Below, one piece after another: positions 1-64,000 of a stretch of DNA of 64,000 nucleotides; the first letter of the stretch is position 1; each line of letters begins with the position of its first letter. A model generated the notes under the pieces. That model was not told where the DNA came from. It did not search any database and saw only the letters and a program-made list of their open reading frames with translations. This DNA comes from an uncultured Candidatus Saccharibacteria bacterium. GTDB lineage: Bacteria > Patescibacteriota > Minisyncoccia > Phycocordibacterales > UBA9973. Position numbers and translations under genes: made by a program. The stretch spans positions 3,394-67,393 of the forward strand of contig CAZQAW010000002.1 of the NCBI GenBank assembly GCA_964591445.1. Reading direction: 5' to 3'.

Positions 1-691
1 GAGACCAATACATGTGCGTGCGGTCGATATCTTCTTTGAGTACATGCGCGGCGTTGGTGAGAATAGAAAGTATTTTGCCTTCTTTGTCGGTTTTCAAGCC
101 TTTGTTTTGTTTGATCGTTTCTGCATCGTGCATCGTAAGTCCATAAGTTTGCGCAAGCAGGTGCGTGAGATTTTCTCCGCCAAAGAGCGAGAACTTTGCA
201 CCCACACTTACTCCATGCGAAACGATGGAAATCTCGCTTTCTGTTTTTCCAACATGAACAAAAAGTTCTGGGGCTTGCATGCGTAACGGCGCAAGATGTT
301 TTGCTAAAGCTTCTTCTTCATATACCACACTCCTTGTACGAAAGCCTGCCGCGCGAGCAATGCGTTTGTATGTTTCTTGTTCACGGCGTATTTCACGAAG
401 TGTAAGCTCTGTCCCCTTGTGCGAAGGAATAACAAGTGCAACTTCACGAAGTTCAACAACTTTTTTCATTTCACGAAGCGCAACAAGTAAAGCTGCTTCG
501 TTTGTAATGCCGTCGTGGCCGATAGTGTGTTTGTGCAAACGAATAGACGCATGCTGTTTAAGAGCAAGTTCATCGTCTTTGCGAACGAGTGAAATATAAA
601 AAGCTTCTTCGTGGCCGATGTGGAGCGCAGCAAAAGAAGATGGCCCAAACCATTGTTGCATGCGAGAAAATCTGTACGGTTGTACTTTCAT
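1..691 (-). CDS. Actin-like ATPase of the PilM/FtsA family. Partial: the C-terminus runs off the window start. My own translation begins MKVQPYRFSRMQQWFGPSSFAALHIGHEEAFYISLVRKDDELAL...
   Basis: I translated the minus strand of 1-691 by hand and found a continuous frame with no stop, which the ORF track cannot list because the stop lies outside the window. The GxxHxG-type N-terminal ATP-binding loop and the later HVGKTESEISIVSHG motif are typical of FtsA/PilM/MreB actin-fold proteins. The plus-strand ORFs 14..286 and 279..599 look non-protein-like. Confidence 0.5.
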   Translation of the reverse strand, partial: MKVQPYRFSRMQQWFGPSSFAALHIGHEEAFYISLVRKDDELALKQHASIRLHKHTIGHDGITNEAALLVALREMKKVVELREVALVIPSHKGTELTLREIRREQETYKRIARAAGFRTRSVVYEEEALAKHLAPLRMQAPELFVHVGKTESEISIVSHGVSVGAKFSLFGGENLTHLLAQTYGLTMHDAETIKQNKGLKTDKEGKILSILTNAAHVLKEDIDRTHMYWS

Positions 692-711
692 CTTCTACAG
701 TATACGTTACA

Positions 712-1326
712 TTATTCTTTCGGTGAAGAGGAAGCGCTAAGTTTTGCGCGAATAACTGGCCACAGTACAGGTACAAATGAAAGAACAACTATACCTCCGA
801 TAACCGGTGCAATATATGCGTCGATGTTTGGAATTCTTGAACCAAAAAAATATCCGAAAGACGGTATGATGAGCGCCCAGAACGCTACTCCAACAATATT
901 GAAAAGTGAAAAACGCGAGTACTTCATTTGCCCGATACCGGCAACCACTGGAGCAAATGTACGAATGATCGGAATAAAGCGCGCGACAAAAATAGTTTTG
1001 GCTCCGTGTTTTTCGTAAAAGCTTTGCGCGTGAGCAACGTACTGTCTTTTGAAGAAAAGCGAATCGTCGCGGACGAAGAGAGATATGCCGGCGCGCTTGC
1101 CGATGGCGTAGCCGACGATATAGCCAAGCGCGCCGGCAACGAACACCACAACAAACACCGAAGTGAGCGGAAATACTCCTTGCGCCGCAAAAATCCCCGC
1201 AGCAAAAAGCAAAGTATCTCCCGGCAAAAAGAACGCAACCGGAAATCCAGTTTCCGCAAAAATGATTGCAAAGATACCAAGCAGTCCGAGCGAATGTATC
1301 AAAAATTCCGGATCAAGAAAAGACAT
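712..1326 (-). CDS. DedA/TVP38-family membrane protein. The start was refined to the internal ATG (MSFLDPEF...), which directly follows the stop of the upstream gene.
   Basis: Multi-TM protein carrying the F(A/I)ETGFPVAFFLPGDTLL motif characteristic of DedA. The longer ORF 712..1401 would overlap the neighbouring gene by 70 nt. Confidence 0.7.
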   Translation of the reverse strand: MSFLDPEFLIHSLGLLGIFAIIFAETGFPVAFFLPGDTLLFAAGIFAAQGVFPLTSVFVVVFVAGALGYIVGYAIGKRAGISLFVRDDSLFFKRQYVAHAQSFYEKHGAKTIFVARFIPIIRTFAPVVAGIGQMKYSRFSLFNIVGVAFWALIIPSFGYFFGSRIPNIDAYIAPVIGGIVVLSFVPVLWPVIRAKLSASSSPKE

Positions 1327-1327
1327 A

Positions 1328-1732
1328 TTAGCGGACTTTGGAACCAGGCGGCACGTCGCTTTCTGGTGTAAGGAAGATCGGCCGTGTCTTACCTTCTGCA
1401 TCTGGCACGCTGTCTACCGCCATAAGCATACCGTGCGACTCCACTCCGCGAATTGTTCGCGGTTCCAAGTTTACGATGTATAGCACTTGCTTACCAACAA
1501 GCTCTTTGAATTCTGGGTAGTATTCTCGAATACCGGAAACAATCTGCCGCACATCTTGTTCTGGTTCTATAGTTCCATCAGTCGGAACTTTCATACCAAA
1601 ATCCACCATGCATCGCAAAAGCTTGTCCGCGCCTTCAACTGCTTCCACTTCGCGGATCGTACCGATGCGAATATCCATTTTTTTAAATTCATCATACGTT
1701 ACGTATTCTGTTTTTTTATTTTCGTTTTCCAT
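1328..1732 (-). CDS. CsaA/YgjH-like tRNA-binding protein (EMAP/OB-fold domain).
   Basis: The DIRIGTIREVEAV...KLLRCMVDFG...KQVLYIVNLEPRTIRGVESHGMLMAV pattern matches the MetRS C-terminal/CsaA tRNA-binding domain. Confidence 0.7.
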   Translation of the reverse strand: MENENKKTEYVTYDEFKKMDIRIGTIREVEAVEGADKLLRCMVDFGMKVPTDGTIEPEQDVRQIVSGIREYYPEFKELVGKQVLYIVNLEPRTIRGVESHGMLMAVDSVPDAEGKTRPIFLTPESDVPPGSKVR

Positions 1733-1735
1733 AAT

Positions 1736-2179
1736 TTAATTCCCAGCCCTAGACTGGTCGGCCTTGGGCCGAATATCAATAAATCTTTGTAATATCACCG
1801 CCGCAGCTTTTGCATCAATGTTATTCCCTTTCTCAATTTTCGTTTTGCGAGCATCGCGAGATTCTTTGCCTTGGCGCCCATGCGCTTCAAACGAAGAAAA
1901 CATTTCTCCGACAAGCTCAACCGGAACACCAGTTGCCTGTTCAAGCTCTTCTTTGAAGTTTACGATCAAAGCTTCAACTGCATTCACTTGTCCAATATTC
2001 CCTTTTCCATCACCGAGCGCAATCATTCCTACACCTTTTTCTTTTACGATCTCGGAAAGTTCGGCAACCAAATGTGGCGTCGTATCCAAAGTATCATGCG
2101 GAAAAGCAATGACGCCGCCATCGTCAGAAAGCGCCACCCCAGTCCGCCGCACCCCATAATCTACCCCCATCAGCTTCAT
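1736..2179 (-). CDS. ruvX: Holliday junction resolvase-like protein RuvX/YqgF.
   Basis: The N-terminal MGVDYGxxRxGVALSD is the RNase H-fold YqgF signature. Confidence 0.85.
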   Translation of the reverse strand: MKLMGVDYGVRRTGVALSDDGGVIAFPHDTLDTTPHLVAELSEIVKEKGVGMIALGDGKGNIGQVNAVEALIVNFKEELEQATGVPVELVGEMFSSFEAHGRQGKESRDARKTKIEKGNNIDAKAAAVILQRFIDIRPKADQSRAGN

Positions 2180-2215
2180 ATATATGAGAGTAGCATATTT
2201 TCTGCCCGCTCTGCA

Positions 2216-2243
2216 TTGAATTTAAACGAGAATATGGTATGAT
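2216..2243 (+). promoter_or_regulatory. Candidate sigma-70 promoter: TTGAAT, 16-nt spacer, extended -10 TGgTATGAT. The start codon lies about 7 nt downstream, so the mRNA would be leaderless.
   Basis: Read directly from the sequence. The predicted transcription start coincides with the ATG at 2250. Confidence 0.3.
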
Positions 2244-2249
2244 GCCTGC

Positions 2250-2528
2250 ATGAACGATCTTTGGGTACATATTTCTGTGCTAGTGCTCACTTTGTGGGTT
2301 TTGGTATGGAAAGGCTATGCCCTTTGGACTGCGGCACAACGTCGCGAGCGGACTTGGTTCATCGTTCTGCTCATTGTGAACACGATTTCGATCCTCGATA
2401 TTTTCTATATCTTCCAGATCGCCAAGAAAAGCCGCAAAGACGTGTGGAATGTCTTCAATAAAAGCATTTTTTCTCTCGGTGAATGGAAATCTAAAAAAGA
2501 CAAAGACGGAAGCGAAGTAACGATGTAA
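2250..2528 (+). CDS. Small membrane protein (2 TM), function unknown.
   Basis: Hydrophobic segments LVLTLWVLVW and WFIVLLIVNTISILDIFYIF. No recognisable catalytic motif. Confidence 0.45.
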   Translation: MNDLWVHISVLVLTLWVLVWKGYALWTAAQRRERTWFIVLLIVNTISILDIFYIFQIAKKSRKDVWNVFNKSIFSLGEWKSKKDKDGSEVTM

Positions 2529-2542
2529 GCAGATAAACTAAG

Positions 2543-3043
2543 TTGTGGTATACTGGAAGAGTGCCTGAGCAGTATAAACGAAAACCAAATACCAGCTGTA
2601 CCGTCTGCAAGAAACCTCTGTATCGTCGTCCTTTAGTTTTACAAAAGAACGGAAATAAAGCATTTTGCAGTCTGACATGTTATGGTCTTTCAACAAGAAA
2701 AGAGCATCCTTGCATTGTGTGTGGAAAACCTATCCTCGCACAGTTTAATAAAAAAACGTGCAGTCGGGCATGTGCAAATACCAACAGGTCCGGAACTCAA
2801 TACAGAGTTGGTAGACCAAATGACAAAGCAGTCAAAGACCGGGCTCTCAAAATAAAGTTACTTAAACTACGAAGCGGGCAGTGCGAAAGATGTGGATATA
2901 GTACCCGCGAAATTCTCCAAGTTCATCATAAAAATAGAAACCACTCAGACAACAGAGTTACAAACCTTGAACTCATTTGTCCCAACTGCCATTGCAAAGA
3001 GCACTATTTCAATAACAGCTGGTTGAAAAAATATACAAAATAA
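2543..3043 (+). CDS. HNH endonuclease-like protein with three CxxC zinc-ribbon pairs.
   Basis: The C-terminal HHKNRNHSDNRVTNLELICPNCH is an HNH motif. It is preceded by CTVCKK..CSLTC, CIVCGK..CSRAC and CERCGY. Confidence 0.65.
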   Translation: MWYTGRVPEQYKRKPNTSCTVCKKPLYRRPLVLQKNGNKAFCSLTCYGLSTRKEHPCIVCGKPILAQFNKKTCSRACANTNRSGTQYRVGRPNDKAVKDRALKIKLLKLRSGQCERCGYSTREILQVHHKNRNHSDNRVTNLELICPNCHCKEHYFNNSWLKKYTK

Positions 3044-3058
3044 GGTAATGTTCTACTC

Positions 3059-3144
3059 GGAAGCGTGGCAGAGAGGTCTAATGCGCTTGTCTTGAAAACA
3101 AGAGTCCTGAATAGGGACCGTGAGTTCGAATCTCACCGCTTCCG
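3059..3144 (+). tRNA. tRNA-Ser, anticodon UGA (long variable arm). CCA is not encoded.
   Basis: Manual fold: acceptor GGAAGCG/CGCTTCC, anticodon stem CTTGT/ACAAG with loop CTTGAAA, 17-nt variable arm, T-loop TTCGAAT, discriminator G. Confidence 0.9.
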
Positions 3145-3156
3145 CAGAAACAAAAC

Positions 3157-3186
3157 TAAAAAAGTGGCATTCAGCCACTTTTTTAG
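3157..3186. terminator. Bidirectional intrinsic terminator hairpin AAAAAGTGGC-ATTCA-GCCACTTTTTT.
   Basis: GC stem flanked by an A-tract and a T-tract. It sits between the tRNA-Ser and the convergent dehydrogenase gene. Confidence 0.6.
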
Positions 3187-4103
3187 TTTACCCTATTTTT
3201 ATCTTGTCCTGTTTTTAACAAATTAATCATTGAATCTACAGCCATATCACTACACAATTTAATTTCAGTTTCAGTATTAAATGCATTTGAGCCATTGAAA
3301 CAATACCAGTTACTCATCGGCAGTGAATCAAATTCTCCACTCCCCAATTTGTAATCTGAAGCAGCTCTTAGTCTTCCCGATTTAAGTTCATTATAAAGTG
3401 CAGTTTCATCAAGCGGACCACGATGCATGAAGCTTACAATGAGTGAGCCACCTTTGATAAGTTTTAATTCTTGTTCACTAATAAAATGTTCTCCCGCATC
3501 TTTTGAAACACAAAGGAATACGATATCGCTTTCAGAAAGCAGTCTGTTGAGTTCTTTATATTCCAAATTTGATTCTTCATGTCTTGTCCTACTAAAGTAA
3601 GAAATAGAAGCTGGGCGGAACGGCTCGATCATTTTTGCAATTTCTTTTCCAATTCTTCCGAACCCAACGATCCCAACGTGCTGACCTTCAATACCTTTGC
3701 TTGTCATGAATTTCTTCTCTCCTGCTCGCCCCAAATCAAAAATATTTCGATTCATTGCAAGTGCCATAGTTATAGCCCATTCTGCAACAGCATGTGTGGG
3801 CGCGTCCGGAGTATTTGCAATTGCAATTCCTTTGCTTGTTACATATTCGTGATTTGGTATAAAATCTTTATATCCAATTCCAGTAAAAACAATGGCTTTC
3901 AAAGCGTCCCCGGCATCAATAATCTTGTTACTGAGTTTTTCTATTCCGCCAAGAATATACCCATCTTTCCCTTTCACAGCCGCAACAAGTTCTTCTTCTG
4001 TTGCTTCGGGCTTATCAAGTCTTTCAATTTCAAACCCAGCATTACGAAGTTTTTCTTCGTGTTCTTTTTGTATAAACAATGAATCAGTTATAAGTATTTT
4101 CAT
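3183..4103 (-). CDS. D-isomer-specific 2-hydroxyacid dehydrogenase (phosphoglycerate/glycerate dehydrogenase family).
   Basis: NAD-binding GIVGFGRIGKEIAK motif and the overall domain order of the D-2-hydroxyacid dehydrogenase family. Confidence 0.8.
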   Translation of the reverse strand: MKILITDSLFIQKEHEEKLRNAGFEIERLDKPEATEEELVAAVKGKDGYILGGIEKLSNKIIDAGDALKAIVFTGIGYKDFIPNHEYVTSKGIAIANTPDAPTHAVAEWAITMALAMNRNIFDLGRAGEKKFMTSKGIEGQHVGIVGFGRIGKEIAKMIEPFRPASISYFSRTRHEESNLEYKELNRLLSESDIVFLCVSKDAGEHFISEQELKLIKGGSLIVSFMHRGPLDETALYNELKSGRLRAASDYKLGSGEFDSLPMSNWYCFNGSNAFNTETEIKLCSDMAVDSMINLLKTGQDKNRVN

Positions 4104-4107
4104 AAAA

Positions 4108-4722
4108 TTATTTTATCTTAGTCACCCTCACCACCCGACCAGTAGAATCATAAGTAGTCCACTCTCCTGTTTGTTTTCCTTTTTTGAAATATCCCGAGCG
4201 CATGATGGTGCCAACTTTTTTGCCTTTGGCTGGCTTGCGGAACCATTGCCAGTAGCCTTCCATTTTGCCGGCGACGGTTTTGCCTTTTGCCCAGACACTG
4301 CCGTCTTTGTGGTAAACGATGTGTGGTTTATTTGTCGAAGTTTGTTTTTGTTTTGAAGCTGTCTTCCCTTTCTGTTTTTCCAAAACTTCTTTCACTCGAA
4401 ACTTTGTAATTTTTGTTACAAGCGCGAGTGGAAGTTTTTCGGTCAGCGGAAATTGAATCGTGCCTTTTGATGTTTCGTATTTTGAAAGTTCTTTCGCAAA
4501 ATTGCTTACGCCAGACGGTGTCGGGAAAAATCCAATATGATTTTTGAATCCACCAAAGAACACCAAGTTCTCATGAAAGATAAACGCTGGCATGCCGTAC
4601 TTCATCGCCTCGGTCGCCTTCGGCGCAGCTTTCTTGATCGTCGCACGCATTTGTTTCAAAAATACTTGTACGTCTTTCGGATAAGAATTTATATATGCGT
4701 CTACAGTGGTAAAACTTTTCAT
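4108..4722 (-). CDS. DUF1801 (YdhG-like) domain protein with a C-terminal MORN/YwqK-like repeat.
   Basis: The N-terminus, DAYINSYPKDVQVFLKQMRATIKKAAP...GMPAF, is DUF1801-like. The C-terminus carries G..G.W repeats. Confidence 0.5.
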   Translation of the reverse strand: MKSFTTVDAYINSYPKDVQVFLKQMRATIKKAAPKATEAMKYGMPAFIFHENLVFFGGFKNHIGFFPTPSGVSNFAKELSKYETSKGTIQFPLTEKLPLALVTKITKFRVKEVLEKQKGKTASKQKQTSTNKPHIVYHKDGSVWAKGKTVAGKMEGYWQWFRKPAKGKKVGTIMRSGYFKKGKQTGEWTTYDSTGRVVRVTKIK

Positions 4723-4793
4723 AAAGATAGTTTATCACAATATGGCTTTATACTTCCCCATCCATCACAAAACCGCTATAATGAGCGTTATAT

Positions 4794-5357
4794 ATGGCAG
4801 ATGAGACTTACAACCACGAAGAAGTAAAAGCCTTGATACATAAGGCCAAAAATGGCGATTCCGAGGCTTATGGCGAAGTCTATCGGGCTTACTACACGCC
4901 GGTCTACAGGTACATCTACCTCCGGACCAAAAGCCGGGACCAGGCAGAAGACTTGGCGCAGACGGTGTTTATGAAGGTATACAAATCACTTTCAAACCTC
5001 GAAACCACGTCCACGTCCCCGCTCGCTTACTTCTTTACGGTTGCAAGAAACACCATCATCGACCACTGGAGAAAAGAAGGTCACGGCACAGTGTACGACG
5101 ACGAAGTTGTCGCCAGCCAGTCGGACAAAGAGCAAGACACGATGGAAAGCTTTGAGACGAAAGAATCAAAAGAGCTCGTCCACCAAGCGCTCGGAATTCT
5201 GACCGAAGAACAACAAGAAGTCATGCGGCTCAAGTTCATCAGCGACCTGTCGACCAAAGACATTGCCACGATGCTCGAGAAAAGCGAAGAAGCCGTACGA
5301 CAACTGCAATCGCGCGCACTCAAATTACTTCGGGCCTATTTTAAAAGAGAAAGCTAA
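4794..5357 (+). CDS. ECF-type sigma-70 family RNA polymerase sigma factor.
   Basis: Region 2 (YRYIYLRTKSRDQAEDLAQTVFMKVY) and region 4 HTH (EEQQEVMRLKFISDLSTKDIATMLEKSEEAVRQLQSRALKKLR). Confidence 0.8.
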   Translation: MADETYNHEEVKALIHKAKNGDSEAYGEVYRAYYTPVYRYIYLRTKSRDQAEDLAQTVFMKVYKSLSNLETTSTSPLAYFFTVARNTIIDHWRKEGHGTVYDDEVVASQSDKEQDTMESFETKESKELVHQALGILTEEQQEVMRLKFISDLSTKDIATMLEKSEEAVRQLQSRALKLLRAYFKRES

Positions 5358-5358
5358 T

Positions 5359-5964
5359 ATGAAAAAAGAAACACGAACAATCGAAGAAGTTCTCGCACAC
5401 GCTCTACAGATGCATGAGTCTGGTATTTCGACTGCCGAGATCTACAAAGCTTTCCCCGAAGAAGCAAAAGACTTGCGCAGCTTTTTCGACACGATCGAAA
5501 TTTTGAAAAAGCAGACAACACACATCACACCAAGCGAAGACGCTTTCCAAACGATGCTCGCAACACTCGACAAACAACCGTTTGCGGTGCGCTCGCCTTT
5601 TACCAAGTCGTGGTGGAAGAACTACGGCGGCATGCTGTCTCTAGGCGCAACGCTTGCGCTTGTCTTCGTGCTTCAAAGCAAAACTCCAAATACCCAAGTC
5701 GCAATTGAAAATGCACCTGCACCGATGGCGATGACAGAAGTTGCAGACACAGGAGCACTTGCTGGAACTGAAACTCCTTCGATCATGGTGGCAAAAATGG
5801 CACCCGCACCAAGCGGCTCTGTCGATGATGCAATTTCTGAAATCAACTCTTCATCTTCACAAGAAACTTCGTACGGAAAGGTCGCCCGCGACAAAGAACT
5901 TGCTGCGTATGATAAAAACGACGTTAACACTTTTGCAAATACATCTTATGAAGAACTTTACTAA
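5359..5964 (+). CDS. Putative anti-sigma factor: single-TM protein translationally coupled to the ECF sigma gene (1-nt spacer).
   Basis: The ATG lies 1 nt after the sigma stop codon. The protein has one central TM segment (MLSLGATLALVFVL). The call rests on gene context only. Confidence 0.4.
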   Translation: MKKETRTIEEVLAHALQMHESGISTAEIYKAFPEEAKDLRSFFDTIEILKKQTTHITPSEDAFQTMLATLDKQPFAVRSPFTKSWWKNYGGMLSLGATLALVFVLQSKTPNTQVAIENAPAPMAMTEVADTGALAGTETPSIMVAKMAPAPSGSVDDAISEINSSSSQETSYGKVARDKELAAYDKNDVNTFANTSYEELY

Positions 5965-6673
5965 AACAACTTTCATACTTCTCTTTGCGATCTTCGCCTT
6001 CGCACCACATAAAAGCGAAGCTGCCGTACTTGGCTTGGGCGCAAATTTCTGCGACCGACTTCCTGGCATCGAACAGAAAATCCTAGTGCAAGTAGAAGAC
6101 TTCCAGACAAAACGTGAAGCAAACAAGCCGGCGCTTTCTATCAAACTTGAAGAAGCATGGACTGCAGACAAAGAAGAGCTTGCGGCAGAGCGACTTGCTG
6201 CAGACGAACGCCGAGAAGCGCAGATGGAAGCTCTCTTGGCAAAAGCAACAACAGATGCCGAGAAAAAAGCGGTGACAACTTTCAAAATAAAAGTAGACAA
6301 AGCAGTCAAAGATTTGCGCGCAGCTATAGACAAAGCAACTCTCTCCTACCAAACTGCGGTGAAAGCCCTTCGTGATGAACGCTTGGCTGGGCTCGATGAA
6401 AGCATCGCGGCTTACAAAGTGCACATCCAAACTTCTTTTGCAGTGATGAAAGAATCCTGCGTAAACACAAAGCCAACAGAAAAAACTATCCGTGCAGAAA
6501 TCGAAATGATCCGCGAGGGCTTGAGAAAAAACCAAGAACTTTTTGACAGCAAGATCGACGGCATCGACGCTATCGCCGAAGTGCGAGCAGACTCAAATGC
6601 AAAAGCCGAAGCAACGTATACAAAAGAAATGAAGTCTGCAGAAACAGCGCTCCGCAAAGTATTGAAGCAATAA
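5948..6673 (+). CDS. Secreted coiled-coil protein (signal peptide MKNFTKTTFILLFAIFAFAPHKSEA). Third gene of the sigma operon.
   Basis: Signal peptide at the internal ATG. Overlaps the preceding gene by 17 nt. Ala/Glu/Lys-rich heptad-like sequence. Confidence 0.45.
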   Translation: MKNFTKTTFILLFAIFAFAPHKSEAAVLGLGANFCDRLPGIEQKILVQVEDFQTKREANKPALSIKLEEAWTADKEELAAERLAADERREAQMEALLAKATTDAEKKAVTTFKIKVDKAVKDLRAAIDKATLSYQTAVKALRDERLAGLDESIAAYKVHIQTSFAVMKESCVNTKPTEKTIRAEIEMIREGLRKNQELFDSKIDGIDAIAEVRADSNAKAEATYTKEMKSAETALRKVLKQ

Positions 6674-6712
6674 ATTCTAGGCATTCCATTTTTTATTTGC
6701 TACCATGAAAGT

Positions 6713-7174
6713 ATGAACCCAAAGGACGTACTGTATGAATGGACAACGAGCGAATACGTATCTACGAAAAAAACCGTGGACTGGTATTGGGCTGTCGGCA
6801 TCATTGCCACTTGTGCCACTGTTGCCTCCATCATCTATCGCAATTTCCTTTTTGCAATTTTCGTCATCTTGGGCGCGGGGTTTCTCATTATGTTCCAAAT
6901 AAAAAAGCCGAAACAAGTGGACATGAAGATCTTGAAGCGCGGCATCATGATAGACAACTATTTGTATAGTTTTGATTCGATCAAATCGTTCTGGGTGGAC
7001 AACCGCGGCCACAGGCTCTACCTCCACTCCGACCGCATTGTGCTCCCAATGATGGCGATCCCCCTTGGCGAAACGAACCCCGAAACCGTGCGAAGCTACC
7101 TCGCGGAACACTTGAAAGAAGAGGAAGTCTCCGAAAATTCCCTCTCAACCATCGTCGACAAGATTGGGTTCTAA
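6713..7174 (+). CDS. Hypothetical membrane protein.
   Basis: Two TM segments followed by a soluble C-terminal domain. No recognisable motif. Confidence 0.4.
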   Translation: MNPKDVLYEWTTSEYVSTKKTVDWYWAVGIIATCATVASIIYRNFLFAIFVILGAGFLIMFQIKKPKQVDMKILKRGIMIDNYLYSFDSIKSFWVDNRGHRLYLHSDRIVLPMMAIPLGETNPETVRSYLAEHLKEEEVSENSLSTIVDKIGF

Positions 7175-7180
7175 AAAAAT

Positions 7181-7206
7181 AAAAACTGCCGGAGGGCAGT
7201 TTTTTA
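7181..7206. terminator. Intrinsic terminator CTGCC-GGAG-GGCAG followed by TTTTTT.
   Basis: Hairpin plus T-tract immediately after the stop at 7174. The convergent tRNA-Arg follows. Confidence 0.55.
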
Positions 7207-7209
7207 ATG

Positions 7210-7281
7210 TGGTCCCGGCAGGAATCGAACCTGCATCATAACTTCCGCAAAGTTACGTCCTATCCATTGAACGACGGGACC
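7210..7281 (-). tRNA. tRNA-Arg, anticodon GCG as read from the sequence. Carries G37 and has no encoded CCA.
   Basis: Manual fold of the reverse complement: acceptor GGTCCCG/CGGGACC, D-stem GTTC/GGAC, anticodon stem TAACT/AGTTA with loop TTGCGGA, T-loop TTCGATT, discriminator A. Confidence 0.8.
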
Positions 7282-7323
7282 AGTAGTCTGTATCGCTACA
7301 CTACCAGTTTTTTAACTAAAAAG

Positions 7324-7614
7324 CTACTCTTCTTTATTATTTTTCAACTCCCCCTTCGCCCATTTGATGATTTGCTCTTTTGTTGCTTCTCCGCAGATCC
7401 AACCCTTACTTTCTGTGTTGTATAAAAATGGCACGCCGCCGCACATGTCTTTGTCGTATTTTTCCATCAGTTTTTCGTTTTCGCTGTTGTGCCAGATTTC
7501 AACACGAGTAACTTCAAACCCAACTTCCTTTTCAACTTCGTCTAAAAGTGTTCGGATGCGCTCGCAGTGCGGACATTCTTTGCCGTAAAATTCAAGTAAG
7601 TGCGGTGCTTTCAT
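7324..7614 (-). CDS. Thioredoxin/glutaredoxin-like protein with a CPHC active site.
   Basis: FYGKECPHCERI is a thioredoxin-fold redox motif. The start was refined to MKAPHLLEF, which abuts the stop of the upstream gene. Confidence 0.7.
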   Translation of the reverse strand: MKAPHLLEFYGKECPHCERIRTLLDEVEKEVGFEVTRVEIWHNSENEKLMEKYDKDMCGGVPFLYNTESKGWICGEATKEQIIKWAKGELKNNKEE

Positions 7615-7615
7615 G

Positions 7616-8128
7616 TTAGATAGTTTTGACCGGAAGAACAAAAGTGTCCGGAGTTCCTTCGCCGCTCGGATTTTCTTCGGTAAAGACAAGATCAAGTGTT
7701 TTAGTCGAAGGTGTTTTAGTAAGCTTCAATTCCGCATCATAACGCACCGGGCCGGTCGTCATCCAATCTTCGTCTGTTGTAAGCGTACCGCCACCGACTA
7801 CGTTGCCATCACCATCGATCACTTCGACAAACCCTGCTTGCGCTTCAAACACGCTCCATGCGCAGCCGAGAATATCCATCTGTGTGTTGTCGACAACTGT
7901 TTTTACAGTAAGCGGAAATGCGACCGTCGTTTTCGAAAGTGGGGTGCTGACGATAAGCCCACACGCACCGTTGTCTGTGGCAATAGCTTCAGCTTCTTTT
8001 TGAGAAGAAAATTTGTCTCCAATACCGTCTACCTTGTACTTGCTTTCGCGGAAAAGATATATAAGAAATGCAATAAAAAGAAGCGCGATCACGAGCCCAA
8101 TAGTATAGCCTTTTGATGTTCTGTTCAT
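7616..8128 (-). CDS. Membrane-anchored Ig-like (Gmad2-type) domain protein.
   Basis: N-terminal TM (IGLVIALLFIAFLIYLF) followed by a beta-rich domain. The family assignment is tentative. Confidence 0.35.
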   Translation of the reverse strand: MNRTSKGYTIGLVIALLFIAFLIYLFRESKYKVDGIGDKFSSQKEAEAIATDNGACGLIVSTPLSKTTVAFPLTVKTVVDNTQMDILGCAWSVFEAQAGFVEVIDGDGNVVGGGTLTTDEDWMTTGPVRYDAELKLTKTPSTKTLDLVFTEENPSGEGTPDTFVLPVKTI

Positions 8129-8173
8129 ATAAGTAGTATAGCAGATAAACAAAAACCCGCCGAAGCGGGATTG

Positions 8174-8428
8174 TTATTTTGTCATTCGAGAAACGAGAGA
8201 CTTTCGGCGAGCAGCAGTGTTCTTTGAGATAACGCCTTGCTTTGCAGCCTTGTCGATAGCTTTGTAAGCGAGAGCGAGAGATTTCTTGCCTTCGTCTTTG
8301 TTCTTGCCTTTGACAAGCTTCGTAACTTTCTTGACGGCTTCCTTGTAGTTCTTCTTGCGGCGGTCGTTGACTGACTTTTTGCGAAGAGAGCTTCGAAGGG
8401 CCTTTTTTGCTGAACGTGTAATTGGCAT
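8174..8428 (-). CDS. rpsT: 30S ribosomal protein S20.
   Basis: MPITRSAKKALRSSLRKKSVNDRRKKNYKEAVKK is the typical bS20 N-terminus. The ORF-track start lies 42 nt upstream of this conserved start. Confidence 0.85.
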   Translation of the reverse strand: MPITRSAKKALRSSLRKKSVNDRRKKNYKEAVKKVTKLVKGKNKDEGKKSLALAYKAIDKAAKQGVISKNTAARRKSLVSRMTK

Positions 8429-8469
8429 GCGGGTACTATACCAGATTATAGGAGGGGAAGCAAGAAGCA

Positions 8470-8530
8470 CCTCACCCCCGGACTTCGTCTCGGCCCCTCT
8501 CCATTAAACTGGAGAGGGGCTGGGGTGAGG
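8470..8530. repeat. GC-rich nested-palindrome element, copy a: CCTCACCCC - CCGGACTTCGTCTCGG - CCCCTCTCC ATTAAAC TGGAGAGGGG - C - TGGGGTGAGG.
   Basis: Outer 9-bp inverted repeat CCTCACCCC/GGGGTGAGG encloses an inner palindrome CCCCTCTCC/GGAGAGGGG. The same modules recur at 16027-16065 and 43757-43870. Confidence 0.6.
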
Positions 8531-8554
8531 TCGCAATTATGCTATAATTCTCCT

Positions 8555-9136
8555 ATGATATCCAAACTTACCGGCCCTATCGCCCACGTAGATGAGAAGT
8601 TCATCGTTGTAAATGTCGGCGGCGTCGGCTACAAAGTTTTCATCACAACAGACTTGATGGGCAAGATTATCGGCAACGATGTACGCCAAGCCGAAGTCTG
8701 GACACACTTAGCCGTGCGAGAAAACGCTCTTGATCTTTTTGGATTCGAAGACATATCTGAACTTCGATTTTTTGAAATGCTGATCGACATTTCGGGCATC
8801 GGCCCGCGCTCTGCCCTTTCCATCATCTCTATCGCGCCGATCGATACTTTGAAACGCGCGATTGGTTCTGGCGACACATCTTACCTTACCAAAATTTCCG
8901 GCATCGGCAGAAAAACTGCAGAGAAAATCGTCATCGAACTTCGAGATAAGCTTTCCGCGCTCGGCCACAAGAGCGAAGTTGGCGAACACAAAGCTGAGCT
9001 CGACGCACTCGAAGCACTCAAGTCTCTTGGCTATTCTCAAAACGAAGCTCGAGACGCACTCAAAGATTTGGATCCGTCAGTCACAACAACGAATGCCAGA
9101 ATCAAAGAAGCACTCAAAATTTTGGGAGGGAAATAA
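8555..9136 (+). CDS. ruvA: Holliday junction branch-migration protein RuvA.
   Basis: MISKLTGPIAHVDEKFIVVNVGGVGYKVFI...GIGPRSALSIIS...ISGIGRKTAEKIVIELRDK shows the RuvA domain I/II helix-hairpin-helix motifs. The start was refined to ATG 8555. Confidence 0.9.
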   Translation: MISKLTGPIAHVDEKFIVVNVGGVGYKVFITTDLMGKIIGNDVRQAEVWTHLAVRENALDLFGFEDISELRFFEMLIDISGIGPRSALSIISIAPIDTLKRAIGSGDTSYLTKISGIGRKTAEKIVIELRDKLSALGHKSEVGEHKAELDALEALKSLGYSQNEARDALKDLDPSVTTTNARIKEALKILGGK

Positions 9137-9162
9137 AAAAATCCCCGAACGGGGATTTTTTT
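9134..9162. terminator. Bidirectional terminator AAAAAAATCCCCGAACGGGGATTTTTTT.
   Basis: Perfect GC hairpin flanked by an A-tract and a T-tract, between convergent genes. Confidence 0.65.
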
Positions 9163-9164
9163 AT

Positions 9165-9434
9165 TTATTCATTCTGTAGTTGATCAATCATTGATTTTTC
9201 TTCTTTCAATACATCGTTGAGTAGTGTTTCGTCATGCATTTTGAACGCTTTGTTTTTCTTGTCGTAGTTTGACCAAAGGAAATTTAAAAAGTTTGGGTCT
9301 TCTTTTGCCATTTCCAAAATATCGATCAGATATCGTCCAGGCATACGCCCTAAGAAACCAATAAATTCTTCTTGGTTTTCAGGCGAGAGCGCAGAAAGCG
9401 CGAGTTCTTGTTTTAGTAGTTCAAGTGGAGACAT
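9165..9434 (-). CDS. Hypothetical small protein (89 aa).
   Basis: ORF with plausible protein-like composition and good intergenic fit. No recognisable motif. Confidence 0.35.
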   Translation of the reverse strand: MSPLELLKQELALSALSPENQEEFIGFLGRMPGRYLIDILEMAKEDPNFLNFLWSNYDKKNKAFKMHDETLLNDVLKEEKSMIDQLQNE

Positions 9435-9660
9435 AAAATTAGAATCCGATTGTTTCAGAAAAATTTTTCAGAATACCAAAAAGCTTTTGCTGCTTTGCAT
9501 TCAAGTCTTTTAACTCAATACTTGAGTAATGTGCGCTCACAGGAGCTTTTCCGAAAGATTCATTCGTTGGCATTTGTTCCATATAGCTCAATAATAATAT
9601 GCCAGGCATACAAAGTGCAAGTTATTTGCTCTTCCTCGATAAAACATATAAGCTGTCAAT

Positions 9661-10614
9661 ATGCCAGAACTCCCAGAAGTGCACACAACCGTGTCCGGAC
9701 TCCAAGACGTGCTTCCCTATCTTTTTATCAAAGACGTATGGACGGATTTGACCACAACAGACAAGCGAAATACCGACTCAGTAAAGCATCCGGCTTATTT
9801 TGAATACTTTAAAAAAGAAGTTACTGGAAAAAGAATTGAGAATGTGTCTCGCCGTGGGAAAAATATTTTGATCAAAATTGAAGGCGGTAAGACCATTCTC
9901 ATTCACATGAAAATGACAGGTCATTTGCTTTTTGGACGTTACGACTATAATGCAAAAGAAAATACATGGTTCCCGCATGACGAAGAACCAAACCAAGCGC
10001 TTCGCGACCCATTTAATAAATATGTACACGTGGTGTTTACTTTAAAAGACCCGAAAAAGTCTGGCGCCAAAAGCGAAGTGCATTTGGCGTTTTCTGACTC
10101 GCGCAAGTTCGGGAAAATGACTTTGCTTGAAACCAGTGAACTAGAATCAACATTACACTTGTCTCATATTGGGCCAGAGCCGCTTGAAGAAAGTTTTACA
10201 GTGGCAAAAATGATAGAGCGACTCGCGACAAAACCAAACGGCAAAATCAAAAGCGTACTTATGGATCAAACGGTCATCGCCGGCATCGGCAATATTTATT
10301 CGGACGAAATACTTTGGGAAGCCGGCATTCACCCCGAGGAATGCGTAAAAGATATTCCACTTCCCCTTTTCTCTCTTATGTTCAAAGCAATGAAAGCAAC
10401 GCTTTCACGAGGAATTGATTTCGGTGGAGACTCGATGAGCGACTACAGAAATATTTATGGCGAACCGGGGAAATTTCAAAACGAACACAATGTATATCGC
10501 CGCACGGGAAAGCCTTGCAAGAAAAAAGATGGCGGCACTATTGTTCGCAAAGTTGTCGGCGGACGAAGTGCGCACTTTTGCGACATGCACCAAAAACTTA
10601 TAAAGCAAAAGTAG
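9661..10614 (+). CDS. mutM: Formamidopyrimidine-DNA glycosylase (MutM/Fpg) with a C-terminal zinc finger.
   Basis: N-terminal MPELPEV with catalytic Pro2 and Glu3, H2TH region, and a C-terminal CKKKDGGTIVRKVVGGRSAHFC zinc finger. Confidence 0.9.
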   Translation: MPELPEVHTTVSGLQDVLPYLFIKDVWTDLTTTDKRNTDSVKHPAYFEYFKKEVTGKRIENVSRRGKNILIKIEGGKTILIHMKMTGHLLFGRYDYNAKENTWFPHDEEPNQALRDPFNKYVHVVFTLKDPKKSGAKSEVHLAFSDSRKFGKMTLLETSELESTLHLSHIGPEPLEESFTVAKMIERLATKPNGKIKSVLMDQTVIAGIGNIYSDEILWEAGIHPEECVKDIPLPLFSLMFKAMKATLSRGIDFGGDSMSDYRNIYGEPGKFQNEHNVYRRTGKPCKKKDGGTIVRKVVGGRSAHFCDMHQKLIKQK

Positions 10615-10653
10615 TTCACAAGACTTTTTTCGTATCTTTTATATAATAAAGAC

Positions 10654-11232
10654 ATGGATGATCTCAAATGGTTTATCGCAGTGATGGGGCTACTCTTTGT
10701 CGGGTGGCTTGTTTCTGGCGGGCCAACACGTTACAGCTCGACAAAGCCTTTTATCCGGCCACCGCAACCTTTGGACACTGGCGAAGTGTACGGGCCAAGT
10801 AATCCGTTCTCTTTCTTCCAACCTGCACCAGTTATCCAGCCGACATACCCAGATGGTTGGCAGCAAGTGAACACGCAATATTTTACGTTCTACACACCAG
10901 ACGGTTGGCGCGTGCGAGAAATCAATTCGGACGACACGTATCGCGGGGAAATAACAAACGGAAACACTGTCATCACTTTTGATTTTGGAAAAGACACAAA
11001 CCCGCTCAGCTTTGAAGGCAATCCGCGCTACACAATCAACCACGAAGATATTGGCACATATGATGCAAAGATCGTCGTGCCTGCCGGCGGAACAAGTGGC
11101 ACAACCGGAGCTTACTACAAAAAACTTTTCAAAAAATACACACTCACGATGACCGGAGAAAATCTGACTAAAAAAGAACAGACAACTGCGCTCACTATTT
11201 TCCGATCTGTGCGATTTAAAATCGTACGCTAA
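10654..11232 (+). CDS. Hypothetical membrane-anchored secreted protein.
   Basis: N-terminal TM (WFIAVMGLLFVGWLV) followed by a soluble domain rich in Pro/Tyr/Thr. Confidence 0.4.
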   Translation: MDDLKWFIAVMGLLFVGWLVSGGPTRYSSTKPFIRPPQPLDTGEVYGPSNPFSFFQPAPVIQPTYPDGWQQVNTQYFTFYTPDGWRVREINSDDTYRGEITNGNTVITFDFGKDTNPLSFEGNPRYTINHEDIGTYDAKIVVPAGGTSGTTGAYYKKLFKKYTLTMTGENLTKKEQTTALTIFRSVRFKIVR

Positions 11233-11726
11233 ATATTCAAAATTCGAAACACAGCAATTCCAAAAGCTGTTGCGACATTCAACGATTCTTTCTTCCCTTT
11301 CATTGGGATCTCGGCAACAACGTCGACAAGTTCCAAAATATTCTGCGGCAAACCTTCAACTTCGTTGCCGACAAGAAATGCGATTTTATTCCAGTAAGAG
11401 GCTGGTCCGCCTTGGGCGGATATTTTTTTGTAATCAATGGAATTTTCTGACTGTTCGATTGCAATGATTGTAAAATCTTCTTGCTTTAATTTTTGAAGAA
11501 GTGGTGGAAGTGTTGCGCTGTGCGTCCAAGGAATTTCTTTTTCTGCGCCAAGAGCAGTTTTTGCAATATCTTTTCGTGGACGAAGAAATCGATCCAGAGG
11601 GTCCGGAGTATAACCGACTAAATGTATATGCGAAATTCCCGCCGCGTCAGCAGTTCGAAACATCGCACCAACATTTTCGGCGCTCCTAATATTGAAGAGA
11701 ATCGCACACGACTCTTGAGATTTCAT
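11229..11726 (-). CDS. SpoU/TrmH-family RNA 2'-O-methyltransferase.
   Basis: ILFNIRSAENVGAMFRTADAAGI...IAFLVGNEVEGLP...LNVATAFGIAVF shows SPOUT-class motifs. It is encoded directly downstream of tRNA-Lys. Confidence 0.75.
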   Translation of the reverse strand: MKSQESCAILFNIRSAENVGAMFRTADAAGISHIHLVGYTPDPLDRFLRPRKDIAKTALGAEKEIPWTHSATLPPLLQKLKQEDFTIIAIEQSENSIDYKKISAQGGPASYWNKIAFLVGNEVEGLPQNILELVDVVAEIPMKGKKESLNVATAFGIAVFRILNI

Positions 11727-11729
11727 TTG

Positions 11730-11802
11730 TCCGCTCGGTAGGAATCGAACCTACGACCATCTCCTTAAAAGGGAGCTGCTCTACCAACTGAGCTACGAGC
11801 GG
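11730..11802 (-). tRNA. tRNA-Lys, anticodon UUU. The first position is a C1-G72 pair, and CCA is not encoded.
   Basis: Manual fold: acceptor CCGCTCG/CGAGCGG, D-arm GCTCAGTTGGTAGAGC, anticodon loop CTTTTAA, T-loop TTCGATT, discriminator A. Confidence 0.85.
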
Positions 11803-12085
11803 AAATAACTATAATTTAGGTACACTTCAAAATACCATAACAACCCTTAAAAATCAACTTTTTCCTATAGGAAACGAGACTTTTCTGGTTTATCCACATG
11901 GCGAGACTTTACACTTTGCATAGACGTAGTACAATAAATCTAAATCAGGTTTGTTACAAATTAAAAGTGATCCTCTTGAGGAATTATATTCGTAATTGAG
12001 TAACGGGCCTCAAAGATTTATTATATTAGTTCTTTACACGAGACTGTTCGTTTAAAAAATAAATATGGTAGGGGTATACAAAGTG

Positions 12086-12146
12086 AAAGGCCATCGGCAT
12101 GAAGCGTAATGAAAATTAAGCTCTATACCGATGGCCTTTTTTCTTT
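12086..12146. terminator. Long hairpin AAAGGCCATCGG...CCGATGGCCTTTTTTC (12-bp stem, ~30-nt loop) with a T-tract on the plus strand.
   Basis: It lies immediately 3' of the holA stop on the minus strand. In plus orientation it could also terminate a transcript from the 280-nt non-coding region upstream. Confidence 0.5.
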
Positions 12147-12164
12147 ATGCAAAAATTCTGGTTG

Positions 12165-12893
12165 TTACAAAACAGAAAGCACGAATTGTTCAAGCGCTAT
12201 CTGCGAGTCGCTTCCCTGCCTTCGGCTTTCATACAACACGCTTGCGAGTTTGGAAGACATATTTTCAAGTTCTTCTTCGCTAAATTTTTTTGCAGCAGCT
12301 TCAGCTTTTTTGTGAACGAATGGATTGAGTCCGAGCGTTGTCGCGCTTATGCCCTCGCTTTTTTTTACGAGCAACATATTCTTCATTTGCCAGAAAAGTA
12401 TGCCATGAAGTTCTTCTGCAGATTTTCCATTGCGCCACGCTTTTGCAATGTGCACCCACGATTCTTTTTTGTCGCGCATGCCAAACGCATCGGTAAGCCC
12501 AAAGACGTTGAATTCTTTTTTGCCGTATTTTGAAACTGGCGTTTCAAACTGCTCGACATCTTCTGCCACTTTTTTCAACTTCATTAATGGATCTTTCAAA
12601 AGTGATCTTTCAGAAATGACGAGCACGTTTTCGCTTTCTTTGAGTTCTTTCAGGTGAGAAAAAATATATTCACTCACTTCCGCATTTTCAAGTCCGCGTT
12701 CGAGCACAATGACATGCTTTGCACCGAACAAAGATGATGTAGTCATGTAGTCATTCAAAACAGAAACGTCGACGTCGACGTCGACGTCGTTCATAGAAAC
12801 AACTGTGTATTCTTTTTTAAGATACGCTTCAACAACTTTGTCGCACGCACTGTGGCGCTTTACATTGTTGTCGCCAAAATACACGTAGATCAT
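12165..12893 (-). CDS. holA: DNA polymerase III delta subunit (HolA-like).
   Basis: N-terminal IYVYFGDNN...VVSMNDVDVD...LFGAKHVIVLE matches the delta-subunit AAA+-like N-domain. The size and the position beside polA are consistent. Confidence 0.65.
   Translation of the reverse strand: MIYVYFGDNNVKRHSACDKVVEAYLKKEYTVVSMNDVDVDVDVSVLNDYMTTSSLFGAKHVIVLERGLENAEVSEYIFSHLKELKESENVLVISERSLLKDPLMKLKKVAEDVEQFETPVSKYGKKEFNVFGLTDAFGMRDKKESWVHIAKAWRNGKSAEELHGILFWQMKNMLLVKKSEGISATTLGLNPFVHKKAEAAAKKFSEEELENMSSKLASVLYESRRQGSDSQIALEQFVLSVL
12767..12790. repeat. Perfect tandem hexanucleotide repeat (GACGTC/GTCGAC)x4 inside holA, encoding DVDVDVDV.
   Basis: CGTCGACGTCGACGTCGACGTCGT is read directly from the sequence. 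It is in frame and each unit is itself a palindrome. Confidence 0.9.
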
Positions 12894-13372
12894 ATGCGGA
12901 CTTTTTTCTTATATGCTTTGTAGGTGTCGCCATATTTTTCTTCGAGCATTTTTTCTTGCTTCATGACAAACGTGATGCGCGTGATAATGAATACCGCAAT
13001 CGCAATAAGCGTGATCGGCAAAGAGTCTGAAAGAAATCCGTATGAAATAAGAAGGAGTGCGAGACCAACATGCGTCGGGCTGCGAAAAATTTTGTACGGA
13101 CCTTGGTGAAAGTGCGCGACATCGTGTTTGGTATCTGGATGGTTGCGGGCGTGAGCTGTGCGCTTTGAAGTCATTTGCGCCCAAACGATAATCGCCGTTC
13201 CTAAAAAAAGAATGAATGCGCCCCACATATGTGCGCCTTTCATCAACAGACTTGCCGGAAAAAGCTGATCTACTAAAACACCGACGACAAAACCAGCCAA
13301 ATAGACCGTATAAGAAGTTGCTAATACGCCATGCACATTTGAAGTAAGTTTTTTCTGTGGTGTTTCGTTCAT
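12890..13372 (-). CDS. Isoprenylcysteine carboxyl methyltransferase (ICMT/PEMT) family membrane methyltransferase.
   Basis: Multi-TM protein with the C-terminal GPYKIFRSPTHVG motif, which corresponds to the ICMT RHPxY-type SAM-binding region. Confidence 0.65.
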   Translation of the reverse strand: MNETPQKKLTSNVHGVLATSYTVYLAGFVVGVLVDQLFPASLLMKGAHMWGAFILFLGTAIIVWAQMTSKRTAHARNHPDTKHDVAHFHQGPYKIFRSPTHVGLALLLISYGFLSDSLPITLIAIAVFIITRITFVMKQEKMLEEKYGDTYKAYKKKVRI

Positions 13373-13389
13373 ACTACAATCGTATCATA

Positions 13390-15807
13390 TTATTTCACCT
13401 CCCCCCAATTCTCCCCTGCGCCATAGTGCACCTCAAGCGGCACGTCGGTTTTGTAATGAAGATAGGATTCAGAAAGCACTTGCTCCATCGCAGTTTGGAT
13501 AAGCTCGCTCGCTTTTTTCACGTCTTTTTCTTCAATTTCATAAATAAGTTCGTCGTGAATCTGAAGGATGAGCCGCGCACTTTCTCCGAGGCCAGCTTTT
13601 GAAAGCGCTTGGTCGGCGTGCAAAATTGCAAGTTTAATGATATCGGCAGCTGTTCCTTGAAGCGGCGCATTGGTCGCAGTTCGCTCAGCCATTGCTCGAA
13701 TAAATGGGATTTTTGAATTGATATTTGGGAAATGTCTTTTACGGCCGAACAATGTTTCCGTATAGCCGTGCTGTAGCGCAAACGCTTTTACTTCATCCAA
13801 ATATTCGCGCACACGGGCAAATTCTTTGAAATAATTCGTATAGAAAATCTGCGCTTCTTCGCGAGATGAATTCAAATTCTTCTTGAGCGCCGAAACTCCC
13901 ATACCATAAATGATGCCGAAATTGATCACTTTTGCCCGTCGTCGCATTTCAGAATCGACTTTATTTTCCGGAACACCGAAGACTTTCGACGCAACAGACG
14001 CGTGAACGTCTTTGCCTTCTTTGAAAACGTTGATCAAAAATGGATCGCCGGAGAGCATTGCCACAACACGAAGCTCTATCTGCGAATAATCAAACGCGAC
14101 AAGCTTTGCTCCAGCACCTGCTTTAAAACCGCTTCGTATTGCCTTGCCGAGTTCGCTTTTGATGGGGATATTTTGCAAGTTCGGATTGTTCGAAGAAAAT
14201 CGTCCCGTCGCTGCACCATTTTGAGAAAAGGTGGAATGTAGTCTTCCATCAACGCCCACTAAATCTGGGATCACATCTATATACGTCGAGAGTAATTTCT
14301 GCAGTTCGCGATATTTGATGATTTCAGAAATGATCGGATTTCCTTCTTCGAGTTCTTCAAGCACTTCGATCTTCGTTGAAAATGTTCCGCTCGCACCGCG
14401 CTTCCCTTTTGTTTTCAAACCCATTTTGTCAAAAAGAATTTCTGAAAGTTGTTTTGGTGAATTCAAATTAAATTCCGTGCCGGCAAGTTTGTAAATAGTT
14501 TTTGTAATTGCATCCAGCTTTGCATGATAATCTTTTGAAAGTTTCTTGAAAAAGTCCTGATCGACGAGCAACCCCTTCTCTTCCATGCGACGAACAATCG
14601 GCATGATCGGCTTTTCAATTTCATCAAACACTGTTTGCAACCCCGCATCTTTTTTGAGCTTTTCAAAAATCACTTCCCGCGCTTTAGCAAAAGAATCCGT
14701 CCGCGCAAAATGCACAATGTCTTCAAGCGTCGGGTTCGTCATGTCAGAATTTAAAAGCGAAAGCGCAATACCTGTCTCAATCAACGCTTCTTTGCCGACT
14801 TCTTCATCGACAGAAATGCCCTTCAACGCCGCGTCTTCGGCTTGGTCTGCCACTGCCTCTCCACCGCCAAAGATAGATTTTACTCGCGCGTACAAACTTC
14901 GAAATTCAAGTTCAGTGAAAAGTGTTTCGATTTTTTTCATATCAAATGCATCACGAAAACTTTGTTCCGGAAGTTTGAAATCAATCGGCGCGTCTCGGCG
15001 AATGGTCGCAAGTGTTTTAGAAAACAAAGCTTCTTCTTCTCCGTCTTCGAGAAGCTTGATAATGCGGTCCGTCATGCCGGCTTTTTTGAAAGCGTCTTTG
15101 TCTTTTTTTAAAGCTTTGTACATTTGTTCGATAGTACCGAAAGTTGTGATGAGCGTTGTCGCAGTTTTTTCGCCAATGCCTTTGATGCCGATGATGTTAT
15201 CAGATGGATCACCGCGAAGACCTTTGTAGTCGGGCAGTAGTTCCGGCTTGAAACCAAATCGCGCAAGCACGGCGGCTTCGTCATATACTATTGTGTCCGT
15301 AATTCCCTTCTTCAAAGTAAACACCTGCACTTTTTTCTTGTCGACAAGTTGAAGCGTATCCATGTCTCCCGACGCAATGATGATTTCCAATTCTTTATCA
15401 CCCTTCATTTCTTCGACAACAGTTCCTAGCACATCGTCGGCTTCAAAACCTTCTTTTGCATAAACTGGAATTCCAAATGCTTCAAACACTTTTCGAGAAC
15501 CTTTAATTTGCGAAATCAGAGCGTCGTCTATTTTTACCCGAGTTCCTTTGTAGCCATCGTACGCTTCGTGACGGAAAGTCTTTTTCGGCAAGTCAAAAGC
15601 CGCGACAATGTAGTCGGGCTTGAGGTCGGTAATGATACGAATGAGCATTGTAGAGAGTCCGTAGAGCGCGCCTGTCGGCTCACCTTTTGAAGACATGAAG
15701 TCCGGCAAGGCATGATAAGCCCGATGAATAATGGCATGCGAATCAAGCAAAACCAGGCGTTTTACCCTGAGCGAAGAAGGGTTTTTAGAAGTCTTTACGG
15801 TTGCCAT
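13390..15807 (-). CDS. polA: DNA polymerase I (5'-3' exonuclease plus polymerase domains). At 805 aa the central 3'-5' proofreading domain appears vestigial or absent.
   Basis: N-terminal 5' nuclease motifs (LLDSHAIIHRAYHAL, GIKGIGEKTA), C-terminal Pol A motifs (DYSQIELR, RRRAKVINFGIIYG, QIHDELIYE). I could not find a DTETT-like Exo I motif. Confidence 0.9.
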   Translation of the reverse strand: MATVKTSKNPSSLRVKRLVLLDSHAIIHRAYHALPDFMSSKGEPTGALYGLSTMLIRIITDLKPDYIVAAFDLPKKTFRHEAYDGYKGTRVKIDDALISQIKGSRKVFEAFGIPVYAKEGFEADDVLGTVVEEMKGDKELEIIIASGDMDTLQLVDKKKVQVFTLKKGITDTIVYDEAAVLARFGFKPELLPDYKGLRGDPSDNIIGIKGIGEKTATTLITTFGTIEQMYKALKKDKDAFKKAGMTDRIIKLLEDGEEEALFSKTLATIRRDAPIDFKLPEQSFRDAFDMKKIETLFTELEFRSLYARVKSIFGGGEAVADQAEDAALKGISVDEEVGKEALIETGIALSLLNSDMTNPTLEDIVHFARTDSFAKAREVIFEKLKKDAGLQTVFDEIEKPIMPIVRRMEEKGLLVDQDFFKKLSKDYHAKLDAITKTIYKLAGTEFNLNSPKQLSEILFDKMGLKTKGKRGASGTFSTKIEVLEELEEGNPIISEIIKYRELQKLLSTYIDVIPDLVGVDGRLHSTFSQNGAATGRFSSNNPNLQNIPIKSELGKAIRSGFKAGAGAKLVAFDYSQIELRVVAMLSGDPFLINVFKEGKDVHASVASKVFGVPENKVDSEMRRRAKVINFGIIYGMGVSALKKNLNSSREEAQIFYTNYFKEFARVREYLDEVKAFALQHGYTETLFGRKRHFPNINSKIPFIRAMAERTATNAPLQGTAADIIKLAILHADQALSKAGLGESARLILQIHDELIYEIEEKDVKKASELIQTAMEQVLSESYLHYKTDVPLEVHYGAGENWGEVK

Positions 15808-15826
15808 ATAGGCTTAGTATAGCATT

Positions 15827-16294
15827 TTAAGAGATCTCAATCTCGCGAATAGATTCTTCTTTGTGAGACAAGTTTACCTTGATTGCATCAGACGGAATGA
15901 GTCCTGGAACCTGTTCTGGCCATTCGATCAGAATAAGATTTTTTGGATCAGACATGATTTCTTGCCAGCCGAGTTTTTCTAATTCTGTTTTGGAGCTTAA
16001 GCGGTATGCATCTATATGGATGAGTTTTGTGAATTGCCCCCTCTCCTGGCTAGGAGAGGGTTGGGGTGAGGTTGGTGGAAGATTATAGAACTTCATAATT
16101 ACAAACGTTGGTGAGACGAGATGTTCTTTTACGCCAAGCTCTCGCGCGATTGCTTGCGTGAACGTTGTCTTCCCTGCGCCAAGGTCTCCGGAAAGTGCAA
16201 CAACAGCCGCGCCGGTAAACCGGCGCGGCTTCACTGCTTCCAGCACTTCTTCCGCAACAGATTGTATTTCAGGTAGCTCAAAACTTCGTTTCAT
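15827..16294 (-). CDS. tsaE: tRNA threonylcarbamoyladenosine biosynthesis ATPase TsaE (YjeE), carrying an in-frame insertion of about 14 aa.
   Basis: P-loop GDLGAGKTTF, SPTF and HIDAYRL motifs. Between SPTF and HIDAYRL lies NLPPTSPQPSPSQERGQ, which is encoded by the palindromic repeat at 16027-16065. Confidence 0.8.
   Translation of the reverse strand: MKRSFELPEIQSVAEEVLEAVKPRRFTGAAVVALSGDLGAGKTTFTQAIARELGVKEHLVSPTFVIMKFYNLPPTSPQPSPSQERGQFTKLIHIDAYRLSSKTELEKLGWQEIMSDPKNLILIEWPEQVPGLIPSDAIKVNLSHKEESIREIEIS
16027..16065. repeat. GC-rich palindrome element, copy b: CCCCCTCTCCTGGCTAGGAGAGGG TTGGGGTGAGGTTGG, inserted in frame in tsaE.
   Basis: Same inner palindrome and GGGGTGAGG module as at 8470-8530 and 43757-43870. 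It translates as PTSPQPSPSQERGQ on the minus strand. Confidence 0.6.
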
Positions 16295-16314
16295 GCGGAG
16301 ACTTTAGCATAAAG

Positions 16315-16428
16315 AAAAGAAAGAAACTAGTTGGAAAAGCCTTGCGGAGGCTGTCGAGCCGAGCAGGCTACATTTTCAGCAGAAAATGATAGCTTGCTTT
16401 TCCAGCTAGTTTCTTTCTTTTCCGACAC
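16315..16428 (+). ncRNA. Candidate structured RNA or repeat element, copy 1. The conserved ~50-nt core CCTTGCGGAGGCTGTCGAGCCGAGCAGGCTACATTTTCAGCAGAAAAT sits inside a 24-bp flanking stem.
   Basis: The core is shared with 36935-36985 and, in reverse complement, with 63229-63284. The flanking arms AAGAAAGAAACTAGTTGGAAAAGC / GCTTTTCCAGCTAGTTTCTTTCTT pair with a single U-G wobble, which holds only in the plus-strand RNA. An intrinsic terminator follows at 16434-16457. Confidence 0.45.
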
Positions 16429-16433
16429 AAAAC

Positions 16434-16457
16434 AAAAGCCCCCGGTAGGGGGCTTTT
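16434..16457. terminator. Terminator hairpin AAAAGCCCCC-GGTA-GGGGGCTTTTGT.
   Basis: GC stem with flanking A and T runs. It lies 3' of the large minus-strand gene and 3' of the plus-oriented element. Confidence 0.6.
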
Positions 16458-16484
16458 GTACATGCGACTGCGCTTCTTTCACTT

Positions 16485-19292
16485 TTAGTGAGGCAAATGT
16501 GTTGGAGCTACCTGCTTCACAAATCGTGTCGGAGCGAATACTTTTCGTCCAAGCATAATAAGAAGAAGGACAATGAGAATGAATGCGAGCCAGCCGATCA
16601 AAGTATTCGGGAAGAGGCCATCTGCACCAAAGAGTGCAAGTGCTCCCAAGAATCCTACAGCTGATCCGGCGATCGTGTCGATAGAGTATGCAACAACGTC
16701 ATCTTGGATATTGCTTCCATAGACGTAAGCTGCTGTTCCTGAAGCAACAAGGGGGTCACCATTCTTTGCAGTTGTGCGAACGATACCATCGACGAAGAAA
16801 GATTCTTCTTCCTGAGGGTTGAGTGTTCCCACTTCTACCGTAACAGTATTGTCTTTCAAAGAATATTCACCGCGAGTGTTTCGAACGTCTGTAACATTTT
16901 CTGGAAGTTGGATGTGCACGACTACATCACGAAGCGTTGTTCGCTTTGCAATATTTTTGTAAGTAACAACGTAGTCGATCGCATCGCCTGGTCGGTATGT
17001 TTCATAACGACTTTCAATAGTAAGCGTCATGAGAGGAACATTACCTGAACCACCGCCACCTGTGTAGATGATGATCGGATCAGTATTTGTCTGAGCCTGA
17101 GTTCGGAATGACAAGATGTTTCCATAGACTGTTCCGCTTGTGCCATTTGAAGCAACTGCCCGGAAGTAGTACGTCGTATTTGGAGCAAGGTTATAGATCG
17201 GAGCAGAAAAAGACGTATTACCATATACAGTCTGAGCTGTAGTTGTTGCACCAAGAGAGTATGTGCTTCCCCACTGGAACCATACAGATGCTGTGGTAGA
17301 ACCACTGCAATTACCACCAAGAGGACATACGTAATTCATTCCAGAAACATATCCATTCAAGTTTGCACTTGTCTGGCCAACACCAGAAGCAACAAGAGTT
17401 GAAACTGAAAGTTGAGTTTGCTGAACGTAGTTGTATTCGTCGTTGTCTGTTGGGTACGCACAACCTGGATCGTTCATGTCTACATAACCATCGTAGTCGT
17501 TGTCGCGTCCGTCATTACATGCGTAAGTTTGTGGAGGATTGATGATCTGGTTGTATTCATCATTGTCTTTCGGAGATGAACAACCAGGGTCATTCATGTC
17601 GACATACCCATCGCCATCGTTATCAAGGTTGTCGCTACATGCGTATGTCTGTTGATACACAGTTCGCATATTTACAACAAGTGTTCGAGTTTGGATCGCT
17701 CCGCCCAAGATAGATGCAGAAAGTGTAAATGTTGTTGTTCCGTAAATCGGATGTGTGTCGATAGATCCGCTTGTTCCAACTGGTCCAAGAGATGAGATCG
17801 AAACATTTGTACAATCATTTGTTGTCGCCCATGTAAGAGTCGAAATACCGCCGCTGTTTACTGTTGAAGGTGAAGCGTTGAAGCTTGTAATCGCACAGTA
17901 TCCTTGTGAAGGCTGTTGTGTAACATACACTGTGACTGTTTTTGTCTGAGTTGGACCAGGTCCGTCTGCAGTCAAAGTAAATGGTGTTGTCGCGATCAAA
18001 TTTCCTGTTGAAGTTGAACCAGAAAGCATTTGTGAACCAAGATTTGTAATAGAAACTTGATCACAGTTTGTTGTTGTCCAGTACAAGTTTGCAGGGCTAC
18101 CATATGCCGTAGTTGAAGGTGCCGCAGAAAAACTATTGATAACACAGTTCTGAACTTGTGGCTGCTTCACTGTCACCGTAACAGTACGAGTGATAGTTGT
18201 ACCGTTGTTACAGTTTACTGTAAGTGTATACGTTGTTGTATTTGTCGGAGCAACTGTGACAGATCCAGAAAGTCCGGGATGGCTGTTGCCTGAAGTTGGA
18301 GAAATACTTACGCTTGAAGCGTTTGTTGTATTCCAAGAGAGTGTAGTCGTGTCACCTTTGTTGATGTTTGTAGATGATGCAGAAAATGTCGCAGTACATG
18401 CTGGAGGATTTCCTACATTGATACTTACAGTGTCATAAAGTGTGTTGCCGTTTTGACAGTGTACAGTAAGAGTATATGTTTGGTCGTGTTGAAGAGCGCC
18501 AGTCGGCTTTGTTCCAGATGGAACAGTTGCATTACCAAGGCCTGAAATGCTAGCGCTTGTAGCACCAGTTACTGACCATGAAAGTGTAGACGAACCGTTG
18601 TAAGAAACGTTTGTCGGACTTGCATTGAAGTAGTTGATGTTACATGCAGCTGGAGGAGGTGTGTTACCTACTAGAAACTGCGCGCGAACCGTACCTTGGT
18701 GACAGAAAGTCTGGCTTGTCGGGCAAGTAGAATCCGGACCGACTGAGCCCATATTGAATCCTCCGCCAAAAATAGCTGCTGCGTCATTGGCAGAAAGCGG
18801 AGTTCCGTACGTAGAATGTTCAGCGTACCATACCGCAGAACCAGGAACATACGTAAGCGTCTGAGCCTGAGAACCATTGATACTTACTGATGCAGAACCT
18901 GACTGAGGACAGTTTGTACAGTTTGAAGCTGTTACTGAACCAAAGAATGTCTGACTATGAACTGCGCCTGTCGACTGAGGACTCATTCGCACAGTTGTAT
19001 TTTGTGCAGCTACAGGACCAGTGTTGTGATAGTAGACACGAACGGCAATGGTATCTCCTGGATCAGCAGACACAGAACCATACCAAGCCGAAGTTGAATT
19101 CGGATTGTTGGTGACGTTCATCACCTTGACCGTAGCGAGGTCGCCAGGGTTTGTGTTGAAATACGTAGTACTCTGTGCTTGAGCCATGCCAAAAAAAGCA
19201 AAGCCGACGGCAAGCGTTCCCAAGAATACGTATTTCTTTATATTATTGAAATAATTCATATACTTTTTCTTACTGTTTATAATTCTGTACAC
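16485..19292 (-). CDS. Large cell-surface adhesin-like protein: signal peptide, DUF11/CARDB-like N-domain, four tandem ~85-aa Ig-like repeats, two dockerin/TSP3-like Ca-binding repeats, fibronectin-III-like domains and a C-terminal TM anchor.
   Basis: Repeats such as NxSPxxVxxGxxTTLxWxTTNAxxVSIS...TYTLTVxCxNG occur four times. Two CxDxxDNDxDGYVDMNDPGC motifs are present. The C-terminus contains GLFPNTLIGWLAFILIVLLLIMLGRK. Confidence 0.65.
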   Translation of the reverse strand: MYRIINSKKKYMNYFNNIKKYVFLGTLAVGFAFFGMAQAQSTTYFNTNPGDLATVKVMNVTNNPNSTSAWYGSVSADPGDTIAVRVYYHNTGPVAAQNTTVRMSPQSTGAVHSQTFFGSVTASNCTNCPQSGSASVSINGSQAQTLTYVPGSAVWYAEHSTYGTPLSANDAAAIFGGGFNMGSVGPDSTCPTSQTFCHQGTVRAQFLVGNTPPPAACNINYFNASPTNVSYNGSSTLSWSVTGATSASISGLGNATVPSGTKPTGALQHDQTYTLTVHCQNGNTLYDTVSINVGNPPACTATFSASSTNINKGDTTTLSWNTTNASSVSISPTSGNSHPGLSGSVTVAPTNTTTYTLTVNCNNGTTITRTVTVTVKQPQVQNCVINSFSAAPSTTAYGSPANLYWTTTNCDQVSITNLGSQMLSGSTSTGNLIATTPFTLTADGPGPTQTKTVTVYVTQQPSQGYCAITSFNASPSTVNSGGISTLTWATTNDCTNVSISSLGPVGTSGSIDTHPIYGTTTFTLSASILGGAIQTRTLVVNMRTVYQQTYACSDNLDNDGDGYVDMNDPGCSSPKDNDEYNQIINPPQTYACNDGRDNDYDGYVDMNDPGCAYPTDNDEYNYVQQTQLSVSTLVASGVGQTSANLNGYVSGMNYVCPLGGNCSGSTTASVWFQWGSTYSLGATTTAQTVYGNTSFSAPIYNLAPNTTYYFRAVASNGTSGTVYGNILSFRTQAQTNTDPIIIYTGGGGSGNVPLMTLTIESRYETYRPGDAIDYVVTYKNIAKRTTLRDVVVHIQLPENVTDVRNTRGEYSLKDNTVTVEVGTLNPQEEESFFVDGIVRTTAKNGDPLVASGTAAYVYGSNIQDDVVAYSIDTIAGSAVGFLGALALFGADGLFPNTLIGWLAFILIVLLLIMLGRKVFAPTRFVKQVAPTHLPH

Positions 19293-19334
19293 GACTGTAC
19301 ATTTTTAAATCTTCGATACAAGTGCATCAAAAAC

Positions 19335-19372
19335 TTGAAAATGTACAGGGTAGCGAATGTGTTGCTACCCTG
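19335..19372. terminator. Hairpin TACAGGGTAGC-GAATGTGTT-GCTACCCTGTA 3' of the minus-strand gene 19397..20845.
   Basis: 11-bp perfect stem followed by a T-rich run on the minus strand. Confidence 0.45.
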
Positions 19373-19396
19373 TAGTTTACTCTTAAAGCAATCTTT

Positions 19397-20845
19397 TTAC
19401 TTTCTGCTTCCATTATTACTGTTGCGACTACCACCACCATTTCCACCTTGACGAGCCGTAGCTTGTCTTGGGGCTGGGTCTTTCTGTCTAACATTATTGT
19501 TCCTGTTATTATTTTTAGGAGCTTCAACATTTTGAGAAGGTTTACTCAGCCTTACATCGGGAGATGTTTCAACATCTTGGCGACTTGGACCAGCGTTGGT
19601 GTTACTTCGTGGGCGTGGCGCAGAATTGTAATTCTGCTTATGCCCTTTTGGAGTTACATCACTGGTTCTTTCGCGTGACCTTGATGGACCGTTGTAAGCA
19701 CTGGGCTCATTGCCTTTCAAGGTGTTTGCGGTAAGGACTTGATTATCATTTCTTACATCTCTTCTAGGTTTAGTGTAAGAAGAAGCAGAATTTTGATAAC
19801 CAGAACCTCTTGGCCTCGGATCAGGATTAGTATAGCCAGTATTCGTGGTTCCATTATAACCTCGTGGACCACCGCCACCTTCAGTTGGATTACCACCACT
19901 GCCATCAACAGACTCACCACCATTTCCTTCTTGTGGCCAACCGGTTGAAGGGTTGGTAACAGGAGGTGGTGGAGGGTTGTGAATATTCGTAACCTGATTG
20001 TTGTAATAACTATTATCAGTGTACGAATTGTCGATGAAAGTAGGAGCTCCTCCACAACATTGCTGTTGAGGGATATACATTGGTGTATATCCTAAGCTCA
20101 TACCCATACTTACACCAACCGAAGCGGAAGCATACGATTGCCCGCCTGTGTGAACATATACAGGAACCTCACGGTCTCTGTATTCCACAACTGTTTTGGT
20201 TTCAGCATGAGTTTCAGGAGCCGGTGTTTGTTCCGGTCCGTCATCGGCCAAAGGCGTTTGTACGGTTGCACCTGTAGTTACTACGATAAACGGATTACCA
20301 CATTCAAGTGACATCCAGGCAACTTTTGGATAAGTTTTTGAATGACTTATTCCAGGAACTACATTGGGGTCAAACACAAGATAGTGTTCTGTGTAGTGTT
20401 CATTCTTACGTGTTGCACGTGAATAACTACCGACAGTTACCTGATCAAGCTCTACGCGTGTCGTCCAAATCTGAGAAATGGGCTTAGATTGAACATGGCT
20501 GTTTTGCATGAACCACCTCATGTTATCCGGACGAATGTCTAGTCTTTCACCTTTGTCGTTTGTCCAACCATAAAGATCACTGTAATAGCGTAATGTGACA
20601 CTCCCTGTTTGTTCATGCTGTGCACGAAATTTAAGAGTGGGATCATCTAAGGCAGCTTCCAATTGAGAAATTTCTGTACGGCTTTGTTTCGCAACAAAGC
20701 CGTAAGCTTTTACTTGAGTATCGGCATTAACGATACCATAATCTACATAAGGATTTTGTGCGCACAACTGCTTCTGTGAAGCTAAGTTAAATGCGGTAAG
20801 CAATAAAATTGCTTTGATTTGAGTGTAAAAGAACTGATTTTTCAT
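19397..20845 (-). CDS. Secreted protein with a long low-complexity N/P/G/S-rich C-terminal region and a basic tail.
   Basis: Signal peptide MKNQFFYTQIKAILLLTAFNLASQ, an N-terminal globular part, and a C-terminal half dominated by P/G/N/S/T/R. Confidence 0.45.
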   Translation of the reverse strand: MKNQFFYTQIKAILLLTAFNLASQKQLCAQNPYVDYGIVNADTQVKAYGFVAKQSRTEISQLEAALDDPTLKFRAQHEQTGSVTLRYYSDLYGWTNDKGERLDIRPDNMRWFMQNSHVQSKPISQIWTTRVELDQVTVGSYSRATRKNEHYTEHYLVFDPNVVPGISHSKTYPKVAWMSLECGNPFIVVTTGATVQTPLADDGPEQTPAPETHAETKTVVEYRDREVPVYVHTGGQSYASASVGVSMGMSLGYTPMYIPQQQCCGGAPTFIDNSYTDNSYYNNQVTNIHNPPPPPVTNPSTGWPQEGNGGESVDGSGGNPTEGGGGPRGYNGTTNTGYTNPDPRPRGSGYQNSASSYTKPRRDVRNDNQVLTANTLKGNEPSAYNGPSRSRERTSDVTPKGHKQNYNSAPRPRSNTNAGPSRQDVETSPDVRLSKPSQNVEAPKNNNRNNNVRQKDPAPRQATARQGGNGGGSRNSNNGSRK

Positions 20846-21035
20846 GTGAATATGTTTTATTTTGTTTGTTTACAAGATTTTCTGGCGTAGGGCGGGGTGT
20901 CGGGAAAAATAAATACACTTCTTACGTCTGGTTATATGATAGCATATCCAAAGCTAAATGTCAATACCCCCTCTACCCCATTTTCCCCTTATTTCTATAG
21001 GCTAAAATCGGCCTTTCGGGTATACTTTATGTATA

Positions 21036-22739
21036 ATGACCATCCAATTTGACGACGAAAAAGAGGCTCGAAAGCTCGAAGAACTCCGCAAAGTCGAGGA
21101 AGAAGACCTGGTCCGCATCTTGGCCGAGGCAAAATACGGCATTCCGTCCATCGATTTGTCTGGGCAAACCGTTGAAAATGAAGCACTTCGCCTAGTCGAC
21201 GAGCCGGTTGCACGAGCACTCGAAGTTGCACCATTTAAACTCTTGGGCAAGAACTTATATTTGGCAATTCGCACACCAGAAAAAGATGGGTTAGAAGATC
21301 TTCGACAAGAAATTGAGAAAAAGGGCTATGGTGTCGCCTACTACATGGCGTCTCGCGCAAGTTTGGAAAAAGTCTGGGCGCGCTACAAAGAACTTTCGTA
21401 TGCATCAAGCTCAAAAGTGGGCGGTATCGATATTTCTGGTGAAGTTGTCGCAGGTATTGGAGAAAAAGTGCGCACTATTTCGGATGTACAACAAGCTATC
21501 GACGACTCGACAAAAGAAAACAAAACACATCGCATTTCGCATATTCTTGAAATACTTTTGGGTGGAGGAATTGCAATCAACGCTTCTGACATACATATCG
21601 AACCCGAAGAAGCAGACGTGCACGTGCGTTTCCGTCTAGACGGCGTACTTCAAGACGTAATGAAGTTCGACATGCAGACGTACAAACTTTTGAATTCGCG
21701 CATCAAGCTTCTCTCGGGCTTGAAACTGACAACATCTTTGAACGCGCAAGACGGGCGCTTCAGTATTTTCCTCGGCACGGATGAAATCAGCATTCGTACG
21801 TCGATGATTCCTGGCGCGTATGGAGAAAGTATCGTGATGCGTATTCTTAACCCAAAATCTATCCAAGTAAATCTTGAAGACCTTGGCATTCCGGAGAAAT
21901 TGCTTGCAATCATCGACCAAGAAATTAAAAAACCAAACGGGCTCATACTTCTAACCGGCCCAACAGGTTCCGGAAAAACCACAACGCTCTATGCGTTCTT
22001 GCGCAAAATTTACAGCACACAAATAAAAATCATTACGATCGAAGACCCGGTGGAATATCATTTACCAGGCATTACTCAGACACAAACTGAAAATGAAAAA
22101 GGCTACACCTTCCTCGAAGGACTTCGCTCTGCGCTCCGCCAAGACCCGGACGTGATAATGGTTGGAGAAATCCGCGACGACGAAACCGGGAAAATTGCTG
22201 TTGAATCTGCGCTTACTGGACACTTGGTGTTTTCTACACTTCACACCAACAATGCGGCTGGTGTGATTCCTCGACTTATCGATTTGTCGGTCAATCCGAA
22301 AACGCTTGTCTCTGCCCTTTCTCTTTCGATGGCGCAGCGCTTGGTGCGAAAGCTTTGCACGAACTGCAGAAAAGAACGCGACCCGAATGCAGAAGAAAAA
22401 AATAAAATGGATTCGATACTTGCCAAAGCCGAGCAAGATGGAAAGCATGTTGCTGAATACGGAATTACACTCAACGCTCCGTACAAAATCTATGACGCAG
22501 TCGGTTGCGAGAAATGTAACAACACTGGCTACAAAGGCCGCTGCGGTATTTACGAAGCAATCCGCACAGACGAAGCAATTGAAAAACTGATTGTTCAAAG
22601 CCCGAGCGAAAGAGATATAAGAAAAATCGCGCGAAGCCAAGGCATCCTCGACATGCGCGAAGACGGAGTGATAAAAGTGATCAAAGGCGTCACTTCACTT
22701 GAAGAAGTAAAAAGCGTTGTGGATCTGGATGAGAACTAA
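21036..22739 (+). CDS. pilB: Type IV pilus / type II secretion assembly ATPase (PilB/GspE family).
   Basis: N-terminal GspE_N-like domain, Walker A LLTGPTGSGKTTTLYA, Asp and His boxes, and a tetracysteine zinc motif CTNC...CEKCNNTGYKGRCGIYE. Confidence 0.85.
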   Translation: MTIQFDDEKEARKLEELRKVEEEDLVRILAEAKYGIPSIDLSGQTVENEALRLVDEPVARALEVAPFKLLGKNLYLAIRTPEKDGLEDLRQEIEKKGYGVAYYMASRASLEKVWARYKELSYASSSKVGGIDISGEVVAGIGEKVRTISDVQQAIDDSTKENKTHRISHILEILLGGGIAINASDIHIEPEEADVHVRFRLDGVLQDVMKFDMQTYKLLNSRIKLLSGLKLTTSLNAQDGRFSIFLGTDEISIRTSMIPGAYGESIVMRILNPKSIQVNLEDLGIPEKLLAIIDQEIKKPNGLILLTGPTGSGKTTTLYAFLRKIYSTQIKIITIEDPVEYHLPGITQTQTENEKGYTFLEGLRSALRQDPDVIMVGEIRDDETGKIAVESALTGHLVFSTLHTNNAAGVIPRLIDLSVNPKTLVSALSLSMAQRLVRKLCTNCRKERDPNAEEKNKMDSILAKAEQDGKHVAEYGITLNAPYKIYDAVGCEKCNNTGYKGRCGIYEAIRTDEAIEKLIVQSPSERDIRKIARSQGILDMREDGVIKVIKGVTSLEEVKSVVDLDEN

Positions 22740-22741
22740 AA

Positions 22742-22775
22742 AAGACTCGCACAACATTGTGCGAGTCTTTAATTA
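22742..22775. terminator. Bidirectional terminator AGACTCGCACAACATTGTGCGAGTCTTT.
   Basis: 10-bp GC-rich stem between the convergent pilB and the gene at 22780. Confidence 0.6.
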
Positions 22776-22779
22776 TCCC

Positions 22780-24165
22780 CTAAGAACCATATGGCTTTGT
22801 TTTTTCTTCTAAAAACTTTTCAAGTTCAGGAGAATACTTAGTGTTATATGCTAAGTCTTTTTTACGCATGAACTCATCAAATTCAGCAAGAGATTTATCC
22901 CCAAAATTGCGAAACTTTTTAAAATCGCTTCGTTCAAACAAAGTAGCATGCCAAAGATAAGTAATGCCGTTTCCTCTTAAGCAGTTATACAAACGCACAC
23001 TAAGGTCAAAATCATCTATCGATTTGCACAACAACTCAATGCGTTTCTCATTATATATTTCCAAAATGTCCGGTATCTGACTGTCTTTATTGTCCAATTT
23101 TTCCTTAAGATCAGGGTAAATGGCGAGTAATGCTGAAGTTACTTCAATCGGTAAATTACTGTTTACAAGATTTGCTTGGTAAAGATGCTTTGCAATTACT
23201 AACGCAGAAGCTTGGATTCTCTGTTTTTCAGAAAAAATCTGATTCTGCATCCTGTTTCGTAGGTGTAATTGTTTCAGTAATAAATACACTGTACTCGAAA
23301 CTTCATTCCATTCGGGAATAAGTGAAGAAACAATAAGATCTTTCTTCCTTATGAACATAGCGCTTTTTAATGCATTCATCCCTTTTCTATAGAACCGTAC
23401 TCTTGAATAATCAGACATATCTACAAAATATTCTCTGTCAGCTTGCGTCAAAGTCGGGAGTTCAAACTTTTCTTCTATTACAAACTTTATATGTCGAGGT
23501 AAAGTGCTTATTTTATTCTTAAGCAACGCCACAAATTCACTTGAAATATAAGGAGCGGTTTTAAGTTTTGCCTTCTCTATATATTCTTGAGCGATTTTCT
23601 TTACAATTTCTTTTGAGTTGGCAACTTCGTCAGAAAATGGGAAGTATATTCCATTTTTATCATTGTGTATTTTTCTTATACACTCTTCAAAAAAACGAAT
23701 ATGTCTGTACGGTTGTTTGTAAAATAATTGCGGTGCTTCGCCCAAAACAGAACGTACTAACTTTTTTTCTTCCTCGGTAATTTTTTCCTCAAAAGTAATA
23801 GTTTGGTACGAATCTATGACCTGCAATACTCCTTCAAGATAGGCAATGGCTTCATCTAGTTTTAAATAATCAAAAATTGCCTTTTGCATATTTTTGATTT
23901 CTTCACCGCTTATCTGAAAAGCGACTGCAATATCTTTTTCATCCGTCAGACACCAGGCGTAGAGCTTGAAAAGTTCGAGCTTAAGCTGGCGCCCGGTTGG
24001 CTTTGGGCCAGATTCTTCAACTTCTTTTTTTGTGGCAGTTGAATGTTTCCTAATTGCAGATTCGTTTATTTTTAGTATTTGAGAGATTACTCTCATTGGC
24101 AGTCTTAAGAAAAGACAGGTGCGGATAAATACTTTTACTTCGGGTGTAATTTTTATTTTATTCAT
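22780..24165 (-). CDS. Hypothetical regulator: N-terminal HTH plus a C-terminal domain resembling the RNA polymerase alpha-subunit C-terminal domain (alphaCTD). Encoded in an AT-rich stretch.
   Basis: The C-terminus DLSVRLYNCLRGNGITYLWHATLFERSDFKKFRNFGDKSLAEFDEF parallels the alphaCTD pattern LSVRSANCLK..I.TVGDL......L.K..N.G.KSL.EI. The N-terminus has an HTH-like ISQILKINESAIRKH. The local GC content is visibly lower than in the flanking genes. Confidence 0.45.
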   Translation of the reverse strand: MNKIKITPEVKVFIRTCLFLRLPMRVISQILKINESAIRKHSTATKKEVEESGPKPTGRQLKLELFKLYAWCLTDEKDIAVAFQISGEEIKNMQKAIFDYLKLDEAIAYLEGVLQVIDSYQTITFEEKITEEEKKLVRSVLGEAPQLFYKQPYRHIRFFEECIRKIHNDKNGIYFPFSDEVANSKEIVKKIAQEYIEKAKLKTAPYISSEFVALLKNKISTLPRHIKFVIEEKFELPTLTQADREYFVDMSDYSRVRFYRKGMNALKSAMFIRKKDLIVSSLIPEWNEVSSTVYLLLKQLHLRNRMQNQIFSEKQRIQASALVIAKHLYQANLVNSNLPIEVTSALLAIYPDLKEKLDNKDSQIPDILEIYNEKRIELLCKSIDDFDLSVRLYNCLRGNGITYLWHATLFERSDFKKFRNFGDKSLAEFDEFMRKKDLAYNTKYSPELEKFLEEKTKPYGS

Positions 24166-24256
24166 TTGTAAGGAGTTTTTTAGTTTTCTCTATTCTAGCA
24201 TATTTTTTACTTTTGTCAATGTATTGGTGAGTATGAACGTATGTTACAATTTTTGT

Positions 24257-24442
24257 ATGTTTAAGAGTCTTCGAAATCCAAAAGCTTTGGGAGATATCAG
24301 TAAAGATTTGGGTCAAATATTTTTTGCATCTGTTTTTCTCAGTGGCTTGTTAGGCACTGCAGGAAATTACTTTAGTATTGTCACTGGCCTCATTTTATCA
24401 ATTGTATTTTGGTCAGCCTATATAATTACTAGAAAATTATAA
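24257..24442 (+). CDS. Possible small membrane protein (~61 aa), low confidence.
   Basis: The internal Met of ORF 24119..24442 gives a 2-TM peptide. The region is AT-rich, and a second ~33-aa hydrophobic ORF follows at 24446-24547. Confidence 0.25.
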   Translation: MFKSLRNPKALGDISKDLGQIFFASVFLSGLLGTAGNYFSIVTGLILSIVFWSAYIITRKL

Positions 24443-24550
24443 TTTATGAATATACATTTTATGACAAACATGTACATATTGGGCGCATTACTTGCCATAG
24501 CAATAATTCTTTTAATTATCGCTGCAAAGAAAAACACAGATAAGTAAAAC

Positions 24551-24578
24551 AAAAAAGCCACCGTGAGGTGGTTTTTTT
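24551..24578. terminator. Terminator AAAAAAGCCACC-GTGA-GGTGGTTTTTTT.
   Basis: Hairpin with a T-tract after the small ORFs. Confidence 0.5.
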
Positions 24579-24908
24579 GTTTGTGAGAAAAAAGCATTAA
24601 TCTTTAAACAATCCTTACAATGCTATGCACTGGAAGTAATAGATTTTTAAAGGATAGAACCAGAAACTATAAATAGTACCAAAACGTCCTTTGCAAATCT
24701 CTAGAGACCGGAGCCTGATTGCTTAAAGATTGATGCCTTCTTTTGTTGTAAATGACTGGAGACTTTATTATACCTACTCTATACAAAGTGCAAAGTCTGT
24801 GTTGTTAATATCTCTGTGGATTACGTGTGGAAAATGGTATACTACCTCTATAAGTTATTAACAGAACAAAGTTTAGCATAAAAATATTGTATTGTCAAGC
24901 ACCCTCTT

Positions 24909-25910
24909 ATGGACAAAGACGAAGCACAATTGAACAAAAACGAAGACCGCTACCTCGACCACACTTTGCGGCCAAACGCTTGGGATGAATATATCGGCCA
25001 AGAGACTATAAAAGAGAACTTGCGCATACTTCTTCAAGCTGCAAAAGAACGCAACCACCCAGCGGAACACATCCTTTTCTACGGGCCGCCAGGTTTGGGC
25101 AAGACAACACTTGCGCACCTTATTGCCAAAGAAACCGGCCGACAAATGAAGATAACTTCCGGCCCGGCTATTGAAAAAGTCGGAGACTTGGCGTCCATTC
25201 TTACCAACCTTTCTCCGGGCGATATTATTTTCATAGACGAAATCCATCGCTTGAACAAAATGGTGGAAGAAGTGCTCTACCCGGCAATGGAGTCCGGCGT
25301 GCTTGATATCATCATCGGCAAAGGACCGAGCGCTCGCACCATCCAGCTCGACTTGCCGCCGTTTACGCTCATTGCTGCGACAACTCGAATCGCTCTCCTC
25401 TCTTCCCCGCTCCGATCACGTTTTTCTGGTGGAGTGTTTCGACTTGAGTTTTATACCGAAAAACAAATCGAATCCATCATCGCACGTTCTGGCAAAATTC
25501 TCGGTATTACACTTGAAGATGAAGCACTTTCAGAAATCGCAAAACGTTCACGCTTTACTCCGCGAACTGCAAACTACTTTTTGAAACGCTGCCGCGACTA
25601 CGCACAAGTTCACAAAAAAGATTTAGACAAAAAAACAGTCTTTCTCGCGCTTTCGCTTTTAGGTATCGACGAGCTCGGACTTTCGCAAAGTGATCGTCAT
25701 GTACTCGAAGTTATCATTGAAAAATTTAATGGCGGGCCTGTCGGCTTGAACACTATCGCCGCAGCGACGAGCGAAGAAGAAGCGACTATTGAAGAAGTAG
25801 TAGAACCGTATTTAATCCAAAGAGGCTTGCTCGAACGCACTCCCCGTGGACGCATCGCAACCAAAAAAGCTTACGAACACCTGGGTTTTGATTTTATAGA
25901 AAAGGAATAA
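24909..25910 (+). CDS. ruvB: Holliday junction ATP-dependent DNA helicase RuvB.
   Basis: LRPNAWDEYIGQE...ILFYGPPGLGKTTLAHLIA (Walker A), DEIHRL (Walker B/sensor), and a C-terminal winged-helix domain. Confidence 0.9.
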   Translation: MDKDEAQLNKNEDRYLDHTLRPNAWDEYIGQETIKENLRILLQAAKERNHPAEHILFYGPPGLGKTTLAHLIAKETGRQMKITSGPAIEKVGDLASILTNLSPGDIIFIDEIHRLNKMVEEVLYPAMESGVLDIIIGKGPSARTIQLDLPPFTLIAATTRIALLSSPLRSRFSGGVFRLEFYTEKQIESIIARSGKILGITLEDEALSEIAKRSRFTPRTANYFLKRCRDYAQVHKKDLDKKTVFLALSLLGIDELGLSQSDRHVLEVIIEKFNGGPVGLNTIAAATSEEEATIEEVVEPYLIQRGLLERTPRGRIATKKAYEHLGFDFIEKE

Positions 25911-26203
25911 AAAAAGCCCCCGTACATCTTTTCAGACATACGAGGACAAAACATGAAATCAAAACCGTATTTTTAATGGAGACTAAAAATAATGTAAGAA
26001 GAAAGTAGTCCAACAATTGTTAAGATAACAAGAAGAGCAATTTTTTTAGCTTTTGCTGCTGTAGGGTGTTCATTATAGAAGTGAGCGCCCTCTCGTGAAA
26101 TGTGCTTTGCTGACATATGTGCTTGTGTTTTTAATATTATTAAAATTTTGTGAATTAGGATATTTATTTAGATAGTACGCCTGTCTATACAGCTTGTCAA
26201 CAT

Positions 26204-26232
26204 TTGAAGTTTGGGGGCGGAAAGCGTATAAA
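26204..26232 (+). promoter_or_regulatory. Candidate ruvC promoter TTGAAG-N17-TATAAA. The predicted transcription start lies at or 1-2 nt before the ATG, so the mRNA would be leaderless.
   Basis: Read from the sequence. The -10 element ends 8 nt before ATG 26241. Confidence 0.35.
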
Positions 26233-26240
26233 TAGAGCAT

Positions 26241-26717
26241 ATGAAACTCATTGCCATTGATCCTGGATACGACCGCGTGGGGATTGCGATTATAGAAAAA
26301 GACGGAAAAAACCGCGAGACACTTCTCTATTCCGACTGCTTTTGTACTGACAAAACACAGACTATTACCGAGCGGATTTTTTCTGCCGGACAAGAAGTTG
26401 AATGGCTGATCAAACAATTCGCGCCAGAGATGATGGCTTTGGAAAAGCTTTTTTTTGCAAACAATAAAACAACAGCTATGGGAGTTTCGGAAGCGCGCGG
26501 AGCGTTGCTTTATATTGCGTCACAATATAATTTGAAAATCGTTGAATATACGCCGGTGGAAATCAAAGTTGCGGTGGCAAGCTACGGTAAAGCAACAAAG
26601 GAAGACGTACACAATATGGTTGCAAAACTCATAACACTTCCTACAAAGAAGCGTTTGGATGACGAAGTAGACGCTATCGCGCTCGGCCTCACCGCCTTGG
26701 CACATAAGGGTTTTTAA
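26241..26717 (+). CDS. ruvC: Crossover junction endodeoxyribonuclease RuvC.
   Basis: MKLIAIDPGYDRVGIAII (catalytic Asp), ...EKLFF..N...A.....ARG...YPVEIK..V.G.G.A.K..V..MV.....L......DAIAL shows the RuvC motifs. Confidence 0.9.
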   Translation: MKLIAIDPGYDRVGIAIIEKDGKNRETLLYSDCFCTDKTQTITERIFSAGQEVEWLIKQFAPEMMALEKLFFANNKTTAMGVSEARGALLYIASQYNLKIVEYTPVEIKVAVASYGKATKEDVHNMVAKLITLPTKKRLDDEVDAIALGLTALAHKGF

Positions 26718-26834
26718 GGAATTTCCTCGTTTTCCACACACTTTGCCTTTACCTCTTGCAAAGCGTAAAACTTTTTGTTACAAATAATGCACTAAGTAAA
26801 TAACGGTCGCTATTATTATTTATTTTTATATCGT

Positions 26835-27017
26835 ATGAGTTATAAAGACGACGAAATGACCATGGAAGAAACAGACATATTCATGAACAATGCAGATATA
26901 GCAGAGGAAGATGAAATGGATATGAGTGATGACGACATGGATATGGACGACGACGCGCTCGACATGGATGAAGACGGAGACGACGACATGTTTGGCGGCG
27001 AAGAAGAAAATAATTAA
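26835..27017 (+). CDS. Extremely acidic Asp/Glu/Met-rich small protein (60 aa) with DMD repeats.
   Basis: MSYKDDEMTMEETDIFMNNADIAEEDEMDMSDDDMDMDDDALDMDEDGDDDMFGGEEENN. Flanked by a promoter-like AT-rich region and a strong terminator. Confidence 0.45.
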   Translation: MSYKDDEMTMEETDIFMNNADIAEEDEMDMSDDDMDMDDDALDMDEDGDDDMFGGEEENN

Positions 27018-27027
27018 AAGGAAATAT

Positions 27028-27055
27028 AAAAAGCGCAGCTCTCGCTGCGCTTTTT
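27028..27055. terminator. Bidirectional terminator AAAAAGCGCAGC-TCTC-GCTGCGCTTTTT.
   Basis: Perfect 8-bp GC stem flanked by A and T tracts, between the convergent acidic-protein gene and tyrS. Confidence 0.65.
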
Positions 27056-27062
27056 ATATTAA

Positions 27063-28451
27063 TTATATTGTGAATTTAACAAACCGCTTTTTGCCGATCT
27101 TGAGCGTAAGCTCTTGTTCTATTTTTATTTGCGGGTCGGAAATCTTTTCTTTTGTTTCCAGGTCTGTGACCGCGCCTTCGTCGAGCAAGCGACGGAATTC
27201 CCCTTTTGATTCTACAAGCCCATTTGCAAGTACGGCATCGATCAAAAGTGTTTCTTTTTCAACTTTGAATTCATCGATCTCATCCGGAATTTCTTTTTTC
27301 TGGAACTTGGTAATAAAGTCTTCTTCGGCTTCTTTGACATTTTTCTCACCGTGATATTCAGCAACAATCTGCCGTGCAAGTTCCATTTTGATATCTTTTG
27401 GATTCACTTTGCCGCCGGCAATTTCTTTTTTGATTTCTTCGATTCTGTCGAGCGTTGTGTATGTGCAAAGTTCAAAGTAGTTTGCAATGACAGAGTCTGG
27501 AATCGAAAGCACTTTGCCGTACATGTTGGCCGGTGTGTCAGTGATAGCAATGTAGTTATCCAAACTCTTACTCATCTTTTCTTTTCCATCGAGTCCAACA
27601 AGGAGTTCAAAACCAAGCACTGCTTGTGGCGGCTGATTGTTCATCTTCATCACATCGCGGCCGACAAGCATGTTGAACATTTGGTCTGTACCGCCAACTT
27701 CGAGGTCACACGAGCCATAGATAGACGCGAGAACCGTCGAGTCGATACCTTGAAGCACAGGGTACATCATTTCGTGCATATAGAGCTCTTGGTTGTTTTT
27801 GAGTCGAAGTTGAAACATGTCACGTTCGATCAAGCGAGAGTGGGTAATATGTCGAAGTGTTGCAAGAAATCGAGAGAGAGAAACTCCATGCACAATATTG
27901 TTCTTCAAATGTGTTTTCTGCATTCGAGTTTCGTCATAAATAACAGCTTTGCCTAAAAATGAATTTCCATCGACAGAAAGTTTGCTTTCAGTTTCTGGGA
28001 CGTTGATATTTACTTTCAACCCTTCTTGGACAGAGATGTCTGTCACCCCAGCAAACCAGTCTGAATTGCGGATCCAAGAAAATACTTTTTCATCGAGCAA
28101 AAGGATCTTCCCTACTTGGTCGAGGTACGTTTTCATATTTTCTTCAATTTGCTTTTGGTCGATTTCTGGGCGAACTTTGCTTTTGCCTGTCGGGTCGCCG
28201 ATCATGGTCGTGTAGTCTCCGATCAAGAAAATAACCTTACAGCCCAGATCCTGGAACCGGCGAAGCTTGCGGAAGACGACCGCGTGCCCGATATGAATAT
28301 CCGGCCGAGTCACATCCACGCCAAATTTAATCACCACTTTTTCTGGCTGTTCAATAAGCTTCTTACGAAAAGCGCCGTCCGGGTCGATAAACTCTCCTAC
28401 CCCACGCGCCAGCAATTCGTCTATAATTTGAACTCTTTCTTTCATAGGCAC
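27063..28451 (-). CDS. tyrS: Tyrosyl-tRNA synthetase with a C-terminal S4-like domain.
   Basis: HIGH motif (PDIHIGHAVV), KMSKS motif (KMSKSLDNYI), GGTDQ-like EVGGTDQMFN, and a C-terminal S4-like region. Confidence 0.85.
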   Translation of the reverse strand: MPMKERVQIIDELLARGVGEFIDPDGAFRKKLIEQPEKVVIKFGVDVTRPDIHIGHAVVFRKLRRFQDLGCKVIFLIGDYTTMIGDPTGKSKVRPEIDQKQIEENMKTYLDQVGKILLLDEKVFSWIRNSDWFAGVTDISVQEGLKVNINVPETESKLSVDGNSFLGKAVIYDETRMQKTHLKNNIVHGVSLSRFLATLRHITHSRLIERDMFQLRLKNNQELYMHEMMYPVLQGIDSTVLASIYGSCDLEVGGTDQMFNMLVGRDVMKMNNQPPQAVLGFELLVGLDGKEKMSKSLDNYIAITDTPANMYGKVLSIPDSVIANYFELCTYTTLDRIEEIKKEIAGGKVNPKDIKMELARQIVAEYHGEKNVKEAEEDFITKFQKKEIPDEIDEFKVEKETLLIDAVLANGLVESKGEFRRLLDEGAVTDLETKEKISDPQIKIEQELTLKIGKKRFVKFTI

Positions 28452-28538
28452 ACTTTAGCATAAATGACGCTTTTTGTCTTTTAGATAAAATAAAAACCCC
28501 TCCTTAATACGGAGAGGTCTTTTAAAATTTTAACCTTC

Positions 28539-29255
28539 TTATAGTTCAATAAGTTTTCGCGCAGTTTGTGCTATCTCATATTCTTTTACACAACCACCTG
28601 CTTTTTCCCAACCTTCATTCATGACTATCTTTCCAATTGGCAAAGAAGTTATAACCGGTTGATAGAAAAGCTCAAACTTACTATGAGTTTCACCTTCTTT
28701 TATAAAAGGAAGGTGACAATTTAAAAACGGGATTTGATTAAAAACGAGTCCGTTATTTTCTTCTGCAATATCAAGTATTTTCTTTCTTAAATCTTTAATA
28801 CCTTTCCTAATACCTTTAGGATGAGAATATAGTGGACTACTTATAAAAGCCAGACCTGAGTCACTCATATCCATCATCCACAAAATTGCTTTATAGCGTA
28901 GCTGGGTATAATTTTCACAAGAACGTAAAGTTCTTGATACTTTATATTCCATAATCCAGTTAGCCAAATAAAGAGTTATCCGCCAACTAATCCTTCGGCT
29001 TAAACCAAGATTGGTTTGTTTTTCATACCACTCAGATGAGTTATAAGGGATTTCATAATACCTTGAATAGTATGATTTTTGAGCAATTTTTTGAAATTCT
29101 TTATGAGAATTCAAAAAAATAATTCTCAATAATGGAATTAGCTTAGGTATACGACAAAGAAAAAAGTACTGTGATTCTACGCCAAGTAATATCATTGGAC
29201 TGCATACAAGAAACCCAAGAAGGGTTGTGTACATAATTTCTACTATTGTGTTCAT
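28539..29255 (-). CDS. Hypothetical protein in a distinctly AT-rich block. It has an N-terminal TM and no recognisable motif.
   Basis: Long ORF fitting the intergenic boundaries. Its composition is visibly more AT-rich than the neighbouring tyrS and PBP genes. Confidence 0.4.
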   Translation of the reverse strand: MNTIVEIMYTTLLGFLVCSPMILLGVESQYFFLCRIPKLIPLLRIIFLNSHKEFQKIAQKSYYSRYYEIPYNSSEWYEKQTNLGLSRRISWRITLYLANWIMEYKVSRTLRSCENYTQLRYKAILWMMDMSDSGLAFISSPLYSHPKGIRKGIKDLRKKILDIAEENNGLVFNQIPFLNCHLPFIKEGETHSKFELFYQPVITSLPIGKIVMNEGWEKAGGCVKEYEIAQTARKLIEL

Positions 29256-29367
29256 ACGTATTGGTTTTTAATTTTTTCATTTAAATTATATCATACTAAT
29301 TTTATTAAGTCAAATAATTTATTTTTATGTCACAAAAACATTATTTTCTATGTTACTATTTATACAT

Positions 29368-31875
29368 ATGAAAAAAATTGTATCTTTGTTTGGTAGCTCG
29401 AAACATCGCGTCCGAAATATCATCTTTTCTGTTTTGGGTGTTGGTATTATCTTGGCGAGTTTTCTTTTTATTTGGATCGGGTCACTCGATATTCCCGACT
29501 TCAAATCCTTTGACGAACGACGAGTTGAAAAGTCGACACAGATCTACGACCGCACCGGCGAAGTCTTACTCTACGACATTCACAACAACTACAAACGAAC
29601 AGTTATTCCCTTTTCTGAAATGGGCACAAATATCAAAAACGCAACTGTCGCTGTTGAAGACGCGGAATTTTACAACCATAAAGGTATTCGCATAAAATCC
29701 ATCATTCGCGCGGTGCTTTCAAATTTGAACATTATTAAAAACGGAAATACTCAAGGTGGATCAACCATCACACAACAAGTTATTAAAAATAGCCTCCTTA
29801 CTCAAGACAAAAAAATTACCCGTAAACTCAAAGAGTGGTTTCTTGCAGTAAAGCTTGAACAAGTGATGTCTAAAGAAGATATTTTGGCAATCTATTTGAA
29901 CGAAAATCCTTACGGCGGAAGCATGTATGGTATACAAGAAGCTTCAAGAACATTCTTTGGTAAAGAACCGAAAGATTTAACAATAGCCGAATCGGCCTAT
30001 TTAGCAGCGATACCAAATGCGCCGACATACTATTCGCCTTATGGAAAAAACAAAACAAAACTTGATGAACGCAAAAACTTTATTTTGGGGCGAGAAAAAG
30101 AACTTGGTTTTATAACTCAAGAAGAATATGACACAGCGAAAGCAGAAGTGGTAGAGTTCAAACCGCAAGAACTTGTCGGCATCAAAGCGCCACACTTTGT
30201 GTTTTACATAAAAGAATATTTGGAGACAACATACGGCCCAGACATGGTGGAATATGGCGGATTGAAAGTCATCACAACACTCGACGCAGAACTCCAAGCA
30301 AAAGCGGAAGAAGTTGCGCTTACAAATGCGCTTAAAAATCAAAAAGACTTTAACGCTTCAAATACAGCAGTTGTTATCCTTGATCCAAAAACCGGTCAAG
30401 TGCTTTCGATGGTTGGTTCACGAAACTATTTCGACAAAGAAATCGACGGGCAATTCAACGCCGCAACTGGCTTCCGACAGCCGGGTTCATCATTTAAACC
30501 ATTCGTTTATGCAGCCGCATTTGGCAAAGGCTATACTCCAGAAACGACATTGTTTGATGTACCGACGGAATTTAATGCAAGTTGTTCTCCATATGGCGGC
30601 GGAAAGAATTGCTATATGCCAGACAACTACAACGGCGAATTCCACGGCCCGATGATGCTCAAAAATGCTTTGGCTGAATCCATCAACGTTCCGGCAGTTA
30701 AACTTTTGTATTTGGTTGGTATCAAAGACGCGATCAAAACTGCAAAAGATATGGGTATCAAAACGCTTACCGACCCGGACCGATACGGACTTACTCTCGT
30801 GCTCGGAGGCGGCGAGGTTTCACTTCTTGATATGGCCGGCGCGTATGGAACATTTGCAAACGGCGGCGTTAAACAAAAAACACAATCAATACTTTCTATT
30901 CAAGATTCCAATGGAACAATGCTTGAAGAATACCAGGAAGAAAAAGCCCAAGTACTCGACAAAAATGTCGCGCTTACTATCTCGCAAATACTTTCAGATA
31001 ACGAACTTCGAACTCCAACTTTCGGTACTAATTCAACCTTGAACGTTTCTCCAAACGTTGCCGTCAAAACCGGTACCACAAATGCAAACAAAGACGCCTG
31101 GATGATGGGATATTCAACTTCGGTTGTAGTGGGAGTCTGGAGTGGAAACAACGACAACACTTCGATGAAAAAAGGTTCGACTGTTTCTGGTCCGACGTTT
31201 AGCGCGCTCATGCGCGAAGCGCTGAAGAAATATCCGGAAACGTCTTTTGAAGACCCACTTCCAAATCCTAATTATGATTTTTTGAAACCAGTCATTCGAG
31301 GTAAATGGTTAGGAGGTGAAAGCTTTACGATAGACTCGATTTCCGGAAAACTTGCAACAGAATTTACTCCGACAGAAACTCGGGTTGAAAAAGTGATTAC
31401 CAATGTGCACGATATACTTTACTGGGTAGACAAGAGCGACCCGATGGGTCCGGCACCAACAAACCCAGAAAAGGATTCTCAGTTTAAAAATTGGGAAACA
31501 GCTGCGCAAAACTGGTGGAATAAAAATCAAGGAAGCTACCCTGTTGTAAGCACAGGCAGCGCTCCAACCGAGTATGATGACGTTCACACACTTGCAAGCA
31601 AGCCAACGGTTACATTTATTTCTCCAATAACAAACCAAACAGTTAGTGGTGAAAGCCAAGTGACAGTAAACATTTCCATGACAGGCATGTATCCTTTCAA
31701 AAAAATGGATGTGTTTGTAAACAACGTATTTCTTGGCTCTACTCAAACAAATACTTTTACATTTACACCAAACGATATTGAAGGAATAAGCGAAACAAAC
31801 GAGCTCCGCGTGCTCGTTAAAGACAGTATTTATAATGCGGGTGAAGCAAAAAACACATTCACTGTCACACTTTAG
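29368..31875 (+). CDS. Class A penicillin-binding protein (bifunctional transglycosylase/transpeptidase, PBP1A family).
   Basis: GT51 motifs (EDAEFYNHKGI, GGSTITQQVIKN), transpeptidase SSFKP (SxxK), SIN (SxN) and KTGTTN (KTG), plus an N-terminal TM anchor. The start was refined to MKKIVSLF. Confidence 0.85.
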   Translation: MKKIVSLFGSSKHRVRNIIFSVLGVGIILASFLFIWIGSLDIPDFKSFDERRVEKSTQIYDRTGEVLLYDIHNNYKRTVIPFSEMGTNIKNATVAVEDAEFYNHKGIRIKSIIRAVLSNLNIIKNGNTQGGSTITQQVIKNSLLTQDKKITRKLKEWFLAVKLEQVMSKEDILAIYLNENPYGGSMYGIQEASRTFFGKEPKDLTIAESAYLAAIPNAPTYYSPYGKNKTKLDERKNFILGREKELGFITQEEYDTAKAEVVEFKPQELVGIKAPHFVFYIKEYLETTYGPDMVEYGGLKVITTLDAELQAKAEEVALTNALKNQKDFNASNTAVVILDPKTGQVLSMVGSRNYFDKEIDGQFNAATGFRQPGSSFKPFVYAAAFGKGYTPETTLFDVPTEFNASCSPYGGGKNCYMPDNYNGEFHGPMMLKNALAESINVPAVKLLYLVGIKDAIKTAKDMGIKTLTDPDRYGLTLVLGGGEVSLLDMAGAYGTFANGGVKQKTQSILSIQDSNGTMLEEYQEEKAQVLDKNVALTISQILSDNELRTPTFGTNSTLNVSPNVAVKTGTTNANKDAWMMGYSTSVVVGVWSGNNDNTSMKKGSTVSGPTFSALMREALKKYPETSFEDPLPNPNYDFLKPVIRGKWLGGESFTIDSISGKLATEFTPTETRVEKVITNVHDILYWVDKSDPMGPAPTNPEKDSQFKNWETAAQNWWNKNQGSYPVVSTGSAPTEYDDVHTLASKPTVTFISPITNQTVSGESQVTVNISMTGMYPFKKMDVFVNNVFLGSTQTNTFTFTPNDIEGISETNELRVLVKDSIYNAGEAKNTFTVTL

Positions 31876-32133
31876 TTACCATAAGATAGTGCTAACAGGA
31901 ATATTCTCCTTTTTGAGTTCAGTTAAAATCTCATCCTTTTTTATAAAGAGATGCGATTTTAATGTTTGAGATATTTTAAAATGAATAGTATTTTTTTTAA
32001 TTTCAACTTGTTCTTTTGAGAGCTCAATGTTTGTTACTTTTTTGAGCACGCGAAGAATAGATTCTTTTTGGTCGTCGGCCGAAAAAAGTATTTTTTTGAA
32101 TTGGCCTAAAAAATCGTTCAGTCGGCCGTCCAT
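31876..32133 (-). CDS. Hypothetical small protein immediately downstream of dnaN.
   Basis: The ORF abuts dnaN. No confident motif. Confidence 0.35.
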   Translation of the reverse strand: MDGRLNDFLGQFKKILFSADDQKESILRVLKKVTNIELSKEQVEIKKNTIHFKISQTLKSHLFIKKDEILTELKKENIPVSTILW

Positions 32134-32134
32134 A

Positions 32135-33232
32135 CTAGCGGTTCATTGGCATTACCAAATAAGTAAATGAAGTGTCGCCGGAACCTTGAATAACGAGCGG
32201 TTTATTGCTGCCATTTGAACGGAACACCACGCTGTCTTGGTGAATGGATTGGAAACAGTCAAACACGTATTTATAATTTACATTCAAATCCACCTGTTCC
32301 CCAGAAAGTGCGCCGTCTACCGAAGTAGTATTTTCCCCGACATCATTATTCTTTGCATAGAGTTTTATTTTTTTCTCTTTCGGGTTAATGGAAAGAGTAA
32401 TTTGGTTAAATTTATCTGAAAAAATATTTGAAATTTTAAGCGCGTTCATTGCGTCTTGTTTTAAAATAATTGCTTCGGTCGTATGAGTTTTTGGAATGAT
32501 CTGTTTGTAGTCAGGGAATACGCCGTCGATAACTCGAGAAGTGAGATAAAGCCCTTGTGTTTCAAAAACGATCTGATTTTTACCAATAACCATATTCGCA
32601 TCGGTATCTATATCCTGACACACACGCACTATTTCTAAAATGTTCTTATACGGAATAATGATCGGAGAAAATTCATACGTTTCTTTAGTTTTTATTTTCT
32701 TTTCCGCTAAGCGGAATGAGTCAGTCGAGACAAATACAAGAGAACCTTGATCCGGATACATATACACACTTGAAATTTCTGGCTTTATTTCAGAGAGTGA
32801 TGCGCTGTAGTATACCGCTTTAAAGCCTTCTATAAGCTTTTTAAGAGGGATTGTGATGGATTCACCTTCTACAGTCGGAAGCGTTGGAAAATCTTCGGCT
32901 GGCTGGCCTTTAAGGATAAAAGAATTCTTTTTTGTTATCATTTCCAGGTTTCCATTCTTGAGCTCAATATTTACAACACCTTCGTCATACATAGTAGAAA
33001 AAAGACTTGAAAGAAGTGTTCCAGAAACAGCACAAACACCCTCTTGCTCGACTTTTGCCGGAACTTCAAGTTCGATACCTAAAGAAAGATTTGTTGCGCG
33101 AAGCTTCACACTTTTACCAGCGACCACAAAAAGAATAGATGAAAGCACAGGGAGGGTTAGATTTTTACCCGTTACGCGTTCAGCATTACTTATAGCCTTC
33201 TTTAGTTTTTCAATTGAACACTCGAATTTCAT
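32135..33232 (-). CDS. dnaN: DNA polymerase III beta subunit (sliding clamp).
   Basis: Three-domain beta-clamp pattern beginning MKFECSIEKLKKAISNAERV. It sits immediately downstream of dnaA. Confidence 0.9.
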   Translation of the reverse strand: MKFECSIEKLKKAISNAERVTGKNLTLPVLSSILFVVAGKSVKLRATNLSLGIELEVPAKVEQEGVCAVSGTLLSSLFSTMYDEGVVNIELKNGNLEMITKKNSFILKGQPAEDFPTLPTVEGESITIPLKKLIEGFKAVYYSASLSEIKPEISSVYMYPDQGSLVFVSTDSFRLAEKKIKTKETYEFSPIIIPYKNILEIVRVCQDIDTDANMVIGKNQIVFETQGLYLTSRVIDGVFPDYKQIIPKTHTTEAIILKQDAMNALKISNIFSDKFNQITLSINPKEKKIKLYAKNNDVGENTTSVDGALSGEQVDLNVNYKYVFDCFQSIHQDSVVFRSNGSNKPLVIQGSGDTSFTYLVMPMNR

Positions 33233-33463
33233 ATATGTGTATTTTATTCTTTATTAAATACTATTACTAATACTAGCATGGTGGATATGTGGATTAGTGG
33301 TATAAAACCCTTATTTTGTATAGCTTAATTGATAATTTCATACTGTTTATTTCTTGTTGATAATGTTGACTGTATGTTTATAAATACACATTTTTCATTA
33401 AAGGATATATTCTTTCCACAGATGAGGTATCGGTTGTATACACACTTCACACTCTTTTCCACA
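33233..33463. promoter_or_regulatory. dnaA-dnaN intergenic region: candidate oriC segment with degenerate DnaA boxes and an AT-rich stretch that could be a DNA-unwinding element.
   Basis: GGTGGATAT, TGTGGATTA (33281-33297), TTTTCCACA (about 33456). Long AT-rich run at 33300-33410. Confidence 0.5.
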
Positions 33464-34813
33464 TTATTTAAACAGAGTTCTCAACTGTTCAAGCTCTTGG
33501 ATAAGTCCCGGGTCGGTTTTTAAATCTTTCTTGATCTTTAAACACGAGTGAATGACGGTCGTATGGTCTTTACCACCCAATTTTTGCCCAATAAGAGGGT
33601 ATGAGACATTGAAATCCTCTCGAAGGATATACATAACAAGCTGGCGTGCCTTTACTATCTCCTTTCGGCGTGTCTTGTCATAAATAGCTTCTTCTTCAAG
33701 GTTAAAGAATTCAGCAATAGACTTCACCACATCTTTAATTGCGACATTTTTCTTTGGGCGAATGTTATTTTTGATAAGATTTTTAACTTCAGCCAATGTA
33801 ATTTCGCGATTTTTGAGTTGAGATTGTACTAAAATAGAATTTAAGCTCCCTTCAAGCTCGCGAATACTGCCTTGGATCGATGCCGCCAGGTGTTCAAGTA
33901 CTTCGTCTGTTATTGAAACAGCTGATTCCTTGAGTTTCTCTTTGAGAATTGCCAAACGAGATTCGTATTCCGGCTGGTTGATATCAACGATCATACCCGC
34001 AGAGAAGCGAGACTTGAGACGGTCTTCAAGGCCTGGAATGTAGTTTGGGTGTTTATCTGAAGAAAAGATAATTTGCTTGTTGTTTTCGTATAAAGTATTG
34101 AATAAATGGAATAATTCTTCTTGTGTTTTCTCTTTTGTGGAGATGAATTGGATATCGTCCATAATAAGCACATCGTATTTACGGTACTTTTCTTTAAAAC
34201 TATTTGGTTTGTTGTTTTGGACGGAGTTGATGTAATCGATAGCGAACTTTTCAAGAGTAATATAATGCACTTTTTTCTCTGGATAGCGAGCTTTAATAGC
34301 ATTTCCTATTCCTTGAATAAGGTGTGTTTTTCCGAGTCCTGTATCTCCATAGATAAAAAACGGGTTATACGAGGTTCCAGGGCGGTTTATGATGGCTTGT
34401 GAAGCAGCATGAGCGAGTTCATTGAATGGTCCGACGACAAATGAATTTAAATCATAGCGTGGGTTTAAGTTGTCTTCTTTGTTGATATATAAATCTTGAA
34501 GTGGAAGTTCTCTGTGACTAAAAACACTTTTATCTTCAAAGTGTTCTTGCGCTTTTTGGCGAGCATCGTGTTTGCTAATGATGTACTCTACCCCGCGAGT
34601 ATCCTCCGCAAATGTCATGAGTGTTTTTAAAATAGACTTGTGAAATTTTTTATAGAGCCAGTCTTTAACGAATTCATTCGGAACGCCGATGTAGATGGTA
34701 CCAGCTTCCTGTTTTGCAATAGAGGTGTTCTTGAACCATGTACTAAAGTTGGCTTTAGACATGTCTTTTTCAAGTTCAAGTAAACAATTGTCCCACAGTT
34801 CTTTGGTATCCAT
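33464..34813 (-). CDS. dnaA: Chromosomal replication initiator DnaA. The start was refined to the internal ATG (MDTKELWDNCLLELEKDMSKANFSTWFKNTS).
   Basis: Walker A GDTGLGKTHL, sensor and box motifs, and a C-terminal DNA-binding helix. The ORF-track start is a GTG that lies inside a perfect DnaA box. Confidence 0.9.
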   Translation of the reverse strand: MDTKELWDNCLLELEKDMSKANFSTWFKNTSIAKQEAGTIYIGVPNEFVKDWLYKKFHKSILKTLMTFAEDTRGVEYIISKHDARQKAQEHFEDKSVFSHRELPLQDLYINKEDNLNPRYDLNSFVVGPFNELAHAASQAIINRPGTSYNPFFIYGDTGLGKTHLIQGIGNAIKARYPEKKVHYITLEKFAIDYINSVQNNKPNSFKEKYRKYDVLIMDDIQFISTKEKTQEELFHLFNTLYENNKQIIFSSDKHPNYIPGLEDRLKSRFSAGMIVDINQPEYESRLAILKEKLKESAVSITDEVLEHLAASIQGSIRELEGSLNSILVQSQLKNREITLAEVKNLIKNNIRPKKNVAIKDVVKSIAEFFNLEEEAIYDKTRRKEIVKARQLVMYILREDFNVSYPLIGQKLGGKDHTTVIHSCLKIKKDLKTDPGLIQELEQLRTLFK

Positions 34814-34982
34814 ATGAAGTACACCTATTATAGACTTTAAAAGTATATTTGCAAAATTATCCACAGCTTAATTAACATGTGGATAAGGTGTGGAAAGATA
34901 TGAATAACTTTTCTCACCCCTCGCTTCGCAAGGGAGGAAAATTGAGCTTGTAAAATAAAATATTTTATTGTATACTCCCCTC
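34814..34982. promoter_or_regulatory. Region upstream of dnaA with perfect DnaA boxes TTATCCACA (34857-34865) and TGTGGATAA (34878-34886), plus TGTGGAAAG (34889-34897). It also contains the rpmH promoter.
   Basis: Exact matches to the TTATNCACA consensus in both orientations, 10 nt apart. Classic rpmH/dnaA divergent arrangement. Confidence 0.55.
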
Positions 34983-35117
34983 ATGTCATTCACATATAAC
35001 CCGAAAAAGCGAAAACGAGCCACAACTCACGGCTTTCTTGTTCGAAGCAAAACCAAGAACGGCAAGAACGTCTTGAAGCGCCGCCGAGCTCAGGGCCGAA
35101 AGCGAATAGCTCTCTAA
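34983..35117 (+). CDS. rpmH: 50S ribosomal protein L34 (44 aa). Not in the ORF track because it is shorter than 60 aa.
   Basis: My own translation: [44 protein letters not shown]. The stop lies 3 nt before rnpA. Confidence 0.85.
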
Positions 35118-35120
35118 ACT

Positions 35121-35453
35121 ATGCTCCCAAAGTCCAAGCGCGCCACATCTTCTCATATAGATGAACTCGCAAAAGGTAAAAAGACCCTTTCGGGGGCTTT
35201 TTTTACTATGTCGGTGAGATTTGTAAAAAACCCTTTAGAAATAAGCCGATTTGCGGTTATTGTCTCTAAAAAAGTGGCTAAAACAGCTGTTTCTCGCAAT
35301 AAGCTCCGCCGACAAGCCTATTCCGCCTTGGAAAATAAGGATATTTTTCTTCCCGCTGGGATGATCTGCGCTTTCTATGCTAAAAAAGAGGCTGAAAAAG
35401 CACAATACGCTGATTTATCAAGGGATATTTCAGAACTTATATCAAAAATATGA
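35121..35453 (+). CDS. rnpA: RNase P protein component.
   Basis: Basic protein with an RNR-like motif (SRNKLRRQAY). Positioned between rpmH and yidD. Confidence 0.85.
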   Translation: MLPKSKRATSSHIDELAKGKKTLSGAFFTMSVRFVKNPLEISRFAVIVSKKVAKTAVSRNKLRRQAYSALENKDIFLPAGMICAFYAKKEAEKAQYADLSRDISELISKI

Positions 35454-35665
35454 ACAAAATAGCTATATTTTTTATCAAATTCTATAAAATAATCCTTCGG
35501 CCATTCTTAGGTAATCAAAAAATCTGTGGATTCTACCCTACTTGTTCCGAATACGGTCTCCAAGCCTTTCAAAAATACAACTTTTTCAAAGCAAGCTATC
35601 TCACTATCCGAAGAATCCTTCGTTGCCATCCTTGGCAGAAAAATCATTTTGATCCACTGCCATAA
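35450..35665 (+). CDS. yidD: Membrane protein insertion efficiency factor YidD.
   Basis: FIKFYKIILRPFLG..CGFYPTCSEYGLQA is the conserved YidD motif. Overlaps rnpA by 4 nt (ATGA). Confidence 0.85.
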   Translation: MNKIAIFFIKFYKIILRPFLGNQKICGFYPTCSEYGLQAFQKYNFFKASYLTIRRILRCHPWQKNHFDPLP

Positions 35666-35704
35666 ATATTTTGAATAGTTCTCTTTTTAGAGTACAATAG
35701 GGAA

Positions 35705-36439
35705 ATGTTAACCTCACTTTGGACAGCTGTGCTCTATAAGCCACTTTATAACGCTCTCATTGCCATTATCGAGTTTATCCCGGGCCACAATGTTGCGGTC
35801 GCGGTGATTTTACTTACTATTATCGTCAAACTCATCCTCTTCCCTCTCACTCGCAAATCAATCATCAGCCAGGCAAAATTGAAAGAACTTGAACCGGAAA
35901 TCGCGCGATTGAAAGAACAATTCCCTGACAAACAAGAACAAGCAAAAAAGACGATGGAATTGTACAAGCAATACAACGTCAATCCATTCTCTGGTTGTTT
36001 ACTCATCTTGATCCAAATCCCGATTATCTTTGCGCTCTACTACGTGTTTTACAAAGGACTCAATTTTAATCCCGACATGCTCTACTCGTTCGTTGAATTT
36101 CCAAAAATCATGAGTATGGAATTTTTGGGAATTATGATGCAGGGCAAAAGTATTGTGCTCGCCGTGCTCGCTGGTGTTACACAATTTGTCCAAGCATATC
36201 TTTCTACTACAATGCCGACAAAGAATCCGAATCAGACTGGCTTTGCCGCTTCATTTGCACAAAGCATGAATATCCAAGTTCGTTACGTACTCCCAGTGAT
36301 CGTGGCAATCATCGCTTATCAGATTTCTGCTGCAGTTGCACTTTACTGGGTCACAAGCAACCTCTTTACTATTGGGCAAGAATTCCTCATCCGCCGCAAA
36401 CTAGGGTCCAAGAAAGTATCTGCTGTAACTCTCAACTAA
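35705..36439 (+). CDS. yidC: YidC/Oxa1-family membrane protein insertase (short form).
   Basis: Five-TM core carrying the conserved YidC helices. Confidence 0.85.
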   Translation: MLTSLWTAVLYKPLYNALIAIIEFIPGHNVAVAVILLTIIVKLILFPLTRKSIISQAKLKELEPEIARLKEQFPDKQEQAKKTMELYKQYNVNPFSGCLLILIQIPIIFALYYVFYKGLNFNPDMLYSFVEFPKIMSMEFLGIMMQGKSIVLAVLAGVTQFVQAYLSTTMPTKNPNQTGFAASFAQSMNIQVRYVLPVIVAIIAYQISAAVALYWVTSNLFTIGQEFLIRRKLGSKKVSAVTLN

Positions 36440-36440
36440 C

Positions 36441-36905
36441 ATGAACAGAAGCGATATAGAAAAAAGCATACACGACCTTTTCCGGGCAACGAATCTCACT
36501 ATCGACGAAGTGGTGGTGAAAGATGATGAAGACACAGGCATGGTATGGTTTTCTATTCGTACGAGCGAGCCGGAACTTTTTATCGGCCGAAATGGTGAAA
36601 CACTTCAAGCTTGGAACCATATCGTTCGCAAAATGATCGAGAAACAACTTACCAGAGCGGAAACCTTTACTGAAATCTTGATCGATGTAAACGACTATCA
36701 AAAGAAAAAAGTAGACAGTTTGAAAACAATAGCTCATATGATGGCTGAACGCGCACGATTCTTCAAATCAAGCGTCGATGTCGAGCCGATGTCCCCTTAT
36801 GAAAGAAAGATTATTCACTCATATCTTGCAAATAAAAACGATGTGACAACAGAGTCTGCGGGCGAAGGACGAGACAGGCATGTGGTGATCAAATACGTTG
36901 GTTAG
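36441..36905 (+). CDS. jag: Jag/KhpB-like RNA-binding protein (KH plus R3H domains).
   Basis: The C-terminal ERKIIHSYLANKNDVTTESAGEGRDRHVVIK is an R3H motif. Typical gene order after yidC. Confidence 0.8.
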   Translation: MNRSDIEKSIHDLFRATNLTIDEVVVKDDEDTGMVWFSIRTSEPELFIGRNGETLQAWNHIVRKMIEKQLTRAETFTEILIDVNDYQKKKVDSLKTIAHMMAERARFFKSSVDVEPMSPYERKIIHSYLANKNDVTTESAGEGRDRHVVIKYVG

Positions 36906-37019
36906 CCGCACAAAAGAAAAAGCATTCCGGAGACCTTGCGCAGGCTGTCGAGCCGAGCAGAGCAAATTTTCAGCAGAAAATTATGTCGTGTCTCCGGAAT
37001 GCTTTTTCTTTTGTGCGGC
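36905..37019 (+). ncRNA. Candidate structured RNA or repeat element, copy 2. The conserved core sits inside a perfect 30-bp stem that exactly fills the spacer between convergent jag and the gene at 37023.
   Basis: Core ACCTTGCGCAGGCTGTCGAGCCGAGCAGAGCAAATTTTCAGCAGAAAAT. Arms GCCGCACAAAAGAAAAAGCATTCCGGAGAC / GTCTCCGGAATGCTTTTTCTTTTGTGCGGC. Confidence 0.45.
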
Positions 37020-37022
37020 TTG

Positions 37023-38624
37023 TTAATTTAACTTCAAACTCCACAAGCTCGAATCTTTTTTATTGATGAAGAAAAGTTTGGTGCCGGTAGAGTCGATGGC
37101 GAGTGATACTGCATCGATATCTTGCCCGACGCTTTCAGTCGGAGTTTCGATGAGCGTATTTGTTCCAGTTTCAAAATCTATTTTCCAGATCACGTCAGAA
37201 AAACTCACAAGACCTTGGTACCACACGTCCGGATATTCCCCATTTGCCATTGCTGTTGGTACGCCGCAATAGGCAATGGTGTTTGTTGCAAAGACGCACT
37301 TTGCCGGCAAGGTTGTAAATGGAAATGTCGTTCGTGTCTGTTTTGCTCGGTTGTAGTCGTTGAACGTCACTATTCCTCCGACAGTTGCGCTATACAATAC
37401 ATGGTTTTTGTCTGGGCTCATAAGCGTAGTAAGGCCGTTGATCGGGCCAAGGATTTTTGAAGTTGTTTTTTTGTCTGTATCGAGCATATACGCATATCCG
37501 GGCACGGCGCTCGAAGCTTTTGTTGTAAGCAAGACTGTGTTTGTATTTACAAACTGCGGTTTCCATTCACTAAAAGGTGATTTGAATACAGAAGTTGTCT
37601 TGTTTTGCGTTGGCATGAACACATCGCCGTTTACTCCCCCGTCAAAACGTGTAAGATAAAATGTTCGTCCCACATCTCCTTTCACGAAAGACAAAATATT
37701 TTCCGGCAAAAACACCCCCTTGAGTTCTGTGTTTGTATTCTCTACGCCGATCGTATGTGTTGGTACTGTGCCGGCAAAAGTTTGAATTGCTTTTGTGTCT
37801 TGGTTGAGATATCTCATGACCACAGTTTCGCTTCCTGGTATAAATATCGCTTCGTGTACGCGTGGAATGGTTGTCGTTGTAACTTTCTCTACGCTCGGAC
37901 TATCGAGCAATGTCTCATATATACGCCCGGTCGCTTTTTCGGCGTAACGCACCACTTCTTTTTTAGTGATCTGAGGTGGAGGCACAGGCTTGGTGCACTG
38001 GAATGGAGTATTTAATTTTTCTCGTGTTGCTGCATCAACTTTGCCTGTTGGTTCTTGTGTTGCTTCGTCAAAAATAAAGAAGATTCGTTGGAAAATTTTC
38101 ACCGCGTTTTCTGTTGCCAGATCAAAAGTTGTGCTTTCCTTCCCCGGAGAACCGACGCCACTTGGCGCGATCTGTAGTTCACCGCACTGGTTGAAAAGTT
38201 TTTGCAGTTCTTTGACGTCAGTGTTCTTGGTTTTAATTCCCAGATCTTTTTTAAATACAAAAGTTGTTTGGGCTGTAACAACCTCTTTGTCTTCTTGTAC
38301 TTGGCCTGGCATGACGTCGACTTGCGCAAAGCCAAAACCTGCAACTGGATTTCCAGAAATCTGAATGAGCTTCTGTTCTTTGCTTGGAGTTGTATTTGTA
38401 TCAGTTTCTGCTGGTGTTGTGTCCGGAGTAAGCGGAGTTTCATTTTCGTCTACTTTTGTATTTGATCCAAAAGGAAAGAAGTCGCGAAGCGTGATCCCGC
38501 TTCCGTCTTGTAAAGGCTCGCCTGTGGCGGTCGTCGCAGATCTGCCTTTTAAATAAAGCAAACCGCCAAAGACCGCAGCCCCGACAACAATGAGTATGAC
38601 AATGATAATAAGTGCTTTTTTCAT
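37023..38624 (-). CDS. Membrane-anchored secreted protein with a putative peptidoglycan-binding-like segment. Function unknown.
   Basis: N-terminal TM, Thr/Pro-rich linker, an L..LF...G...G.PG.....FD..T..AVK.FQ pattern, and beta-rich C-terminal repeats. Confidence 0.4.
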   Translation of the reverse strand: MKKALIIIVILIVVGAAVFGGLLYLKGRSATTATGEPLQDGSGITLRDFFPFGSNTKVDENETPLTPDTTPAETDTNTTPSKEQKLIQISGNPVAGFGFAQVDVMPGQVQEDKEVVTAQTTFVFKKDLGIKTKNTDVKELQKLFNQCGELQIAPSGVGSPGKESTTFDLATENAVKIFQRIFFIFDEATQEPTGKVDAATREKLNTPFQCTKPVPPPQITKKEVVRYAEKATGRIYETLLDSPSVEKVTTTTIPRVHEAIFIPGSETVVMRYLNQDTKAIQTFAGTVPTHTIGVENTNTELKGVFLPENILSFVKGDVGRTFYLTRFDGGVNGDVFMPTQNKTTSVFKSPFSEWKPQFVNTNTVLLTTKASSAVPGYAYMLDTDKKTTSKILGPINGLTTLMSPDKNHVLYSATVGGIVTFNDYNRAKQTRTTFPFTTLPAKCVFATNTIAYCGVPTAMANGEYPDVWYQGLVSFSDVIWKIDFETGTNTLIETPTESVGQDIDAVSLAIDSTGTKLFFINKKDSSLWSLKLN

Positions 38625-38625
38625 A

Positions 38626-40191
38626 TTATTTACAATTACCTCCGTAGACCGAAAAGTGTGCGGCCGATATATCTCTCCAAACTAATATCTTAGATGGGTT
38701 GACTCCTCCGTTTACTAAAGTGGTTTTTTCTGCCGCCGTTTTTACTTCATATATTGCACACAAGCCGGCATTTTGCGCACTCGTTATAAATAGTTTAACA
38801 TTTTCTGCTGTTGGTGAAGCTCCGTCAAAGTTCGCGTCAATACATGTGCCAGCTGGGTGACAAGCAGCTTTATGTGTACGTGACGGCTGCCATGCTTCGG
38901 TCACTCCCCATTTTTCACCAATGGCGCTGCTTGCAAGTGCGGTCGTCATCGTTTGCAAATGCTGCTTCAGTATTTTTTCTACTTTTGTTCCCCTGCTGTT
39001 TTTGATAGGAACATCTACACCACCAGCTCCACGCAGTTCTATGCAATCTGTCGGACATCTTCCTGTGCCTTGTGGGTATTCGATGTTCAAGACAGTGCCG
39101 TCTTCTGCTACTTCTTCTACTGTGATAGTTTGCTTGTTTAGATCCAAATTGATCTCAAGCAGTTTTGGATTGAGCGTATTTAATATCGCGTACGCGCCAA
39201 GTACCAAGATAAGACCCAAGATCGCGTTTGTCATTCTCCCCTTCGCGCTTTCTTTGCTTGTGATGACATCGCTTGACATGTATTCAATACCCCCAATGAC
39301 AAGCATAAGCACAGCGAGCACTCCGGCAAGCGCAATACCGATACGGAATATGATTTTCAAATAATCTGCTACTTTTGTATCAGTGGTGTCGATTGTTGAA
39401 AGTCCGGGAAGTGGCGCAAGCAAGCAGTATTGGTTTGGAATACAACCAGGTTCTGTTGCGGCACTTACGCCATTGCCAGAGTTCAAAACTTGTCCGGGTT
39501 TTGCAGATGTGCGGAAGAATCCGTCGAAATAATTTGTATTGGTTGCGGTATTGTAGACCTGATAATAATAGTCTGTGTTGCCATTCAAATTTTTGAGTTC
39601 TATTTTTGCGTTAAATGTCCCTGGCTGTGTACTTTTGAAGAACTCACCAAGTTTTTGATCGTATGTCCCCGGTCCAGCCGAACTATACCGTGCTCCAAGA
39701 GTAAACGATCCTGTGCCTGCAATTATTATCTTTAAATTGATAGTTGCTTCTTGAAATCCAGCATTCTGGGTATCGAGCAATACTGATACTTCTTTGTCTG
39801 TTACGTCTTTTTCTTTTTCTGTTTTGAAACAAATATCTGATCCATATATCGGCGTCTGAGTACTACTGCTTGCATCAGTTACAAAGATGCAATAGTCTGT
39901 ATCTATTTTTAGGCCCGTAAGGCGTTTTGAGAGCATATTGTTTGGGCCAAGTGCAAATGGGGGCGTGAAAACAAATTGAGTTCCATCGACTCCGTTTTCT
40001 CTATACCCAATTTTTATGCTTGATCCAGTTGGTTCGAGAATCTTTCCTGTAATAAGGGCAGAGTTTATTGTCTTCTCTTCAACTTTCATGTTAATTGCCT
40101 GCACAGCATCTGCTGTAAAAGGCACAATGAACACTACTGCAAGTAGTGCGATGACTGCATATTCTTTTATATAGCCCAAAAGCTTTTGCAT
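38626..40191 (-). CDS. Hypothetical membrane protein (N-terminal signal, two central TM helices, Cys-containing C-terminal domain). Possible secretion-apparatus component.
   Basis: Central IIFRIGIALAGVLAVLMLVIGGIEYM and AILGLILVLGAYAILNTLNP helices. The assignment rests on context with VirB4 and VirB6-like genes only. Confidence 0.35.
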   Translation of the reverse strand: MQKLLGYIKEYAVIALLAVVFIVPFTADAVQAINMKVEEKTINSALITGKILEPTGSSIKIGYRENGVDGTQFVFTPPFALGPNNMLSKRLTGLKIDTDYCIFVTDASSSTQTPIYGSDICFKTEKEKDVTDKEVSVLLDTQNAGFQEATINLKIIIAGTGSFTLGARYSSAGPGTYDQKLGEFFKSTQPGTFNAKIELKNLNGNTDYYYQVYNTATNTNYFDGFFRTSAKPGQVLNSGNGVSAATEPGCIPNQYCLLAPLPGLSTIDTTDTKVADYLKIIFRIGIALAGVLAVLMLVIGGIEYMSSDVITSKESAKGRMTNAILGLILVLGAYAILNTLNPKLLEINLDLNKQTITVEEVAEDGTVLNIEYPQGTGRCPTDCIELRGAGGVDVPIKNSRGTKVEKILKQHLQTMTTALASSAIGEKWGVTEAWQPSRTHKAACHPAGTCIDANFDGASPTAENVKLFITSAQNAGLCAIYEVKTAAEKTTLVNGGVNPSKILVWRDISAAHFSVYGGNCK

Positions 40192-40192
40192 G

Positions 40193-41188
40193 TTATTTGA
40201 TGATATCTATATAAAACGATTGTGTCGTAAGCTGGAAAAGTTTCGTTACGCTTTCAAGTTCAAGCCCTACTTTTGCTCGCCCATTCTCCCCTCCGCGAAC
40301 TACGAGCAAGTTTCTTGGAAGCGGAGTTTCTATTTTATTGTTATTGATACTCCATTTGTAAGCGATTTCGTTTGTGTTCGGATCTTTCACCGAGAAGAAG
40401 TATGGTTCTGCCACGATGCTTGCTTCTTTAGAAGTCAGCCGGTATCCGTTGTTGAGCGCTTGAGCAAAGAGTGTTCCCTGAAGCGGCGATTCTTCGTAAA
40501 ACACAACTTTCGGTTTACCTGGAACGATAGTTATGCTTGCCTCGCCTCCAGTCGTCTGACTTGTTGCGTTTACTGAAATAGTCTCTTCCTTGTTCAGATA
40601 GCTTGCTTTGAAAGTAAAAGTATTCTTGCCGTAGCCAGATGCACGTTGGTCGATAGTATAATTCTTTTTCCAGTTGTAAGAATACGCACCTGCTCCGCCG
40701 TTTGTAGATTTTGCATTTGGAAGCGCCACCACTTTGATGGTCGCTTCTGAGCTTGGCAATGCTTTTCCTTCATAAAACGGCGGCACGTATGAATCAAGCG
40801 CTTCCCACAGCATGTCGAATTCCGAAGGAGTGATAACGACCTGTTTTTCAAAAGTAGCGCTGTTTGACTTGATGACGGCGCGGATGGTTGTAGATACGCC
40901 AACGTCTGGCGCACGTACTGAAAATGTTTTAATGCCATTTGCATTACTTTTGAGTTTTCCATCTTGGTACCAAGTGATTTGAGAAAGATTGAGGTCAACA
41001 CTGTAGCTCGTCAAAGTAATGGTTACGTCTTGGTTCGGCTGTGGATTTTCCGGCGCCACAGTCATGCTGATATCGCTTGCGGTTAAGGCACTTTGAGCAT
41101 AAACATTTCCAGCTCCAAAAACCGAAGCCAAAAAGACAAGTGCGAGTGTGTGCACGAGGAAAACTTTGTAATGAAAACGAGAGTTCAT
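40193..41188 (-). CDS. Hypothetical secreted beta-rich protein.
   Basis: Signal peptide MNSRFHYKVFLVHTLALVFLASVFGAGNVYA. Translationally coupled (1-nt gap) to the upstream gene. Confidence 0.4.
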   Translation of the reverse strand: MNSRFHYKVFLVHTLALVFLASVFGAGNVYAQSALTASDISMTVAPENPQPNQDVTITLTSYSVDLNLSQITWYQDGKLKSNANGIKTFSVRAPDVGVSTTIRAVIKSNSATFEKQVVITPSEFDMLWEALDSYVPPFYEGKALPSSEATIKVVALPNAKSTNGGAGAYSYNWKKNYTIDQRASGYGKNTFTFKASYLNKEETISVNATSQTTGGEASITIVPGKPKVVFYEESPLQGTLFAQALNNGYRLTSKEASIVAEPYFFSVKDPNTNEIAYKWSINNNKIETPLPRNLLVVRGGENGRAKVGLELESVTKLFQLTTQSFYIDIIK

Positions 41189-41234
41189 TAGCTTAAGTAT
41201 AAAATACTTTGTATGAAAATACGAGGGAAAAGTC

Positions 41235-43067
41235 TTACTTTACACCCTTCTCTGCCATTTCGAGTTCGTCTTTAGATTTCTTGATTGCAAGCACTTGCGA
41301 CGGGTCAGACGTGATGATCTGGTCTTCGGTATAAGACGAGATGATTTTGATAGCGACGTGTTTGAGTCCGGCAAAGAAAATACCTTCTCCGACGTTTGAT
41401 TCAAGAAGCAAATATTTCTCTTCGTCTGTGAGGTTAAAGGTTTTTTGGAGTAAGTCGATCGATGACGGAGACTGTTTAAGTAGAAGTTGGAGCGAAGAGT
41501 TAGTAACAATCGGCACGCCGTACGGGCTTTTCATAAAGTCCCCTACGTCTTGAGTGATCGTACAAAGTCCAAGGTAGTATTTTCGGCCACGCTTTGCGAT
41601 CGAGTACAAGAACGACGCTGTATCGTCGGATTTCATCATCCACCACGCTTCGTCGACAACGAGCAAGCGCTTTTTCAAATTCTTGCGCACTGCGTTCCAA
41701 ATATAGTGCGTGACGATGTACATGGCAACCGGTTTCAATTCGTCTTCCATGTCGCGCACGGAAAAAACGACGAACTTTTTGTTGATGTCGACGTTTGAAG
41801 GCTGGTTTAAAAATGTAGACCATGAACCGCGAGTGAACTTTGCCAAGCGCTGAATGAGAGACTCACTTCCCTCCATGCCAGCTAAGACCATTTCAAAGTC
41901 AGTCAAAAGCGGCGGCTCGATATTTGAGAAATCTGAATCAGCGGTGATGTCTTTGATCGCGTATGTTTCGGTAATCGCGCGGTCGACGATGGAATCTTCT
42001 TCCGGAGTAAGGCCGCCAAGCATGATACGGAAAAGCCCGACCAAGTTGATCACGTTTGAACGAAGCACGTCCGCCGGAGTTTCATCTTCGCGAGGAATTG
42101 GAAGATCAAACGGGTTGATGTGGTGTTCTGAAGAAAGTGCAATGTTGAAGTATCGCCCGCCGACGGCTTCGGCCAAATATTCGTATTCTTTTTCCGGGTC
42201 GATCACGATAACTTCTGTATCGAACATGAGCGTACGAAGGATTTCGAGTTTTGTCGCGTATGATTTACCGGAACCAGATTTGGCAAAGATGATCGAGTTG
42301 TAGTTTTCCAAAGAAAATCGATCGAAAATGACGAGCGAAGAGTTGTGGCGATTTACGCCATAGAGTATTCCCTTGTCAGACGTAAGGTCAAACGAAACGA
42401 ATGGAAAAAGCGAAGAAAGCGGCTCAGAATTGAGCTTTTGGTGGACGTTCAAGAGGTCACTTCCGAGAGGAATGACTGAATCAAACCCTTCTTCTTGCTG
42501 GAAAAGTGCCGGTTTCAAATAGACAAGCTTTGATTCGAGGATAGACTTGATTTCGTTCTCAATTTTAAAAAGCTCATTTTCGTTGTTGCCGTATACTGTT
42601 ATATAAAGCCCGACGTCAAAAATCTTTTCTTGCGCTTGTTGCAAATTGTCTCGCAATCCTTCCAAGTCTTGATACGCGGTGTCGAGCATCGGGTCGCGAA
42701 CAAGGCCTTTGCTTTCGCGGATGTTGATCTGGCTTTGTACTTCGGCAACTTTCTTTTGGAACTCGCGGAGGATTTTTGCAGTTTCGATCGGATGGATGAA
42801 AATGGAAACGTCAAAGATCTTGTCGAGGTTGATGATCGGAGAGAACCAGTTGTCGGAAAGATAGCGTGGATACGAAATGACGAAGAATGTGCGAGCCATT
42901 TTGTCTCCCAAGTTAAGTGCCTTTGGTTCTATTTTGAGCGCAGACGGCGCAATGATATCGCGGAATTCAAGCGTTGCCGCTTCATAAATTTCCGTCGGCA
43001 AAACCGGAAGCACCTGCTTCTTCCCCGCTCCGTCATCTTTCTTTTTTAGAAAATCAAAAAGTGCCAT
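41235..43067 (-). CDS. virB4: VirB4/TrbE/TraC-family type IV secretion ATPase, C-terminal ATPase portion of 610 aa.
   Basis: Walker A IIFAKSGSGKSYATK, Walker B LLVVDEAWWMM, and family-typical blocks (GLCTITQDVGDF). Confidence 0.8.
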   Translation of the reverse strand: MALFDFLKKKDDGAGKKQVLPVLPTEIYEAATLEFRDIIAPSALKIEPKALNLGDKMARTFFVISYPRYLSDNWFSPIINLDKIFDVSIFIHPIETAKILREFQKKVAEVQSQINIRESKGLVRDPMLDTAYQDLEGLRDNLQQAQEKIFDVGLYITVYGNNENELFKIENEIKSILESKLVYLKPALFQQEEGFDSVIPLGSDLLNVHQKLNSEPLSSLFPFVSFDLTSDKGILYGVNRHNSSLVIFDRFSLENYNSIIFAKSGSGKSYATKLEILRTLMFDTEVIVIDPEKEYEYLAEAVGGRYFNIALSSEHHINPFDLPIPREDETPADVLRSNVINLVGLFRIMLGGLTPEEDSIVDRAITETYAIKDITADSDFSNIEPPLLTDFEMVLAGMEGSESLIQRLAKFTRGSWSTFLNQPSNVDINKKFVVFSVRDMEDELKPVAMYIVTHYIWNAVRKNLKKRLLVVDEAWWMMKSDDTASFLYSIAKRGRKYYLGLCTITQDVGDFMKSPYGVPIVTNSSLQLLLKQSPSSIDLLQKTFNLTDEEKYLLLESNVGEGIFFAGLKHVAIKIISSYTEDQIITSDPSQVLAIKKSKDELEMAEKGVK

Positions 43068-43068
43068 A

Positions 43069-43722
43069 TTATTTTTCGAGTTTGATAGACTGTGTTACTT
43101 CGCCAGGGTTAAAAATTTTATAAAAGAGTTCCACGATTTCTTCGGTGCCAAGCGCGACAGTGCGGATGCCGATGCGAGAAAGTCCTTGTTGGATGACGCC
43201 GATGCGCTGGTCGAGCTGGCTGCGTTTTTCTTCAAAGTTGATTTGGTCTGCGGTGCGTTTATCCGTCGGATCTTTTTGTTGGCCCGGAAGCAAATTTTTC
43301 AAACCGGCAATCGTCCCTTCACTTCCCAAAGCCGGCTGCGTGTATGGCACGGTGATGAAAAAGCTTTTCGTCATGATGTTGACGCTTTCGGTAAAAGAGC
43401 GGATGAATTCAATATATTCTCGAGTTTGGATTTTAAGGAGTGGTTCGAGCTGTTCTTTCATGCGGTTCTCGAGCAAGCCAAGATATGGGCGGATGTCGAG
43501 CCGGCGGGATTGCACAGAGATTTGTGTAGAAAAATCAAGCGAATTTAAAAAGTTCTGGAATTGCAAAAGCACTGCTTGCTGTTCGTCGACAGATTTGAGC
43601 GAAAGGTTGATGGACGACGCCAAAAGTACAGCGCGAATGCCGCCGTCTTTTAAAATAATGATACCGTCCCTGACTTCTTTGATCGGGACAAAATCTTGCG
43701 TTGCTTGAGCTCTGACTGCCAT
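43069..43722 (-). CDS. virB4: VirB4-family N-terminal domain encoded as a separate 217-aa ORF. Either a split gene or a frameshift at an A5/T5 run.
   Basis: TQDFVPIKEVRDGIIILKDGGIRAVLLASSINLSLKSVDEQQAVL is the characteristic N-terminus of Gram-positive/conjugative VirB4 proteins (PIKDIRDGII..KDG.Y..ILE...INF.L.S.EEQ). Its stop TAA is separated by 1 nt from the ATG of the ATPase ORF, in a different frame. Combined length 827 aa. Confidence 0.55.
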   Translation of the reverse strand: MAVRAQATQDFVPIKEVRDGIIILKDGGIRAVLLASSINLSLKSVDEQQAVLLQFQNFLNSLDFSTQISVQSRRLDIRPYLGLLENRMKEQLEPLLKIQTREYIEFIRSFTESVNIMTKSFFITVPYTQPALGSEGTIAGLKNLLPGQQKDPTDKRTADQINFEEKRSQLDQRIGVIQQGLSRIGIRTVALGTEEIVELFYKIFNPGEVTQSIKLEK

Positions 43723-43756
43723 TAGGTTTAGTATAGCACTTACTCTTTTATTTTAT

Positions 43757-43870
43757 GGTGTGTATTCCTCCTCTCCTAGCCAGGAGAGGACTACGGCTTG
43801 CCGAGTGGTGAGGTTGTTTGTTCCTGAACTCAACCTCACCCCGAACCTTCGGTCGACCCTCTCCTAGCCA
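43757..43870. repeat. GC-rich nested-palindrome element, copy c (composite): CCTCTCCTAGCCAGGAGAGG ... GTGGTGAGG ... CCTCACCCC GAACCTTCGGTCGA CCCTCTCCTAGCCAGGAGAGGG.
   Basis: Contains the same outer (CCTCACCCC/GGTGAGG), linker (CCGnACnTTCGnTC) and inner palindrome modules as copy a. Lies in the intergenic region between the virB4 N-domain gene and the prgI-like gene. Confidence 0.6.
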
Positions 43871-43879
43871 GGAGAGGGT

Positions 43880-44290
43880 TTATTTCTTTTTCACGTCCAA
43901 CACGTCGAGCGACCATGCCATGTCTTTGAGCTTGCTTTCGGAGAGTTTTGGTACGTATGAAGATGTTGGAATCGAAGATGCAGCTTCTTTGTTTATCTCA
44001 GACTGATCTCTCGGTATTTTCTTCCAGACGTAGAGTTTGCTCTTGCCGATGTATGCGATGTATGACTGCAAGATGTCAATAAAAGGCTTGTCGTTGACTT
44101 TGTAAAATGTGAGCGCAAGTGAAAGTGCGGCAATAGGAAGCATGATAAGCACAGCAAAAAAGAACGGCAAGATTTTGTAGATGACGAAACATATTCCCGC
44201 ACCGCCGGCCAAATACAAGAATTGTCGGAACGAGAACGGCCCAAAGATCTTGTCTTCAACGTCGATGAATTGTGGAACTTTGAATTGCAT
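43880..44290 (-). CDS. PrgI/VirB3-like small membrane protein of type IV secretion systems.
   Basis: MQFKVPQFIDVEDKIFGPFSFRQFLYLAGGAGICFVIY plus a second TM helix: the PrgI-family N-terminal pattern (x.FGP.t.RQF.yl). Confidence 0.5.
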   Translation of the reverse strand: MQFKVPQFIDVEDKIFGPFSFRQFLYLAGGAGICFVIYKILPFFFAVLIMLPIAALSLALTFYKVNDKPFIDILQSYIAYIGKSKLYVWKKIPRDQSEINKEAASSIPTSSYVPKLSESKLKDMAWSLDVLDVKKK

Positions 44291-44293
44291 ATA

Positions 44294-44980
44294 TTAGACC
44301 GCTTCGCGATAAGGATCTTTCACTGGTGCTTCATTTGAAGCGGGTTTTGGTGTGGGAGGATTTGGAATTGCTGAAGGCGCAACCGGCGTATAAGTTGTTT
44401 CCTTTTTCGGCAAAGAAAATGTTCCAGAAAGTTGCTCTTTGACAAAAGAAGGCTTGCCTGAAGTCGGATTCTCGATGCCATTTAAAATATTAGCGCGGGA
44501 TTGGAGAGGAGAACTTTTTGAAGAAATTGTTACAGGCGCTGACACGGGTGTAACTTTTGGTGCCTCAATTTCAATGCCTGACTTTTTAAGCGTGTCTGAT
44601 TCGATACTGCTTACCTCGTTATTTTCTGTTTGATCGTCCTCTTCCCCCACATCGTTAATCTCTTTCAATTCTTCTCTTATCACCGCAAAGATATCTGTGT
44701 TTACTTCATCTACGATTTTACCTACCACTACAGTATCTGTAATACCAAGCTTTTCTTCAAGCTCATGTTGGTAGTTGTTTGGAGATGTTGCGCCGAGCAT
44801 CACAAATGTAGTTATGAGCTCAAGGTCTCCGAGTTGAGAAATCGTAAGGTTATTTTTTTTACCAATTTCTACTAGCTTGCGTTGGTAGTCAGAAGACATG
44901 ATAGCCTTCTGTAAAGACTCCGGCACATTTGCGTACAAGTCTTTAAGTGTCTGTATGATTTCATCTTGCGTTGGTTGCAT
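44294..44980 (-). CDS. Hypothetical soluble protein in the T4SS-like locus.
   Basis: ORF coupled (3-nt gap) to the prgI-like gene. Pro/Ser/Thr-rich C-terminus. Confidence 0.4.
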   Translation of the reverse strand: MQPTQDEIIQTLKDLYANVPESLQKAIMSSDYQRKLVEIGKKNNLTISQLGDLELITTFVMLGATSPNNYQHELEEKLGITDTVVVGKIVDEVNTDIFAVIREELKEINDVGEEDDQTENNEVSSIESDTLKKSGIEIEAPKVTPVSAPVTISSKSSPLQSRANILNGIENPTSGKPSFVKEQLSGTFSLPKKETTYTPVAPSAIPNPPTPKPASNEAPVKDPYREAV

Positions 44981-45020
44981 ATATTTTTAGTATAGCGCAC
45001 TTTTTGTTTTCTAGTAGTGT

Positions 45021-48000
45021 TTAGTGGCCATGACTATCTGCTTTTGCTTCACTATGTCCACTTGATTTTGATGGTGTATCTTGACCCCCACTTGGTTCGT
45101 GGTACGTTGCGTGCGTGTGTGGAGCATGTGGTAGGTGTCCCTGCGAATGACTTTCATTTGTTTTCCCACTCCATTCAATTGCTCTTCTAATTGCTTGCAC
45201 GCCTCCAACTATCGAAGCTGCTACAACAGTTGAACCTGGTGCAAAACCTTCATTTATCATTCCTGCCCCTGTAGCGCCTGCTAGCACTAAGCCTGAACCT
45301 TGAGCGAATCCTTTACCAAGCTCTTCCATAATCTGTTTTGTTCCTTCCCAATTGGTTTTAAGAATAGTTGACTGAGCCTGGCTAAGCTTGTTTTGGGTGC
45401 TTCTCATTTCTTTTGACGCCTTCTTAGATTTCTCAAGAAGTTGTGCGTATCGTTCTTTGAGTTGCTCTCTTTGTCGAGTTTCTGCTTCGGTTATTGTTGT
45501 GCCTTTTTTCTTCGCTTCCGCGATTTTTTTATCGAGCTCAAGTACTTCTTTTCCTACTTCTCTTGCTGTGTCTTGAGCGGCAAGAGCTTTGCCTCTTTTA
45601 TCACCGAGCTCAGTTCTGAGTTCGCTTATGTGTGATGAGGTAATTTCCTTGCCGAACTCTTTAATGTTATCTAGTTCGTCTCGCTCATCATCCAAATAGC
45701 GTTTACCGGAACGTCGCATAAGTGTAGACTGCCACTGTTTTTCGCGAGCTGTCTTGATGCGTTCTTTGTTCTTCTCCATTTTCTGTATGCCCAATGATTC
45801 TTCCATGGAAGATTGTGCTTTTGTTGCCACAACTTTTCCATTTTTGTCTACATATTCCCCTTGCGCATTCATAGCGAATACCTTGCCTCCCTTTTCGTAA
45901 GCTCGAATATTCTGATCCACAAGTGCAGCTTTCTGGGTAAGATCGGCAACTTTTTTCTGGGCTGCATTTTTTTCATCGCTCTTATCAGGAAGTGTTTTTA
46001 TGCGTGCATTTTCAATACGAATCTGGTTTTGCAAGTCTTCCTTGATATCTTTATAGTTTGTTTGTTTGTCCTTTTCTTTCTCGATTTTCTTCTCTTCATC
46101 TTTGTATTTGTGTTCATCATAGCCAAGGCTCTTGCCGTATTTGTCGTCCTTCTCTGCCTTGCGAGCTTGGAGTCCAAGCCATCCACCATCTGTTGATTTA
46201 GTATCAAGCCCCGCAAACGAAAGACCCTTATTTAAGTTCATCCCTGTCTTTTCAGAAAGTTTGTTACCAACTGCGGTATTGCGTGCATCAAATGTTGATG
46301 TTGCAAGCTTGTTTGAAGCTGCAAGTGTTGCTCTCGCCATCATTCCGCTTAAGCCTTTTTTCGCCGCTGCGTCTTTAAGACCTTGGTTTTGTGTGGCGTT
46401 ATATCCCAATCTGCCAAGTGTCGCCCGTCCGGCGAGCGCGTAGCCTCCAGCAGCCAAACCTATTGCTCCGCCTGCAAGCGCAGTTCCCGCTTTGACCACT
46501 GCACCGCCGATTTCTCCTGACATATCAAGAGCAATTTTGCGCGCGCGCATGAGGAGCGTGACGATGATAAGGAGTGGGATAAGCACGCCGAGGATGATCT
46601 GTGTCGTTGTTTTGTCGCTGCCAAGATCTCGGAAAAAGTTCGTATTCATGAACATGATGATGAGATACATGAAGAACATGAATACAGGCACAACGAATGC
46701 TTGGCTAATAAGTTTACTCCACCAGCTTGAAAAACTCATTTCCCCTAATATTTTACCACCAGATGAAGGCATGATGAGCGAGATGAATGCAATCGGCGCG
46801 AATATCATCAGTATCCAAAGTCCCGCAACGCGCGCCATGAATAGAAATGCTACGCTCGCGAACACCCATATGCCGATACAGTTAATGACCGTCATTATAA
46901 GAGATATGATAATGAACTGTCCTGGTGGTGGTGCCCCGTTTACCCCAACAGCTTCTGGTACACCGCTTTGGCTTGTGAGTTTGAGTGTGGTTGCTTGCTG
47001 GAATATAGTTTGTGGATTAAATTTACTTACGATAGCCGTTGAAACATTTCTCGTATTTTCATTTATCCATACATTCTCTACTTTGTCATTACTTACACAT
47101 TTGCCGTCTACATACATACCACCGCAAATATTGTTATAAAACACTCCTCCTAAAATATTCGAAGCGTCTATGACTACTCGTGCAAAAAACAAGCTGAAGT
47201 TGAGGAGCAGCGCAACAAGAATGACATTTTTTATGGTATTTTTTGCGTTGACGTTGTGATTGCCAAGTATAGTGCCGATGCCCACCCACAGCAAAATAAA
47301 GATGAACATGATGTTGGCAATGTCACGAGCGATCTTCCAACCTTGCTCGACGAATGTTGCTCCGGAACCTTTATATGAATTGCTGTCGAGCGTGAACCCC
47401 ATTGCCCAGTCGAGAAGTTGTCCGGACAAGCTGAACAGGAATGATGTTGGAACGAAAAAAATGTAATAAAATGCTCGAGCAAAGCACCCAGCCCAAGTAT
47501 CTGATTCTAAAATGTCACATGTAGGAAGACTGTTATTGCCTACTGAGGTGGTGGGTCCGCCAAGTCCGTTGCTAACAGAGGATGTCACACTTGAGGTATT
47601 GTTCTGTACTTCAGTAGGGATGCCTTGGTTGTCGATAGAGATTTCGATTGCATTGGAAACTACACCATTCTGTGATACTGTGCCTGTTCCCAACGAAATT
47701 CCCGTATCCGAGGAAGCAACTGCGGAATAAGTAAAAGTGTTCTTTAAAACTGCTGCAGTTTCATACACACCGGTGCCGTCTGGGTTTAAAGTGACGGGGG
47801 CATCAGTGACGATCTTGGTTTTTACCGCATTAGCTCCCGACGTATCTTTTTCCCATATTGAAATAGTTACCTCATCGTCATTTGGGTCTACGCCAGAGCT
47901 GGTTACAAGTATTTTCCATGTTGACGTTGTTCCAGACAGTGTTGTGCCTCCGTTTGCAAGGTTGAGTTTTGCATATGTTTGCGCTCGCGCAGAAAAGACG

Positions 48001-48098
48001 GGAGCAAGCATGCTTCCCCCTACTATTCCTATCATCGCTATGATAACTACGATTTTTTTGAACATGTGTATGGTGTATACAGAAATAACCTGGCCCAA
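45021..48098 (-). CDS. VirB6/TrbL-like polytopic membrane protein (about 8 TM) with a long charged coiled-coil C-terminal extension and a His-rich tail.
   Basis: N-terminal signal, a cluster of hydrophobic helices (IFILLWVGIGTILG, VILVALLLNFSLFFARVVIDA, IIISLIMTVINCIGIWVFASVAFLF, FVVPVFMFFMYLIIMFM, ILGVLIPLLIIVTLLM), then K/E-rich sequence and HLPHAPHTHATYH. Confidence 0.45.
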   Translation of the reverse strand: MGQVISVYTIHMFKKIVVIIAMIGIVGGSMLAPVFSARAQTYAKLNLANGGTTLSGTTSTWKILVTSSGVDPNDDEVTISIWEKDTSGANAVKTKIVTDAPVTLNPDGTGVYETAAVLKNTFTYSAVASSDTGISLGTGTVSQNGVVSNAIEISIDNQGIPTEVQNNTSSVTSSVSNGLGGPTTSVGNNSLPTCDILESDTWAGCFARAFYYIFFVPTSFLFSLSGQLLDWAMGFTLDSNSYKGSGATFVEQGWKIARDIANIMFIFILLWVGIGTILGNHNVNAKNTIKNVILVALLLNFSLFFARVVIDASNILGGVFYNNICGGMYVDGKCVSNDKVENVWINENTRNVSTAIVSKFNPQTIFQQATTLKLTSQSGVPEAVGVNGAPPPGQFIIISLIMTVINCIGIWVFASVAFLFMARVAGLWILMIFAPIAFISLIMPSSGGKILGEMSFSSWWSKLISQAFVVPVFMFFMYLIIMFMNTNFFRDLGSDKTTTQIILGVLIPLLIIVTLLMRARKIALDMSGEIGGAVVKAGTALAGGAIGLAAGGYALAGRATLGRLGYNATQNQGLKDAAAKKGLSGMMARATLAASNKLATSTFDARNTAVGNKLSEKTGMNLNKGLSFAGLDTKSTDGGWLGLQARKAEKDDKYGKSLGYDEHKYKDEEKKIEKEKDKQTNYKDIKEDLQNQIRIENARIKTLPDKSDEKNAAQKKVADLTQKAALVDQNIRAYEKGGKVFAMNAQGEYVDKNGKVVATKAQSSMEESLGIQKMEKNKERIKTAREKQWQSTLMRRSGKRYLDDERDELDNIKEFGKEITSSHISELRTELGDKRGKALAAQDTAREVGKEVLELDKKIAEAKKKGTTITEAETRQREQLKERYAQLLEKSKKASKEMRSTQNKLSQAQSTILKTNWEGTKQIMEELGKGFAQGSGLVLAGATGAGMINEGFAPGSTVVAASIVGGVQAIRRAIEWSGKTNESHSQGHLPHAPHTHATYHEPSGGQDTPSKSSGHSEAKADSHGH

Positions 48099-48196
48099 CG
48101 TGGACAGAATACAACTTTAGTATATCATTTACTCCTTAAGAAAATACGAAAAAACAGTGCAAAACTTTTGTTTTGCACTGTTTTTCTTTGTTTTAT

Positions 48197-50470
48197 TTAG
48201 TAGACACCCAAGTTGCTTTCAAGTATTGGTACACCAAATGCGCTGTTGATGTTGATGACATCGGTAACGTGAATTTCGGCGTAGGCTCCGTTTGGCAATC
48301 CCCCTCCGTAGAACACGTCATCCAAGAATACACTGGTTGTTGGTATAAGTGACGCTGCCTGTTCTTGGACAGAAAGCAAGTCTTTTGGATACGATTTGCG
48401 TTGTGTTGGTCCGGTGTATGTGGTGCCGACGTTTGAGCCAGTCTTGTCGATACCGTCCACTTCTTTGCGGCAGCGGTAAAAGAGGTCTACTGCGTCTCGT
48501 GTGTCAAACTCTATCTGGTATATCTCAGCTTCCAAGTTCTTTACATCGTCTCCTGTTACCAAATTTGAGGTCATGGCTTGGAATGTGCGCACCAGTTTTT
48601 CGTATTCGGTATTGTTAGGGTCAGTTTGGTACGCGGCAAGGGCCTGTGGAAGTTGGCTGTTGATGTAGGTAAGCTTGCTGATATTTGATTTCATCTGCCC
48701 GATCTGCGCTTCGATTTCGGTGTATTCGTTCTGATAAGTCGGAAGTGAATTGTATAACTGGTTGATCTCTGCTGTTACTGTCGGCATGTTGAATACATTG
48801 AACTTATCCTTCATGATATCGATAAAGCCTTTGAGTTTGACCGGCGGATCATTCTCGCTCATGCCGCCTTCGATGATACGTTGGACGAGAGATATGGTTC
48901 GTTCTTTTGACATTGCGCTGTTTGTATCAACACCGGTGTATGCTCGGAACAAAACAGTAAAGAATGAAGCGATACCACTTGCTTTTTGTATTTCTGTCAA
49001 AGCCGTTGCTTCGTTTTGGTATACCGTATCTTGCCAGTTTGCGGCTGGGCCGGGCAAGCAGAAGTCTGCTTTGTAAATTGCCGGAAGCATCTGGTTGATC
49101 GCGCCAGTTTTTGTAAGCTTGTTTGCCCCATACGTATTCCCCGGTCCAAGACGATCCAAGTAATCTTGCTGGTCTTGTATAATTCCCGGAAGTCCAGTGT
49201 TGATATCAAACTCATTTGCTGGATGGTTCCAATGTGTTTGTGATACACCAGACCCTCCGTTTGAAGATGATCCTGTGTTGCTGCCTGAACCTCCGTTGTA
49301 TTGATAAGGATTTGTGCCAGAGCTTGAAGTATCTGCAAGCGAGCTCAAACCTTTTTGCATCATCTGGTTCAAAAGCGCGTCAAATATTGCCGTAAGCGAT
49401 GCATCCAAATCTTCACTGTTGATCAAAGAGTCTGTAGGAATATCGAGCGCGGTGTTGAGCTGATGTGAAAGCACTCCACCCGGTGTGCGAGTTTCTTCAT
49501 AAGTACAAGTATATTTACGCAAACGTTCTTTTGCCGCATTAATGTCTGCTTGATTATAAGATGCTCCATCAAATGGTTCATAACTTCCGGTATTGTTAGA
49601 AGCCTCGGGTGTGGGGAGGCCTGCAATAATCATGTCCTCGCTCTTGTCCCAGTCTGCCGGTGGTTCTTCGTAGTCGCTTGGCTCTACACATACTTTCAAA
49701 GAAAGAAATCCAAAGTTGTTTTGAAGATCTGTTTTTATTTCCTGTATCCTGTTTTGTCCATAACCGGCAATTCGACGAGAAAATTCGTCGCCGGTAATGA
49801 TAGTTGCGCCGATCTGGTTGTTCTGCGGAAGTTGGGTCATTGCAAGCCATCCGTCCCAACCCCCGACGGCAAAGTCGGCTTGGAATTGTTGTGCTTGCGC
49901 CGAACCAATAACTTTGTCTAAACTATATTGCGCGTACATGGAAAAATTTGCTTGAAGTGAGGCAATCAAGTTGCGTGCAATATCTTTACCGAAAGGAGAA
50001 ACGATCTGTATTTGCGCCGTCAAACTCATGAGTTCTTCGTCAGCGATACTTTTGAAAAATCTACCGGGGTTCTGTACGAATGCTGGGGAACCTTTGAATC
50101 CAGTGTTAATCCAGTTCACTGTCGCTTGAGTGATCTTTCGGAGCAATGTTTGTGCGGCAGCACGAGCAATTTTTTTCAAACAAGTTTCTTTGTTTTCAAG
50201 TGCTTTGGTCGCTGGGTCGTTGGTGTCTACTGCCCCACTTGTCAAACCTTCAAGCTTGCTTGACCCCAAGTTAAGAAGTTTGTTCAATCCGCATCCGATA
50301 CCAGCGCCAAGTATTGGGCCTGCACCTTGGAAGATGCTTGCTCCGCCGGAGAACTGCGCTTCAACCTTGCTTACTTCAATGATGAACAAGCCTTGTCCAA
50401 GTACTCCGACAAAAACGATGACTGAAAGTATTTTTTGTAGCCAGGACTTCATACGTTTGTAGTATATCAC
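48197..50470 (-). CDS. Large membrane-anchored extracytoplasmic protein (757 aa), function unknown.
   Basis: N-terminal TM (ILSVIVFVGVLGQGLFII) with the remainder predicted to be extracytoplasmic. Overlaps the next gene by 4 nt. Confidence 0.4.
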   Translation of the reverse strand: MIYYKRMKSWLQKILSVIVFVGVLGQGLFIIEVSKVEAQFSGGASIFQGAGPILGAGIGCGLNKLLNLGSSKLEGLTSGAVDTNDPATKALENKETCLKKIARAAAQTLLRKITQATVNWINTGFKGSPAFVQNPGRFFKSIADEELMSLTAQIQIVSPFGKDIARNLIASLQANFSMYAQYSLDKVIGSAQAQQFQADFAVGGWDGWLAMTQLPQNNQIGATIITGDEFSRRIAGYGQNRIQEIKTDLQNNFGFLSLKVCVEPSDYEEPPADWDKSEDMIIAGLPTPEASNNTGSYEPFDGASYNQADINAAKERLRKYTCTYEETRTPGGVLSHQLNTALDIPTDSLINSEDLDASLTAIFDALLNQMMQKGLSSLADTSSSGTNPYQYNGGSGSNTGSSSNGGSGVSQTHWNHPANEFDINTGLPGIIQDQQDYLDRLGPGNTYGANKLTKTGAINQMLPAIYKADFCLPGPAANWQDTVYQNEATALTEIQKASGIASFFTVLFRAYTGVDTNSAMSKERTISLVQRIIEGGMSENDPPVKLKGFIDIMKDKFNVFNMPTVTAEINQLYNSLPTYQNEYTEIEAQIGQMKSNISKLTYINSQLPQALAAYQTDPNNTEYEKLVRTFQAMTSNLVTGDDVKNLEAEIYQIEFDTRDAVDLFYRCRKEVDGIDKTGSNVGTTYTGPTQRKSYPKDLLSVQEQAASLIPTTSVFLDDVFYGGGLPNGAYAEIHVTDVININSAFGVPILESNLGVY

Positions 50471-51378
50471 TCTCTTGCGAAATATTGCTGTAGAATTTCA
50501 AGTGCATTGCCAGGTTCTTCTCCATATTTCTCATATTGCGCAAGCCCCACAAGCCCAACAAGTGGGTTGTCGTAGAAATACGTCATGTTCGATACTGCTA
50601 CGCCGGTTTTGTATGACGCATTTGCAAAGTCAAGTGCGAGCTTCGCGGTTGCTTGGGGTACTTCTATTTTTTTGACTGCCTCAGCTAGGTCAAGATATGC
50701 CTTGCCTATCGTCTCAAGCTCTTTTGCTTTGCCTTCGTTCGCTTGGTCGATCGATGTTTCGAGTACGACAAGTTCGGTACCGATGCCTTTTTTCAGATAT
50801 GTTTCAAGAGTTTTGTCGAAGTTTTTTGCAAAGCTTGTATTCGTGCCGCCGGTTTTCATGTCGGCAAGTGTGTATTTGTCCTCGATATCTTTTTGCAAAG
50901 CCGCGTTCTGGCCGATCTTCTCTGCCAAGTCGTTGATGGATTGTTCTGTCAACGCCCCGGCTTCTTTAAGAGAAATGACTGTTGCGAAAATTTCTTTTGC
51001 AAAAGCTTCCGTTTCGTTGTCGTTCATTTCTATCTGCTCATCAAGGCTTGCGCCGGTTTTGATGGCGACTTGGCGTTTGCGTTCGTCGATCTCTGCTTTG
51101 TCGCTTGTGCCGTCTTTGTCGGTGTCCGCACTTGTTGCATCCGTTCCCCATAGAGCTTCTTCCCAATCCGGAATGCCATCTTTATCGGAATCTTGCGTGA
51201 CAAGTTCTTGGACCGTCGTGTGGATGACTTCTTCATTTTTTACGATCACTTTTTTCTGGTAGCGTACATACAGCCACACCGCTATGCCTACAATAAGCAG
51301 TATGACGATGATCGTTGTAAATTTTTTGCTCGGTAAATAACGCTTCATATTACTTGAATTTCGGAGTTTTAGACGCAC
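50467..51378 (-). CDS. Membrane-anchored protein with TSP3/dockerin-like Ca-binding Asp repeats.
   Basis: DSDKDGIPDWEEALWGTDATSADTDKDGTSDKAEID repeats follow an N-terminal TM. Confidence 0.4.
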   Translation of the reverse strand: MRLKLRNSSNMKRYLPSKKFTTIIVILLIVGIAVWLYVRYQKKVIVKNEEVIHTTVQELVTQDSDKDGIPDWEEALWGTDATSADTDKDGTSDKAEIDERKRQVAIKTGASLDEQIEMNDNETEAFAKEIFATVISLKEAGALTEQSINDLAEKIGQNAALQKDIEDKYTLADMKTGGTNTSFAKNFDKTLETYLKKGIGTELVVLETSIDQANEGKAKELETIGKAYLDLAEAVKKIEVPQATAKLALDFANASYKTGVAVSNMTYFYDNPLVGLVGLAQYEKYGEEPGNALEILQQYFARE

Positions 51379-51712
51379 CGTAGAAAAGTACTGGAATCAC
51401 TGGGTAAGGTGTGCCCACATCAGTAAAACATCCTGGTGATGGAGCGGCTGCGTATTTGCCAAGTATTTGTTTACCGGCAGTTGGAGAGTTTACGCTTCCC
51501 GGAATTCCTATTGGGAAAAAGTAGTTTGTCGCTGGCCAAGCACCGTTGGGAACTATGGTTACCGGTCCATATCCTGCACAAGTTATGCCGGGAATGCTTG
51601 AAGATACGATTTTTGTACTACCAAAGTTGCGAGTCACAAATGCATCCGCATAATCAAAAAGCGCAAAAGATATAAGTGCGAAGAACAATATGACAAATGT
51701 AAGCCTTCTCAT
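51350..51712 (-). CDS. Small secreted protein. Start refined to MRRLTFVILFFALISFALFDYADA.
   Basis: Clear signal peptide at the internal Met. The longer ORF would overlap ksgA. Confidence 0.4.
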   Translation of the reverse strand: MRRLTFVILFFALISFALFDYADAFVTRNFGSTKIVSSSIPGITCAGYGPVTIVPNGAWPATNYFFPIGIPGSVNSPTAGKQILGKYAAAPSPGCFTDVGTPYPVIPVLFYGASKTPKFK

Positions 51713-51741
51713 ATATATATAGTATATCTTACATGTGAGGT

Positions 51742-52575
51742 TTATTTCGTGTGGATATGTGGCGCAAGTGCTTGCGTGAGAGCGATCCAAAGCGGAAGCT
51801 CTACGTTTTCGGCACGAATTTTAAGCGAAAGAGAAAGGTTTTCAAAGGCTTTTTGGATGATTTCTTTTGTAATACCAAGCTCGGTTAGATTTTGGATAAG
51901 CACTTTACGTTTATGGGCAAAACCGGTTTTGACTACGTTAAAGAAAGCTTTTTCGGTAATGTGTGCCGTCTCGAACTTTTGTTTGGAAATATTCGTGATC
52001 GCGATGATAGCTGAATCTACTTTGGGCTCGGGAGAAAAATAATGTTTTGGAACTTTTGAAACATATTTTGGTTCGCCGTATGCTTTGACGGAAAGTGAGA
52101 GAATGCTTTCCTGTGCCCCGCGTAGTCTTCTAGACGAAGTGGGGTGTCTTCCAACAATGCGTTCAGCGACTTCTTTCTGAACAAGAAACACAATCGCGCT
52201 CGGCTGCGCCTCGCGCTCCAGAAACATCTGAAACAACGCGCCCGTAATATAGTACGGAATATTGGCGATAACTTTGTAGTCATGCGGAAGTTCTATATTG
52301 TCTTCCATAATGTCCCCTTCTATCAAAACAAGTTTTTTATTTCTGATCTCTGTTGCAAATGTTTCTTCTAAAACCGGAATCAAACTTTTATCTTTTTCGA
52401 TCGCAATAACTTTGCCTGCATGCGCGAGCAATTCTTTGGTCAGCGCACCTTTCCCGGGGCCGATTTCTAAAACTGTATCTTTGCTTGTCACGTTACCACC
52501 CGCAATCATATCAGAAAGAGCCTTCTTTGATTTCAAGAAATGTTGCCCTAAAGATTTTTTTGCGCGATGGTGCAT
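51742..52575 (-). CDS. rsmA: 16S rRNA (adenine1518/1519-N6)-dimethyltransferase RsmA/KsgA.
   Basis: SLGQHFLKSK...VLEIGPGKGALTKELL is the SAM-binding motif. The start was refined to MHHRAKKSLGQHFL by analogy with KsgA N-termini. Confidence 0.85.
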   Translation of the reverse strand: MHHRAKKSLGQHFLKSKKALSDMIAGGNVTSKDTVLEIGPGKGALTKELLAHAGKVIAIEKDKSLIPVLEETFATEIRNKKLVLIEGDIMEDNIELPHDYKVIANIPYYITGALFQMFLEREAQPSAIVFLVQKEVAERIVGRHPTSSRRLRGAQESILSLSVKAYGEPKYVSKVPKHYFSPEPKVDSAIIAITNISKQKFETAHITEKAFFNVVKTGFAHKRKVLIQNLTELGITKEIIQKAFENLSLSLKIRAENVELPLWIALTQALAPHIHTK

Positions 52576-52576
52576 G

Positions 52577-54496
52577 TTAGTCGAGGTAAATCGTTTTGAC
52601 ATTTCGTGCATACTCTCTTTCTACCAAATGTTCGGGTATGTCGTAAAGGAATTCGGATGGTGCGTTGATTTGTCGTGAACCGAAAATTGTGCGGATCGAA
52701 GCATACGTCAAAAACAATTTTTCTTTTGCACGAGTGATCGCAACGTAGAAAAGTCGGCGCTCTTCTTCTTTTTCTTCTTCAGTCGCATTCCCGTCTTTAT
52801 GATGCGGAAACAGATCTTGTTCAAGTCCGCTGACAAACACGTATTTAAATTCCAAACCTTTTGAAGCGTGAACTGTCATCATGCGCACGCCTTCTTTTGT
52901 GTCTTTGTGGTCGAGCGAATCTTGGTCTGAAGCAAGCGCTGCGTCTTCCAAAAGTTTTTCCAAACCTTCGCCGTCCGGCATTACGTCATATTTCAGCGCA
53001 AGCGAGGCGAGTTCTTTGATGTTTTCCAAACGCTCTTTGTCTTCGTCGTTTCCAGACGAAAGTTCTGTTTCGATGCCTGTTGTTTTGATAAGGTAAATGA
53101 TCGTTTCAGAAGGCGAATGCACAAGCGCGTATTCTTTGATCAAGTCCAAAATAGCGTAAAAAGAAAGGACTTTTTTCTGCATTGCCGCCGGCAAGTCATG
53201 TATGCCGCCGGCAAAAAGCTTGGCAATAGAAGTCTTGCCAATGCCTCGTGTTGGAAAGTTGATGATGCGTTTCATATCGCTCAAACTTTCGCGGTTGAGT
53301 GCGGTGCGAATGTACGCCAGCACGTCGCGAATTTCTTTTCGTTCAAAGAATTTGACGCCAAGCACTTGATAAGGAATGTTGTGCATAAGCATCGCTTCTT
53401 CGAGTACGCGGGATTGGAAGTTTGCGCGGTAGAGTATCGCAATGTCGTTTGGGTCAGTTCCCTCTTTGAGCAATCCGTCGACTGTGTCGGCAATGAATCG
53501 CGCTTCTTCGTTTTCGTCAAAGCCTTCAGTCAAAGTAATCTTCTCGCCAACTCCTTGTTTCGTGTACAAGTTTTTTTCTTTGCGATGAATATTTTTCTTG
53601 ATGACTTCATTTGCTGCCTCAAGTATCGCTTGTGTTGAACGATAATTTTCTTCAAGCAACACGACTTTTGCCGTTGGATAATCTTTTTCGAAGTTCAAAA
53701 TGTTCTTGATGTTTGCGCCGCGCCAGCCGTAAATGTTTTGGTCGCCATCACCGACCACGCAAATATTTTTATATTTTTGTGCAAGAAGTTCCGCCAAACG
53801 AAATTGCACTTCATTCGTGTCTTGGTATTCGTCGATATGCATGTACTTCCATTTTTCTTGGTAGTGGTCGAGAATGTCTGGATGTTTTATAAAAAGCCGC
53901 ACTGTTTCTACCAACAAGTCGTCAAAGTCAAAAGCATTTTCTTTACGCTTCAGTTTTTCGTAGATAGACCAAACGCGCGACGTCATTTTGTCGACGTTCG
54001 TCGTCGCGCGTTCTGCGTATTGTTCTGGAGTCAAGAAATCATTCTTCGCTTTTGAAATCACGTTCTTAAATTTTCTCGGTTCAAATTGTTTCGGATCAAG
54101 GCCTATTTCAACAACCGCCGCCTTGATGAGTGCTTTTGCATCATCGTCGTCCAAAATGGAAAAGTGTTTAATCGTGCCGATCCGTGCAGCGTTTTCTTTT
54201 AAAATTTTTACGCCAAGCGAATGGAACGTCGAAACAAACGGCAAACTCTCTCCCAGCCCCTCCTTTCGCACAGCCGCATGCACGCGTTCGCGCATTTCTT
54301 TTGCCGCTTTGTTGGTAAAAGTAATCGCCAAAATGTTCTCTCCGGCTACGCCTTGGTGCAGCAAATGCACGATGCGATGCGTAATAGTCTTCGTTTTACC
54401 AGCCCCGGCCCCAGCCACGATCAAAAGCGGCCCGTTGGTGTGCATTGCCGCCTCCCGCTGGGCCGCATTTAACCCCGAAAGATAATCCGTACTCAT
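52577..54496 (-). CDS. pcrA: UvrD/PcrA/Rep-family ATP-dependent DNA helicase (short form, about 640 aa).
   Basis: LNAAQREAAMHTNGPLLIVAGAGAGKTKTITHRIVHLL (motifs Q and I), DEYQDTN (motif II), VGDGDQNIYGWRGA (motif III), and downstream motifs IV-VI. Confidence 0.85.
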   Translation of the reverse strand: MSTDYLSGLNAAQREAAMHTNGPLLIVAGAGAGKTKTITHRIVHLLHQGVAGENILAITFTNKAAKEMRERVHAAVRKEGLGESLPFVSTFHSLGVKILKENAARIGTIKHFSILDDDDAKALIKAAVVEIGLDPKQFEPRKFKNVISKAKNDFLTPEQYAERATTNVDKMTSRVWSIYEKLKRKENAFDFDDLLVETVRLFIKHPDILDHYQEKWKYMHIDEYQDTNEVQFRLAELLAQKYKNICVVGDGDQNIYGWRGANIKNILNFEKDYPTAKVVLLEENYRSTQAILEAANEVIKKNIHRKEKNLYTKQGVGEKITLTEGFDENEEARFIADTVDGLLKEGTDPNDIAILYRANFQSRVLEEAMLMHNIPYQVLGVKFFERKEIRDVLAYIRTALNRESLSDMKRIINFPTRGIGKTSIAKLFAGGIHDLPAAMQKKVLSFYAILDLIKEYALVHSPSETIIYLIKTTGIETELSSGNDEDKERLENIKELASLALKYDVMPDGEGLEKLLEDAALASDQDSLDHKDTKEGVRMMTVHASKGLEFKYVFVSGLEQDLFPHHKDGNATEEEKEEERRLFYVAITRAKEKLFLTYASIRTIFGSRQINAPSEFLYDIPEHLVEREYARNVKTIYLD

Positions 54497-54659
54497 AAGT
54501 CTTTCTACTATAGCACACCGCAAATCTCCCCTTTTCCCCAGAAAAAGCCTTACAAAATAAGAGTAATTTCGCTTGACAAATAGCTATCTATTGTGCTATA
54601 ATATAAGCAAATATAGAAAGAAACTAAATAAATATAAACACTCAAAAACCCTATACAAA

Positions 54660-55514
54660 ATGGAAGAAATTGTAAAAAAGTTAGCGGATCTTACAACTGC
54701 TGTAAACAATGGTTTTAGACAAACCAATGAAAACCTGGACAAATTGAATGGTACGGTAAAAGATGAAGGTCGTAAAACAAGAGGATTGGTAGGTTGGAAT
54801 TTATTCTTTACTCTACTCACTCTGGGGCTTGTTATTTATTGCTGTTTTTTCAATAGTGGCTGCAATAAAGTCGCAGAAGAAAAAGCTGTTCCTTGCAAGT
54901 TGAACACAGAAATGTGGGTGACTGGCGTAGGAGCCATCAGCGATCCCGAAGCACTTGCCGCGCTCAAAGGCACAGACACGATCTACCTCAGTTTTCAAAA
55001 AGCTGACGGAGAGCGTTTCAAAAAAGTGCTTACTTTGAACACCGCCCAACAGGCTGGCAGAAAGATCGAATACCTTATCGATTTCCAAAAGATTGATAGC
55101 GTACAAAACTTCTGCACATTCCTGGTACAGGATTTCCGGATTACTGATAAAGTGCTGGTTCAAGATACTGTGAAAACAATATCTTTGCCAAGCGTGCAAT
55201 CTGTTCCGAAATCCAAAGCCAAAATGCAGGAAGGATCTGATCCGGCTCCATCAGAACAGAAGCAATCTAATGCTTCAGGTTCAGGTGTTGTTGAGTATGA
55301 CAGGTCTATCACAGGCAGCACTCAAGCATTTATAAAAATGCGTGATGGTTCGGTAAAGAAAAGGACACTTACCCTTGAAGATGGAACCAACAACTTGCTT
55401 TGGGAAAACACTGCTGATATTGTGGCAGTGAATCCCGAAATAAAGTCTGGCGATCATGTAAAAATTTTAGTAATGAATAAGCTTGATTCTTTGTTTCAAC
55501 AAACAACAAAATAA
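54660..55514 (+). CDS. Hypothetical single-TM membrane protein.
   Basis: Start refined to MEEIVKKLADL. TM segment LVGWNLFFTLLTLGLVIYCCFF. Confidence 0.4.
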   Translation: MEEIVKKLADLTTAVNNGFRQTNENLDKLNGTVKDEGRKTRGLVGWNLFFTLLTLGLVIYCCFFNSGCNKVAEEKAVPCKLNTEMWVTGVGAISDPEALAALKGTDTIYLSFQKADGERFKKVLTLNTAQQAGRKIEYLIDFQKIDSVQNFCTFLVQDFRITDKVLVQDTVKTISLPSVQSVPKSKAKMQEGSDPAPSEQKQSNASGSGVVEYDRSITGSTQAFIKMRDGSVKKRTLTLEDGTNNLLWENTADIVAVNPEIKSGDHVKILVMNKLDSLFQQTTK

Positions 55515-55532
55515 ATCGTTGTTTATTAAACC

Positions 55533-55568
55533 AAAAGCCGATGCATACAGTATGCATCGGCTTTTTTT
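55533..55568. terminator. Bidirectional terminator AAAAGCCGATGCATA-CAG-TATGCATCGGCTTTTTTT.
   Basis: 11-bp perfect stem flanked by A and T tracts, between convergent genes. Confidence 0.6.
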
Positions 55569-58500
55569 ATTTCTTCACGTTTTCAAGATACTTTGTTGAA
55601 ATGAGGTATAGATCTTCCAAGCTTTTGTTTGGATTTTTATTGAGCCAGACGCGGTTCGCCCGTTCTATATAATGTTCAATAGTTTCTTTGTTTTCTACGT
55701 CAATAGAAAGTTGTGTCGTTTCAGTAAGCTTTTTCATATATGCCCACAAGCGATTGAGTTCTCCGTTTGGAGAATCGTGAATAGTTTTTTCAGTCATTTT
55801 AAATAGGTTTGCCGCAGATTCACCCTTTACCTCTTTCCACATTGTACTCTTGCTGAGATCATCAACTTTAAATATCTTTTCATAGATATCTGCTGTTTGA
55901 ACTTCCGGAGAAGCAGCTGCTGGTTGTGGTATGTTTTCCGCTGGAGTATTTCCTTGTACTGGCGGAGTGTCTTCTGGCGCCGGAGCACTGTTTTGTGGAG
56001 GAGGGGTGCCTGTATCAAGATCGTCAGCGCCACTTTGGAAGAAGTCTTGTTTCTGAGAGCCCTGGAAGTTTCCCCGGCTTTTATTGTTCTGATTCCATGC
56101 TTCTTCTTTTATTTGAGAAGTATTATTACCTCCGTTATTGCCCTTGTCCCAAGCTTCTTCTTGTATGGTTTGTCTATCAGCTCCTCCTCTATTGCCTTGA
56201 TTCCACGCTTCTTCTTGGATAGAGCTTGCCGGAGTACTTGTTCCATCTGTTACCCCTCGAAGTTTGCGCGCGCCTTCGACAATATCGCTTCTGTGGAAAT
56301 CAGTAATTTTCTCTTTTGTAATATCGTCATGTCCGTGAATACCTGTTGCAAATTCTTTGCCGTCTGCTCCGATTGCTTTTTCTATATCGTCTGCGTGAGC
56401 GATCTTGAGCCATGTATCTGTTTTGATATTGCTGAGCTCTCCCGTTGCGCCGCCGAGCTTATTTCCCTTCCAAAGTTCTTCAGAATGTTTTTCAAGAACG
56501 TTCATCAAGTTGTTGAACTTTGTGTGGTCTACAATTTTGAGAATTCCTGTTGACTTATCAAATGAGAATGAATCTTTGAATGCGCTCGTGCTTGCGCCGA
56601 GAACGTTCCTGCCTTCTGAAAGTTTGACCAAATTTGCCGCAACGTTCAAGCTCTTTGCGCCAATTTCTTCGTTCAACAAGTCGTTCGGTACTTGCATATG
56701 GTCCATGGCGATCTCGTGAAATACTCGTTCAAGTTGCACAGGTACTCCGTTTTTACCAAGTATGACAGAAAAGTCTTGGGTAATGCCGCGTTCAACCAAA
56801 GCTTCTCCTGTTTTTTGAGTTATTGTGCCGTCCGGATTGTGCACCCCGTCTTTTGTTCGTAGATATTCCGCCGCACCCTTGTCTACGCCGGCTTCGGAGT
56901 ATTGGTGAAAGTCTGGCGCGGTCGGAGTTCCCGGCATGTCGATTTTTTCAGCAGAACTGAACATGTCTTTAATGCTGTCTCCGTATTCGTTCCACAAATG
57001 ACGTGCGCCGAAACCGAGTCCTCCGAAGATGAGACCTGTCGTTGCACCTTTCAACATAGACAATTTCACTAAAGACTTCGCTGCTTGTTCGCTTTGCTCT
57101 TTAGTAAGATTTTCTTGTTTCATTCTTTCCGCAATAACACCTGCAAACTTTGTTTCAAATTTTTCTGTTAATGCTTTGAGAGCTGCGGCATCCTTGCCTT
57201 TCAAATCTCCATATTGTGCAAGTGGAGATGCCATAAGAAGTGCATATCCTTTGTTCATCGCAGTTTGCATTGCGTATTTGTTTGTAAATTGCTGGTGTGG
57301 CTGTCCAAAGTCAATGACATTTTCGTCGAGCTCTTTTTGAGCAATAGCGAGACGGTTTGCGAGAAAACCTTGTCGAAGAGCGAATACTTCTTTGGCTGAT
57401 GCATATTCTTCTGTAAGTTCTTTTTTATCTTCTTCGCTTGCAGTTGCAAGAGCTTGTTCGAGTCCAAGCATGCGGTTTTGTGCAGATTCAAAACTTTTCC
57501 ATGCAATACTTACCTTTCCAGTAAGACCGCCGCTCATCTCTCTTTTTACCCCTGTGCTTGTATTTGTAATAATCTTCTTTTCATCGAAAGCTTTAAATTT
57601 TGAAAGCAGTTTTTCTTTGAGTTCTTCTTCTTTCAGTTTGCCGGTGTATTTATTCCATGCTGTGTCTTTTACTTTTTCGTCTCGAATACCCGCTCGAGCT
57701 TTTACCAATGTTTCGCGCACATTTTCTTTGCCTTTAAAATATCCGCGAAGTGCGCCAAGTGCTGGGGCAATTACAAGTCCGGCCCAGTTGAGTACCCCAA
57801 TTGTCTCAGCTCCACCACGAACAGTGTAGCCTGTCACAAACGACAAGCTTGGCAACATTCCTTTCTTTGTTACAACTCCAAGTTGTGCGCCGGCCGCTGC
57901 AGCCTGCATCGCATCCGGATCTTTGGCGATACGCTGGTTAAAGTCGATGTTGGCATCGATCATGCGCAAGTAGTCAGTCGCTTTTTGTTGATCGTTCCCA
58001 AATTTTGCAAGAAGGAGCGAACTTATTTTTTCTCGTTGCTTGTTGTATTTTTCTTCCGCTGCGTCGAAGTCTGATTTTTTGTGGAAGTCGGCAAATCTTC
58101 CGGACATGAATTTGTCTAGCTTGCTGCTCTCGTCGAGTCCCCATTCGCTCGGCATGTCGCCAAAGTTTGTTGCTTGCCGGTTGAAGGCTTCAACTATTTT
58201 TTTCTCTTCAGGCGTCAAGTTCTCAAGTCCGTGCGCGTATTCGATGTTAAGCTGCCCTGTTTCAGAGTCTTTAACTGCGCCGAGTCCGGTATTTTTGACG
58301 CTTTCAAAAATAGCTTTTGCGTATTTGCCGTAGCGTTTGAAGCCTTCCTTATAAACAAGCGTTTTTGCTTTTTCTTTGTTTGCTTCTGTGAAACCAGCTT
58401 TGAAAAGCTTTTTCCAGCCAAGAAATCCTTTCCCTTCTTTTTCATAGATTTCTTTTGCCGCTTCTTCTACCAAATCTACCCGTACTTGCCGCAAGTTGTG

Positions 58501-59157
58501 AAGCACCATGTTCTGCAAACTTTCGTTCATTTCAGAAAAACCCGGCAGCTCCTTCATTGGATCAAAGCCGAATTCGATACGGAATGTGTCTCCCATTTTA
58601 CGGCTCTCTTTTTCTTTTTTCTTATTTGCTATTTCTTGATCCGCTCGGCGTTTTGTTTCCCATTCAGGTACCACTGGGCCGATAAAATTTTTGGATCCTT
58701 TTTCTCTTAACTCTCTTATCTCGACAGTTTCTGCTGGCCATTTTTCCCGGATGATATCGTTTATCTCGGCGGTCTTGTTTGCAAAGATATCTTTTTCTGC
58801 AGGATCAAGATCTGTGTGGTCTTTCACTTTTTGCGCGATGAGTTCGAGGCGGTATGCCGATACTTCTCCAGTATTGAGGAATTTCTGATATTCTGCTTTG
58901 GAAATGACAATATTAGAAGCGTTGTGTTCAGCTTTTGCCTTAGCCAATGTTTCGGCAAGTTCTGTTGCTTCTTTATTGACTTTTTTATGAGCTTCATTTC
59001 TCTTTTTTTCTGCGTGCATTACAATATTTTCCTCATTCATAAGGCGTGCTTTCTTCTTGCGCAGTTCCTCTTTTGACGGGAGGCTTATTGCTCCTTCAAG
59101 TTCATTTGACATATATGTAGTATACCTTAAATTGTATAAAGTTATGCGGTACTTCAC
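55567..59157 (-). CDS. Giant hypothetical protein (1196 aa): coiled-coil-rich, two internal hydrophobic segments, and C-terminal tandem EEAWNQGN repeats.
   Basis: Long uninterrupted ORF. No N-terminal signal peptide, but it has internal hydrophobic stretches (GVLNWAGLVIAPALGALRGYF, GATTGLIFGGLGFGA) and three ~17-aa tandem repeats near residues 979-1030. Confidence 0.45.
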   Translation of the reverse strand: MKYRITLYNLRYTTYMSNELEGAISLPSKEELRKKKARLMNEENIVMHAEKKRNEAHKKVNKEATELAETLAKAKAEHNASNIVISKAEYQKFLNTGEVSAYRLELIAQKVKDHTDLDPAEKDIFANKTAEINDIIREKWPAETVEIRELREKGSKNFIGPVVPEWETKRRADQEIANKKKEKESRKMGDTFRIEFGFDPMKELPGFSEMNESLQNMVLHNLRQVRVDLVEEAAKEIYEKEGKGFLGWKKLFKAGFTEANKEKAKTLVYKEGFKRYGKYAKAIFESVKNTGLGAVKDSETGQLNIEYAHGLENLTPEEKKIVEAFNRQATNFGDMPSEWGLDESSKLDKFMSGRFADFHKKSDFDAAEEKYNKQREKISSLLLAKFGNDQQKATDYLRMIDANIDFNQRIAKDPDAMQAAAAGAQLGVVTKKGMLPSLSFVTGYTVRGGAETIGVLNWAGLVIAPALGALRGYFKGKENVRETLVKARAGIRDEKVKDTAWNKYTGKLKEEELKEKLLSKFKAFDEKKIITNTSTGVKREMSGGLTGKVSIAWKSFESAQNRMLGLEQALATASEEDKKELTEEYASAKEVFALRQGFLANRLAIAQKELDENVIDFGQPHQQFTNKYAMQTAMNKGYALLMASPLAQYGDLKGKDAAALKALTEKFETKFAGVIAERMKQENLTKEQSEQAAKSLVKLSMLKGATTGLIFGGLGFGARHLWNEYGDSIKDMFSSAEKIDMPGTPTAPDFHQYSEAGVDKGAAEYLRTKDGVHNPDGTITQKTGEALVERGITQDFSVILGKNGVPVQLERVFHEIAMDHMQVPNDLLNEEIGAKSLNVAANLVKLSEGRNVLGASTSAFKDSFSFDKSTGILKIVDHTKFNNLMNVLEKHSEELWKGNKLGGATGELSNIKTDTWLKIAHADDIEKAIGADGKEFATGIHGHDDITKEKITDFHRSDIVEGARKLRGVTDGTSTPASSIQEEAWNQGNRGGADRQTIQEEAWDKGNNGGNNTSQIKEEAWNQNNKSRGNFQGSQKQDFFQSGADDLDTGTPPPQNSAPAPEDTPPVQGNTPAENIPQPAAASPEVQTADIYEKIFKVDDLSKSTMWKEVKGESAANLFKMTEKTIHDSPNGELNRLWAYMKKLTETTQLSIDVENKETIEHYIERANRVWLNKNPNKSLEDLYLISTKYLENVKK
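56068..56223. repeat. Three tandem ~51-nt in-frame repeats inside the 1196-aa ORF (IQEEAWNQGNRGGADRQT / IQEEAWDKGNNGGNNTSQ / IKEEAWNQNNKSRGN).
   Basis: Visible both in the DNA (CCAAGCTTCTTCTTG-type units) and in the protein. Confidence 0.6.
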
Positions 59158-61895
59158 AACTTCTTTTCTATTGTCGAATATATTTTTTGAGCAACTTCAA
59201 GCTTGTCAGTCAGGATTGTATATTCTTTGTTATTCTCACCTTTTTGCAATTTATGCATGCGTCGTGCGTATTCTATTGCATCTCGTTCTTTTCCGACATC
59301 ACGCAGGTCCTGAACAGTATAGGTCTTCTTGTTTATTTCTTCAATGCGTTCTTCTACGAGTTTTTTGTTCTGAATTAGTTCTTCATCATTGAGCCATTTA
59401 AGCTGTGTTTTGTTAGGAGCTTCGTATTTTACAAGCGACTCGGTTGCTTTGACTGGTGCTGTTGAAAGAGGTACGGTTGAGCGAATCTCTCGCGCCTTTG
59501 CCATGGTTGTTGCAAGTTCGGCATTCTCTTCTTCTTGAGCAATTTCACGCTCCATTTTCTCTATTGCTTCAATCTCGTCTCGGATCGCCTTTAAATGTAT
59601 TTCATTTATTTTTGCGTCTTGGTCGAGGATTTCCGCTTCACGCATCTTCTCTTTCACTTTCTTTTCCAGATCTTCGATCTTCTCTTCAAGCTGCACACGC
59701 GCTTTTTCTTTCTGATACGCCTGAGCCTTTTCGCTCAGGACTTTTATTTTTGGAGCGTATGTATTGAGCTTAGTATCTTTGTTGAGAAGTCCGCAGATCT
59801 CGAGAAACTTTTCTTTTGTCAGTTTGTCTCTGCCCTTTGCATCTTTGCCAGGAAGTACCATTACTCCACGAACTAGTTTTGCGCCAGGGACTATTTTGCG
59901 GATTTCTTTAATAATCGGGCGCAGATCTTTTGTTGTGGAGTTGATGAAGAAAGAATTATTTCCTTTGCTGTAGGTTGCAAAAGTATCATAGCCTTTTGCT
60001 TTTGCGGCCAAGTACCCTTCTTTAAGATAATTGCCGGGAATTTTTTCACCCTTTGCATTTGTTTCGTCGTCCATTGTTGCAAAAACAGTTTTACCGAGTA
60101 CTGCACTTTCTGTTAGGATGCCTTGCTTCTTCATTTCCTCGGCTGCAACATCAAGATATTTCATTGAATCTGCCGCATGGTTTCCACGTAAGGTAATGAG
60201 TTCTCTGATTGAAACTTTCTTCTCAACATACTTGCCGCTTTTCTTGTCTTTGACTCGGATTTCTGTAAACACAGTATCGAACTCCTCGTCTTTGAACGGT
60301 TGTTTCGGATCGCGCCCTTCTTTGATAAGTTCTATTACTTTTTGGTACGGCAAATAAGAATAAAGTGCTTCAAGACTTTTTGGCCACTCGGCTTGGAAGA
60401 ACGGTGGTTTGAAATTTTTACTATCCGCATAAGATAAATTATCCACTTCATTTGTGAATTTCCCGAGTTTTTCCATCCACGGCTCAACTTCGTAAGCTTT
60501 AGCTTCGTTCATAATTCTAAGAACTATGTCTCCAGCCGAAGTTCGCGTATCATCAGTTTCCTTGTGATGATCAGCAAAAGCCATGACCAATTCGCCATCT
60601 TTTTCGATAGAAAGAGTACGCCGTCCAGTGTCGATGTGTAACACGAAACTTCCTTTTTTAAGAGGTTCTTCTATTTCGACTCCGTTTTTCGTTGCTGGAC
60701 GTGTAAGTTTTGATTTCTCACCTTTCATTACGAACTCTGTGTCCGCTCCGGAGTTATAAATAGTGGAAGCTCCGCGTTCTCCTTTTCTGCGTTGCTTGAA
60801 TTCTTGTCCGTAGTTGAGGAAGTACAAAGCGATCTGTGTGTCAAAGTCGAGCATTGCGGTTTTTACTGGTTCTTGCTCGCCAGTATCTGGGTTTTCTTCG
60901 TAGCGCGGTTCACCGTGTACTACCACGCGGTCGATGCCGTGTTCCTGCATATATTTCGCTATCTCTTGTATAGTTGCCTGCTGTGCAACTTCTTTGCTAT
61001 TTTTTGTTTCGTACTCGCCTTCCTTTAAGGCTTCTTTGAATTCTTCTTTTGTATATATCTTTTCACCAAGACGTGTTTCGAGCTTTACTTGCTTAGTTTT
61101 TTTATCAAACCCGATCACTTTTGCTTCTGCGCCCATGAAGCTAAACACGTCACCTTTTTTCATAGTCTTGATTGTTTCGTCTGCTTGGCGGCCGCGAAGC
61201 TCTTTTGCAAGCTCTTCGTCGCTCAAACCTGCTGGTCTATTTATTTTTGGTGTGGGTGCTTTTGGGGTAGTCATGGATTTTTTAGTGCTTTTAGATCTGG
61301 CTACTTTTGGTTTGGTTTCTGCCGCTATTTTGGCATCAGGTTCTTCGTCTTTCGTATCGTCTGTAAATTCATAGGTAGCTGTTGGCGGTTCGGGGATAGC
61401 GGGAGGTCCCGGTATTTCCTCTGGGGGTTCTTTGTTTTCGATTGCGGGCTCGGCTGGTGCTGGTACTTCCGGTGTTTCTTCGACAGCAGCCACCTTTTCT
61501 TCTTCGGGCTTAAAAATATCTTCTAGTTCTTTCCGGCTCTGTACTATTGTATCTATCCAGAACTGTTCGGTTTTCTCAGATATCTGAGTTTCTGGCCTTA
61601 ATGTTCTTGAGAAGGTGCTTATAAGGTTGTGAGCCGCTTCTTCTTCCCCAGCCAGAACTCTTTCAATGAACATTTTTACTACCCCGTCAACTCGTGATGC
61701 ATGTTTTTCTTTCCTCGCCTCTATGATTGCGTCGTCTGAGTTTATAAACTCAGCAAGTTCTTTTATTTTTTGAGTAAGCCGTACCTCTTGTTGCTTTAAA
61801 TGGTCCGCATTCTCAATAGACATACTAGTAGTATACCCCCTTGACACCATATTTTTATGGGGAAATCTTAATCCACACTTTTTCCACATGGCCAT
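59154..61895 (-). CDS. Large hypothetical protein (913 aa) with a possible DHH-like phosphoesterase core. Translationally coupled (ATGA overlap) to the 1196-aa ORF.
   Basis: AFADHH at residues ~440-444, preceded by VLHIDTGRR and NPDTGE (loosely DHH motifs I-III). Acidic Pro-rich N-terminal region and a C-terminal coiled coil. The domain call is weak. Confidence 0.4.
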   Translation of the reverse strand: MAMWKKCGLRFPHKNMVSRGYTTSMSIENADHLKQQEVRLTQKIKELAEFINSDDAIIEARKEKHASRVDGVVKMFIERVLAGEEEAAHNLISTFSRTLRPETQISEKTEQFWIDTIVQSRKELEDIFKPEEEKVAAVEETPEVPAPAEPAIENKEPPEEIPGPPAIPEPPTATYEFTDDTKDEEPDAKIAAETKPKVARSKSTKKSMTTPKAPTPKINRPAGLSDEELAKELRGRQADETIKTMKKGDVFSFMGAEAKVIGFDKKTKQVKLETRLGEKIYTKEEFKEALKEGEYETKNSKEVAQQATIQEIAKYMQEHGIDRVVVHGEPRYEENPDTGEQEPVKTAMLDFDTQIALYFLNYGQEFKQRRKGERGASTIYNSGADTEFVMKGEKSKLTRPATKNGVEIEEPLKKGSFVLHIDTGRRTLSIEKDGELVMAFADHHKETDDTRTSAGDIVLRIMNEAKAYEVEPWMEKLGKFTNEVDNLSYADSKNFKPPFFQAEWPKSLEALYSYLPYQKVIELIKEGRDPKQPFKDEEFDTVFTEIRVKDKKSGKYVEKKVSIRELITLRGNHAADSMKYLDVAAEEMKKQGILTESAVLGKTVFATMDDETNAKGEKIPGNYLKEGYLAAKAKGYDTFATYSKGNNSFFINSTTKDLRPIIKEIRKIVPGAKLVRGVMVLPGKDAKGRDKLTKEKFLEICGLLNKDTKLNTYAPKIKVLSEKAQAYQKEKARVQLEEKIEDLEKKVKEKMREAEILDQDAKINEIHLKAIRDEIEAIEKMEREIAQEEENAELATTMAKAREIRSTVPLSTAPVKATESLVKYEAPNKTQLKWLNDEELIQNKKLVEERIEEINKKTYTVQDLRDVGKERDAIEYARRMHKLQKGENNKEYTILTDKLEVAQKIYSTIEKKL

Positions 61896-62012
61896 TGACT
61901 TTGGTCGGCGGGTCGGCTACCATTTAAAGTACCTCTGAATGGCAGACTTTTCCCAAAGTCCTTATAATATAAGGGTTTTTACGGGGAAACAGCAGAAAAG
62001 CCTTATAAAATC

Positions 62013-63170
62013 GTGAATTTACAACCCTCACAAGACTCTCCTGGTCCCGAACGATTAGCATCGGTTGGTCCAAAGACGAAAAAAGCCTTATTTTACAAGG
62101 GTACATATGCCCAAGCTTCTTTTTTGTTGCTTGCGACTTTTGCCCTCGTTTTCCCTCCGATGGTCTCTCAGGCTAGTCTTTTCTCATATATTGTGGGAGA
62201 AAAAGCAGATGCGGCTGACCAAGCTATAGTAAAAAATGCTCCTAACTCCCAAACTATCGCTCTTTTGGAAGCAAGCCCTCGCATTGACCCTCTTTCGACA
62301 GAGTCAAATGACACTACTATATATAACAGCTCGGCCCTTGCTCCGGAAACTGGCCCGCTTGGTACGGTTGCCGATGTGGCGCTCGCTCCCGAGACAGATC
62401 AGATCAGCCTTTACGTCGTAAAATCTGGCGACACTATTTCTTCTATTGCCAAAATGTTCGGCGTGAGTACAAGTACGATCCGCTGGGCGAACGACCTTGC
62501 TTCCGGACAAAGTGTTGCTGAAGGCGCTGTTCTCACTATCCTCCCTATTTCCGGCGTTGAACATACCATTACCAAAAACGACACTTTGAAGAAAATCGCC
62601 GCACGATATGGCGCAGATATGGATGACGTTGCGTCTTTCAATGGTATTACCGAAGACACCGTGCTTGAAATCGGTTCGACTATTATTGTGCCAGACGGCG
62701 AAGTTGCTCCGGTAGAAACCAAGACAGTGAAACCGACTAAAACTGCCGACACAAAGGCCAAGAAACTTGCGACTGCAAAAGTGTTGCAAGCGAATTTGCC
62801 TACAGTTGAAGGCTTCATCCGGCCGATCATCGGTGGACGCAAGTCTCAAGGTTTGCACGACAGATACGCCATCGACTTGGCTGCGCCGATCGGAACTCCG
62901 ATCATGGCTTCAGCTGGAGGAACTGTGCTTCTTGCAAAAATGGGTTACAACGGCGGCTATGGAAACTATGTTGTTGTTAAACACGACAATGGAACACAAA
63001 CTTTGTACGCGCACATGAGCAAGATCGGCACAACTGCCGGCGCGACTGTACAACAAGGCGAAGTGATCGGCTACGTAGGTTCAACAGGACGTTCAACTGG
63101 TCCGCACGTCCATTTCGAAGTTCGAGGTGCTAAAAATCCTGGAGTTACTCCTGGAGTTTGGGAAAGATAA
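62013..63170 (+). CDS. LysM-domain peptidoglycan M23 metallo-endopeptidase.
   Basis: Two LysM repeats (YVVKSGDTISSIAKMFGVSTSTIRWAN; ITKNDTLKKIAARYGADMDDVASFNG) and an M23 core (HDRYAIDLAAPIGTPI...VVVKHDNGTQTLYAHM...GSTGRSTGPHVHFEV). Confidence 0.85.
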   Translation: MNLQPSQDSPGPERLASVGPKTKKALFYKGTYAQASFLLLATFALVFPPMVSQASLFSYIVGEKADAADQAIVKNAPNSQTIALLEASPRIDPLSTESNDTTIYNSSALAPETGPLGTVADVALAPETDQISLYVVKSGDTISSIAKMFGVSTSTIRWANDLASGQSVAEGAVLTILPISGVEHTITKNDTLKKIAARYGADMDDVASFNGITEDTVLEIGSTIIVPDGEVAPVETKTVKPTKTADTKAKKLATAKVLQANLPTVEGFIRPIIGGRKSQGLHDRYAIDLAAPIGTPIMASAGGTVLLAKMGYNGGYGNYVVVKHDNGTQTLYAHMSKIGTTAGATVQQGEVIGYVGSTGRSTGPHVHFEVRGAKNPGVTPGVWER

Positions 63171-63194
63171 AAAAGCGCAGTGATGCGCTTTTTT
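63169..63194. terminator. Bidirectional terminator AAAAAAGCGCA-GTGA-TGCGCTTTTTT.
   Basis: Hairpin with flanking A and T tracts after the M23 peptidase gene. Confidence 0.6.
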
Positions 63195-63198
63195 AATA

Positions 63199-63313
63199 CC
63201 AAAACAATAAAACAAACATTCTGAAAGCAAGCTATAATTTTCTGCTGAAAATTTAGCCTGCTCGGCTCGACAGCCTCCGCAAGGCTTTCATAATATTTGT
63301 TTTATTGTTTTGG
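63199..63313 (-). ncRNA. Candidate structured RNA or repeat element, copy 3, in minus orientation. The core sits inside a ~30-bp stem whose outer arm overlaps the last four codons of the comM-like gene.
   Basis: Reverse complement of 63229-63284: AAGCCTTGCGGAGGCTGTCGAGCCGAGCAGGCTAAATTTTCAGCAGAAAATTATAGC. Arms CCAAAACAATAAAACAAACATTCTGAAAGC / GCTTTCATAATATTTGTTTTATTGTTTTGG have two mismatches, one of which is a G-U wobble only on the minus-strand RNA. Confidence 0.45.
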
Positions 63314-64000
63314 TCGATATTGCAACGCTTCCAAAACATGCTGTGTGGTTACATTTTCGCTTTCTGCCAAGTCTGCAATGGTGCGCGCGAGTTTGATGAC
63401 TCGGTGGTATGCTCGCGCAGACAGCCCGAGTTTTTCGGCTGTCGTATTTAAAAGTTTTTTCGTTTCTTCGGAGAGCGGAACATAACTTGCGAGGTCTCGT
63501 GTATTCATCTCTGTATTTGTGGTGATGCTACGCGGATGATTTTTAAATCTTTTTCTCTGTATTGCTCTTGCGCGTTCGACGCGTTTTTTTATTTCAGCAC
63601 TTCCTTCGCCTTCTCGTGTCGTAGTGCTCAACTTTTCATAATCCACTTCGCCGACGTGCGTCCAAATATCGACGCGGTCCATGATCGGCCCGGAAATTTT
63701 TCTTTGGTATCGCGCAATATCATTTTGTCGACAGACGCATTCTTTGTGAAGCGCGCCGCGGTTGCCGCATGGACACGGGTTCATCGCTGCGACCAAAATA
63801 AATCTTGATGGAAAAACGACCGAACCTTTGGCGCGAGAAACAGTGACCACTTTGTCTTCCAAAGGTTGTCGCAAACTTTCAATCACACGTTTTTCAAATT
63901 CTGGAAATTCATCGAGAAACAAAACTCCATGATGTGCGAGCGTGACTTCGCCAGGTTTTGGAAAGGTGCCACCGCCAATCATCGAAACGTACGATGCGGT
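63302..64000 (-). CDS. YifB/ComM-family Mg-chelatase-like AAA+ ATPase. Partial: the N-terminus lies beyond the window end.
   Basis: HHGVLFLDEFPEF (Walker B/sensor), RFILVAAMNPCPCG, and a C-terminal Mg_chelatase_C-like region (ARAYHRVIKLARTIADLAE). Confidence 0.8.
   Translation of the reverse strand, partial: TASYVSMIGGGTFPKPGEVTLAHHGVLFLDEFPEFEKRVIESLRQPLEDKVVTVSRAKGSVVFPSRFILVAAMNPCPCGNRGALHKECVCRQNDIARYQRKISGPIMDRVDIWTHVGEVDYEKLSTTTREGEGSAEIKKRVERARAIQRKRFKNHPRSITTNTEMNTRDLASYVPLSEETKKLLNTTAEKLGLSARAYHRVIKLARTIADLAESENVTTQHVLEALQYRPKQ

Follow-up and report, generated by a model that had tools for sequence, protein, structure and literature searches.

A chromosomally encoded protein family of CPR bacteria that combines a LuxR-like helix-turn-helix, a sigma-70 region 4-derived domain, and an RNA polymerase alphaCTD, with one member in a strain-variable cassette

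The domain at the C terminus of the alpha subunit of RNA polymerase (alphaCTD) and region 4 of the sigma-70 factors are the modules by which the polymerase recognizes a promoter's upstream half, and most activators act through them. Phage factors that target one or the other include the ADP-ribosyltransferases acting on R265 of the alphaCTD and the AsiA-like appropriators. To our knowledge, the CPR bacteria possess very few recognizable transcription factors. Versions of a region 4-like helix-turn-helix (HTH) are found outside full sigma factors in T4 gp33 and in the "minimal sigma factors" of jumbo phages, which are single-HTH, sigma4-like proteins that bind the beta-flap (PMC7824862). Here we describe a CPR locus that encodes a 461-aa protein in which an alphaCTD and a region 4-derived domain occur in the same chain. 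It lies between pilB and ruvB, about 10 kb from dnaA, in a 64-kb window (i.e., the whole stretch of DNA that was analyzed), and comprises the following features:

22740 to 24575, no strand: strain-variable accessory cassette of ~1.8 kb, which separates the stop codon of pilB from the conserved sequence GTTTGTGAGAAAAAAGCATT
22741 to 22770, no strand: 13-pair terminator-like hairpin at the cassette's left end, from a terminator scan
22780 to 24165, minus strand: gene for the 461-aa protein (HTH, helical domain, sigma4-like domain, and alphaCTD), from the ORF list
24192 to 24219, minus strand: sigma-70-type promoter-like site (TTGACA, 16 nt, TAGAAT, with a TG before the -10) upstream of the alphaCTD gene
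24257 to 24442, plus strand: 61-aa ORF pointing away from the alphaCTD gene and predicted to contain two hydrophobic helices; a candidate gene
24446 to 24547, plus strand: 33-aa ORF lying 3 nt beyond the 61-aa ORF and containing a single, strongly hydrophobic helix; a candidate gene
24547 to 24582, no strand: hairpin resembling a terminator, with A- and T-runs on its flanks, located at the right edge of the cassette or just within it
24576 to 24908: conserved spacer of ~330 bp, common to strains without the cassette and outside it

The cassette displays a presence/absence polymorphism at a fixed locus. It is present in the window and in a sister contig (L015) and absent at the identical locus in five strains (L016 to L020) whose RuvB is 99-100% identical to that of the window. 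The alignment of these five strains to the window stops at 22743-22746 and restarts at 24539-24548, and their pilB-ruvB gap measures ~357-364 bp versus 2169 bp in the window. In L015, the cassette is 99.75% identical to that of the window while the adjoining pilB is 7.9% divergent, and the final two strain differences ahead of the near-identical tract fall at 22755-22756, within the loop of the left-end hairpin. Taken together, these observations support a separate evolutionary history for the cassette, with horizontal exchange between strains.

An earlier, sequence-only reading had proposed horizontal acquisition, possibly from a phage or plasmid, on the grounds that this is an AT-rich island. 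The island itself is real: 22780-24908 has a GC content of 33.5%, below that of every 2129-bp window sampled over the 64 kb, and the cassette has 33.6-33.8% versus 43.0% in the remaining window; however, the last ~330 bp of the proposed island (24576-24908) are the conserved spacer and not acquired DNA. The gene for the 461-aa protein has 34.5% GC, whereas the ORFs average 43.1% (sd, 3.9; z = -2.2), and it ranks third lowest among the 52 ORFs of the window. Low GC is nevertheless insufficient as a sign of recent transfer and provides only weak evidence for it, because at every locus examined the GC content of the homolog's gene falls short of that of its flanks, by 1.4-9 points. It is hence the strain comparison, rather than composition, that argues for exchange. 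Further AT-rich variable cassettes exist in the 64-kb window.

The suggestion of a phage or plasmid source, for its part, did not survive the database comparisons: the sole phage and plasmid matches are at the level of the alphaCTD and are to ordinary rpoA genes, the 461-aa protein family has no match in viral contigs or viral structures (BFVD), and its members reside among housekeeping genes on CPR chromosomes. As had been remarked for integrases, no mobility gene (integrase, transposase, or recombinase) was detected among the three ORFs of the cassette with Pfam, NCBIfam, and PHROG, and its two boundaries share no common direct or inverted word of at least 9 nt. Both ends are occupied by hairpins. 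The left one would serve both the convergent pilB (plus) and the alphaCTD gene (minus); strains lacking the cassette have another hairpin (CCGCCA-CC-TGGCGG) directly 3' of pilB. The right one, with 16-nt arms that are 94% complementary (also found by the terminator scan), sits where the ancestral pilB terminator was, with a different stem sequence. The spacer beyond it contains a strongly structured hairpin element that has no family match in Rfam, and a minus-strand hairpin RNA would lie at 24545-24762; that this element might be a multicopy MITE was ruled out for the 64-kb window. We propose that the cassette is an accessory element of a Paceibacteria-type CPR chromosome, which would pass from strain to strain by recombination without mobility genes of its own.

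The ORF of the 461-aa protein is present with the C-terminal sequence that had been quoted for it. An AlphaFold model has a mean pLDDT of 86.5 and a pTM of 0.58, the latter indicating that the inter-domain geometry is of low confidence. Five modules can be delineated in the protein:

24016 to 24153, minus strand: N-terminal HTH of probable NarL/LuxR type, codons 5-50, from the family profile
23566 to 24003, minus strand: family-specific all-helical domain, codons 55-200, pLDDT mostly >90
23356 to 23553, minus strand: sigma-70 region 4-derived four-helix HTH, codons 205-270, degenerate in the window protein
23176 to 23310, minus strand: long single helix, codons 286-330, between disordered linkers at 273-284 and 360-370
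22846 to 23049, minus strand: alphaCTD, codons 373-440, from Pfam, NCBIfam, phmmer, and fold comparisons

The C-terminal module is a genuine alphaCTD whose determinants for binding DNA are intact, as its resemblance to the alphaCTD consensus had suggested. Residues 375-431 match Pfam PF03118 at E=5.1e-13 (49 bits against a cutoff of 23.8), and a phmmer search of the PDB recovers RpoA chains only (best E=3.4e-9). The modeled domain has the helix-hairpin-helix alphaCTD fold and superposes on isolated solved alphaCTDs with TM-scores of 0.85-0.93 and an rmsd of ~1 Å over 66-70 residues, and alphaCTD matches dominate the fold search with the full model. All six DNA-contact residues, R265, N268, C269, G296, K298, and S299 (E. 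coli RpoA numbering, verified against the PDB), are identical in the window protein, where R391 is the equivalent of R265, and each is found unchanged in 24-32 of the 33 members of the family. Retained as well is the acidic 261 determinant, in the form of the residues matching D259 and E261, which in E. coli make contact with region 4 of sigma. The domain presumably binds DNA. Among the structural matches is PDB 3n97, a complex of an alphaCTD, sigma region 4, and UP/-35 DNA, which indicates that an alphaCTD and region 4 can lie adjacent on DNA. No second alphaCTD was found in the 64-kb window or at any homolog locus examined.

The protein belongs to a family of ~33 full-length homolog clusters (400-484 aa, no truncations), all 33 of which contain the alphaCTD (PF03118). 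They have a common architecture, with a NarL/LuxR-type HTH followed by a ~150-aa helical domain, sigma-70 region 4, a long helix/linker, and the alphaCTD. The family is confined to CPR, with representatives in Nomurabacteria, Paceibacterota, and "Saccharibacteria" MAGs; scans of metagenomes yielded no matches, and searching a word index for homologs of the full protein found just the protein itself, an outcome that we ascribe to the limits of the tool and give no evidential weight, as we do the empty result of the N-terminal family profile, which missed even known members. The sole annotation of the homologs is "hypothetical protein," and no description of an HTH-sigma4-alphaCTD architecture was found in the literature searched, in keeping with the earlier view that it is a rarely described one. 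Within the scope of that search, the modules are known, while the architecture is new and the family undescribed. Sequence divergence is unevenly distributed, with the alphaCTD being the most conserved module (40% pairwise identity) and the long helix the least conserved segment (12%). Two homologs (P0002 and P0006) hold their place in the same S6-SSB-S18/EF-P/RecA/FtsK neighborhood, and syntenic orthologs are 34% identical versus 44-77% for their neighbors.

The earlier reading considered everything between the N-terminal HTH and the alphaCTD unrecognizable. This remains apt for codons 55-200, but not for the segment that follows: family profile positions 201-263 align with region 4 of SigA, RpoD, RpoS, FliA, and RpoH in the PDB (E=9e-8), and Pfam Sigma70_r4 (PF04545) reaches E<=0.01 for 8 of the 33 members and E<=5 for 12 of 26 (the lowest E being ~5e-14). 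The region 4 core residues F563, I565, I590, L595, and L598 are conserved in the family, and the window protein aligns in those columns. Some members retain the canonical T/E/R/R/Q recognition helix; the window protein retains none of these five residues, which canonically read the -35 element, and its own region 4-like fragment as a query recovers no sigma factor. As all five are replaced and the segment is unrecognizable on its own, one of the three proposed DNA readers of this protein may be structural only.

With a region 4 in the chain, one could imagine a full-length sigma factor that has diverged to an extreme degree and gained an alphaCTD, in which residues 55-200 are regions 2 and 3 beyond recognition. 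The ~200 helical residues ahead of region 4 are about the size of FliA-type regions 2 plus 3, and the order of helical domains followed by region 4 agrees. However, Sigma70_r2 (PF04542) is found in 0 of 33 members and region 3 gives a single match at E=0.15; the family profile aligns to region 4 alone in every solved sigma factor; the best sigma match in a fold search with residues 1-285 is 6kop_F at E=5.8; and a LuxR-type N-terminal HTH is not a feature of sigma factors. With regions 2 and 3 not found, we reject this possibility as very improbable.

The conservation pattern of the region 4-like domain bears on another alternative, namely that the protein is an accessory subunit or appropriator of RNA polymerase, which would place its sigma4-like domain on the beta-flap tip and, with the extra alphaCTD and HTH tethered there, redirect the enzyme to a distinct class of promoters. 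The single-HTH sigma4-like beta-flap binders (PMC7824862) provide a precedent. Retention of the core with loss of the DNA-reading residues is what would be expected of a region 4-like domain kept for protein contact, and throughout the family F563, I565, and L598 of the core/pocket are indeed conserved, in contrast to the residues that read DNA; the flexible linker ahead of the alphaCTD likewise resembles that of RpoA. Yet the same three residues are also plain fold-core residues, sigma region 2 or 3 is undetectable, and the gene is missing from sister strains, which means that it cannot encode a core polymerase component. We therefore consider such a role possible but doubtful.

A degenerate region 4, together with low GC and the fast evolution seen between the syntenic orthologs as compared with their neighbors, might also be taken to mean that the gene is a functionless, decaying or chimeric remnant, composed of an rpoA fragment and other sequence, with its low GC reflecting relaxed constraint. 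Against this, the full-length architecture persists without truncation in divergent clusters across the family, the six alphaCTD contact residues are conserved, the structural model is confident (pLDDT, 86.5), and neither strain has a disrupted reading frame. This already disfavored explanation is scarcely credible.

The N-terminal HTH that had been noted by eye stands at the level of the family profile, of which positions 11-50 match the NarL DNA-binding domain in the PDB at E=0.002-0.014 (FixJ, E=1.8; DNA-invertase, weaker), but not at that of the window protein alone, in which residues 1-285 have no Pfam match. Homologs match HTH_23, HTH_7, HTH_38, and HTH_28 of Pfam in this region, and GerE in one member only. 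In the model, helices 8-19, 24-31, and 35-41 (pLDDT >90) form a three-helix unit spanning residues 8-41, and P23 is invariant in the family. The all-helical domain of codons 55-200 has no Pfam, NCBIfam, or PHROG match and no significant fold match in the PDB or BFVD. It is marked by the motifs LxLLKLYAW and YLxLxxW and by near-invariant Y69, L101, G112, and P176; amounting to one third of the protein, it could carry the real activity.

In the long helix of codons 286-330, one heptad register has L/I/V/M at 62% of its a/d positions, and in the model it could possibly be an oligomerization helix. This raises the prospect of a nucleoid-associated, silencer-like protein, whose alphaCTD would bind the AT-rich minor groove nonspecifically and whose long helix would oligomerize, so as to coat AT-rich DNA, including acquired DNA, in the manner of H-NS. 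The intact minor-groove A/T-binding determinant, the partial heptad pattern ahead of the alphaCTD, and the location of the gene in AT-rich accessory DNA, with other AT-rich variable cassettes in the window, are compatible with such a function; however, the two HTH modules speak for sequence specificity, the helix in question shows the lowest conservation within the protein, and close strains can dispense with the gene. We hence regard it as unlikely.

The reading that we favor, with a probability of roughly 0.45, is that this is an accessory cassette exchanged by recombination whose product is most likely a promoter-binding transcription regulator. Through its alphaCTD it would read A/T-rich DNA in the minor groove, in the manner of UP-element recognition, and one or both HTH modules would read neighboring major-groove sequence, with the single chain mimicking the layout of alphaCTD, sigma region 4, and DNA at a UP-element promoter. 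Once bound, the protein could occlude its site or recruit RNA polymerase; the earlier notion of an activator that mimics or competes with alpha at UP elements is a conjecture of this kind. The simplest target would be the 91-bp AT-rich region, at 24166-24256, that separates the alphaCTD gene from a divergent, putative operon for the two small membrane peptides. This divergent arrangement has an AT-rich shared promoter region with a near-consensus promoter, the site at 24192-24219, which matches the consensus at 11 of 12 positions in a region where the number of such sites is not above that in shuffles. DNA binding, its target, the direction of regulation, and any polymerase contact are what we infer from these modules and their setting.

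The two short ORFs exist and are hydrophobic, as first described, and may be genes. The 61-aa ORF, which an alternative ATG at 24233 would extend to 69 aa, is a JGI gene call on the sister contig L015 and shows one synonymous difference between the strains. The 33-aa ORF (maximum Kyte-Doolittle 15-residue mean, 3.4) has no JGI gene call and is identical in both. Neither has a family match or a counterpart beside other family members, which means that a pairing of this regulator with these targets is at best specific to the cassette.

One could also envisage a conflict system in which a decoy or sensor of the upstream-promoter readers intercepts phage factors of the kinds named at the outset and the two membrane peptides are the effectors, which would constitute a new abortive-infection or immunity module in CPR. 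The variable presence, the recent exchange between diverged strains, the low GC content, and the very small hydrophobic ORFs next to the gene fit this scenario, as does fast evolution everywhere except on the alphaCTD contact surface. Nevertheless, the small ORFs are not conserved by other family members, and the PADLOC-DB defense models yielded 0 matches at E<=1 with all three cassette proteins and thus lend it no support. Such a system is, in our view, decidedly unlikely.

If the regulator reading is correct, a natural protein with both modules outside the polymerase would represent a new design of transcription regulator, conserved across a group of CPR lineages. It might act as a stand-alone reader of upstream promoter DNA that competes with the polymerase, marks promoters in advance, or recruits the polymerase. 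Given how few transcription factors are recognizable in CPR, some of the missing regulation may be due to this family. The locus would also offer a clean, base-resolved case of an accessory cassette free of mobility genes moving between CPR strains at a terminator.

This protein recalls several known systems. Its likeness to the NarL/FixJ/LuxR (GerE) regulators is confined to the N-terminal 45 residues and is marginal, being seen with the family profile only (E=0.002); unlike in those proteins, the HTH is at the extreme N-terminus, with no match to a receiver or ligand domain. T4 gp33 and the minimal sigma factors similarly have a sigma4-like HTH outside a full sigma factor, which in their case makes region 4-type contacts, but they are small, phage-encoded, and devoid of an alphaCTD or second HTH; no similarity of the 461-aa protein to viral proteins was detected in sequence or structure. 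With the sigma-70 factors the family shares a true region 4 HTH, whereas it lacks region 3 as well as region 2, the module that binds core and recognizes and melts the -10 element, and is thus not a sigma-type initiation factor; the residues for reading the -35 element have, moreover, all been replaced in the window protein. With RpoA, the C-terminal ~70 residues share the alphaCTD fold, the 265 determinant, the acidic 261 determinant, and attachment through a flexible linker. The 461-aa protein is nonetheless no RpoA: it is without the alpha N-terminal domain, the dimerization and core-assembly module (no match to RNA_pol_L or RNA_pol_A_bac of Pfam), and the NCBIfam rpoA models (TIGR02027/NF0035xx) score it at 30-48 bits against cutoffs of 228-523, over residues ~343-455 only. 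Further, the family has a conserved Trp at the position of G279 in RpoA, and the gene is dispensable between strains. The architecture also recalls the 3n97 complex: the protein joins in cis the two modules that are adjacent on upstream promoter DNA in the holoenzyme.

The window is chromosomal DNA of a kind typical for CPR/Patescibacteria: it carries dnaA and dnaN (32-35 kb), polA, fpg, a class I aminoacyl-tRNA synthetase gene, PBP1 and ruvC, along with numerous large ORFs lacking a Pfam match, and the closest named relatives of its RuvB are from Candidatus Pacebacteria and Nomurabacteria (85-89% identity). The ORF for the 461-aa protein is present between pilB and ruvB, as the sequence-only reading had described, together with the two short hydrophobic ORFs that it had noted:

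21036-22739: pilB, left neighbour of the 461-aa gene (T2SSE match, E=9e-117)
22780-24165, minus strand: ORF for the 461-aa protein (from the ORF list)
24257-24442, divergent from the main gene: 61-aa ORF, two hydrophobic helices
24446-24547, divergent from the main gene: 33-aa ORF, one hydrophobic helix
24545-24762, minus strand: conserved, strongly structured element of the pilB-ruvB spacer, outside the strain-variable cassette (hairpin arms 24588-24613 and 24717-24742)
24909-25910: ruvB, right neighbour of the 461-aa gene

Elsewhere in the window, dnaN (32135-33232) and dnaA (33464-34864), both on the minus strand, lie in a region of low GC (0.34-0.40; 31500-35500) that is the presumed site of the chromosomal origin; the cassette is about 10 kb away. 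In 16485-20845 and 45021-61895 there are runs of very large ORFs (935, 482, 1025, 757, 1196 and 913 aa) without any significant Pfam domain; in the 482-aa one (19397-20845) the tail is long, of low complexity and enriched in N, G, S, P and R. Between strains, 19578-20473 is just ~90% identical and 20474-20730 is unalignable, the adjoining genes being ~96% identical.

The 461-aa protein's C-terminal domain is a genuine alphaCTD, as had been claimed from sequence. Residues 375-431 score 49 bits with Pfam PF03118, whose cutoff is 23.8 (E=5.1e-13), and a phmmer search of all PDB sequences recovers essentially RpoA chains only (best E=3.4e-9). In a confident AlphaFold2 model computed from the family alignment (mean pLDDT 86.5), this domain superimposes on isolated alphaCTD structures with TM scores of 0.85-0.93 and an rmsd of about 1 A over 66-70 residues; among them are 3n4m, with DNA and CAP, and 3n97, with sigma region 4 on UP/-35 DNA. 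The NCBIfam rpoA equivalogs match the C-terminus alone, with scores far under their cutoffs, and hence the protein is ruled out as an RpoA. For comparison with E. coli RpoA, positions were assigned from a reference sequence confirmed to cover its residues 249-329. The protein is identical at 6/6 DNA-contact residues of the 265 determinant, which across the family are kept as follows: R265 in 32/33 members, G296 in 31/33, N268, C269 and K298 in 26/33 each, and S299 in 24/33, with T in 8 more. The acidic 261 determinant is likewise retained.

With residues 1-370 as query, phmmer was run exhaustively over 1.84 billion cluster representatives and, apart from the query's own cluster, gave 33 matches. 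Leaving aside the weakest, which is fragmentary, these are full-length relatives that align from residue 1 and measure 344-484 aa (400-484 in nearly all). The alphaCTD is present in all 33 aligned sequences (the window protein and 32 relatives). Based on the family Pfam and profile matches and the structural models, the family architecture is a LuxR-type HTH, a novel helical domain, sigma region 4, a disordered linker, a long helix, a further linker and the alphaCTD. The N-terminal HTH proposed earlier is supported, at family level, by a profile of residues 1-200, which matches the NarL/FixJ LuxR-type HTH at positions 11-50 (E=0.002), and by weak HTH_23, HTH_7 and HTH_38 matches in homologs. 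The middle, which had been called unrecognisable, divides in two. Residues 55-200 form a confidently predicted helical domain (pLDDT mostly above 90; N-terminal model pTM 0.79) with no family match and no significant Foldseek relative in PDB or BFVD. Profile positions 201-263, in turn, are assigned to sigma region 4 at family level by a profile of residues 1-285, which matches solely this region of solved SigA, RpoD, RpoS, FliA and RpoH (best E=9.4e-8).

Pfam Sigma70_r4 reaches significance (E<=0.01) in 8/33 family sequences, the best at about 5e-14, and is seen in 12/26 at a relaxed E<=5; taken alone, this segment of the window protein is not recognisable. No family member matched sigma region 2, and a single one matched region 3 (E=0.15). 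The window protein has 0/5 of the canonical recognition-helix residues, six family members have at least 4/5, and the region 4 core (F563, I565, I590, L595 and L598 in verified sigma-70 numbering) is conserved family-wide. Mean pairwise identity in the family is 40% for the alphaCTD, 27% for the HTH, 26% for the helical domain, 18% for the sigma4-like module and 12% for the linker.

Family members, existing annotation for which is "hypothetical protein," come from Candidatus Nomurabacteria, Paceibacterota and one MAG labelled Saccharibacteria. Their genes all lie amid housekeeping genes (EF-P/recA/ftsK, tuf and the S10 operon, RRF/RseP, gatB/obg), and no generally conserved neighbourhood was found across the family loci. 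Two members, P0002 and P0006, have a common neighbourhood of S6-SSB-S18, EF-P, RecA and FtsK, with EF-P differing in position relative to the gene. Since the family proteins of this pair are 34% identical and their neighbouring genes 44-77%, the gene is fast-evolving, yet in this clade it has stayed within the same neighbourhood. In every locus examined its GC is 1.4-9 points under that of the flanks; low GC is a family trait and alone no evidence for recent transfer.

Strain comparison does support horizontal acquisition. A sister-strain JGI contig (L015), aligning to 21639-24761, differs at 87/1101 pilB positions (7.9%, with 71 codon changes synonymous and 8 non-synonymous) and at 5 of about 2000 positions in 22757-24761, the step lying in the loop of the terminator hairpin 22741-22770 (Fisher p=8e-34). 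Five more strains with RuvB 99-100% identical to that of the window (L016-L018 from JGI, L019 and L020 from Logan) wholly lack the cassette; where their contigs span, pilB is 4.3-6.1% and ruvB 3.4-4.1% divergent. Their alignments stop at 22743-22746 and restart at 24539-24548, leaving a pilB-ruvB gap of about 357-364 bp versus 2169 bp in the window; after the pilB stop codon they have, in order, an A-run, a terminator hairpin, a T-run and ATTTGTGAGAAAAAAGCATT. In the window the 1.8-kb cassette lies precisely between the pilB stop codon and the conserved ATTTGTGAGAAAAAAGCATT, bounded at both ends by a terminator-like hairpin, with a GC of 33.6-33.8% versus 43.0% for the remaining window; the right-hand island boundary had been placed about 330 bp too far. 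The near-identity of the cassette in two strains that are 8% apart in pilB speaks for its recent exchange and against an ancestral cassette that was lost several times. In keeping with the earlier remark on integrases, no integrase, transposase, terminal repeat or target duplication was found at the cassette; there was no PADLOC match, and the phage or plasmid source once suggested did not hold up, no phage, plasmid or viral relatives being found. We infer that the simplest route of exchange is homologous recombination across the conserved flanks.

The window has other variable spots. A second AT-rich cassette (28486-29322, GC 0.29-0.34), flanked by the aminoacyl-tRNA synthetase gene and PBP1, holds a 238-aa ORF without a Pfam match (28539-29255, minus strand, 32.4% GC); it is present in L019, and L016 has in its place a ~460-bp segment with a 125-aa DUF559 (endonuclease-like) gene. 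The ruvB-ruvC spacer (25976-26121) is ~146 bp in the window and L019 and ~377 bp in L016, with minus-strand ORFs lacking Pfam matches in L016 (71 aa), L017 and L018 (125 aa) and L020 (155 aa). Further, 36929-37004 (77 bp) matches an L016 intergenic segment (231-305) at 88% in opposite orientation, at a different genomic position adjoining polA, and is a possible dispersed short repeat or small RNA.

The 61- and 33-aa ORFs form a tandem pair terminating at the right-hand hairpin. JGI gene calls include only the former; strain differences (one synonymous and zero, respectively) are too few for a selection test, and neither ORF has family matches or counterparts beside other family members. They are candidate genes with a putative link to the main protein. 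The spacer element is a branched hairpin of ~155 nt that has a 26-nt imperfect inverted repeat as its closing stem, with an MFE of -66.7 versus -36.8 kcal/mol for shuffles (z=-7.6, 0/200). On the minus strand a promoter-like TTTGCA-16-TATAAT (24794->24767) precedes it and a terminator hairpin follows. Four strains show 0/155 differences despite a 3.4% ruvB difference; the sole two changes, in L020, are both C->U, one retaining a G.U pair and the other turning a bulged C into a U-A pair. The element has no Rfam match and no further copies in the window, and could be a small RNA of about 200 nt or one that works at the DNA level. Two independent assemblies break in the 45-bp stretch between it and ruvB (24762-24806), L015 ending at 24761 and L014 (Logan, 100% identical to the window) beginning at 24807; a 15-nt direct repeat (24769-24783/24838-24852) adjoins this stretch.

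The best-supported reading of the 461-aa protein, to which we give slightly less than an even chance (about 0.45), is a DNA-binding transcription regulator. We propose that its conserved alphaCTD would read the minor groove of A/T-rich DNA, with the HTH module(s) reading the adjoining sequence, so as to recreate in cis the alphaCTD/sigma region 4/DNA geometry of UP-element promoters. Its first target would likely be its own 91-bp AT-rich divergent promoter region, which holds a near-consensus TTGACA-16-TGnTAGAAT promoter site for the main gene. The component domains are already known, but the literature searched describes neither this combination of them nor a CPR family with a conserved alphaCTD outside RpoA. 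Less probable rival readings are an RNA polymerase accessory factor, a nucleoid-associated AT-binder, a complete divergent sigma factor and a decaying chimera. For the proposed regulator, one possibility is that the conserved acidic 261-type patch touches sigma A region 4; alternatively, the sigma4-like domain might engage the beta flap, like T4 gp33 and the phage minimal sigma factors, which make a sigma4-type contact with the flap (PMC7824862).

What the first reader, a model, noticed from the sequence alone, without database searches (positions are those of the whole stretch)
36905..37019. Three-copy conserved ~50-nt core embedded in different long stems that covary: a candidate structured RNA or site family
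The same core (CCTTGCGGAGGCTGTCGAGCCGAGCAGGCT-A-AATTTTCAGCAGAAAAT-tAT-gC) occurs at 16345-16395 (plus), 36935-36985 (plus) and 63229-63284 (minus). The core contains internal palindromes, ATTTTC-AGCA-GAAAAT and GCCTTGCGGAGGC. In every copy it sits in the loop of a 24-30-bp inverted repeat whose sequence is completely different between copies: AAGAAAGAAACTAGTTGGAAAAGC, GCCGCACAAAAGAAAAAGCATTCCGGAGAC and CCAAAACAATAAAACAAACATTCTGAAAGC. A conserved loop with stems that differ in sequence but stay complementary is covariation, which is the signature of selection on structure. It is the opposite of a MITE, where the terminal inverted repeats are conserved. In two copies the only stem imperfection is a G-U wobble, and it holds only on the strand that reads the core in the CCTTGCGG...GAAAAT direction. 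This fits a functional RNA transcribed in that orientation. All three copies sit in 3' intergenic spacers next to, but distinct from, canonical GC-hairpin/T-tract terminators. I do not recognise the core as any known riboswitch, RNase P RNA, tmRNA, SRP RNA, Xer dif site or attC motif.
Basis: seen in the sequence. Interest (0 to 1): 0.85.

Follow-up and report, generated by a model that had tools for sequence, protein, structure and literature searches.

The report
Mobile hairpin repeat of CPR bacteria
The three sites are copies of an apparently undescribed family of roughly 120-base hairpin-shaped repeats scattered through the small genomes of Patescibacteria (CPR bacteria); the folded tip is conserved and the stem differs at every site, and the repeats behave like a small mobile element, even sitting in-frame inside an essential gene, rather than like a gene-linked regulatory RNA.

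Summary
Three copies (16314-16422 +, 36904-37020 +, 63198-63314 -) share a 55-nt core, each flanked by unrelated 27-31-nt inverted repeats. The window is a Patescibacteria chromosome (dnaA region).

A pattern scan and a covariance model found 55 copies in 21 Patescibacteria genome assemblies, two metagenome contigs and the window, and none elsewhere. Rfam and the literature gave nothing.

On one strand the core folds into a three-way junction. Both small hairpins show compensatory changes (99% paired). Stem wobbles are G·U 24 against A·C 6.

The context does not fit a 3'-UTR RNA:
- orientation relative to neighbouring genes is random;
- copies are present or absent at orthologous sites;
- some copies are inverted, truncated, nested, or have an exchanged core;
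- one insertion sits in-frame inside tsaD, and at least 34 of 120 CPR TsaD homologues translate the core.

In a filled/empty tsaD pair the indel is the 5' arm plus the apex. The 3' arm is already present in the empty allele.

Best reading: a non-autonomous mobile hairpin element. Its apex is the recognised part. At least the outer stem is an inverted copy of neighbouring target DNA. I file it as a new variant of MITE/RPE-like repeats; the mechanism is inferred, not shown.

The parts
16314..16422 (+). Copy 1, whole hairpin (109 nt). It lies between the terminator of the 935-aa gene (16432-16459) and the tsaE start codon (16294). The element is antisense to both genes.
16314..16340 (+). Copy 1, P1 5' arm (27 nt)
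   Evidence: (I4)
16341..16395 (+). Copy 1, conserved 55-nt apex. P2 hairpin GGCTGTCGAGCC is at 16349-16360 and P3 hairpin ATTTTCAGCAGAAAAT at 16372-16387.
16396..16422 (+). Copy 1, P1 3' arm (27 nt, one U·G)
36904..37020 (+). Copy 2, whole hairpin (117 nt). It starts at the second base of the khpB/jag stop codon (36903-36905) and ends 2 nt before the stop codon of the convergent 533-aa gene (37023-37025). It is the entire intergenic spacer.
36904..36934 (+). Copy 2, P1 5' arm (31 nt, perfect)
   Evidence: I1
36935..36989 (+). Copy 2, conserved apex (P2 hairpin 36943-36954; P3 hairpin 36966-36981). The core subtype differs from that of copies 1 and 3.
36990..37020 (+). Copy 2, P1 3' arm (31 nt)
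63198..63314 (-). Copy 3, whole hairpin (117 nt), between the M23 peptidase gene (ends 63170, + strand) and comM (stop codon 63302-63304, - strand). The 5' arm (63284-63314) covers the last four codons and the stop codon of comM.
63229..63283 (-). Copy 3, conserved apex (P2 hairpin 63264-63275; P3 hairpin 63237-63252). It differs from the copy 1 apex only by one compensatory pair (A-U instead of C-G).

Best explanation
The three loci are members of a family of non-autonomous, hairpin-shaped mobile repeats specific to Patescibacteria (median about 120 nt).

Anatomy (shown). A 55-nt apex folds, on one strand only, into a three-way junction:
- P2 = (U)UGC / GNA·GA internal loop / GGCU-GUCG-AGCC.
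- P3 = a 3-bp base, a bulged A, then AUUUUC-AGCA-GAAAAU.
- A long stem P1 (20-45 bp) closes the junction.

Behaviour (shown).
- Copies sit in any kind of intergenic spacer, in either orientation.
- They are gained and lost between related genomes.
- Copies are found truncated and nested, and at one orthologous site the core subtype differs between genomes while the arms are the same.
- One lineage of copies persists in-frame inside tsaD, where the element is translated.

Mechanism (inferred).
- An unidentified trans-acting machinery recognises the conserved apex on the folded single strand (DNA or RNA). That would explain why the apex is conserved and only one strand tolerates wobbles.
- The ends are set by the base of the hairpin, not by terminal sequences. 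This explains the lack of conserved termini and of direct target duplications.
- At or after insertion the stem is lengthened by an inverted copy of 0 to about 30 nt of the adjoining target DNA, most simply by fold-back (snap-back) synthesis. Inner stem layers travel with the element and define subfamilies.
- Perfect stems mark young copies. Older copies accumulate mismatches or compensating changes.

Wherever a copy is transcribed, its long stem will also act as an RNA hairpin. Copy 2 is the only structure between two convergent genes, so secondary host use as a terminator or stabiliser is possible but not required.
For: Family and taxon range:
- 35 exact matches in 32 loci of 21 species-representative genomes, all Patescibacteria.
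- 2 metagenome contigs.
- 55 covariance-model hits in 296 kb, about one per 5 kb of these loci (which were chosen because they carry a copy); the 15 copies beyond the seeding matches are about one per 18-20 kb, as are the 3 copies in the 64-kb window.

Structure:
- P2 upper stem is 99.1% paired, and 4 of 4 pairs show changes on both sides.
- P3 is 99.1% paired, and 10 of 10 pairs show changes on both sides.
- No shuffle (0/500) reached the observed values.

Strand: G·U 24 against A·C 6 in P1. The sense strand is 2.4-8 kcal/mol more stable.

Mobility:
- Filled L045 against empty L014, with 85% identical flanks and a 139-nt indel.
- L017 and L024 are each filled where the other is empty.
- Same spacer, opposite orientation and different subtype: L021/L031 and L034/L039.
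- Same arms but three different core subtypes at one orthologous site: L039/L029/L034.
- A truncated copy in L016.
- Random orientation relative to flanking genes.
- The neighbours are housekeeping genes; no transposase, integrase or reverse transcriptase appears among the 25 families that most of the 145 flanking ORFs match.

In-frame insertion in tsaD:
- Found in L036, L019 and L032.
- 43 residues have no counterpart in the solved TsaD structure 8iey.
- At least 34 of 120 CPR TsaD homologues carry the core-encoded peptide, and all indels between them are multiples of three.
- Loop states are interspersed on a tree of these proteins.

A stem built from target DNA:
- Filled L064 and empty L061 are 83.6% identical over the gene. 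The indel is the 5' arm plus the apex (99 nt). The 3' arm AAT AAC ATT... is present codon for codon in the empty allele. The 5' arm is its inverted complement with one G·U.
- The same holds for L032 against L061, where the 3' arm is AAT AAT ATA and the 5' arm has changed to match.
- An unrelated hairpin insert in the same loop shows the same pattern at protein level.
- In 3 of 7 members of the 'TTGTTGCAGG' subfamily (copies whose shared unit begins with that sequence), pairing continues 16-19 bp beyond the sharply bounded unit.
- Window copies 1 and 3 have near-identical cores but unrelated arms.
Against: - No protein partner, intermediate or transcript has been seen.
- The direction of the tsaD indel is ambiguous. 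The empty alleles (P0293, P0299, P0305) nest among filled ones on the NJ tree. They could therefore be partial deletions that left one arm behind, rather than virgin sites.
- In L045/L014 the empty site contains neither arm. There the whole stem travelled with the element, or the empty site is a deletion.
- Orthologous copies keep pairing while their arms diverge (L030/L037, and L036/L019). P3 also changed by compensatory steps between orthologues, even inside the CDS (L030/L037 and L032/L036). This suggests in-situ selection or conversion, which would fit a host function.
- Conversely, a 99%-identical strain (L050) carries three uncompensated arm mismatches.
- The exact-match seeding of the search biases the sample towards conserved cores.
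Confidence: 0.55

Rival explanations
1. A host-functional structured RNA module. The conserved three-way junction would be a protein- or RNA-binding domain displayed on a long helix, acting as a stand-alone small RNA or as a cis element (terminator, RNase III processing site or stabiliser). Pairing would be maintained by selection at each locus.
For: - The apex is nearly invariant across distant Patescibacteria lineages, with compensatory changes in P2 and P3.
- The G·U excess is on one strand only.
- Orthologous copies retain pairing although their arms differ.
- P3 changed by compensatory steps between orthologues.
- Copy 2 in the window, and an unrelated hairpin at the same spacer in a relative (L055), are the only structures between two convergent genes.
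Against: - Orientation relative to flanking transcription is random, and no promoter consensus was found.
- There is no conserved neighbouring gene.
- Copies are present or absent at orthologous sites, and inverted within the same spacer.
- Truncated copies exist.
- The in-frame copy in tsaD is translated, and its indels are multiples of three.
- A near-identical strain has three uncompensated mismatches.
Confidence: 0.2
2. A single-stranded-DNA site, folded like a plasmid single-strand origin (ssoA type), an integron attC site or a relaxase/HUH nicking hairpin. It would be used for priming, recombination or transfer of chromosomal DNA (the window carries T4SS-like genes).
For: - The fold is strand-specific and tolerates wobbles.
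- A conserved loop on a variable stem is the pattern of ssoA-type origins and of the nick sites of rolling-circle elements (my own knowledge).
- T4SS-like genes lie next to copy 2.
Against: - The three window copies show no consistent orientation relative to the dnaA/origin region (16.3 kb +, 36.9 kb +, 63.2 kb -).
- There are no arrays, and no integrase or relaxase next to the copies.
- This reading does not explain the in-CDS copy, or the inverted copy of target DNA.
Confidence: 0.1
3. An ordinary MITE-like element whose whole stem is element-borne. The arms would differ only because they evolve fast under pairing constraint or arm-to-arm conversion. The tsaD 'empty' alleles would be partial deletions.
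For: - In L045/L014 the whole hairpin is the indel.
- The empty tsaD alleles nest among filled ones.
- Subfamilies share stem modules such as ATAGTCT.../...AGAGCTAT.
Against: - There are no conserved termini and no direct target duplications above a control.
- Cores differing by one base pair carry totally unrelated arms within one genome.
- L027 and L028, from one genome, share a near-identical 108-nt unit but have different complementary flanks of 17-19 bp.
- The deletion reading needs two independent deletions that each leave exactly one arm, in frame.
Confidence: 0.12

Closest known systems
Rickettsia palindromic elements (RPE)
   Same: Palindromic repeats of about 100-150 bp in a reduced genome. 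They are dispersed in many copies, come in several families, and insert in-frame into unrelated or essential protein genes, where they are translated (PMC10969869; tsaD case).
   Different: The taxon is different. RPE families are conserved along their whole length, whereas here only the apex (plus subfamily stem modules) is conserved and the arms are site-specific. Sequence relatedness to RPEs was not tested.
MITEs (for example Correia, ERIC, RUP)
   Same: Small, non-coding, non-autonomous and multi-copy. They fold into hairpins when transcribed, and show presence/absence polymorphism.
   Different: MITEs are defined by conserved terminal inverted repeats and direct target-site duplications. 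Here the termini are not conserved and no duplications were found. The conserved part is the centre.
REP / REPIN elements mobilised by RAYT transposases
   Same: Intergenic palindromic repeats whose single-stranded hairpin form is the presumed substrate.
   Different: REP stems are the conserved part and the loops or spacers vary. No RAYT (Y1 transposase) gene appears among the 25 families that most neighbouring ORFs match.
ssoA-type single-strand origins and integron attC sites
   Same: Function depends on a folded single strand in one orientation. In ssoA, sequence conservation is confined to short motifs, including the terminal loop, while the stems vary (my own knowledge).
   Different: Those are single sites on plasmids, or arrays next to an integrase. 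In attC the base of the stem is conserved, not the apex. Here the copies are dispersed along a chromosome and one lies inside a CDS.
Fold-back (snap-back) inverted duplications and quasipalindrome correction by template switching
   Same: These produce a perfect inverted copy of adjoining DNA around a short hairpin-forming centre, as inferred here for the outer stem.
   Different: They are known as sporadic mutational events, not as a regular step in the spread of a repeat family.

Membership tests
MITE | Small (<300 bp), non-coding, multi-copy | tested here: met
   55 copies, median outer hairpin about 120 nt
MITE | Terminal inverted repeats whose sequence is conserved among copies | tested here: not met
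   The arms of the three window copies, and of most others, are unrelated
MITE | Direct target-site duplications | tested here: not met
   The distribution of flanking direct repeats is no different from a displaced control
MITE | A parent IS/transposase with matching ends | tested here: inconclusive
   No transposase family appears among the 25 Pfam families that most of the 145 flanking ORFs match (154 families hit in all). Whole genomes were not available.
Rickettsia palindromic elements | Palindromic repeat of about 100-150 bp inserted in-frame in protein genes and translated | tested here: met
   tsaD of L036, L019, L032 and L064; at least 34 of 120 homologues
Rickettsia palindromic elements | Sequence homology to RPE-1..10; Rickettsia host | not tested
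   No RPE sequences were compared. The hosts here are Patescibacteria.
REP/REPIN | Conserved stem sequence, variable loop, RAYT gene in the genome | tested here: not met
   The conservation pattern is the reverse. No Y1 transposase appears among the 25 families that most neighbouring ORFs match.
Integron attC | Conserved R''/R' core sites (..AAC / GTT..) at the base of the stem, arrays of cassettes next to intI | tested here: not met
   The outer ends are not conserved. Copies are dispersed among housekeeping genes.
Intrinsic terminator | Short G+C-rich stem followed by a U tract, downstream of and co-oriented with a gene | tested here: not met
   The scan does not call the elements. Orientation is random. 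Copies 1 and 3 lie beside separate canonical terminators.
Any Rfam 15 family | Score at or above the family's gathering threshold | tested here: not met
   Only three tRNAs in the window. The E-value scan gave only long-hairpin microRNA noise.
TIGR arrays (Tas-associated guide RNAs of CPR and phages) | Tandem arrays with box C/D motifs and 8-12-nt spacers next to a Nop-domain gene | tested here: not met
   Copies are solitary and lack box C/D motifs. The description was read in PMC12045711.

The most novel reading that the evidence does not exclude
A new mode of transposition. A hairpin element is recognised only by its folded apical three-way junction on a single strand. Its ends are defined by structure, not sequence. 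It builds a site-specific stem by copying the adjoining target DNA in inverted orientation (an inverted target duplication in place of the classical direct one). Several unrelated apex families in CPR genomes (L055, L059, L063) would share this mechanism.
Probability: 0.3. Interest if true: 0.9.

Novelty: new variant of a known kind. Interest (0 to 1): 0.75.

Why it matters
CPR/Patescibacteria genomes are about 1 Mb and are usually thought to be poor in repeats. Here there is a structured repeat about every 20 kb.

- The repeat breaks short-read assemblies. Logan contigs from the window's own organism end inside the arms.
- It remodels intergenic spacers.
- It has added 30-50 residues to a loop of the essential tRNA-modification enzyme TsaD in many lineages.
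- Its anatomy (conserved centre, site-specific arms, no terminal repeats, no direct duplications) is the reverse of MITEs and REPINs. That points to a mobilisation mechanism acting on folded single strands and to inverted duplication of target DNA. If confirmed, this would be a new way for DNA to move and a new source of long hairpins in bacterial transcripts.
- The covariance model also gives a simple marker for annotating these genomes.

Tried and rejected
- My first genome-collection pattern had the wrong spacing (7 N instead of 6 N). Its zero result says nothing about window-type copies. The same error limited the only metagenome scan to the 5-T variant.
- The twelve 17-mer hits in viral contigs are chance matches without the hairpin.
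- CRISPR-like idea, that the arms are spacers against phages: one arm gave no viral match. The other gave a single 20-nt match inside a phage gene that does not extend further. I take this as chance.
- The arms have no other source within the window.
- No tRNA association.
- No sigma-70 promoter consensus common to the copies, and the elements are not called as terminators.
- Insertion into pre-existing palindromes: the empty sites L014, L024 and L017 show no hairpin at the insertion point. Only one core-less ATAG...CTAT hairpin was found (L029 907-970).
- A kink-turn reading of the P2 internal loop was rejected by inspection (the loop is 3x2 with no 3-nt bulge plus GA).
- Intron or spliced-hairpin reading of the tsaD copy: rejected, because the open reading frame is kept and all indels are multiples of three across many lineages.
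- TIGR arrays were read about and excluded.
- Literature searches by sequence, taxon and keywords found no description.
- Look-ups for strains lacking window copies 1-3 found only filled alleles, or contigs that break at the element.

Full report
**1.
The 17-mer GCTGTCGAGCCGAGCAG and the 16-mer ATTTTCAGCAGAAAAT each occur exactly at the three stated places, against 0.06 and 0.26 matches expected by chance. The repeat finder lists the three loci as the best inverted repeats of the window: arms of 27, 31 and 31 nt that are 96, 100 and 94% complementary. In all three the arms are separated by exactly 55 nt, and the arm sequences are unrelated between loci. The whole hairpins fold at -60.7, -71.5 and -54.2 kcal/mol (z about -10). 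In each case the core-sense strand is 2.4-8 kcal/mol more stable than its complement.

**2. Where the window comes from.**
The neighbouring genes are housekeeping genes:
- polA, tsaE, dnaN, dnaA
- rnpA-yidC-khpB
- comM, an M23 peptidase, T4SS-like genes

Stretches of the window are 65-70% identical at the DNA level to MAGs labelled Paceibacteria or Nomurabacteria. The closest homologues of its KhpB and TsaE proteins are named Paceibacterota or Parcubacteria. The window is therefore a Patescibacteria (CPR) chromosome that includes the dnaA region.

Placement of the three copies:
- Copy 1 lies between a canonical terminator and the tsaE start codon, antisense to both neighbouring genes.
- Copy 2 occupies the entire spacer between the stop codons of khpB and a convergent gene.
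- The 5' arm of copy 3 covers the last four codons of comM.

**3. It is a family restricted to Patescibacteria.**
- Rfam finds only three tRNAs in the window. A permissive scan of copy 2 gives only microRNA-precursor noise, as any long hairpin would.
- A two-block exact pattern found 35 matches in 32 loci from 21 species-representative genomes. Every one is a Patescibacteria MAG. Two metagenome contigs also matched.
- A covariance model built from 38 copies found 55 copies in 296 kb of window plus loci, all with E below 1e-6. Fifteen of these lack the exact pattern. The model found no further copy in the window.
- These loci were chosen because they carry a copy. The 15 copies beyond the seeding matches work out at about one per 18-20 kb, close to the window's three copies in 64 kb.

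**4. Structure.**
Every copy folds the same way:
- P1 is a long basal stem.
- P2 is (U)UGC, then a GNA/GA internal loop, then GGCU-GUCG-AGCC.
- P3 is three base pairs, an invariant bulged A, then AUUUUC-AGCA-GAAAAU.

On the model-based alignment of 55 copies, the P2 upper stem is 99.1% paired and all four pairs show changes on both sides (GGCU/AGCC, GGGC/GCCC, AGCU/AGCU, ACCU/AGGU, GGCC/GGCC). P3 is 99.1% paired and all ten pairs show changes on both sides. No shuffle (0/500) reaches the observed covariation, and sliding the 3' partners by one to three columns cuts pairing to 33-57% and the covariation score to 0.05-0.14 (from 0.48) (independent MAFFT alignment). The alignment was fitted to the model, which favours the structure somewhat. 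However, the same pairs appear in the unfitted alignment.

In P1 the non-Watson-Crick positions are G·U 24 times and A·C 6 times in the core-sense orientation. That is about 19 against 3 independent events.

**5. The context contradicts a gene-linked RNA.**
- Relative to the nearest ORFs, the 55 copies are opp/opp 16, opp/same 12, same/opp 11 and same/same 8. All spacer types and both orientations occur.
- The 145 neighbouring ORFs are housekeeping genes. No mobile-element enzyme appears among the 25 families that most of them match.
- No shared promoter consensus was found.

Orthologous comparisons show turnover:
- L045 has the element where L014, with 85% identical flanks, has nothing; the indel is 139 nt.
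- L017 and L024 are each filled where the other is empty.
- L021/L031 and L034/L039 carry copies of different subtype and opposite orientation in the same spacer.
- L039, L029 and L034 share the same 5' arm but have three different core subtypes. In L029, synteny breaks at the core.
- L016 has a copy truncated at its 5' end.
- In relatives at about 80% protein identity, the sites of window copies 1 and 2 hold unrelated long hairpins: L059, and L055 with a perfect 27-bp stem.
- A strain with 99% identical KhpB has copy 2 with three uncompensated arm mismatches.

**6. An in-frame insertion in tsaD.**
In L036, L019 and L032 the element lies inside tsaD, in the sense orientation, with the reading frame kept open (Pfam confirms TsaD). 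Compared with the solved TsaD structure 8iey, residues 246-288 of the L036 protein have no counterpart.

Among 120 CPR TsaD homologues, the loop between GGPxISxLA and LPRP ranges from 6 to 71 residues:
- At least 34 homologues carry the core-encoded peptide (...VVPGS[IL][AT][EQ]A[VD][EG]PS...ADGNNISSEI...).
- A few read the same core in another frame (...ARARGIFQQKNIR...).
- About 31 carry two other hairpin-type inserts.
- One has a nested insert.
- 31 have short loops.

Length differences between the in-frame alleles are whole numbers of codons, so the insert is translated, not spliced out. On a tree built without the loop, the loop states are interspersed, with filled and empty alleles as close sisters. 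This is the behaviour described for Rickettsia palindromic elements (PMC10969869).

**7. Why the stems differ.**
Window copies 1 and 3 have cores that differ by a single compensatory pair, yet their arms share nothing. Slow compensatory drift cannot explain this.

Codon-level comparison of filled L064 with empty L061 (83.6% identical over the gene) shows which part is the indel. It is the 5' arm plus the apex (99 nt). The 3' arm, AAT AAC ATT... (N-N-I-S/T-S), is present codon for codon in the empty allele. The 5' arm, AATGTTGTTCC, is its inverted complement with one G·U, and weaker complementarity continues for about 25 nt.

In the L032 lineage the retained sequence is AAT AAT ATA, and the 5' arm is correspondingly TATATTGTTCC. 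An unrelated hairpin insert in the same loop shows the same pattern at the protein level: P0282 (filled) against P0297 (empty), with the hairpin itself seen in L063.

In the subfamily whose shared unit begins TTGTTGCAGG, a sharply bounded 108-nt unit is common to seven copies from four genomes. In three of the seven, pairing continues 16-19 bp into otherwise unrelated flanks. No direct target duplications are detectable.

The simplest account is that at least the outer stem is an inverted copy of DNA adjoining the insertion, made by fold-back synthesis. Inner layers, such as the ATAGTCT.../...AGAGCTAT module with its bulged G, travel with the element.

Caveats:
- The empty tsaD alleles nest among filled ones, so they may be precise or partial deletions.
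- In L045/L014 neither arm is present at the empty site.

**8. Verdict.**
The finding is a real, structured, strand-specific, multi-copy family, and it appears to be undescribed: no Rfam family matches, and sequence and keyword literature searches found nothing. TIGR arrays of CPR were read about and excluded.

It works like a MITE or RPE-type selfish repeat but fails the defining MITE tests of conserved termini and direct duplications. I file it as a new variant of that kind, with a conserved apical three-way junction as the presumed recognition element and a partly target-derived stem. A host function for the RNA form is not excluded (probability about 0.2) and may coexist with mobility.

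Noticed in passing
window 24586-24742: A conserved non-coding stretch, 75-81% identical to L015 2636-2793 and L042 4687-4839. It is closed by a 26-nt imperfect inverted repeat and lies between a terminator and the next gene. No Rfam match. It may be an unannotated CPR ncRNA.
   Followed up: partly
window 32135-36905: The neighbourhood of the chromosomal replication origin: dnaN, dnaA (- strand), and rnpA-yidC-khpB (+ strand). The dnaA-rnpA spacer (about 34865-35120) is the likely oriC. GC skew shows no clear switch.
   Followed up: partly
window 37023-43067: A T4SS-like gene cluster (T4SS pilin domain 38626-40191, TraG-type P-loop ATPase 41235-43067) directly beside copy 2.
   Followed up: no
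L055 2974-3060; L059 about 1870-1990: In relatives at about 80% protein identity, the sites orthologous to window copies 2 and 1 hold unrelated long hairpins. One has a perfect 27-bp stem with a 33-nt apex. The other has a 15-bp stem with three apical hairpins. This suggests further hairpin-element families and recurrent use of the same spacers.
   Followed up: partly
TsaD homologues P0241-P0360; L063 (tsaD loop): The TsaD loop between GGPxISxLA and LPRP is an insertion hot spot in CPR. It holds three hairpin-insert types, one nested insert (P0272), and the same core read in two frames. The L063 insert folds into a 21-bp hairpin with a different apex.
   Followed up: partly
L029 3626-3894 and 896-994: Synteny with L034 and L039 ends exactly at the 3' side of the core, which suggests a rearrangement or an assembly join at the repeat. 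At another orthologous site L029 has an ATAG...CTAT outer stem around a plain terminator-like hairpin instead of the core.
   Followed up: partly
all copies (arms), e.g. window 16314-16340, 36904-36934, 63284-63314: On both strands the 5' arm of the palindrome is A/purine-rich and the 3' arm is T-rich (5' arms: A 354, T 266, G 154, C 81). This polarity towards the centre is unexplained.
   Followed up: no
L047, L048, L051-L054, L058: Logan short-read contigs of the window's own organism and its close strains end inside the arms or core of the element, so the repeat fragments assemblies.
   Followed up: yes
L049 1038-1057: A 20-nt exact match between the 5' arm of copy 1 and a coding region of a viral contig. 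It does not extend beyond 20-21 nt, and I judge it to be chance.
   Followed up: yes

Follow-up and report, generated by a model that had tools for sequence, protein, structure and literature searches.

Gene content of the locus

The window analysed here, a stretch of 64 kb, carries a cluster of tightly packed genes on its minus strand which encodes five core parts of a type IV secretion system (T4SS): a VirB4 ATPase, a TrsD-like gene for the N-terminal part of VirB4, a PrgI/VirB3 protein, an extended VirB6 and a protein with a VirB2-like pilin domain. Of the seven unnamed proteins in the cluster, six (A, B, C, F, G and H) possess an N-terminal hydrophobic segment by which they are exported or anchored in the membrane, in agreement with the at least six secreted or anchored proteins of an earlier sequence-only reading. 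All open reading frames (ORFs) of that reading were recovered at the same positions and on the same strand. The features are as follows.

37023-51712, minus strand: T4SS cluster, twelve tightly packed genes
37023..38624, minus strand: gene A, 533 aa, with a Pfam PG_binding_1 domain and a transmembrane (TM) segment
38626..40191, minus strand: gene B, 521 aa, with Pfam domain PF18895
40193..41188, minus strand: gene C, 331 aa, N-terminal TM helix, then three predicted tandem Ig/FN3-like beta-sandwich domains
41235..43067, minus strand: VirB4 ATPase of the CD1110/MPF-FATA type, 610 aa, identified by NCBIfam, PDB and Walker motifs
43069..43722, minus strand: TrsD-like protein, 217 aa, the VirB4 N-terminal domain as a gene of its own, 1 nt upstream of virB4
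43880..44290, minus strand: PrgI/VirB3-like membrane protein, 136 aa (Pfam PrgI)
44294..44980, minus strand: gene E, 228 aa, helical N-terminal part, Pro-rich tail and terminal conserved DPY motif
45021..48065, minus strand: polytopic protein, an extended VirB6/TrbL-like form of about 1014 aa counted from an internal ATG (the likely start), assigned on family-level evidence
48149..48186, minus strand: terminator-like hairpin (17-bp stem, then a run of T) located between the genes for F and the VirB6-like protein
48197..50452, minus strand: gene F, about 751 aa, exported, TM or signal segment at residues 14-32
50467..51348, minus strand: gene G, about 293 aa, N-terminal TM anchor (residues 20-38), Asp-rich repeat and helical domain
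51350..51712, minus strand: gene H, about 120 aa, small exported protein with a hydrophobic N terminus

Pfam searches of the window ORFs place dnaA, dnaN, yidC and jag on one side of the cluster and ksgA and uvrD on the other, as expected from the previously proposed position beside the oriC module and among housekeeping genes. Two perfect DnaA boxes are located upstream of dnaA, and an RNase P protein gene is called in a near-identical contig (L082). The GC content of the cluster is about that of its surroundings, and no tRNA gene flanks it, the nearest being 11.8 kb away. The hairpin might form the boundary between two transcription units, with the proviso that terminators were called by a consensus scan only and that their regional total is not above the shuffled expectation. 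Comparison of VirB4 identifies Paceibacteria/Nomurabacteria as the closest relatives of the organism. The locus is a genuine chromosomal T4SS gene cluster, and the bacterium that carries it is an ultrasmall member of the Paceibacteria (CPR).

The motor and its proposed membrane platform

The VirB4 protein scores 380.7 bits against the NCBIfam profile conju_CD1110 (cut-off 325), of which it covers positions 182-733, and is further matched by Pfam P-loop_TraG (1e-25) and by PDB entry 4ag5 (3.9e-41). Its nucleotide-binding motifs are intact, with Walker A (AKSGSGKS) at residue 262 and Walker B (LLVVDE) at residue 468. The first approximately 190 residues of single-gene VirB4 proteins are absent. 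The neighbouring TrsD-like ORF matches positions 102-220 of NCBIfam VirB4_plasma (1e-8) and positions 2-119 of CD1110 (5e-5), and an orthologue with 98% identity bears a precomputed Pfam TraC-like domain. As its score against NCBIfam TrsD (E 1.6e-5, 24.8 bits) is far under the family cut-off of 200, the protein resembles TrsD in its architecture without belonging to that family. Profile alignment by hhalign assigns this ORF to residues 24-203 (E 6e-6) and the 610-aa VirB4 to residues 189-757 (E 2e-89) of the same single-gene, 797-aa VirB4 of a clostridial plasmid, so that the two ORFs tile one plasmid protein. The split VirB4 of the sequence-only reading is therefore real, and since the TrsD-like protein (209-234 aa) and VirB4 (about 610 aa) stay two genes in 76 related loci, it is not a frameshift artefact. 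These alignments provide direct evidence that VirB4 is split here exactly as in TrsD/TrsE systems.

Of the PrgI/VirB3-like and VirB6-like proteins named in the sequence-only reading, PrgI exceeds its Pfam threshold (43.8 bits, cut-off 27; 3.7e-11) and is found in 76 of 80 related loci, whereas the VirB6-like sequence by itself remains below the thresholds of Pfam and NCBIfam and is supported at the level of the family. The sole PDB match of the family profile is R388 TrwI/VirB6 (E 1.4e-6), Pfam TrbL is matched by 16 of 60 family members, and the top five PDB matches of an AF2 model in Foldseek are TrwI chains, the TM core being modelled with a pLDDT above 90. The protein comprises a signal peptide, a variable extracellular N-domain, the TM core, a long K/E-rich tail and a His-rich end; measured from stop to stop, orthologous ORFs range from 608 to 1374 aa.

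The pilin-domain protein and the accessory proteins

Gene B, in which the sequence-only reading had overlooked the T4SS pilin domain, is the sole pilin-domain ORF of the window (PF18895, 29.3 bits, cut-off 26.6; weak NCBIfam match to Mbov_0395 pilin-like). From the N to the C terminus, the protein consists of a signal peptide, FN3-like domains, the VirB2-like pilin hairpin (residues approximately 271-345) and a Cys/His-rich domain. The C termini of its orthologues are of the VanY, NlpC/P60, YkuD, SLT or Amidase_5 type, such peptidoglycan-active domains occurring on about half of the syntenic pilin proteins, and a strain with an identical VirB4 has NlpC/P60 in place of the C-terminal domain found here. 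An assignment of the Cys/His-rich domain to the LAS/M15 (VanY-type) peptidases, with which it has an H-x6-D...H pattern in common, was considered and rejected: there is no match in Pfam or PDB even at E 10, and hhalign against the VanY domains of syntenic orthologues returned a probability of 1%. Residing within a 521-aa multidomain protein, the hairpin may be unable to polymerise in the manner of VirB2.

Gene A is anchored or exported by its N terminus (TM residues 5-23), matches PG_binding_1 with 28.3 bits (cut-off 23) and ends in a conserved domain of about 300 aa. Its orthologues occupy the same position in 70 of 80 loci, and a PDB search with the family profile gave no sequence homologue. 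Directly downstream of virB4, gene C represents an uncharacterised family and is predicted, with a high-confidence fold, to be a membrane-anchored stalk of three Ig-like domains. A VirB8-like identity of gene C was ruled out on account of these three all-beta domains following the N-terminal TM helix. Gene E, detectable in 43 of 80 loci, has neither a TM segment nor a signal peptide and no match in Pfam, NCBIfam or PDB, while residues D222, P223 and Y224 are nearly invariant across 41 orthologues. Gene F, present in 48 of 80 loci and likewise lacking a PDB or Pfam match, has a conserved N-terminal domain of about 370 aa, a coiled coil and a C terminus that varies. Certain Gly, Trp and Cys residues are invariant over 40 orthologues, and some orthologues have F5/8 type C or Ig-like domains added. 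The Asp-rich repeat of gene G is of the Ca-binding, thrombospondin-type-3-like kind: the profile of G matches only Ca-binding repeat proteins (7c7r_B, 2.4e-4), and there is a weak NCBIfam match to the CglD/MtsD thrombospondin-3 family. The gene was found in 36 of 80 loci, many of which stop short of its position. Gene H yielded just two weak tblastn matches among 80 loci and is only 40% identical even in the closest strain; it is a variable, lineage-specific member of the cluster. The hypothetical ORFs flagged in the sequence-only reading as possible structural components are conserved, with the exception of H (51350-51712), and none is assignable to VirB8, VirB5 or TcpC. More generally, no NTF2-fold protein of the VirB8/TcpC/PrgL type was recognised in the cluster, as judged from the fold model of C and from profile searches of A, E, F and G against the PDB.

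Conservation across Paceibacteria

VirB4 is 77-87% identical to its homologues in 80 Paceibacteria/Nomurabacteria species and at most 35% identical to any plasmid VirB4. Among the first 30 related Paceibacteria loci listed, nearly all keep the order uvrD-ksgA-G-F-VirB6-E-PrgI-TrsD-VirB4-C-B-A-jag/yidC-dnaA-dnaN, whose genes were detected in 33 to 80 of the 80 loci. The flanks are equally constant: dnaA/dnaN and ksgA/uvrD border the cluster in nearly every related locus whose length covers both sides, which answers the question of synteny raised by the earlier reading. With a median identity of 82%, compared to 67% for DnaA, VirB4 is the more conserved of the two proteins in 52 of 52 species comparisons. 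A different picture emerges at the outer surface, as the VirB6-like protein is only 64% identical, and its extracellular N-domain unalignable at the DNA level, between the window and a strain whose VirB4 is 100% identical; this strain is also the one in which H shows 40% identity and the pilin protein has a different C-terminal domain. The outward-facing parts of the cluster evolve fast, next to an invariant motor. Gene order and the conservation of VirB4 point to a cluster that is vertically inherited and under strong selection, and it is chromosomally fixed in dozens of species. Such constant chromosomal synteny also indicates that the cluster is not an integrative element.

Absence of conjugation genes from the window

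No relaxase, type IV coupling protein (T4CP) or integrase was identified by Pfam in any window ORF of at least 300 aa, and the large unnamed ORFs are devoid of a Walker A motif. A contiguous module of relaxase, T4CP and integration-excision genes, as part of a complete conjugative element, was not detected within the 64 kb. The T2SSE-family ATPase at 21036-22739 was considered as a VirB11 and rejected in favour of a PilB-like identity (567 aa, MshEN domain present). The earlier reading, which had seen no VirD4, relaxase, integrase or VirB11 in the window, is borne out by these searches. The absence of a T4CP or relaxase applies to the 64-kb window; outside it the genome may well encode a VirD4-like protein, given that such genes are reported far from virB4 in most Patescibacteria genomes (PMC12102498).

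Interpretation

We favour, with a probability of roughly three in four, the reading that the locus is the Paceibacteria form of the vertically inherited chromosomal T4SS typical of Patescibacteria, that it descended from monoderm conjugation machinery (MPF-FATA, CD1110-like), and that it probably serves delivery or exchange at the interface between an epibiont and its host. As neither a relaxase nor a coupling protein accompanies the cluster, its task is probably not conjugation. The sequence-only reading had likewise arrived at a chromosomal, non-conjugative T4SS of the Gram-positive type in a CPR bacterium, which agrees with our tests and with published work (PMC12102498, PMC10633639); the use in DNA uptake or host interaction that it suggested is a matter of inference. 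In a putative mechanism, the VirB4 ATPase and its detached TrsD-like N-terminal domain would be seated on a cytoplasmic-membrane platform of PrgI/VirB3 and the extended VirB6. The motor would pull the pilin-hairpin protein from the membrane, assemble or present it and power transport across the envelope. Its exported partners, i.e. gene A, the cell-wall-enzyme-type domain of the pilin protein, the stalk C, F and G, might open the cell wall and contact the host cell, and the cargo might be proteins or other material delivered or exchanged at the epibiont-host interface. An invariant motor with swappable outward-facing domains would also indicate which proteins probably touch the host. Several observations count against this reading: neither a substrate nor an effector or secretion signal was recognised, the VirB6-like sequence alone stays below the curated thresholds, the pilin hairpin sits inside a multidomain protein, no VirB8-like component was recognised, a VirD4-like gene may lie outside the window, and essentiality was shown in another class.

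It might be speculated, as a tentative and rather doubtful extension, that the Paceibacteria 'pilin' is not a pilus subunit, but a VirB2-type membrane hairpin which is extracted by VirB4 and presented with exchangeable extracellular warheads, and that cassette swaps between strains retarget it to the walls of different hosts. The warheads might then, equally tentatively, be the VanY/M15, NlpC/P60, YkuD, SLT and amidase domains and, in the window, an undescribed Cys/His-rich domain. In favour of this idea, strains that differ in both the warhead and the extracellular VirB6 domain share a 100% identical VirB4. If true, the swaps would constitute an arms-race module on an otherwise frozen motor by which host walls are breached or remodelled.

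Alternatively, VirB4 might only assemble a pilus-like or anchored structure with adhesin and hydrolase domains, which would serve attachment or wall remodelling and translocate no substrate. VirB4 is known to drive pilus biogenesis (PMC12102498), and the fusion of the pilin domain to Ig/FN3-like and peptidoglycan-active domains, the Ig-like C, the PG-binding A, the lectin-type domains of F orthologues and the lack of a coupling protein in the window would all suit such a device. However, the VirB6 channel subunit is kept and conserved, and adhesion is already provided by type IV pili in related bacteria (PMC10633639), with a PilB-like ATPase encoded in the window, so that we regard this alternative as improbable. 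Sequence alone does not separate it from delivery or exchange at the host interface.

Helicobacter ComB and archaeal Ced are T4SS-derived systems without a relaxase, a precedent that speaks for a DNA-uptake machine of this kind which imports host DNA as a source of nucleotides. Weak NCBIfam matches of VirB4 to CedB (1.6e-9) and CedD (3.9e-5) point in the same direction, but are restricted to about 70 residues of the P-loop region and score far under the cut-offs, and no DNA-binding or nuclease component was recognised in the cluster by Pfam or NCBIfam. While the organism would, as a matter of general CPR biology, be unable to make nucleotides (PMC10633639), competence of S. epibionticum requires type IV pili and ComEC, and deletion of comEC abolishes transformation, but not viability, whereas the T4SS stays essential (PMC12857230, summarising PMC10633639). 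The latter result weakens the option of DNA uptake, which we consider quite unlikely.

An ordinary integrative conjugative element or its remnant, moving DNA between cells, is highly implausible and largely refuted by the conserved flanks, since, despite the homology of VirB4, PrgI, VirB6 and the gene order to conjugative plasmids of Firmicutes, the window ORFs of at least 300 aa include none of the Pfam-recognised conjugation or integration genes, the cluster matches its surroundings in GC content and has no tRNA gene at its border, and VirB4 exceeds DnaA in conservation, whereas the reverse would be expected of a remnant in decay.

Comparison with known systems

The nearest plasmid VirB4 proteins belong to Firmicutes and Actinobacteria plasmids (28-35% identity). 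That of Clostridium botulinum pCDC3875 (CD1110/CTn-type, MPF-FATA) is 32% identical over about 570 residues, and the plasmid order VirD4-x-VirB6-PrgI-x-VirB4-x-SLT is, minus VirD4, collinear with the core of the window, VirB6-PrgI-x-VirB4-x-cell-wall enzyme. In contrast to the chromosomal cluster, pCDC3875 has a VirD4 (CD1115), MOBP relaxase typing and a single 797-aa VirB4 gene, and no pilin is annotated in the part inspected; the window, for its part, is without VirD4 and relaxase, has VirB4 in two genes and adds a pilin domain. A small homologue of the VirB4 N terminus beside a shortened VirB4 is also present as TrsD/TrsE on the Staphylococcus aureus plasmid pGO1 (PMC12102498), a difference being that the pGO1 system is conjugative.

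Epibiotic growth of Southlakia epibionticum, which belongs to the class Saccharimonadia and not to Paceibacteria, requires a homologous cluster, SEML1_0006-0019 (Wang et al. 2023, PMC10633639); essentiality has been shown for this species only. No T4SS before that of Patescibacteria had been shown to be essential to its own carrier bacterium. The cluster of strain ML1 is similarly origin-proximal and without relaxase or T4CP, shares the core order VirB6-like - PrgI - TrsD-like (0009) - VirB4 (612 aa) and encodes exported, lysozyme-like cell-wall hydrolases and an Ig-like protein downstream of virB4. It differs by two VirB6-like genes, a PrgI of 300 aa, an NTF2-like protein and, on the opposite strand, an array of six short pilins. 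The window encodes a single VirB6-like protein and one long pilin fusion, and no NTF2/VirB8-like protein was recognised in it.

The closest correspondence is to the Patescibacteria clade of T4SS in its Paceibacteria arrangement; this clade arose from the conjugation systems of monoderms, includes TrsD, PrgI, VirB6 and VirB2-like pilins, has no relaxase and is located near dnaA/dnaN/ksgA (Quinonero-Coronel et al. 2025, PMC12102498). The window shares with it VirB4, TrsD, PrgI/VirB3, VirB6, a PF18895 pilin near virB4, the lack of a nearby relaxase or T4CP, the neighbourhood of dnaA, dnaN, rnpA and ksgA and the host class, and we see no essential difference. Since this type of T4SS, the absence of conjugation genes from it and its location next to dnaA were all reported in 2023-2025, the locus is one more instance of a described system rather than a discovery. 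Details absent from the text of the 2025 study are the pilin hairpin within a multidomain protein with interchangeable cell-wall-enzyme domains, the universal three-Ig-domain protein downstream of virB4 and the conservation of VirB4 beyond that of DnaA. Our modest additions are a Paceibacteria example that is clean and has every gene boundary resolved, the direct evidence for the TrsD/TrsE-like split of VirB4, the comparison of VirB4 with DnaA, the high-confidence predicted fold of C and, at the strain level, a pattern in which the motor is invariant and the outward-facing domains are swappable. Identification of the substrate of the Patescibacteria T4SS would account for how a large proportion of uncultivated bacteria live at the expense of their hosts.

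Gene content and layout of the cluster

The cluster at 37023-51712 consists of twelve co-directional minus-strand ORFs, separated by gaps that are mostly 1-46 nt long (others measure 14, 131 and 157 nt), and is flanked by housekeeping genes, with jag/khpB, yidC, dnaA and dnaN on one side and ksgA and uvrD on the other. The genes are listed here in transcription order, single letters standing for unnamed proteins.

51350-51712, minus strand: H
50467-51348, minus strand: G
48197-50452, minus strand: F
45021-48065, minus strand: VirB6-like protein
44294-44980, minus strand: E
43880-44290, minus strand: PrgI
43069-43722, minus strand: TrsD-like protein
41235-43067, minus strand: VirB4
40193-41188, minus strand: C
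38626-40191, minus strand: B, a pilin-domain protein
37023-38624, minus strand: A

A strong terminator-like hairpin at 48149-48186, found by consensus scan only, divides H-G-F from the remaining genes and is the sole noteworthy site of a promoter and terminator scan whose counts were no higher than the shuffled expectation. The longest gap within the cluster (43723-43879, 157 nt) lies between prgI and the trsD-like gene and is the site of a GC-rich palindrome with an 11-bp stem (43855-43880). Since its T run is on the plus strand, the palindrome is not a terminator of the cluster; it could have a role in regulation or RNA processing.

Two perfect DnaA boxes are located just upstream of dnaA, and three boxes with one mismatch between dnaA and dnaN. 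GC skew gave no clear origin signal across the window, and the position of the origin is therefore deduced solely from gene context and DnaA boxes. If the perfect boxes (34857-34886) mark it, the origin is the divergent dnaA/rpmH region, and the entire 15-kb type IV secretion (T4SS) cluster would be transcribed towards it, head-on to replication. Such an orientation is odd for genes proposed to gain from origin-proximal dosage, and GC skew leaves the position undecided.

Proposed motor and membrane platform

VirB4 scored 380.7 bits against the NCBIfam model CD1110 for monoderm conjugative ATPases (threshold 325 bits), but covers only profile positions 182-733. Walker A and Walker B are both intact, and there is a match at 3.9e-41 to 4ag5, a VirB4 C-terminal domain of solved structure. 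The 217-aa TrsD-like ORF upstream of virB4 aligns with VirB4 profiles over their first ~120-220 positions and also matches the TrsD model, every one of these NCBIfam matches being below the cut-off, and its family profile retrieved nothing informative from PDB sequences. In a direct test, hhalign placed a profile of 41 orthologues on residues 24-203 of the VirB4 encoded by Clostridium botulinum plasmid pCDC3875 (797 aa; E 6e-6), and the 610-aa VirB4 ORF covers residues 189-757 of that plasmid protein (E 2e-89, 32% identity). As the two ORFs correspond to successive parts of one plasmid VirB4, the split VirB4 proposed in the sequence-only reading is correct. VirB4 is encoded by two genes in the window, in the same arrangement as TrsD/TrsE, in contrast to the single gene of pCDC3875, and the two genes are kept separate in 76 related loci. 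One stretch of ~15 residues in the plasmid protein (residues 189-203, pCDC3875 record L081:8437-10830; window 43055-43080) aligns with the C terminus of the TrsD-like protein (FYKIFNPGE) as well as with the N terminus of VirB4 (LFDFLKKKDDGAG), which suggests a short duplication where the VirB4 gene was split.

PrgI, likewise named in that reading, exceeds the Pfam gathering score. The VirB6-like sequence of the window, taken alone, has no match in Pfam or NCBIfam, and evidence at the family level was needed. Among PDB sequences, R388 TrwI/VirB6 was the only significant match to a profile of 60 homologues (E 1.4e-6), 16 of which individually match Pfam TrbL. In addition, the transmembrane core of the AF2 model has a pLDDT >90, and its five best Foldseek matches in the PDB are TrwI chains.

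Pilin-domain protein and accessory proteins

Protein B carries the pilin domain PF18895 at residues 281-339, above the Pfam gathering score, preceded by FN3-like domains and followed by a Cys/His-rich domain at the C terminus. Based on the signal peptide, the two-helix hairpin and the known VirB2 topology, both segments flanking the hairpin are predicted to lie outside the membrane. A local HMM search found no pilin gene in the window besides B. PF18895 is present in 37 of 41 syntenic orthologues, and the C-terminal domains of this set include VanY (8), NlpC/P60 (6), YkuD (4), Peptidase_M15_4 (3), SLT_2 (2) and Amidase_5 (2), with the domain order confirmed in individual proteins.

The C-terminal ~125 residues of B itself (window 38626-39000) make up a small, previously undescribed domain in which W, TEA, P, H, C, H, G, C, D and N are invariant, together with a late HF motif; these positions include H440, C444, H445, C450, D452 and H512. 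Database searches found only two homologues, each likewise fused to a T4SS pilin domain, and no Pfam or PDB match at E 10. The domain may be a metal-binding enzyme. An M15/VanY peptidase, as suggested by an H-x6-D...H pattern, was rejected on these search results and on an hhalign probability of 1% against the VanY-bearing orthologues.

Protein A combines a PG_binding_1 domain with a conserved domain of no recognised fold, and G has a transmembrane anchor and a Ca-binding Asp-rich repeat. The conserved ~370-aa N-terminal domain of F, with invariant Gly, Trp and Cys positions, yielded no relatives in a profile search of PDB sequences; some F orthologues add lectin-type or Ig-like domains. E, probably cytoplasmic, ends in a conserved DPY motif. 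Apart from the repeat in G, profiles of families A, E, F and G were uninformative against PDB sequences, and H is not conserved among related loci. C, encoded immediately downstream of virB4, was considered as a VirB8/TcpC-like protein and rejected, its predicted model consisting of three Ig-like beta-sandwiches.

Conservation and strain-level variation

Eighty species-level genomes, whose labels read Paceibacteria, Nomurabacteria or Parcubacteria, encode VirB4 relatives with 77-87% identity. Among the first 30 of these loci listed, nearly all show the order uvrD-ksgA-G-F-VirB6-E-PrgI-TrsD-VirB4-C-B-A-(jag, yidC)-dnaA-dnaN; across all 80 loci, its genes were each found in 33-80. VirB4 identity is higher than that of DnaA in all 52 paired comparisons.

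Median identity to the window
VirB4: 82%
DnaA: 67%
TrsD-like: 63%
DnaN: 58%
PrgI: 51%
Exported accessory proteins: 27-40%

In metagenome contigs whose VirB4 is 100% identical to that of the window, C (99%), PrgI and TrsD (98% each) and A (97%) are nearly identical as well, while the pilin protein matches B only over residues 1-370, after which NlpC/P60 replaces the domain of the window. This version was seen in two JGI metagenome contigs, with the DNA on both sides of the replaced segment 88-96% identical; between window 38628-39142 and contig L082:13926-14461, at 100% VirB4 identity, the C-terminal domain is cleanly replaced. Against a strain with identical VirB4, the VirB6-like protein reaches 64% identity, its extracellular N-domain being unalignable at the DNA level, and E and H reach 65% and 40%. 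An invariant motor with fast-changing outward domains fits a system that touches variable host surfaces. No description of the pilin fusions or domain swaps was found in the literature searched, a limited search that is not proof of novelty.

Neighbouring genes

The only other secretion-type ATPase in the window (21036-22739, plus strand; 567 aa, T2SSE and MshEN) is PilB/GspE-type and not VirB11-like. It adjoins two large exported proteins without Pfam domain (16485-19292 and 19397-20845, both minus strand), and the stretch 16485-22739 may belong to a locus for type IV pili or adhesion. The following ORF (22780-24165, 461 aa) matches only the RNA polymerase alpha C-terminal domain, at residues 375-431, its first ~370 residues having no Pfam match. 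Just beyond uvrD, the gene at which the related loci compared here end, two overlapping giant minus-strand ORFs (55567-61895; 1196 and 913 aa) combine a very high Lys/Glu content with an AT skew reaching -0.36, and have neither a Pfam domain nor a Walker A motif, which is absent from the unnamed large ORFs. A LysM and Peptidase_M23 protein is encoded ~10 kb from the cluster (62013-63170, plus strand); such domains are found alongside VirB1-like proteins in Patescibacteria (PMC12102498).

Function and relation to published systems

The best-supported reading is a non-conjugative T4SS at the host interface. The parts and their conservation are observed, whereas assembly and cargo are inferred: a VirB4/TrsD motor on a PrgI-VirB6 platform would act on a hairpin protein of the VirB2 type, with help from Ig-like proteins and from exported proteins that bind or cut the wall. 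A device purely for attachment or wall remodelling is not separable from this by sequence. DNA uptake is a weak alternative, as comEC deletion abolishes competence but leaves viability (PMC12857230), which argues against essential uptake by this route. An ICE is essentially excluded: Pfam detected no coupling protein, relaxase or integrase among all window ORFs of at least 300 aa; tRNA genes are far away, and the conserved chromosomal gene order excludes a recently acquired mobile element.

The feature is real, and its interpretation as a non-conjugative CPR T4SS, in agreement with PMC12102498 and PMC10633639, is correct but rediscovers a system that is already in print; the window holds a further member of this recently described kind. 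Its interest lies mainly in the strain-level domain swapping and in what the whole system does. A survey of 3,035 Patescibacteria genomes placed the VirB4 proteins in one monophyletic clade inside MPF-FATA, associated with TrsD, PrgI/VirB3, VirB6 and PF18895/VirB2-like pilins, with almost no relaxases and T4CP genes mostly far from virB4, and in Paceibacteria and Microgenomatia with dnaA, dnaN, rnpA, ksgA and rpmH nearby (Quinonero-Coronel et al. 2025, PMC12102498). A 2025 review treats these systems as a branch new to the superfamily (PMC12857230). The homologous cluster of Southlakia epibionticum, SEML1_0006-0019, lacks coupling protein and relaxase and is essential for epibiotic growth by Tn-seq (Wang et al. 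2023, PMC10633639); according to the supplementary table of that study, it shares the core order of the window and likewise encodes exported proteins after virB4, lysozyme-like and Ig-like ones, on its downstream side.
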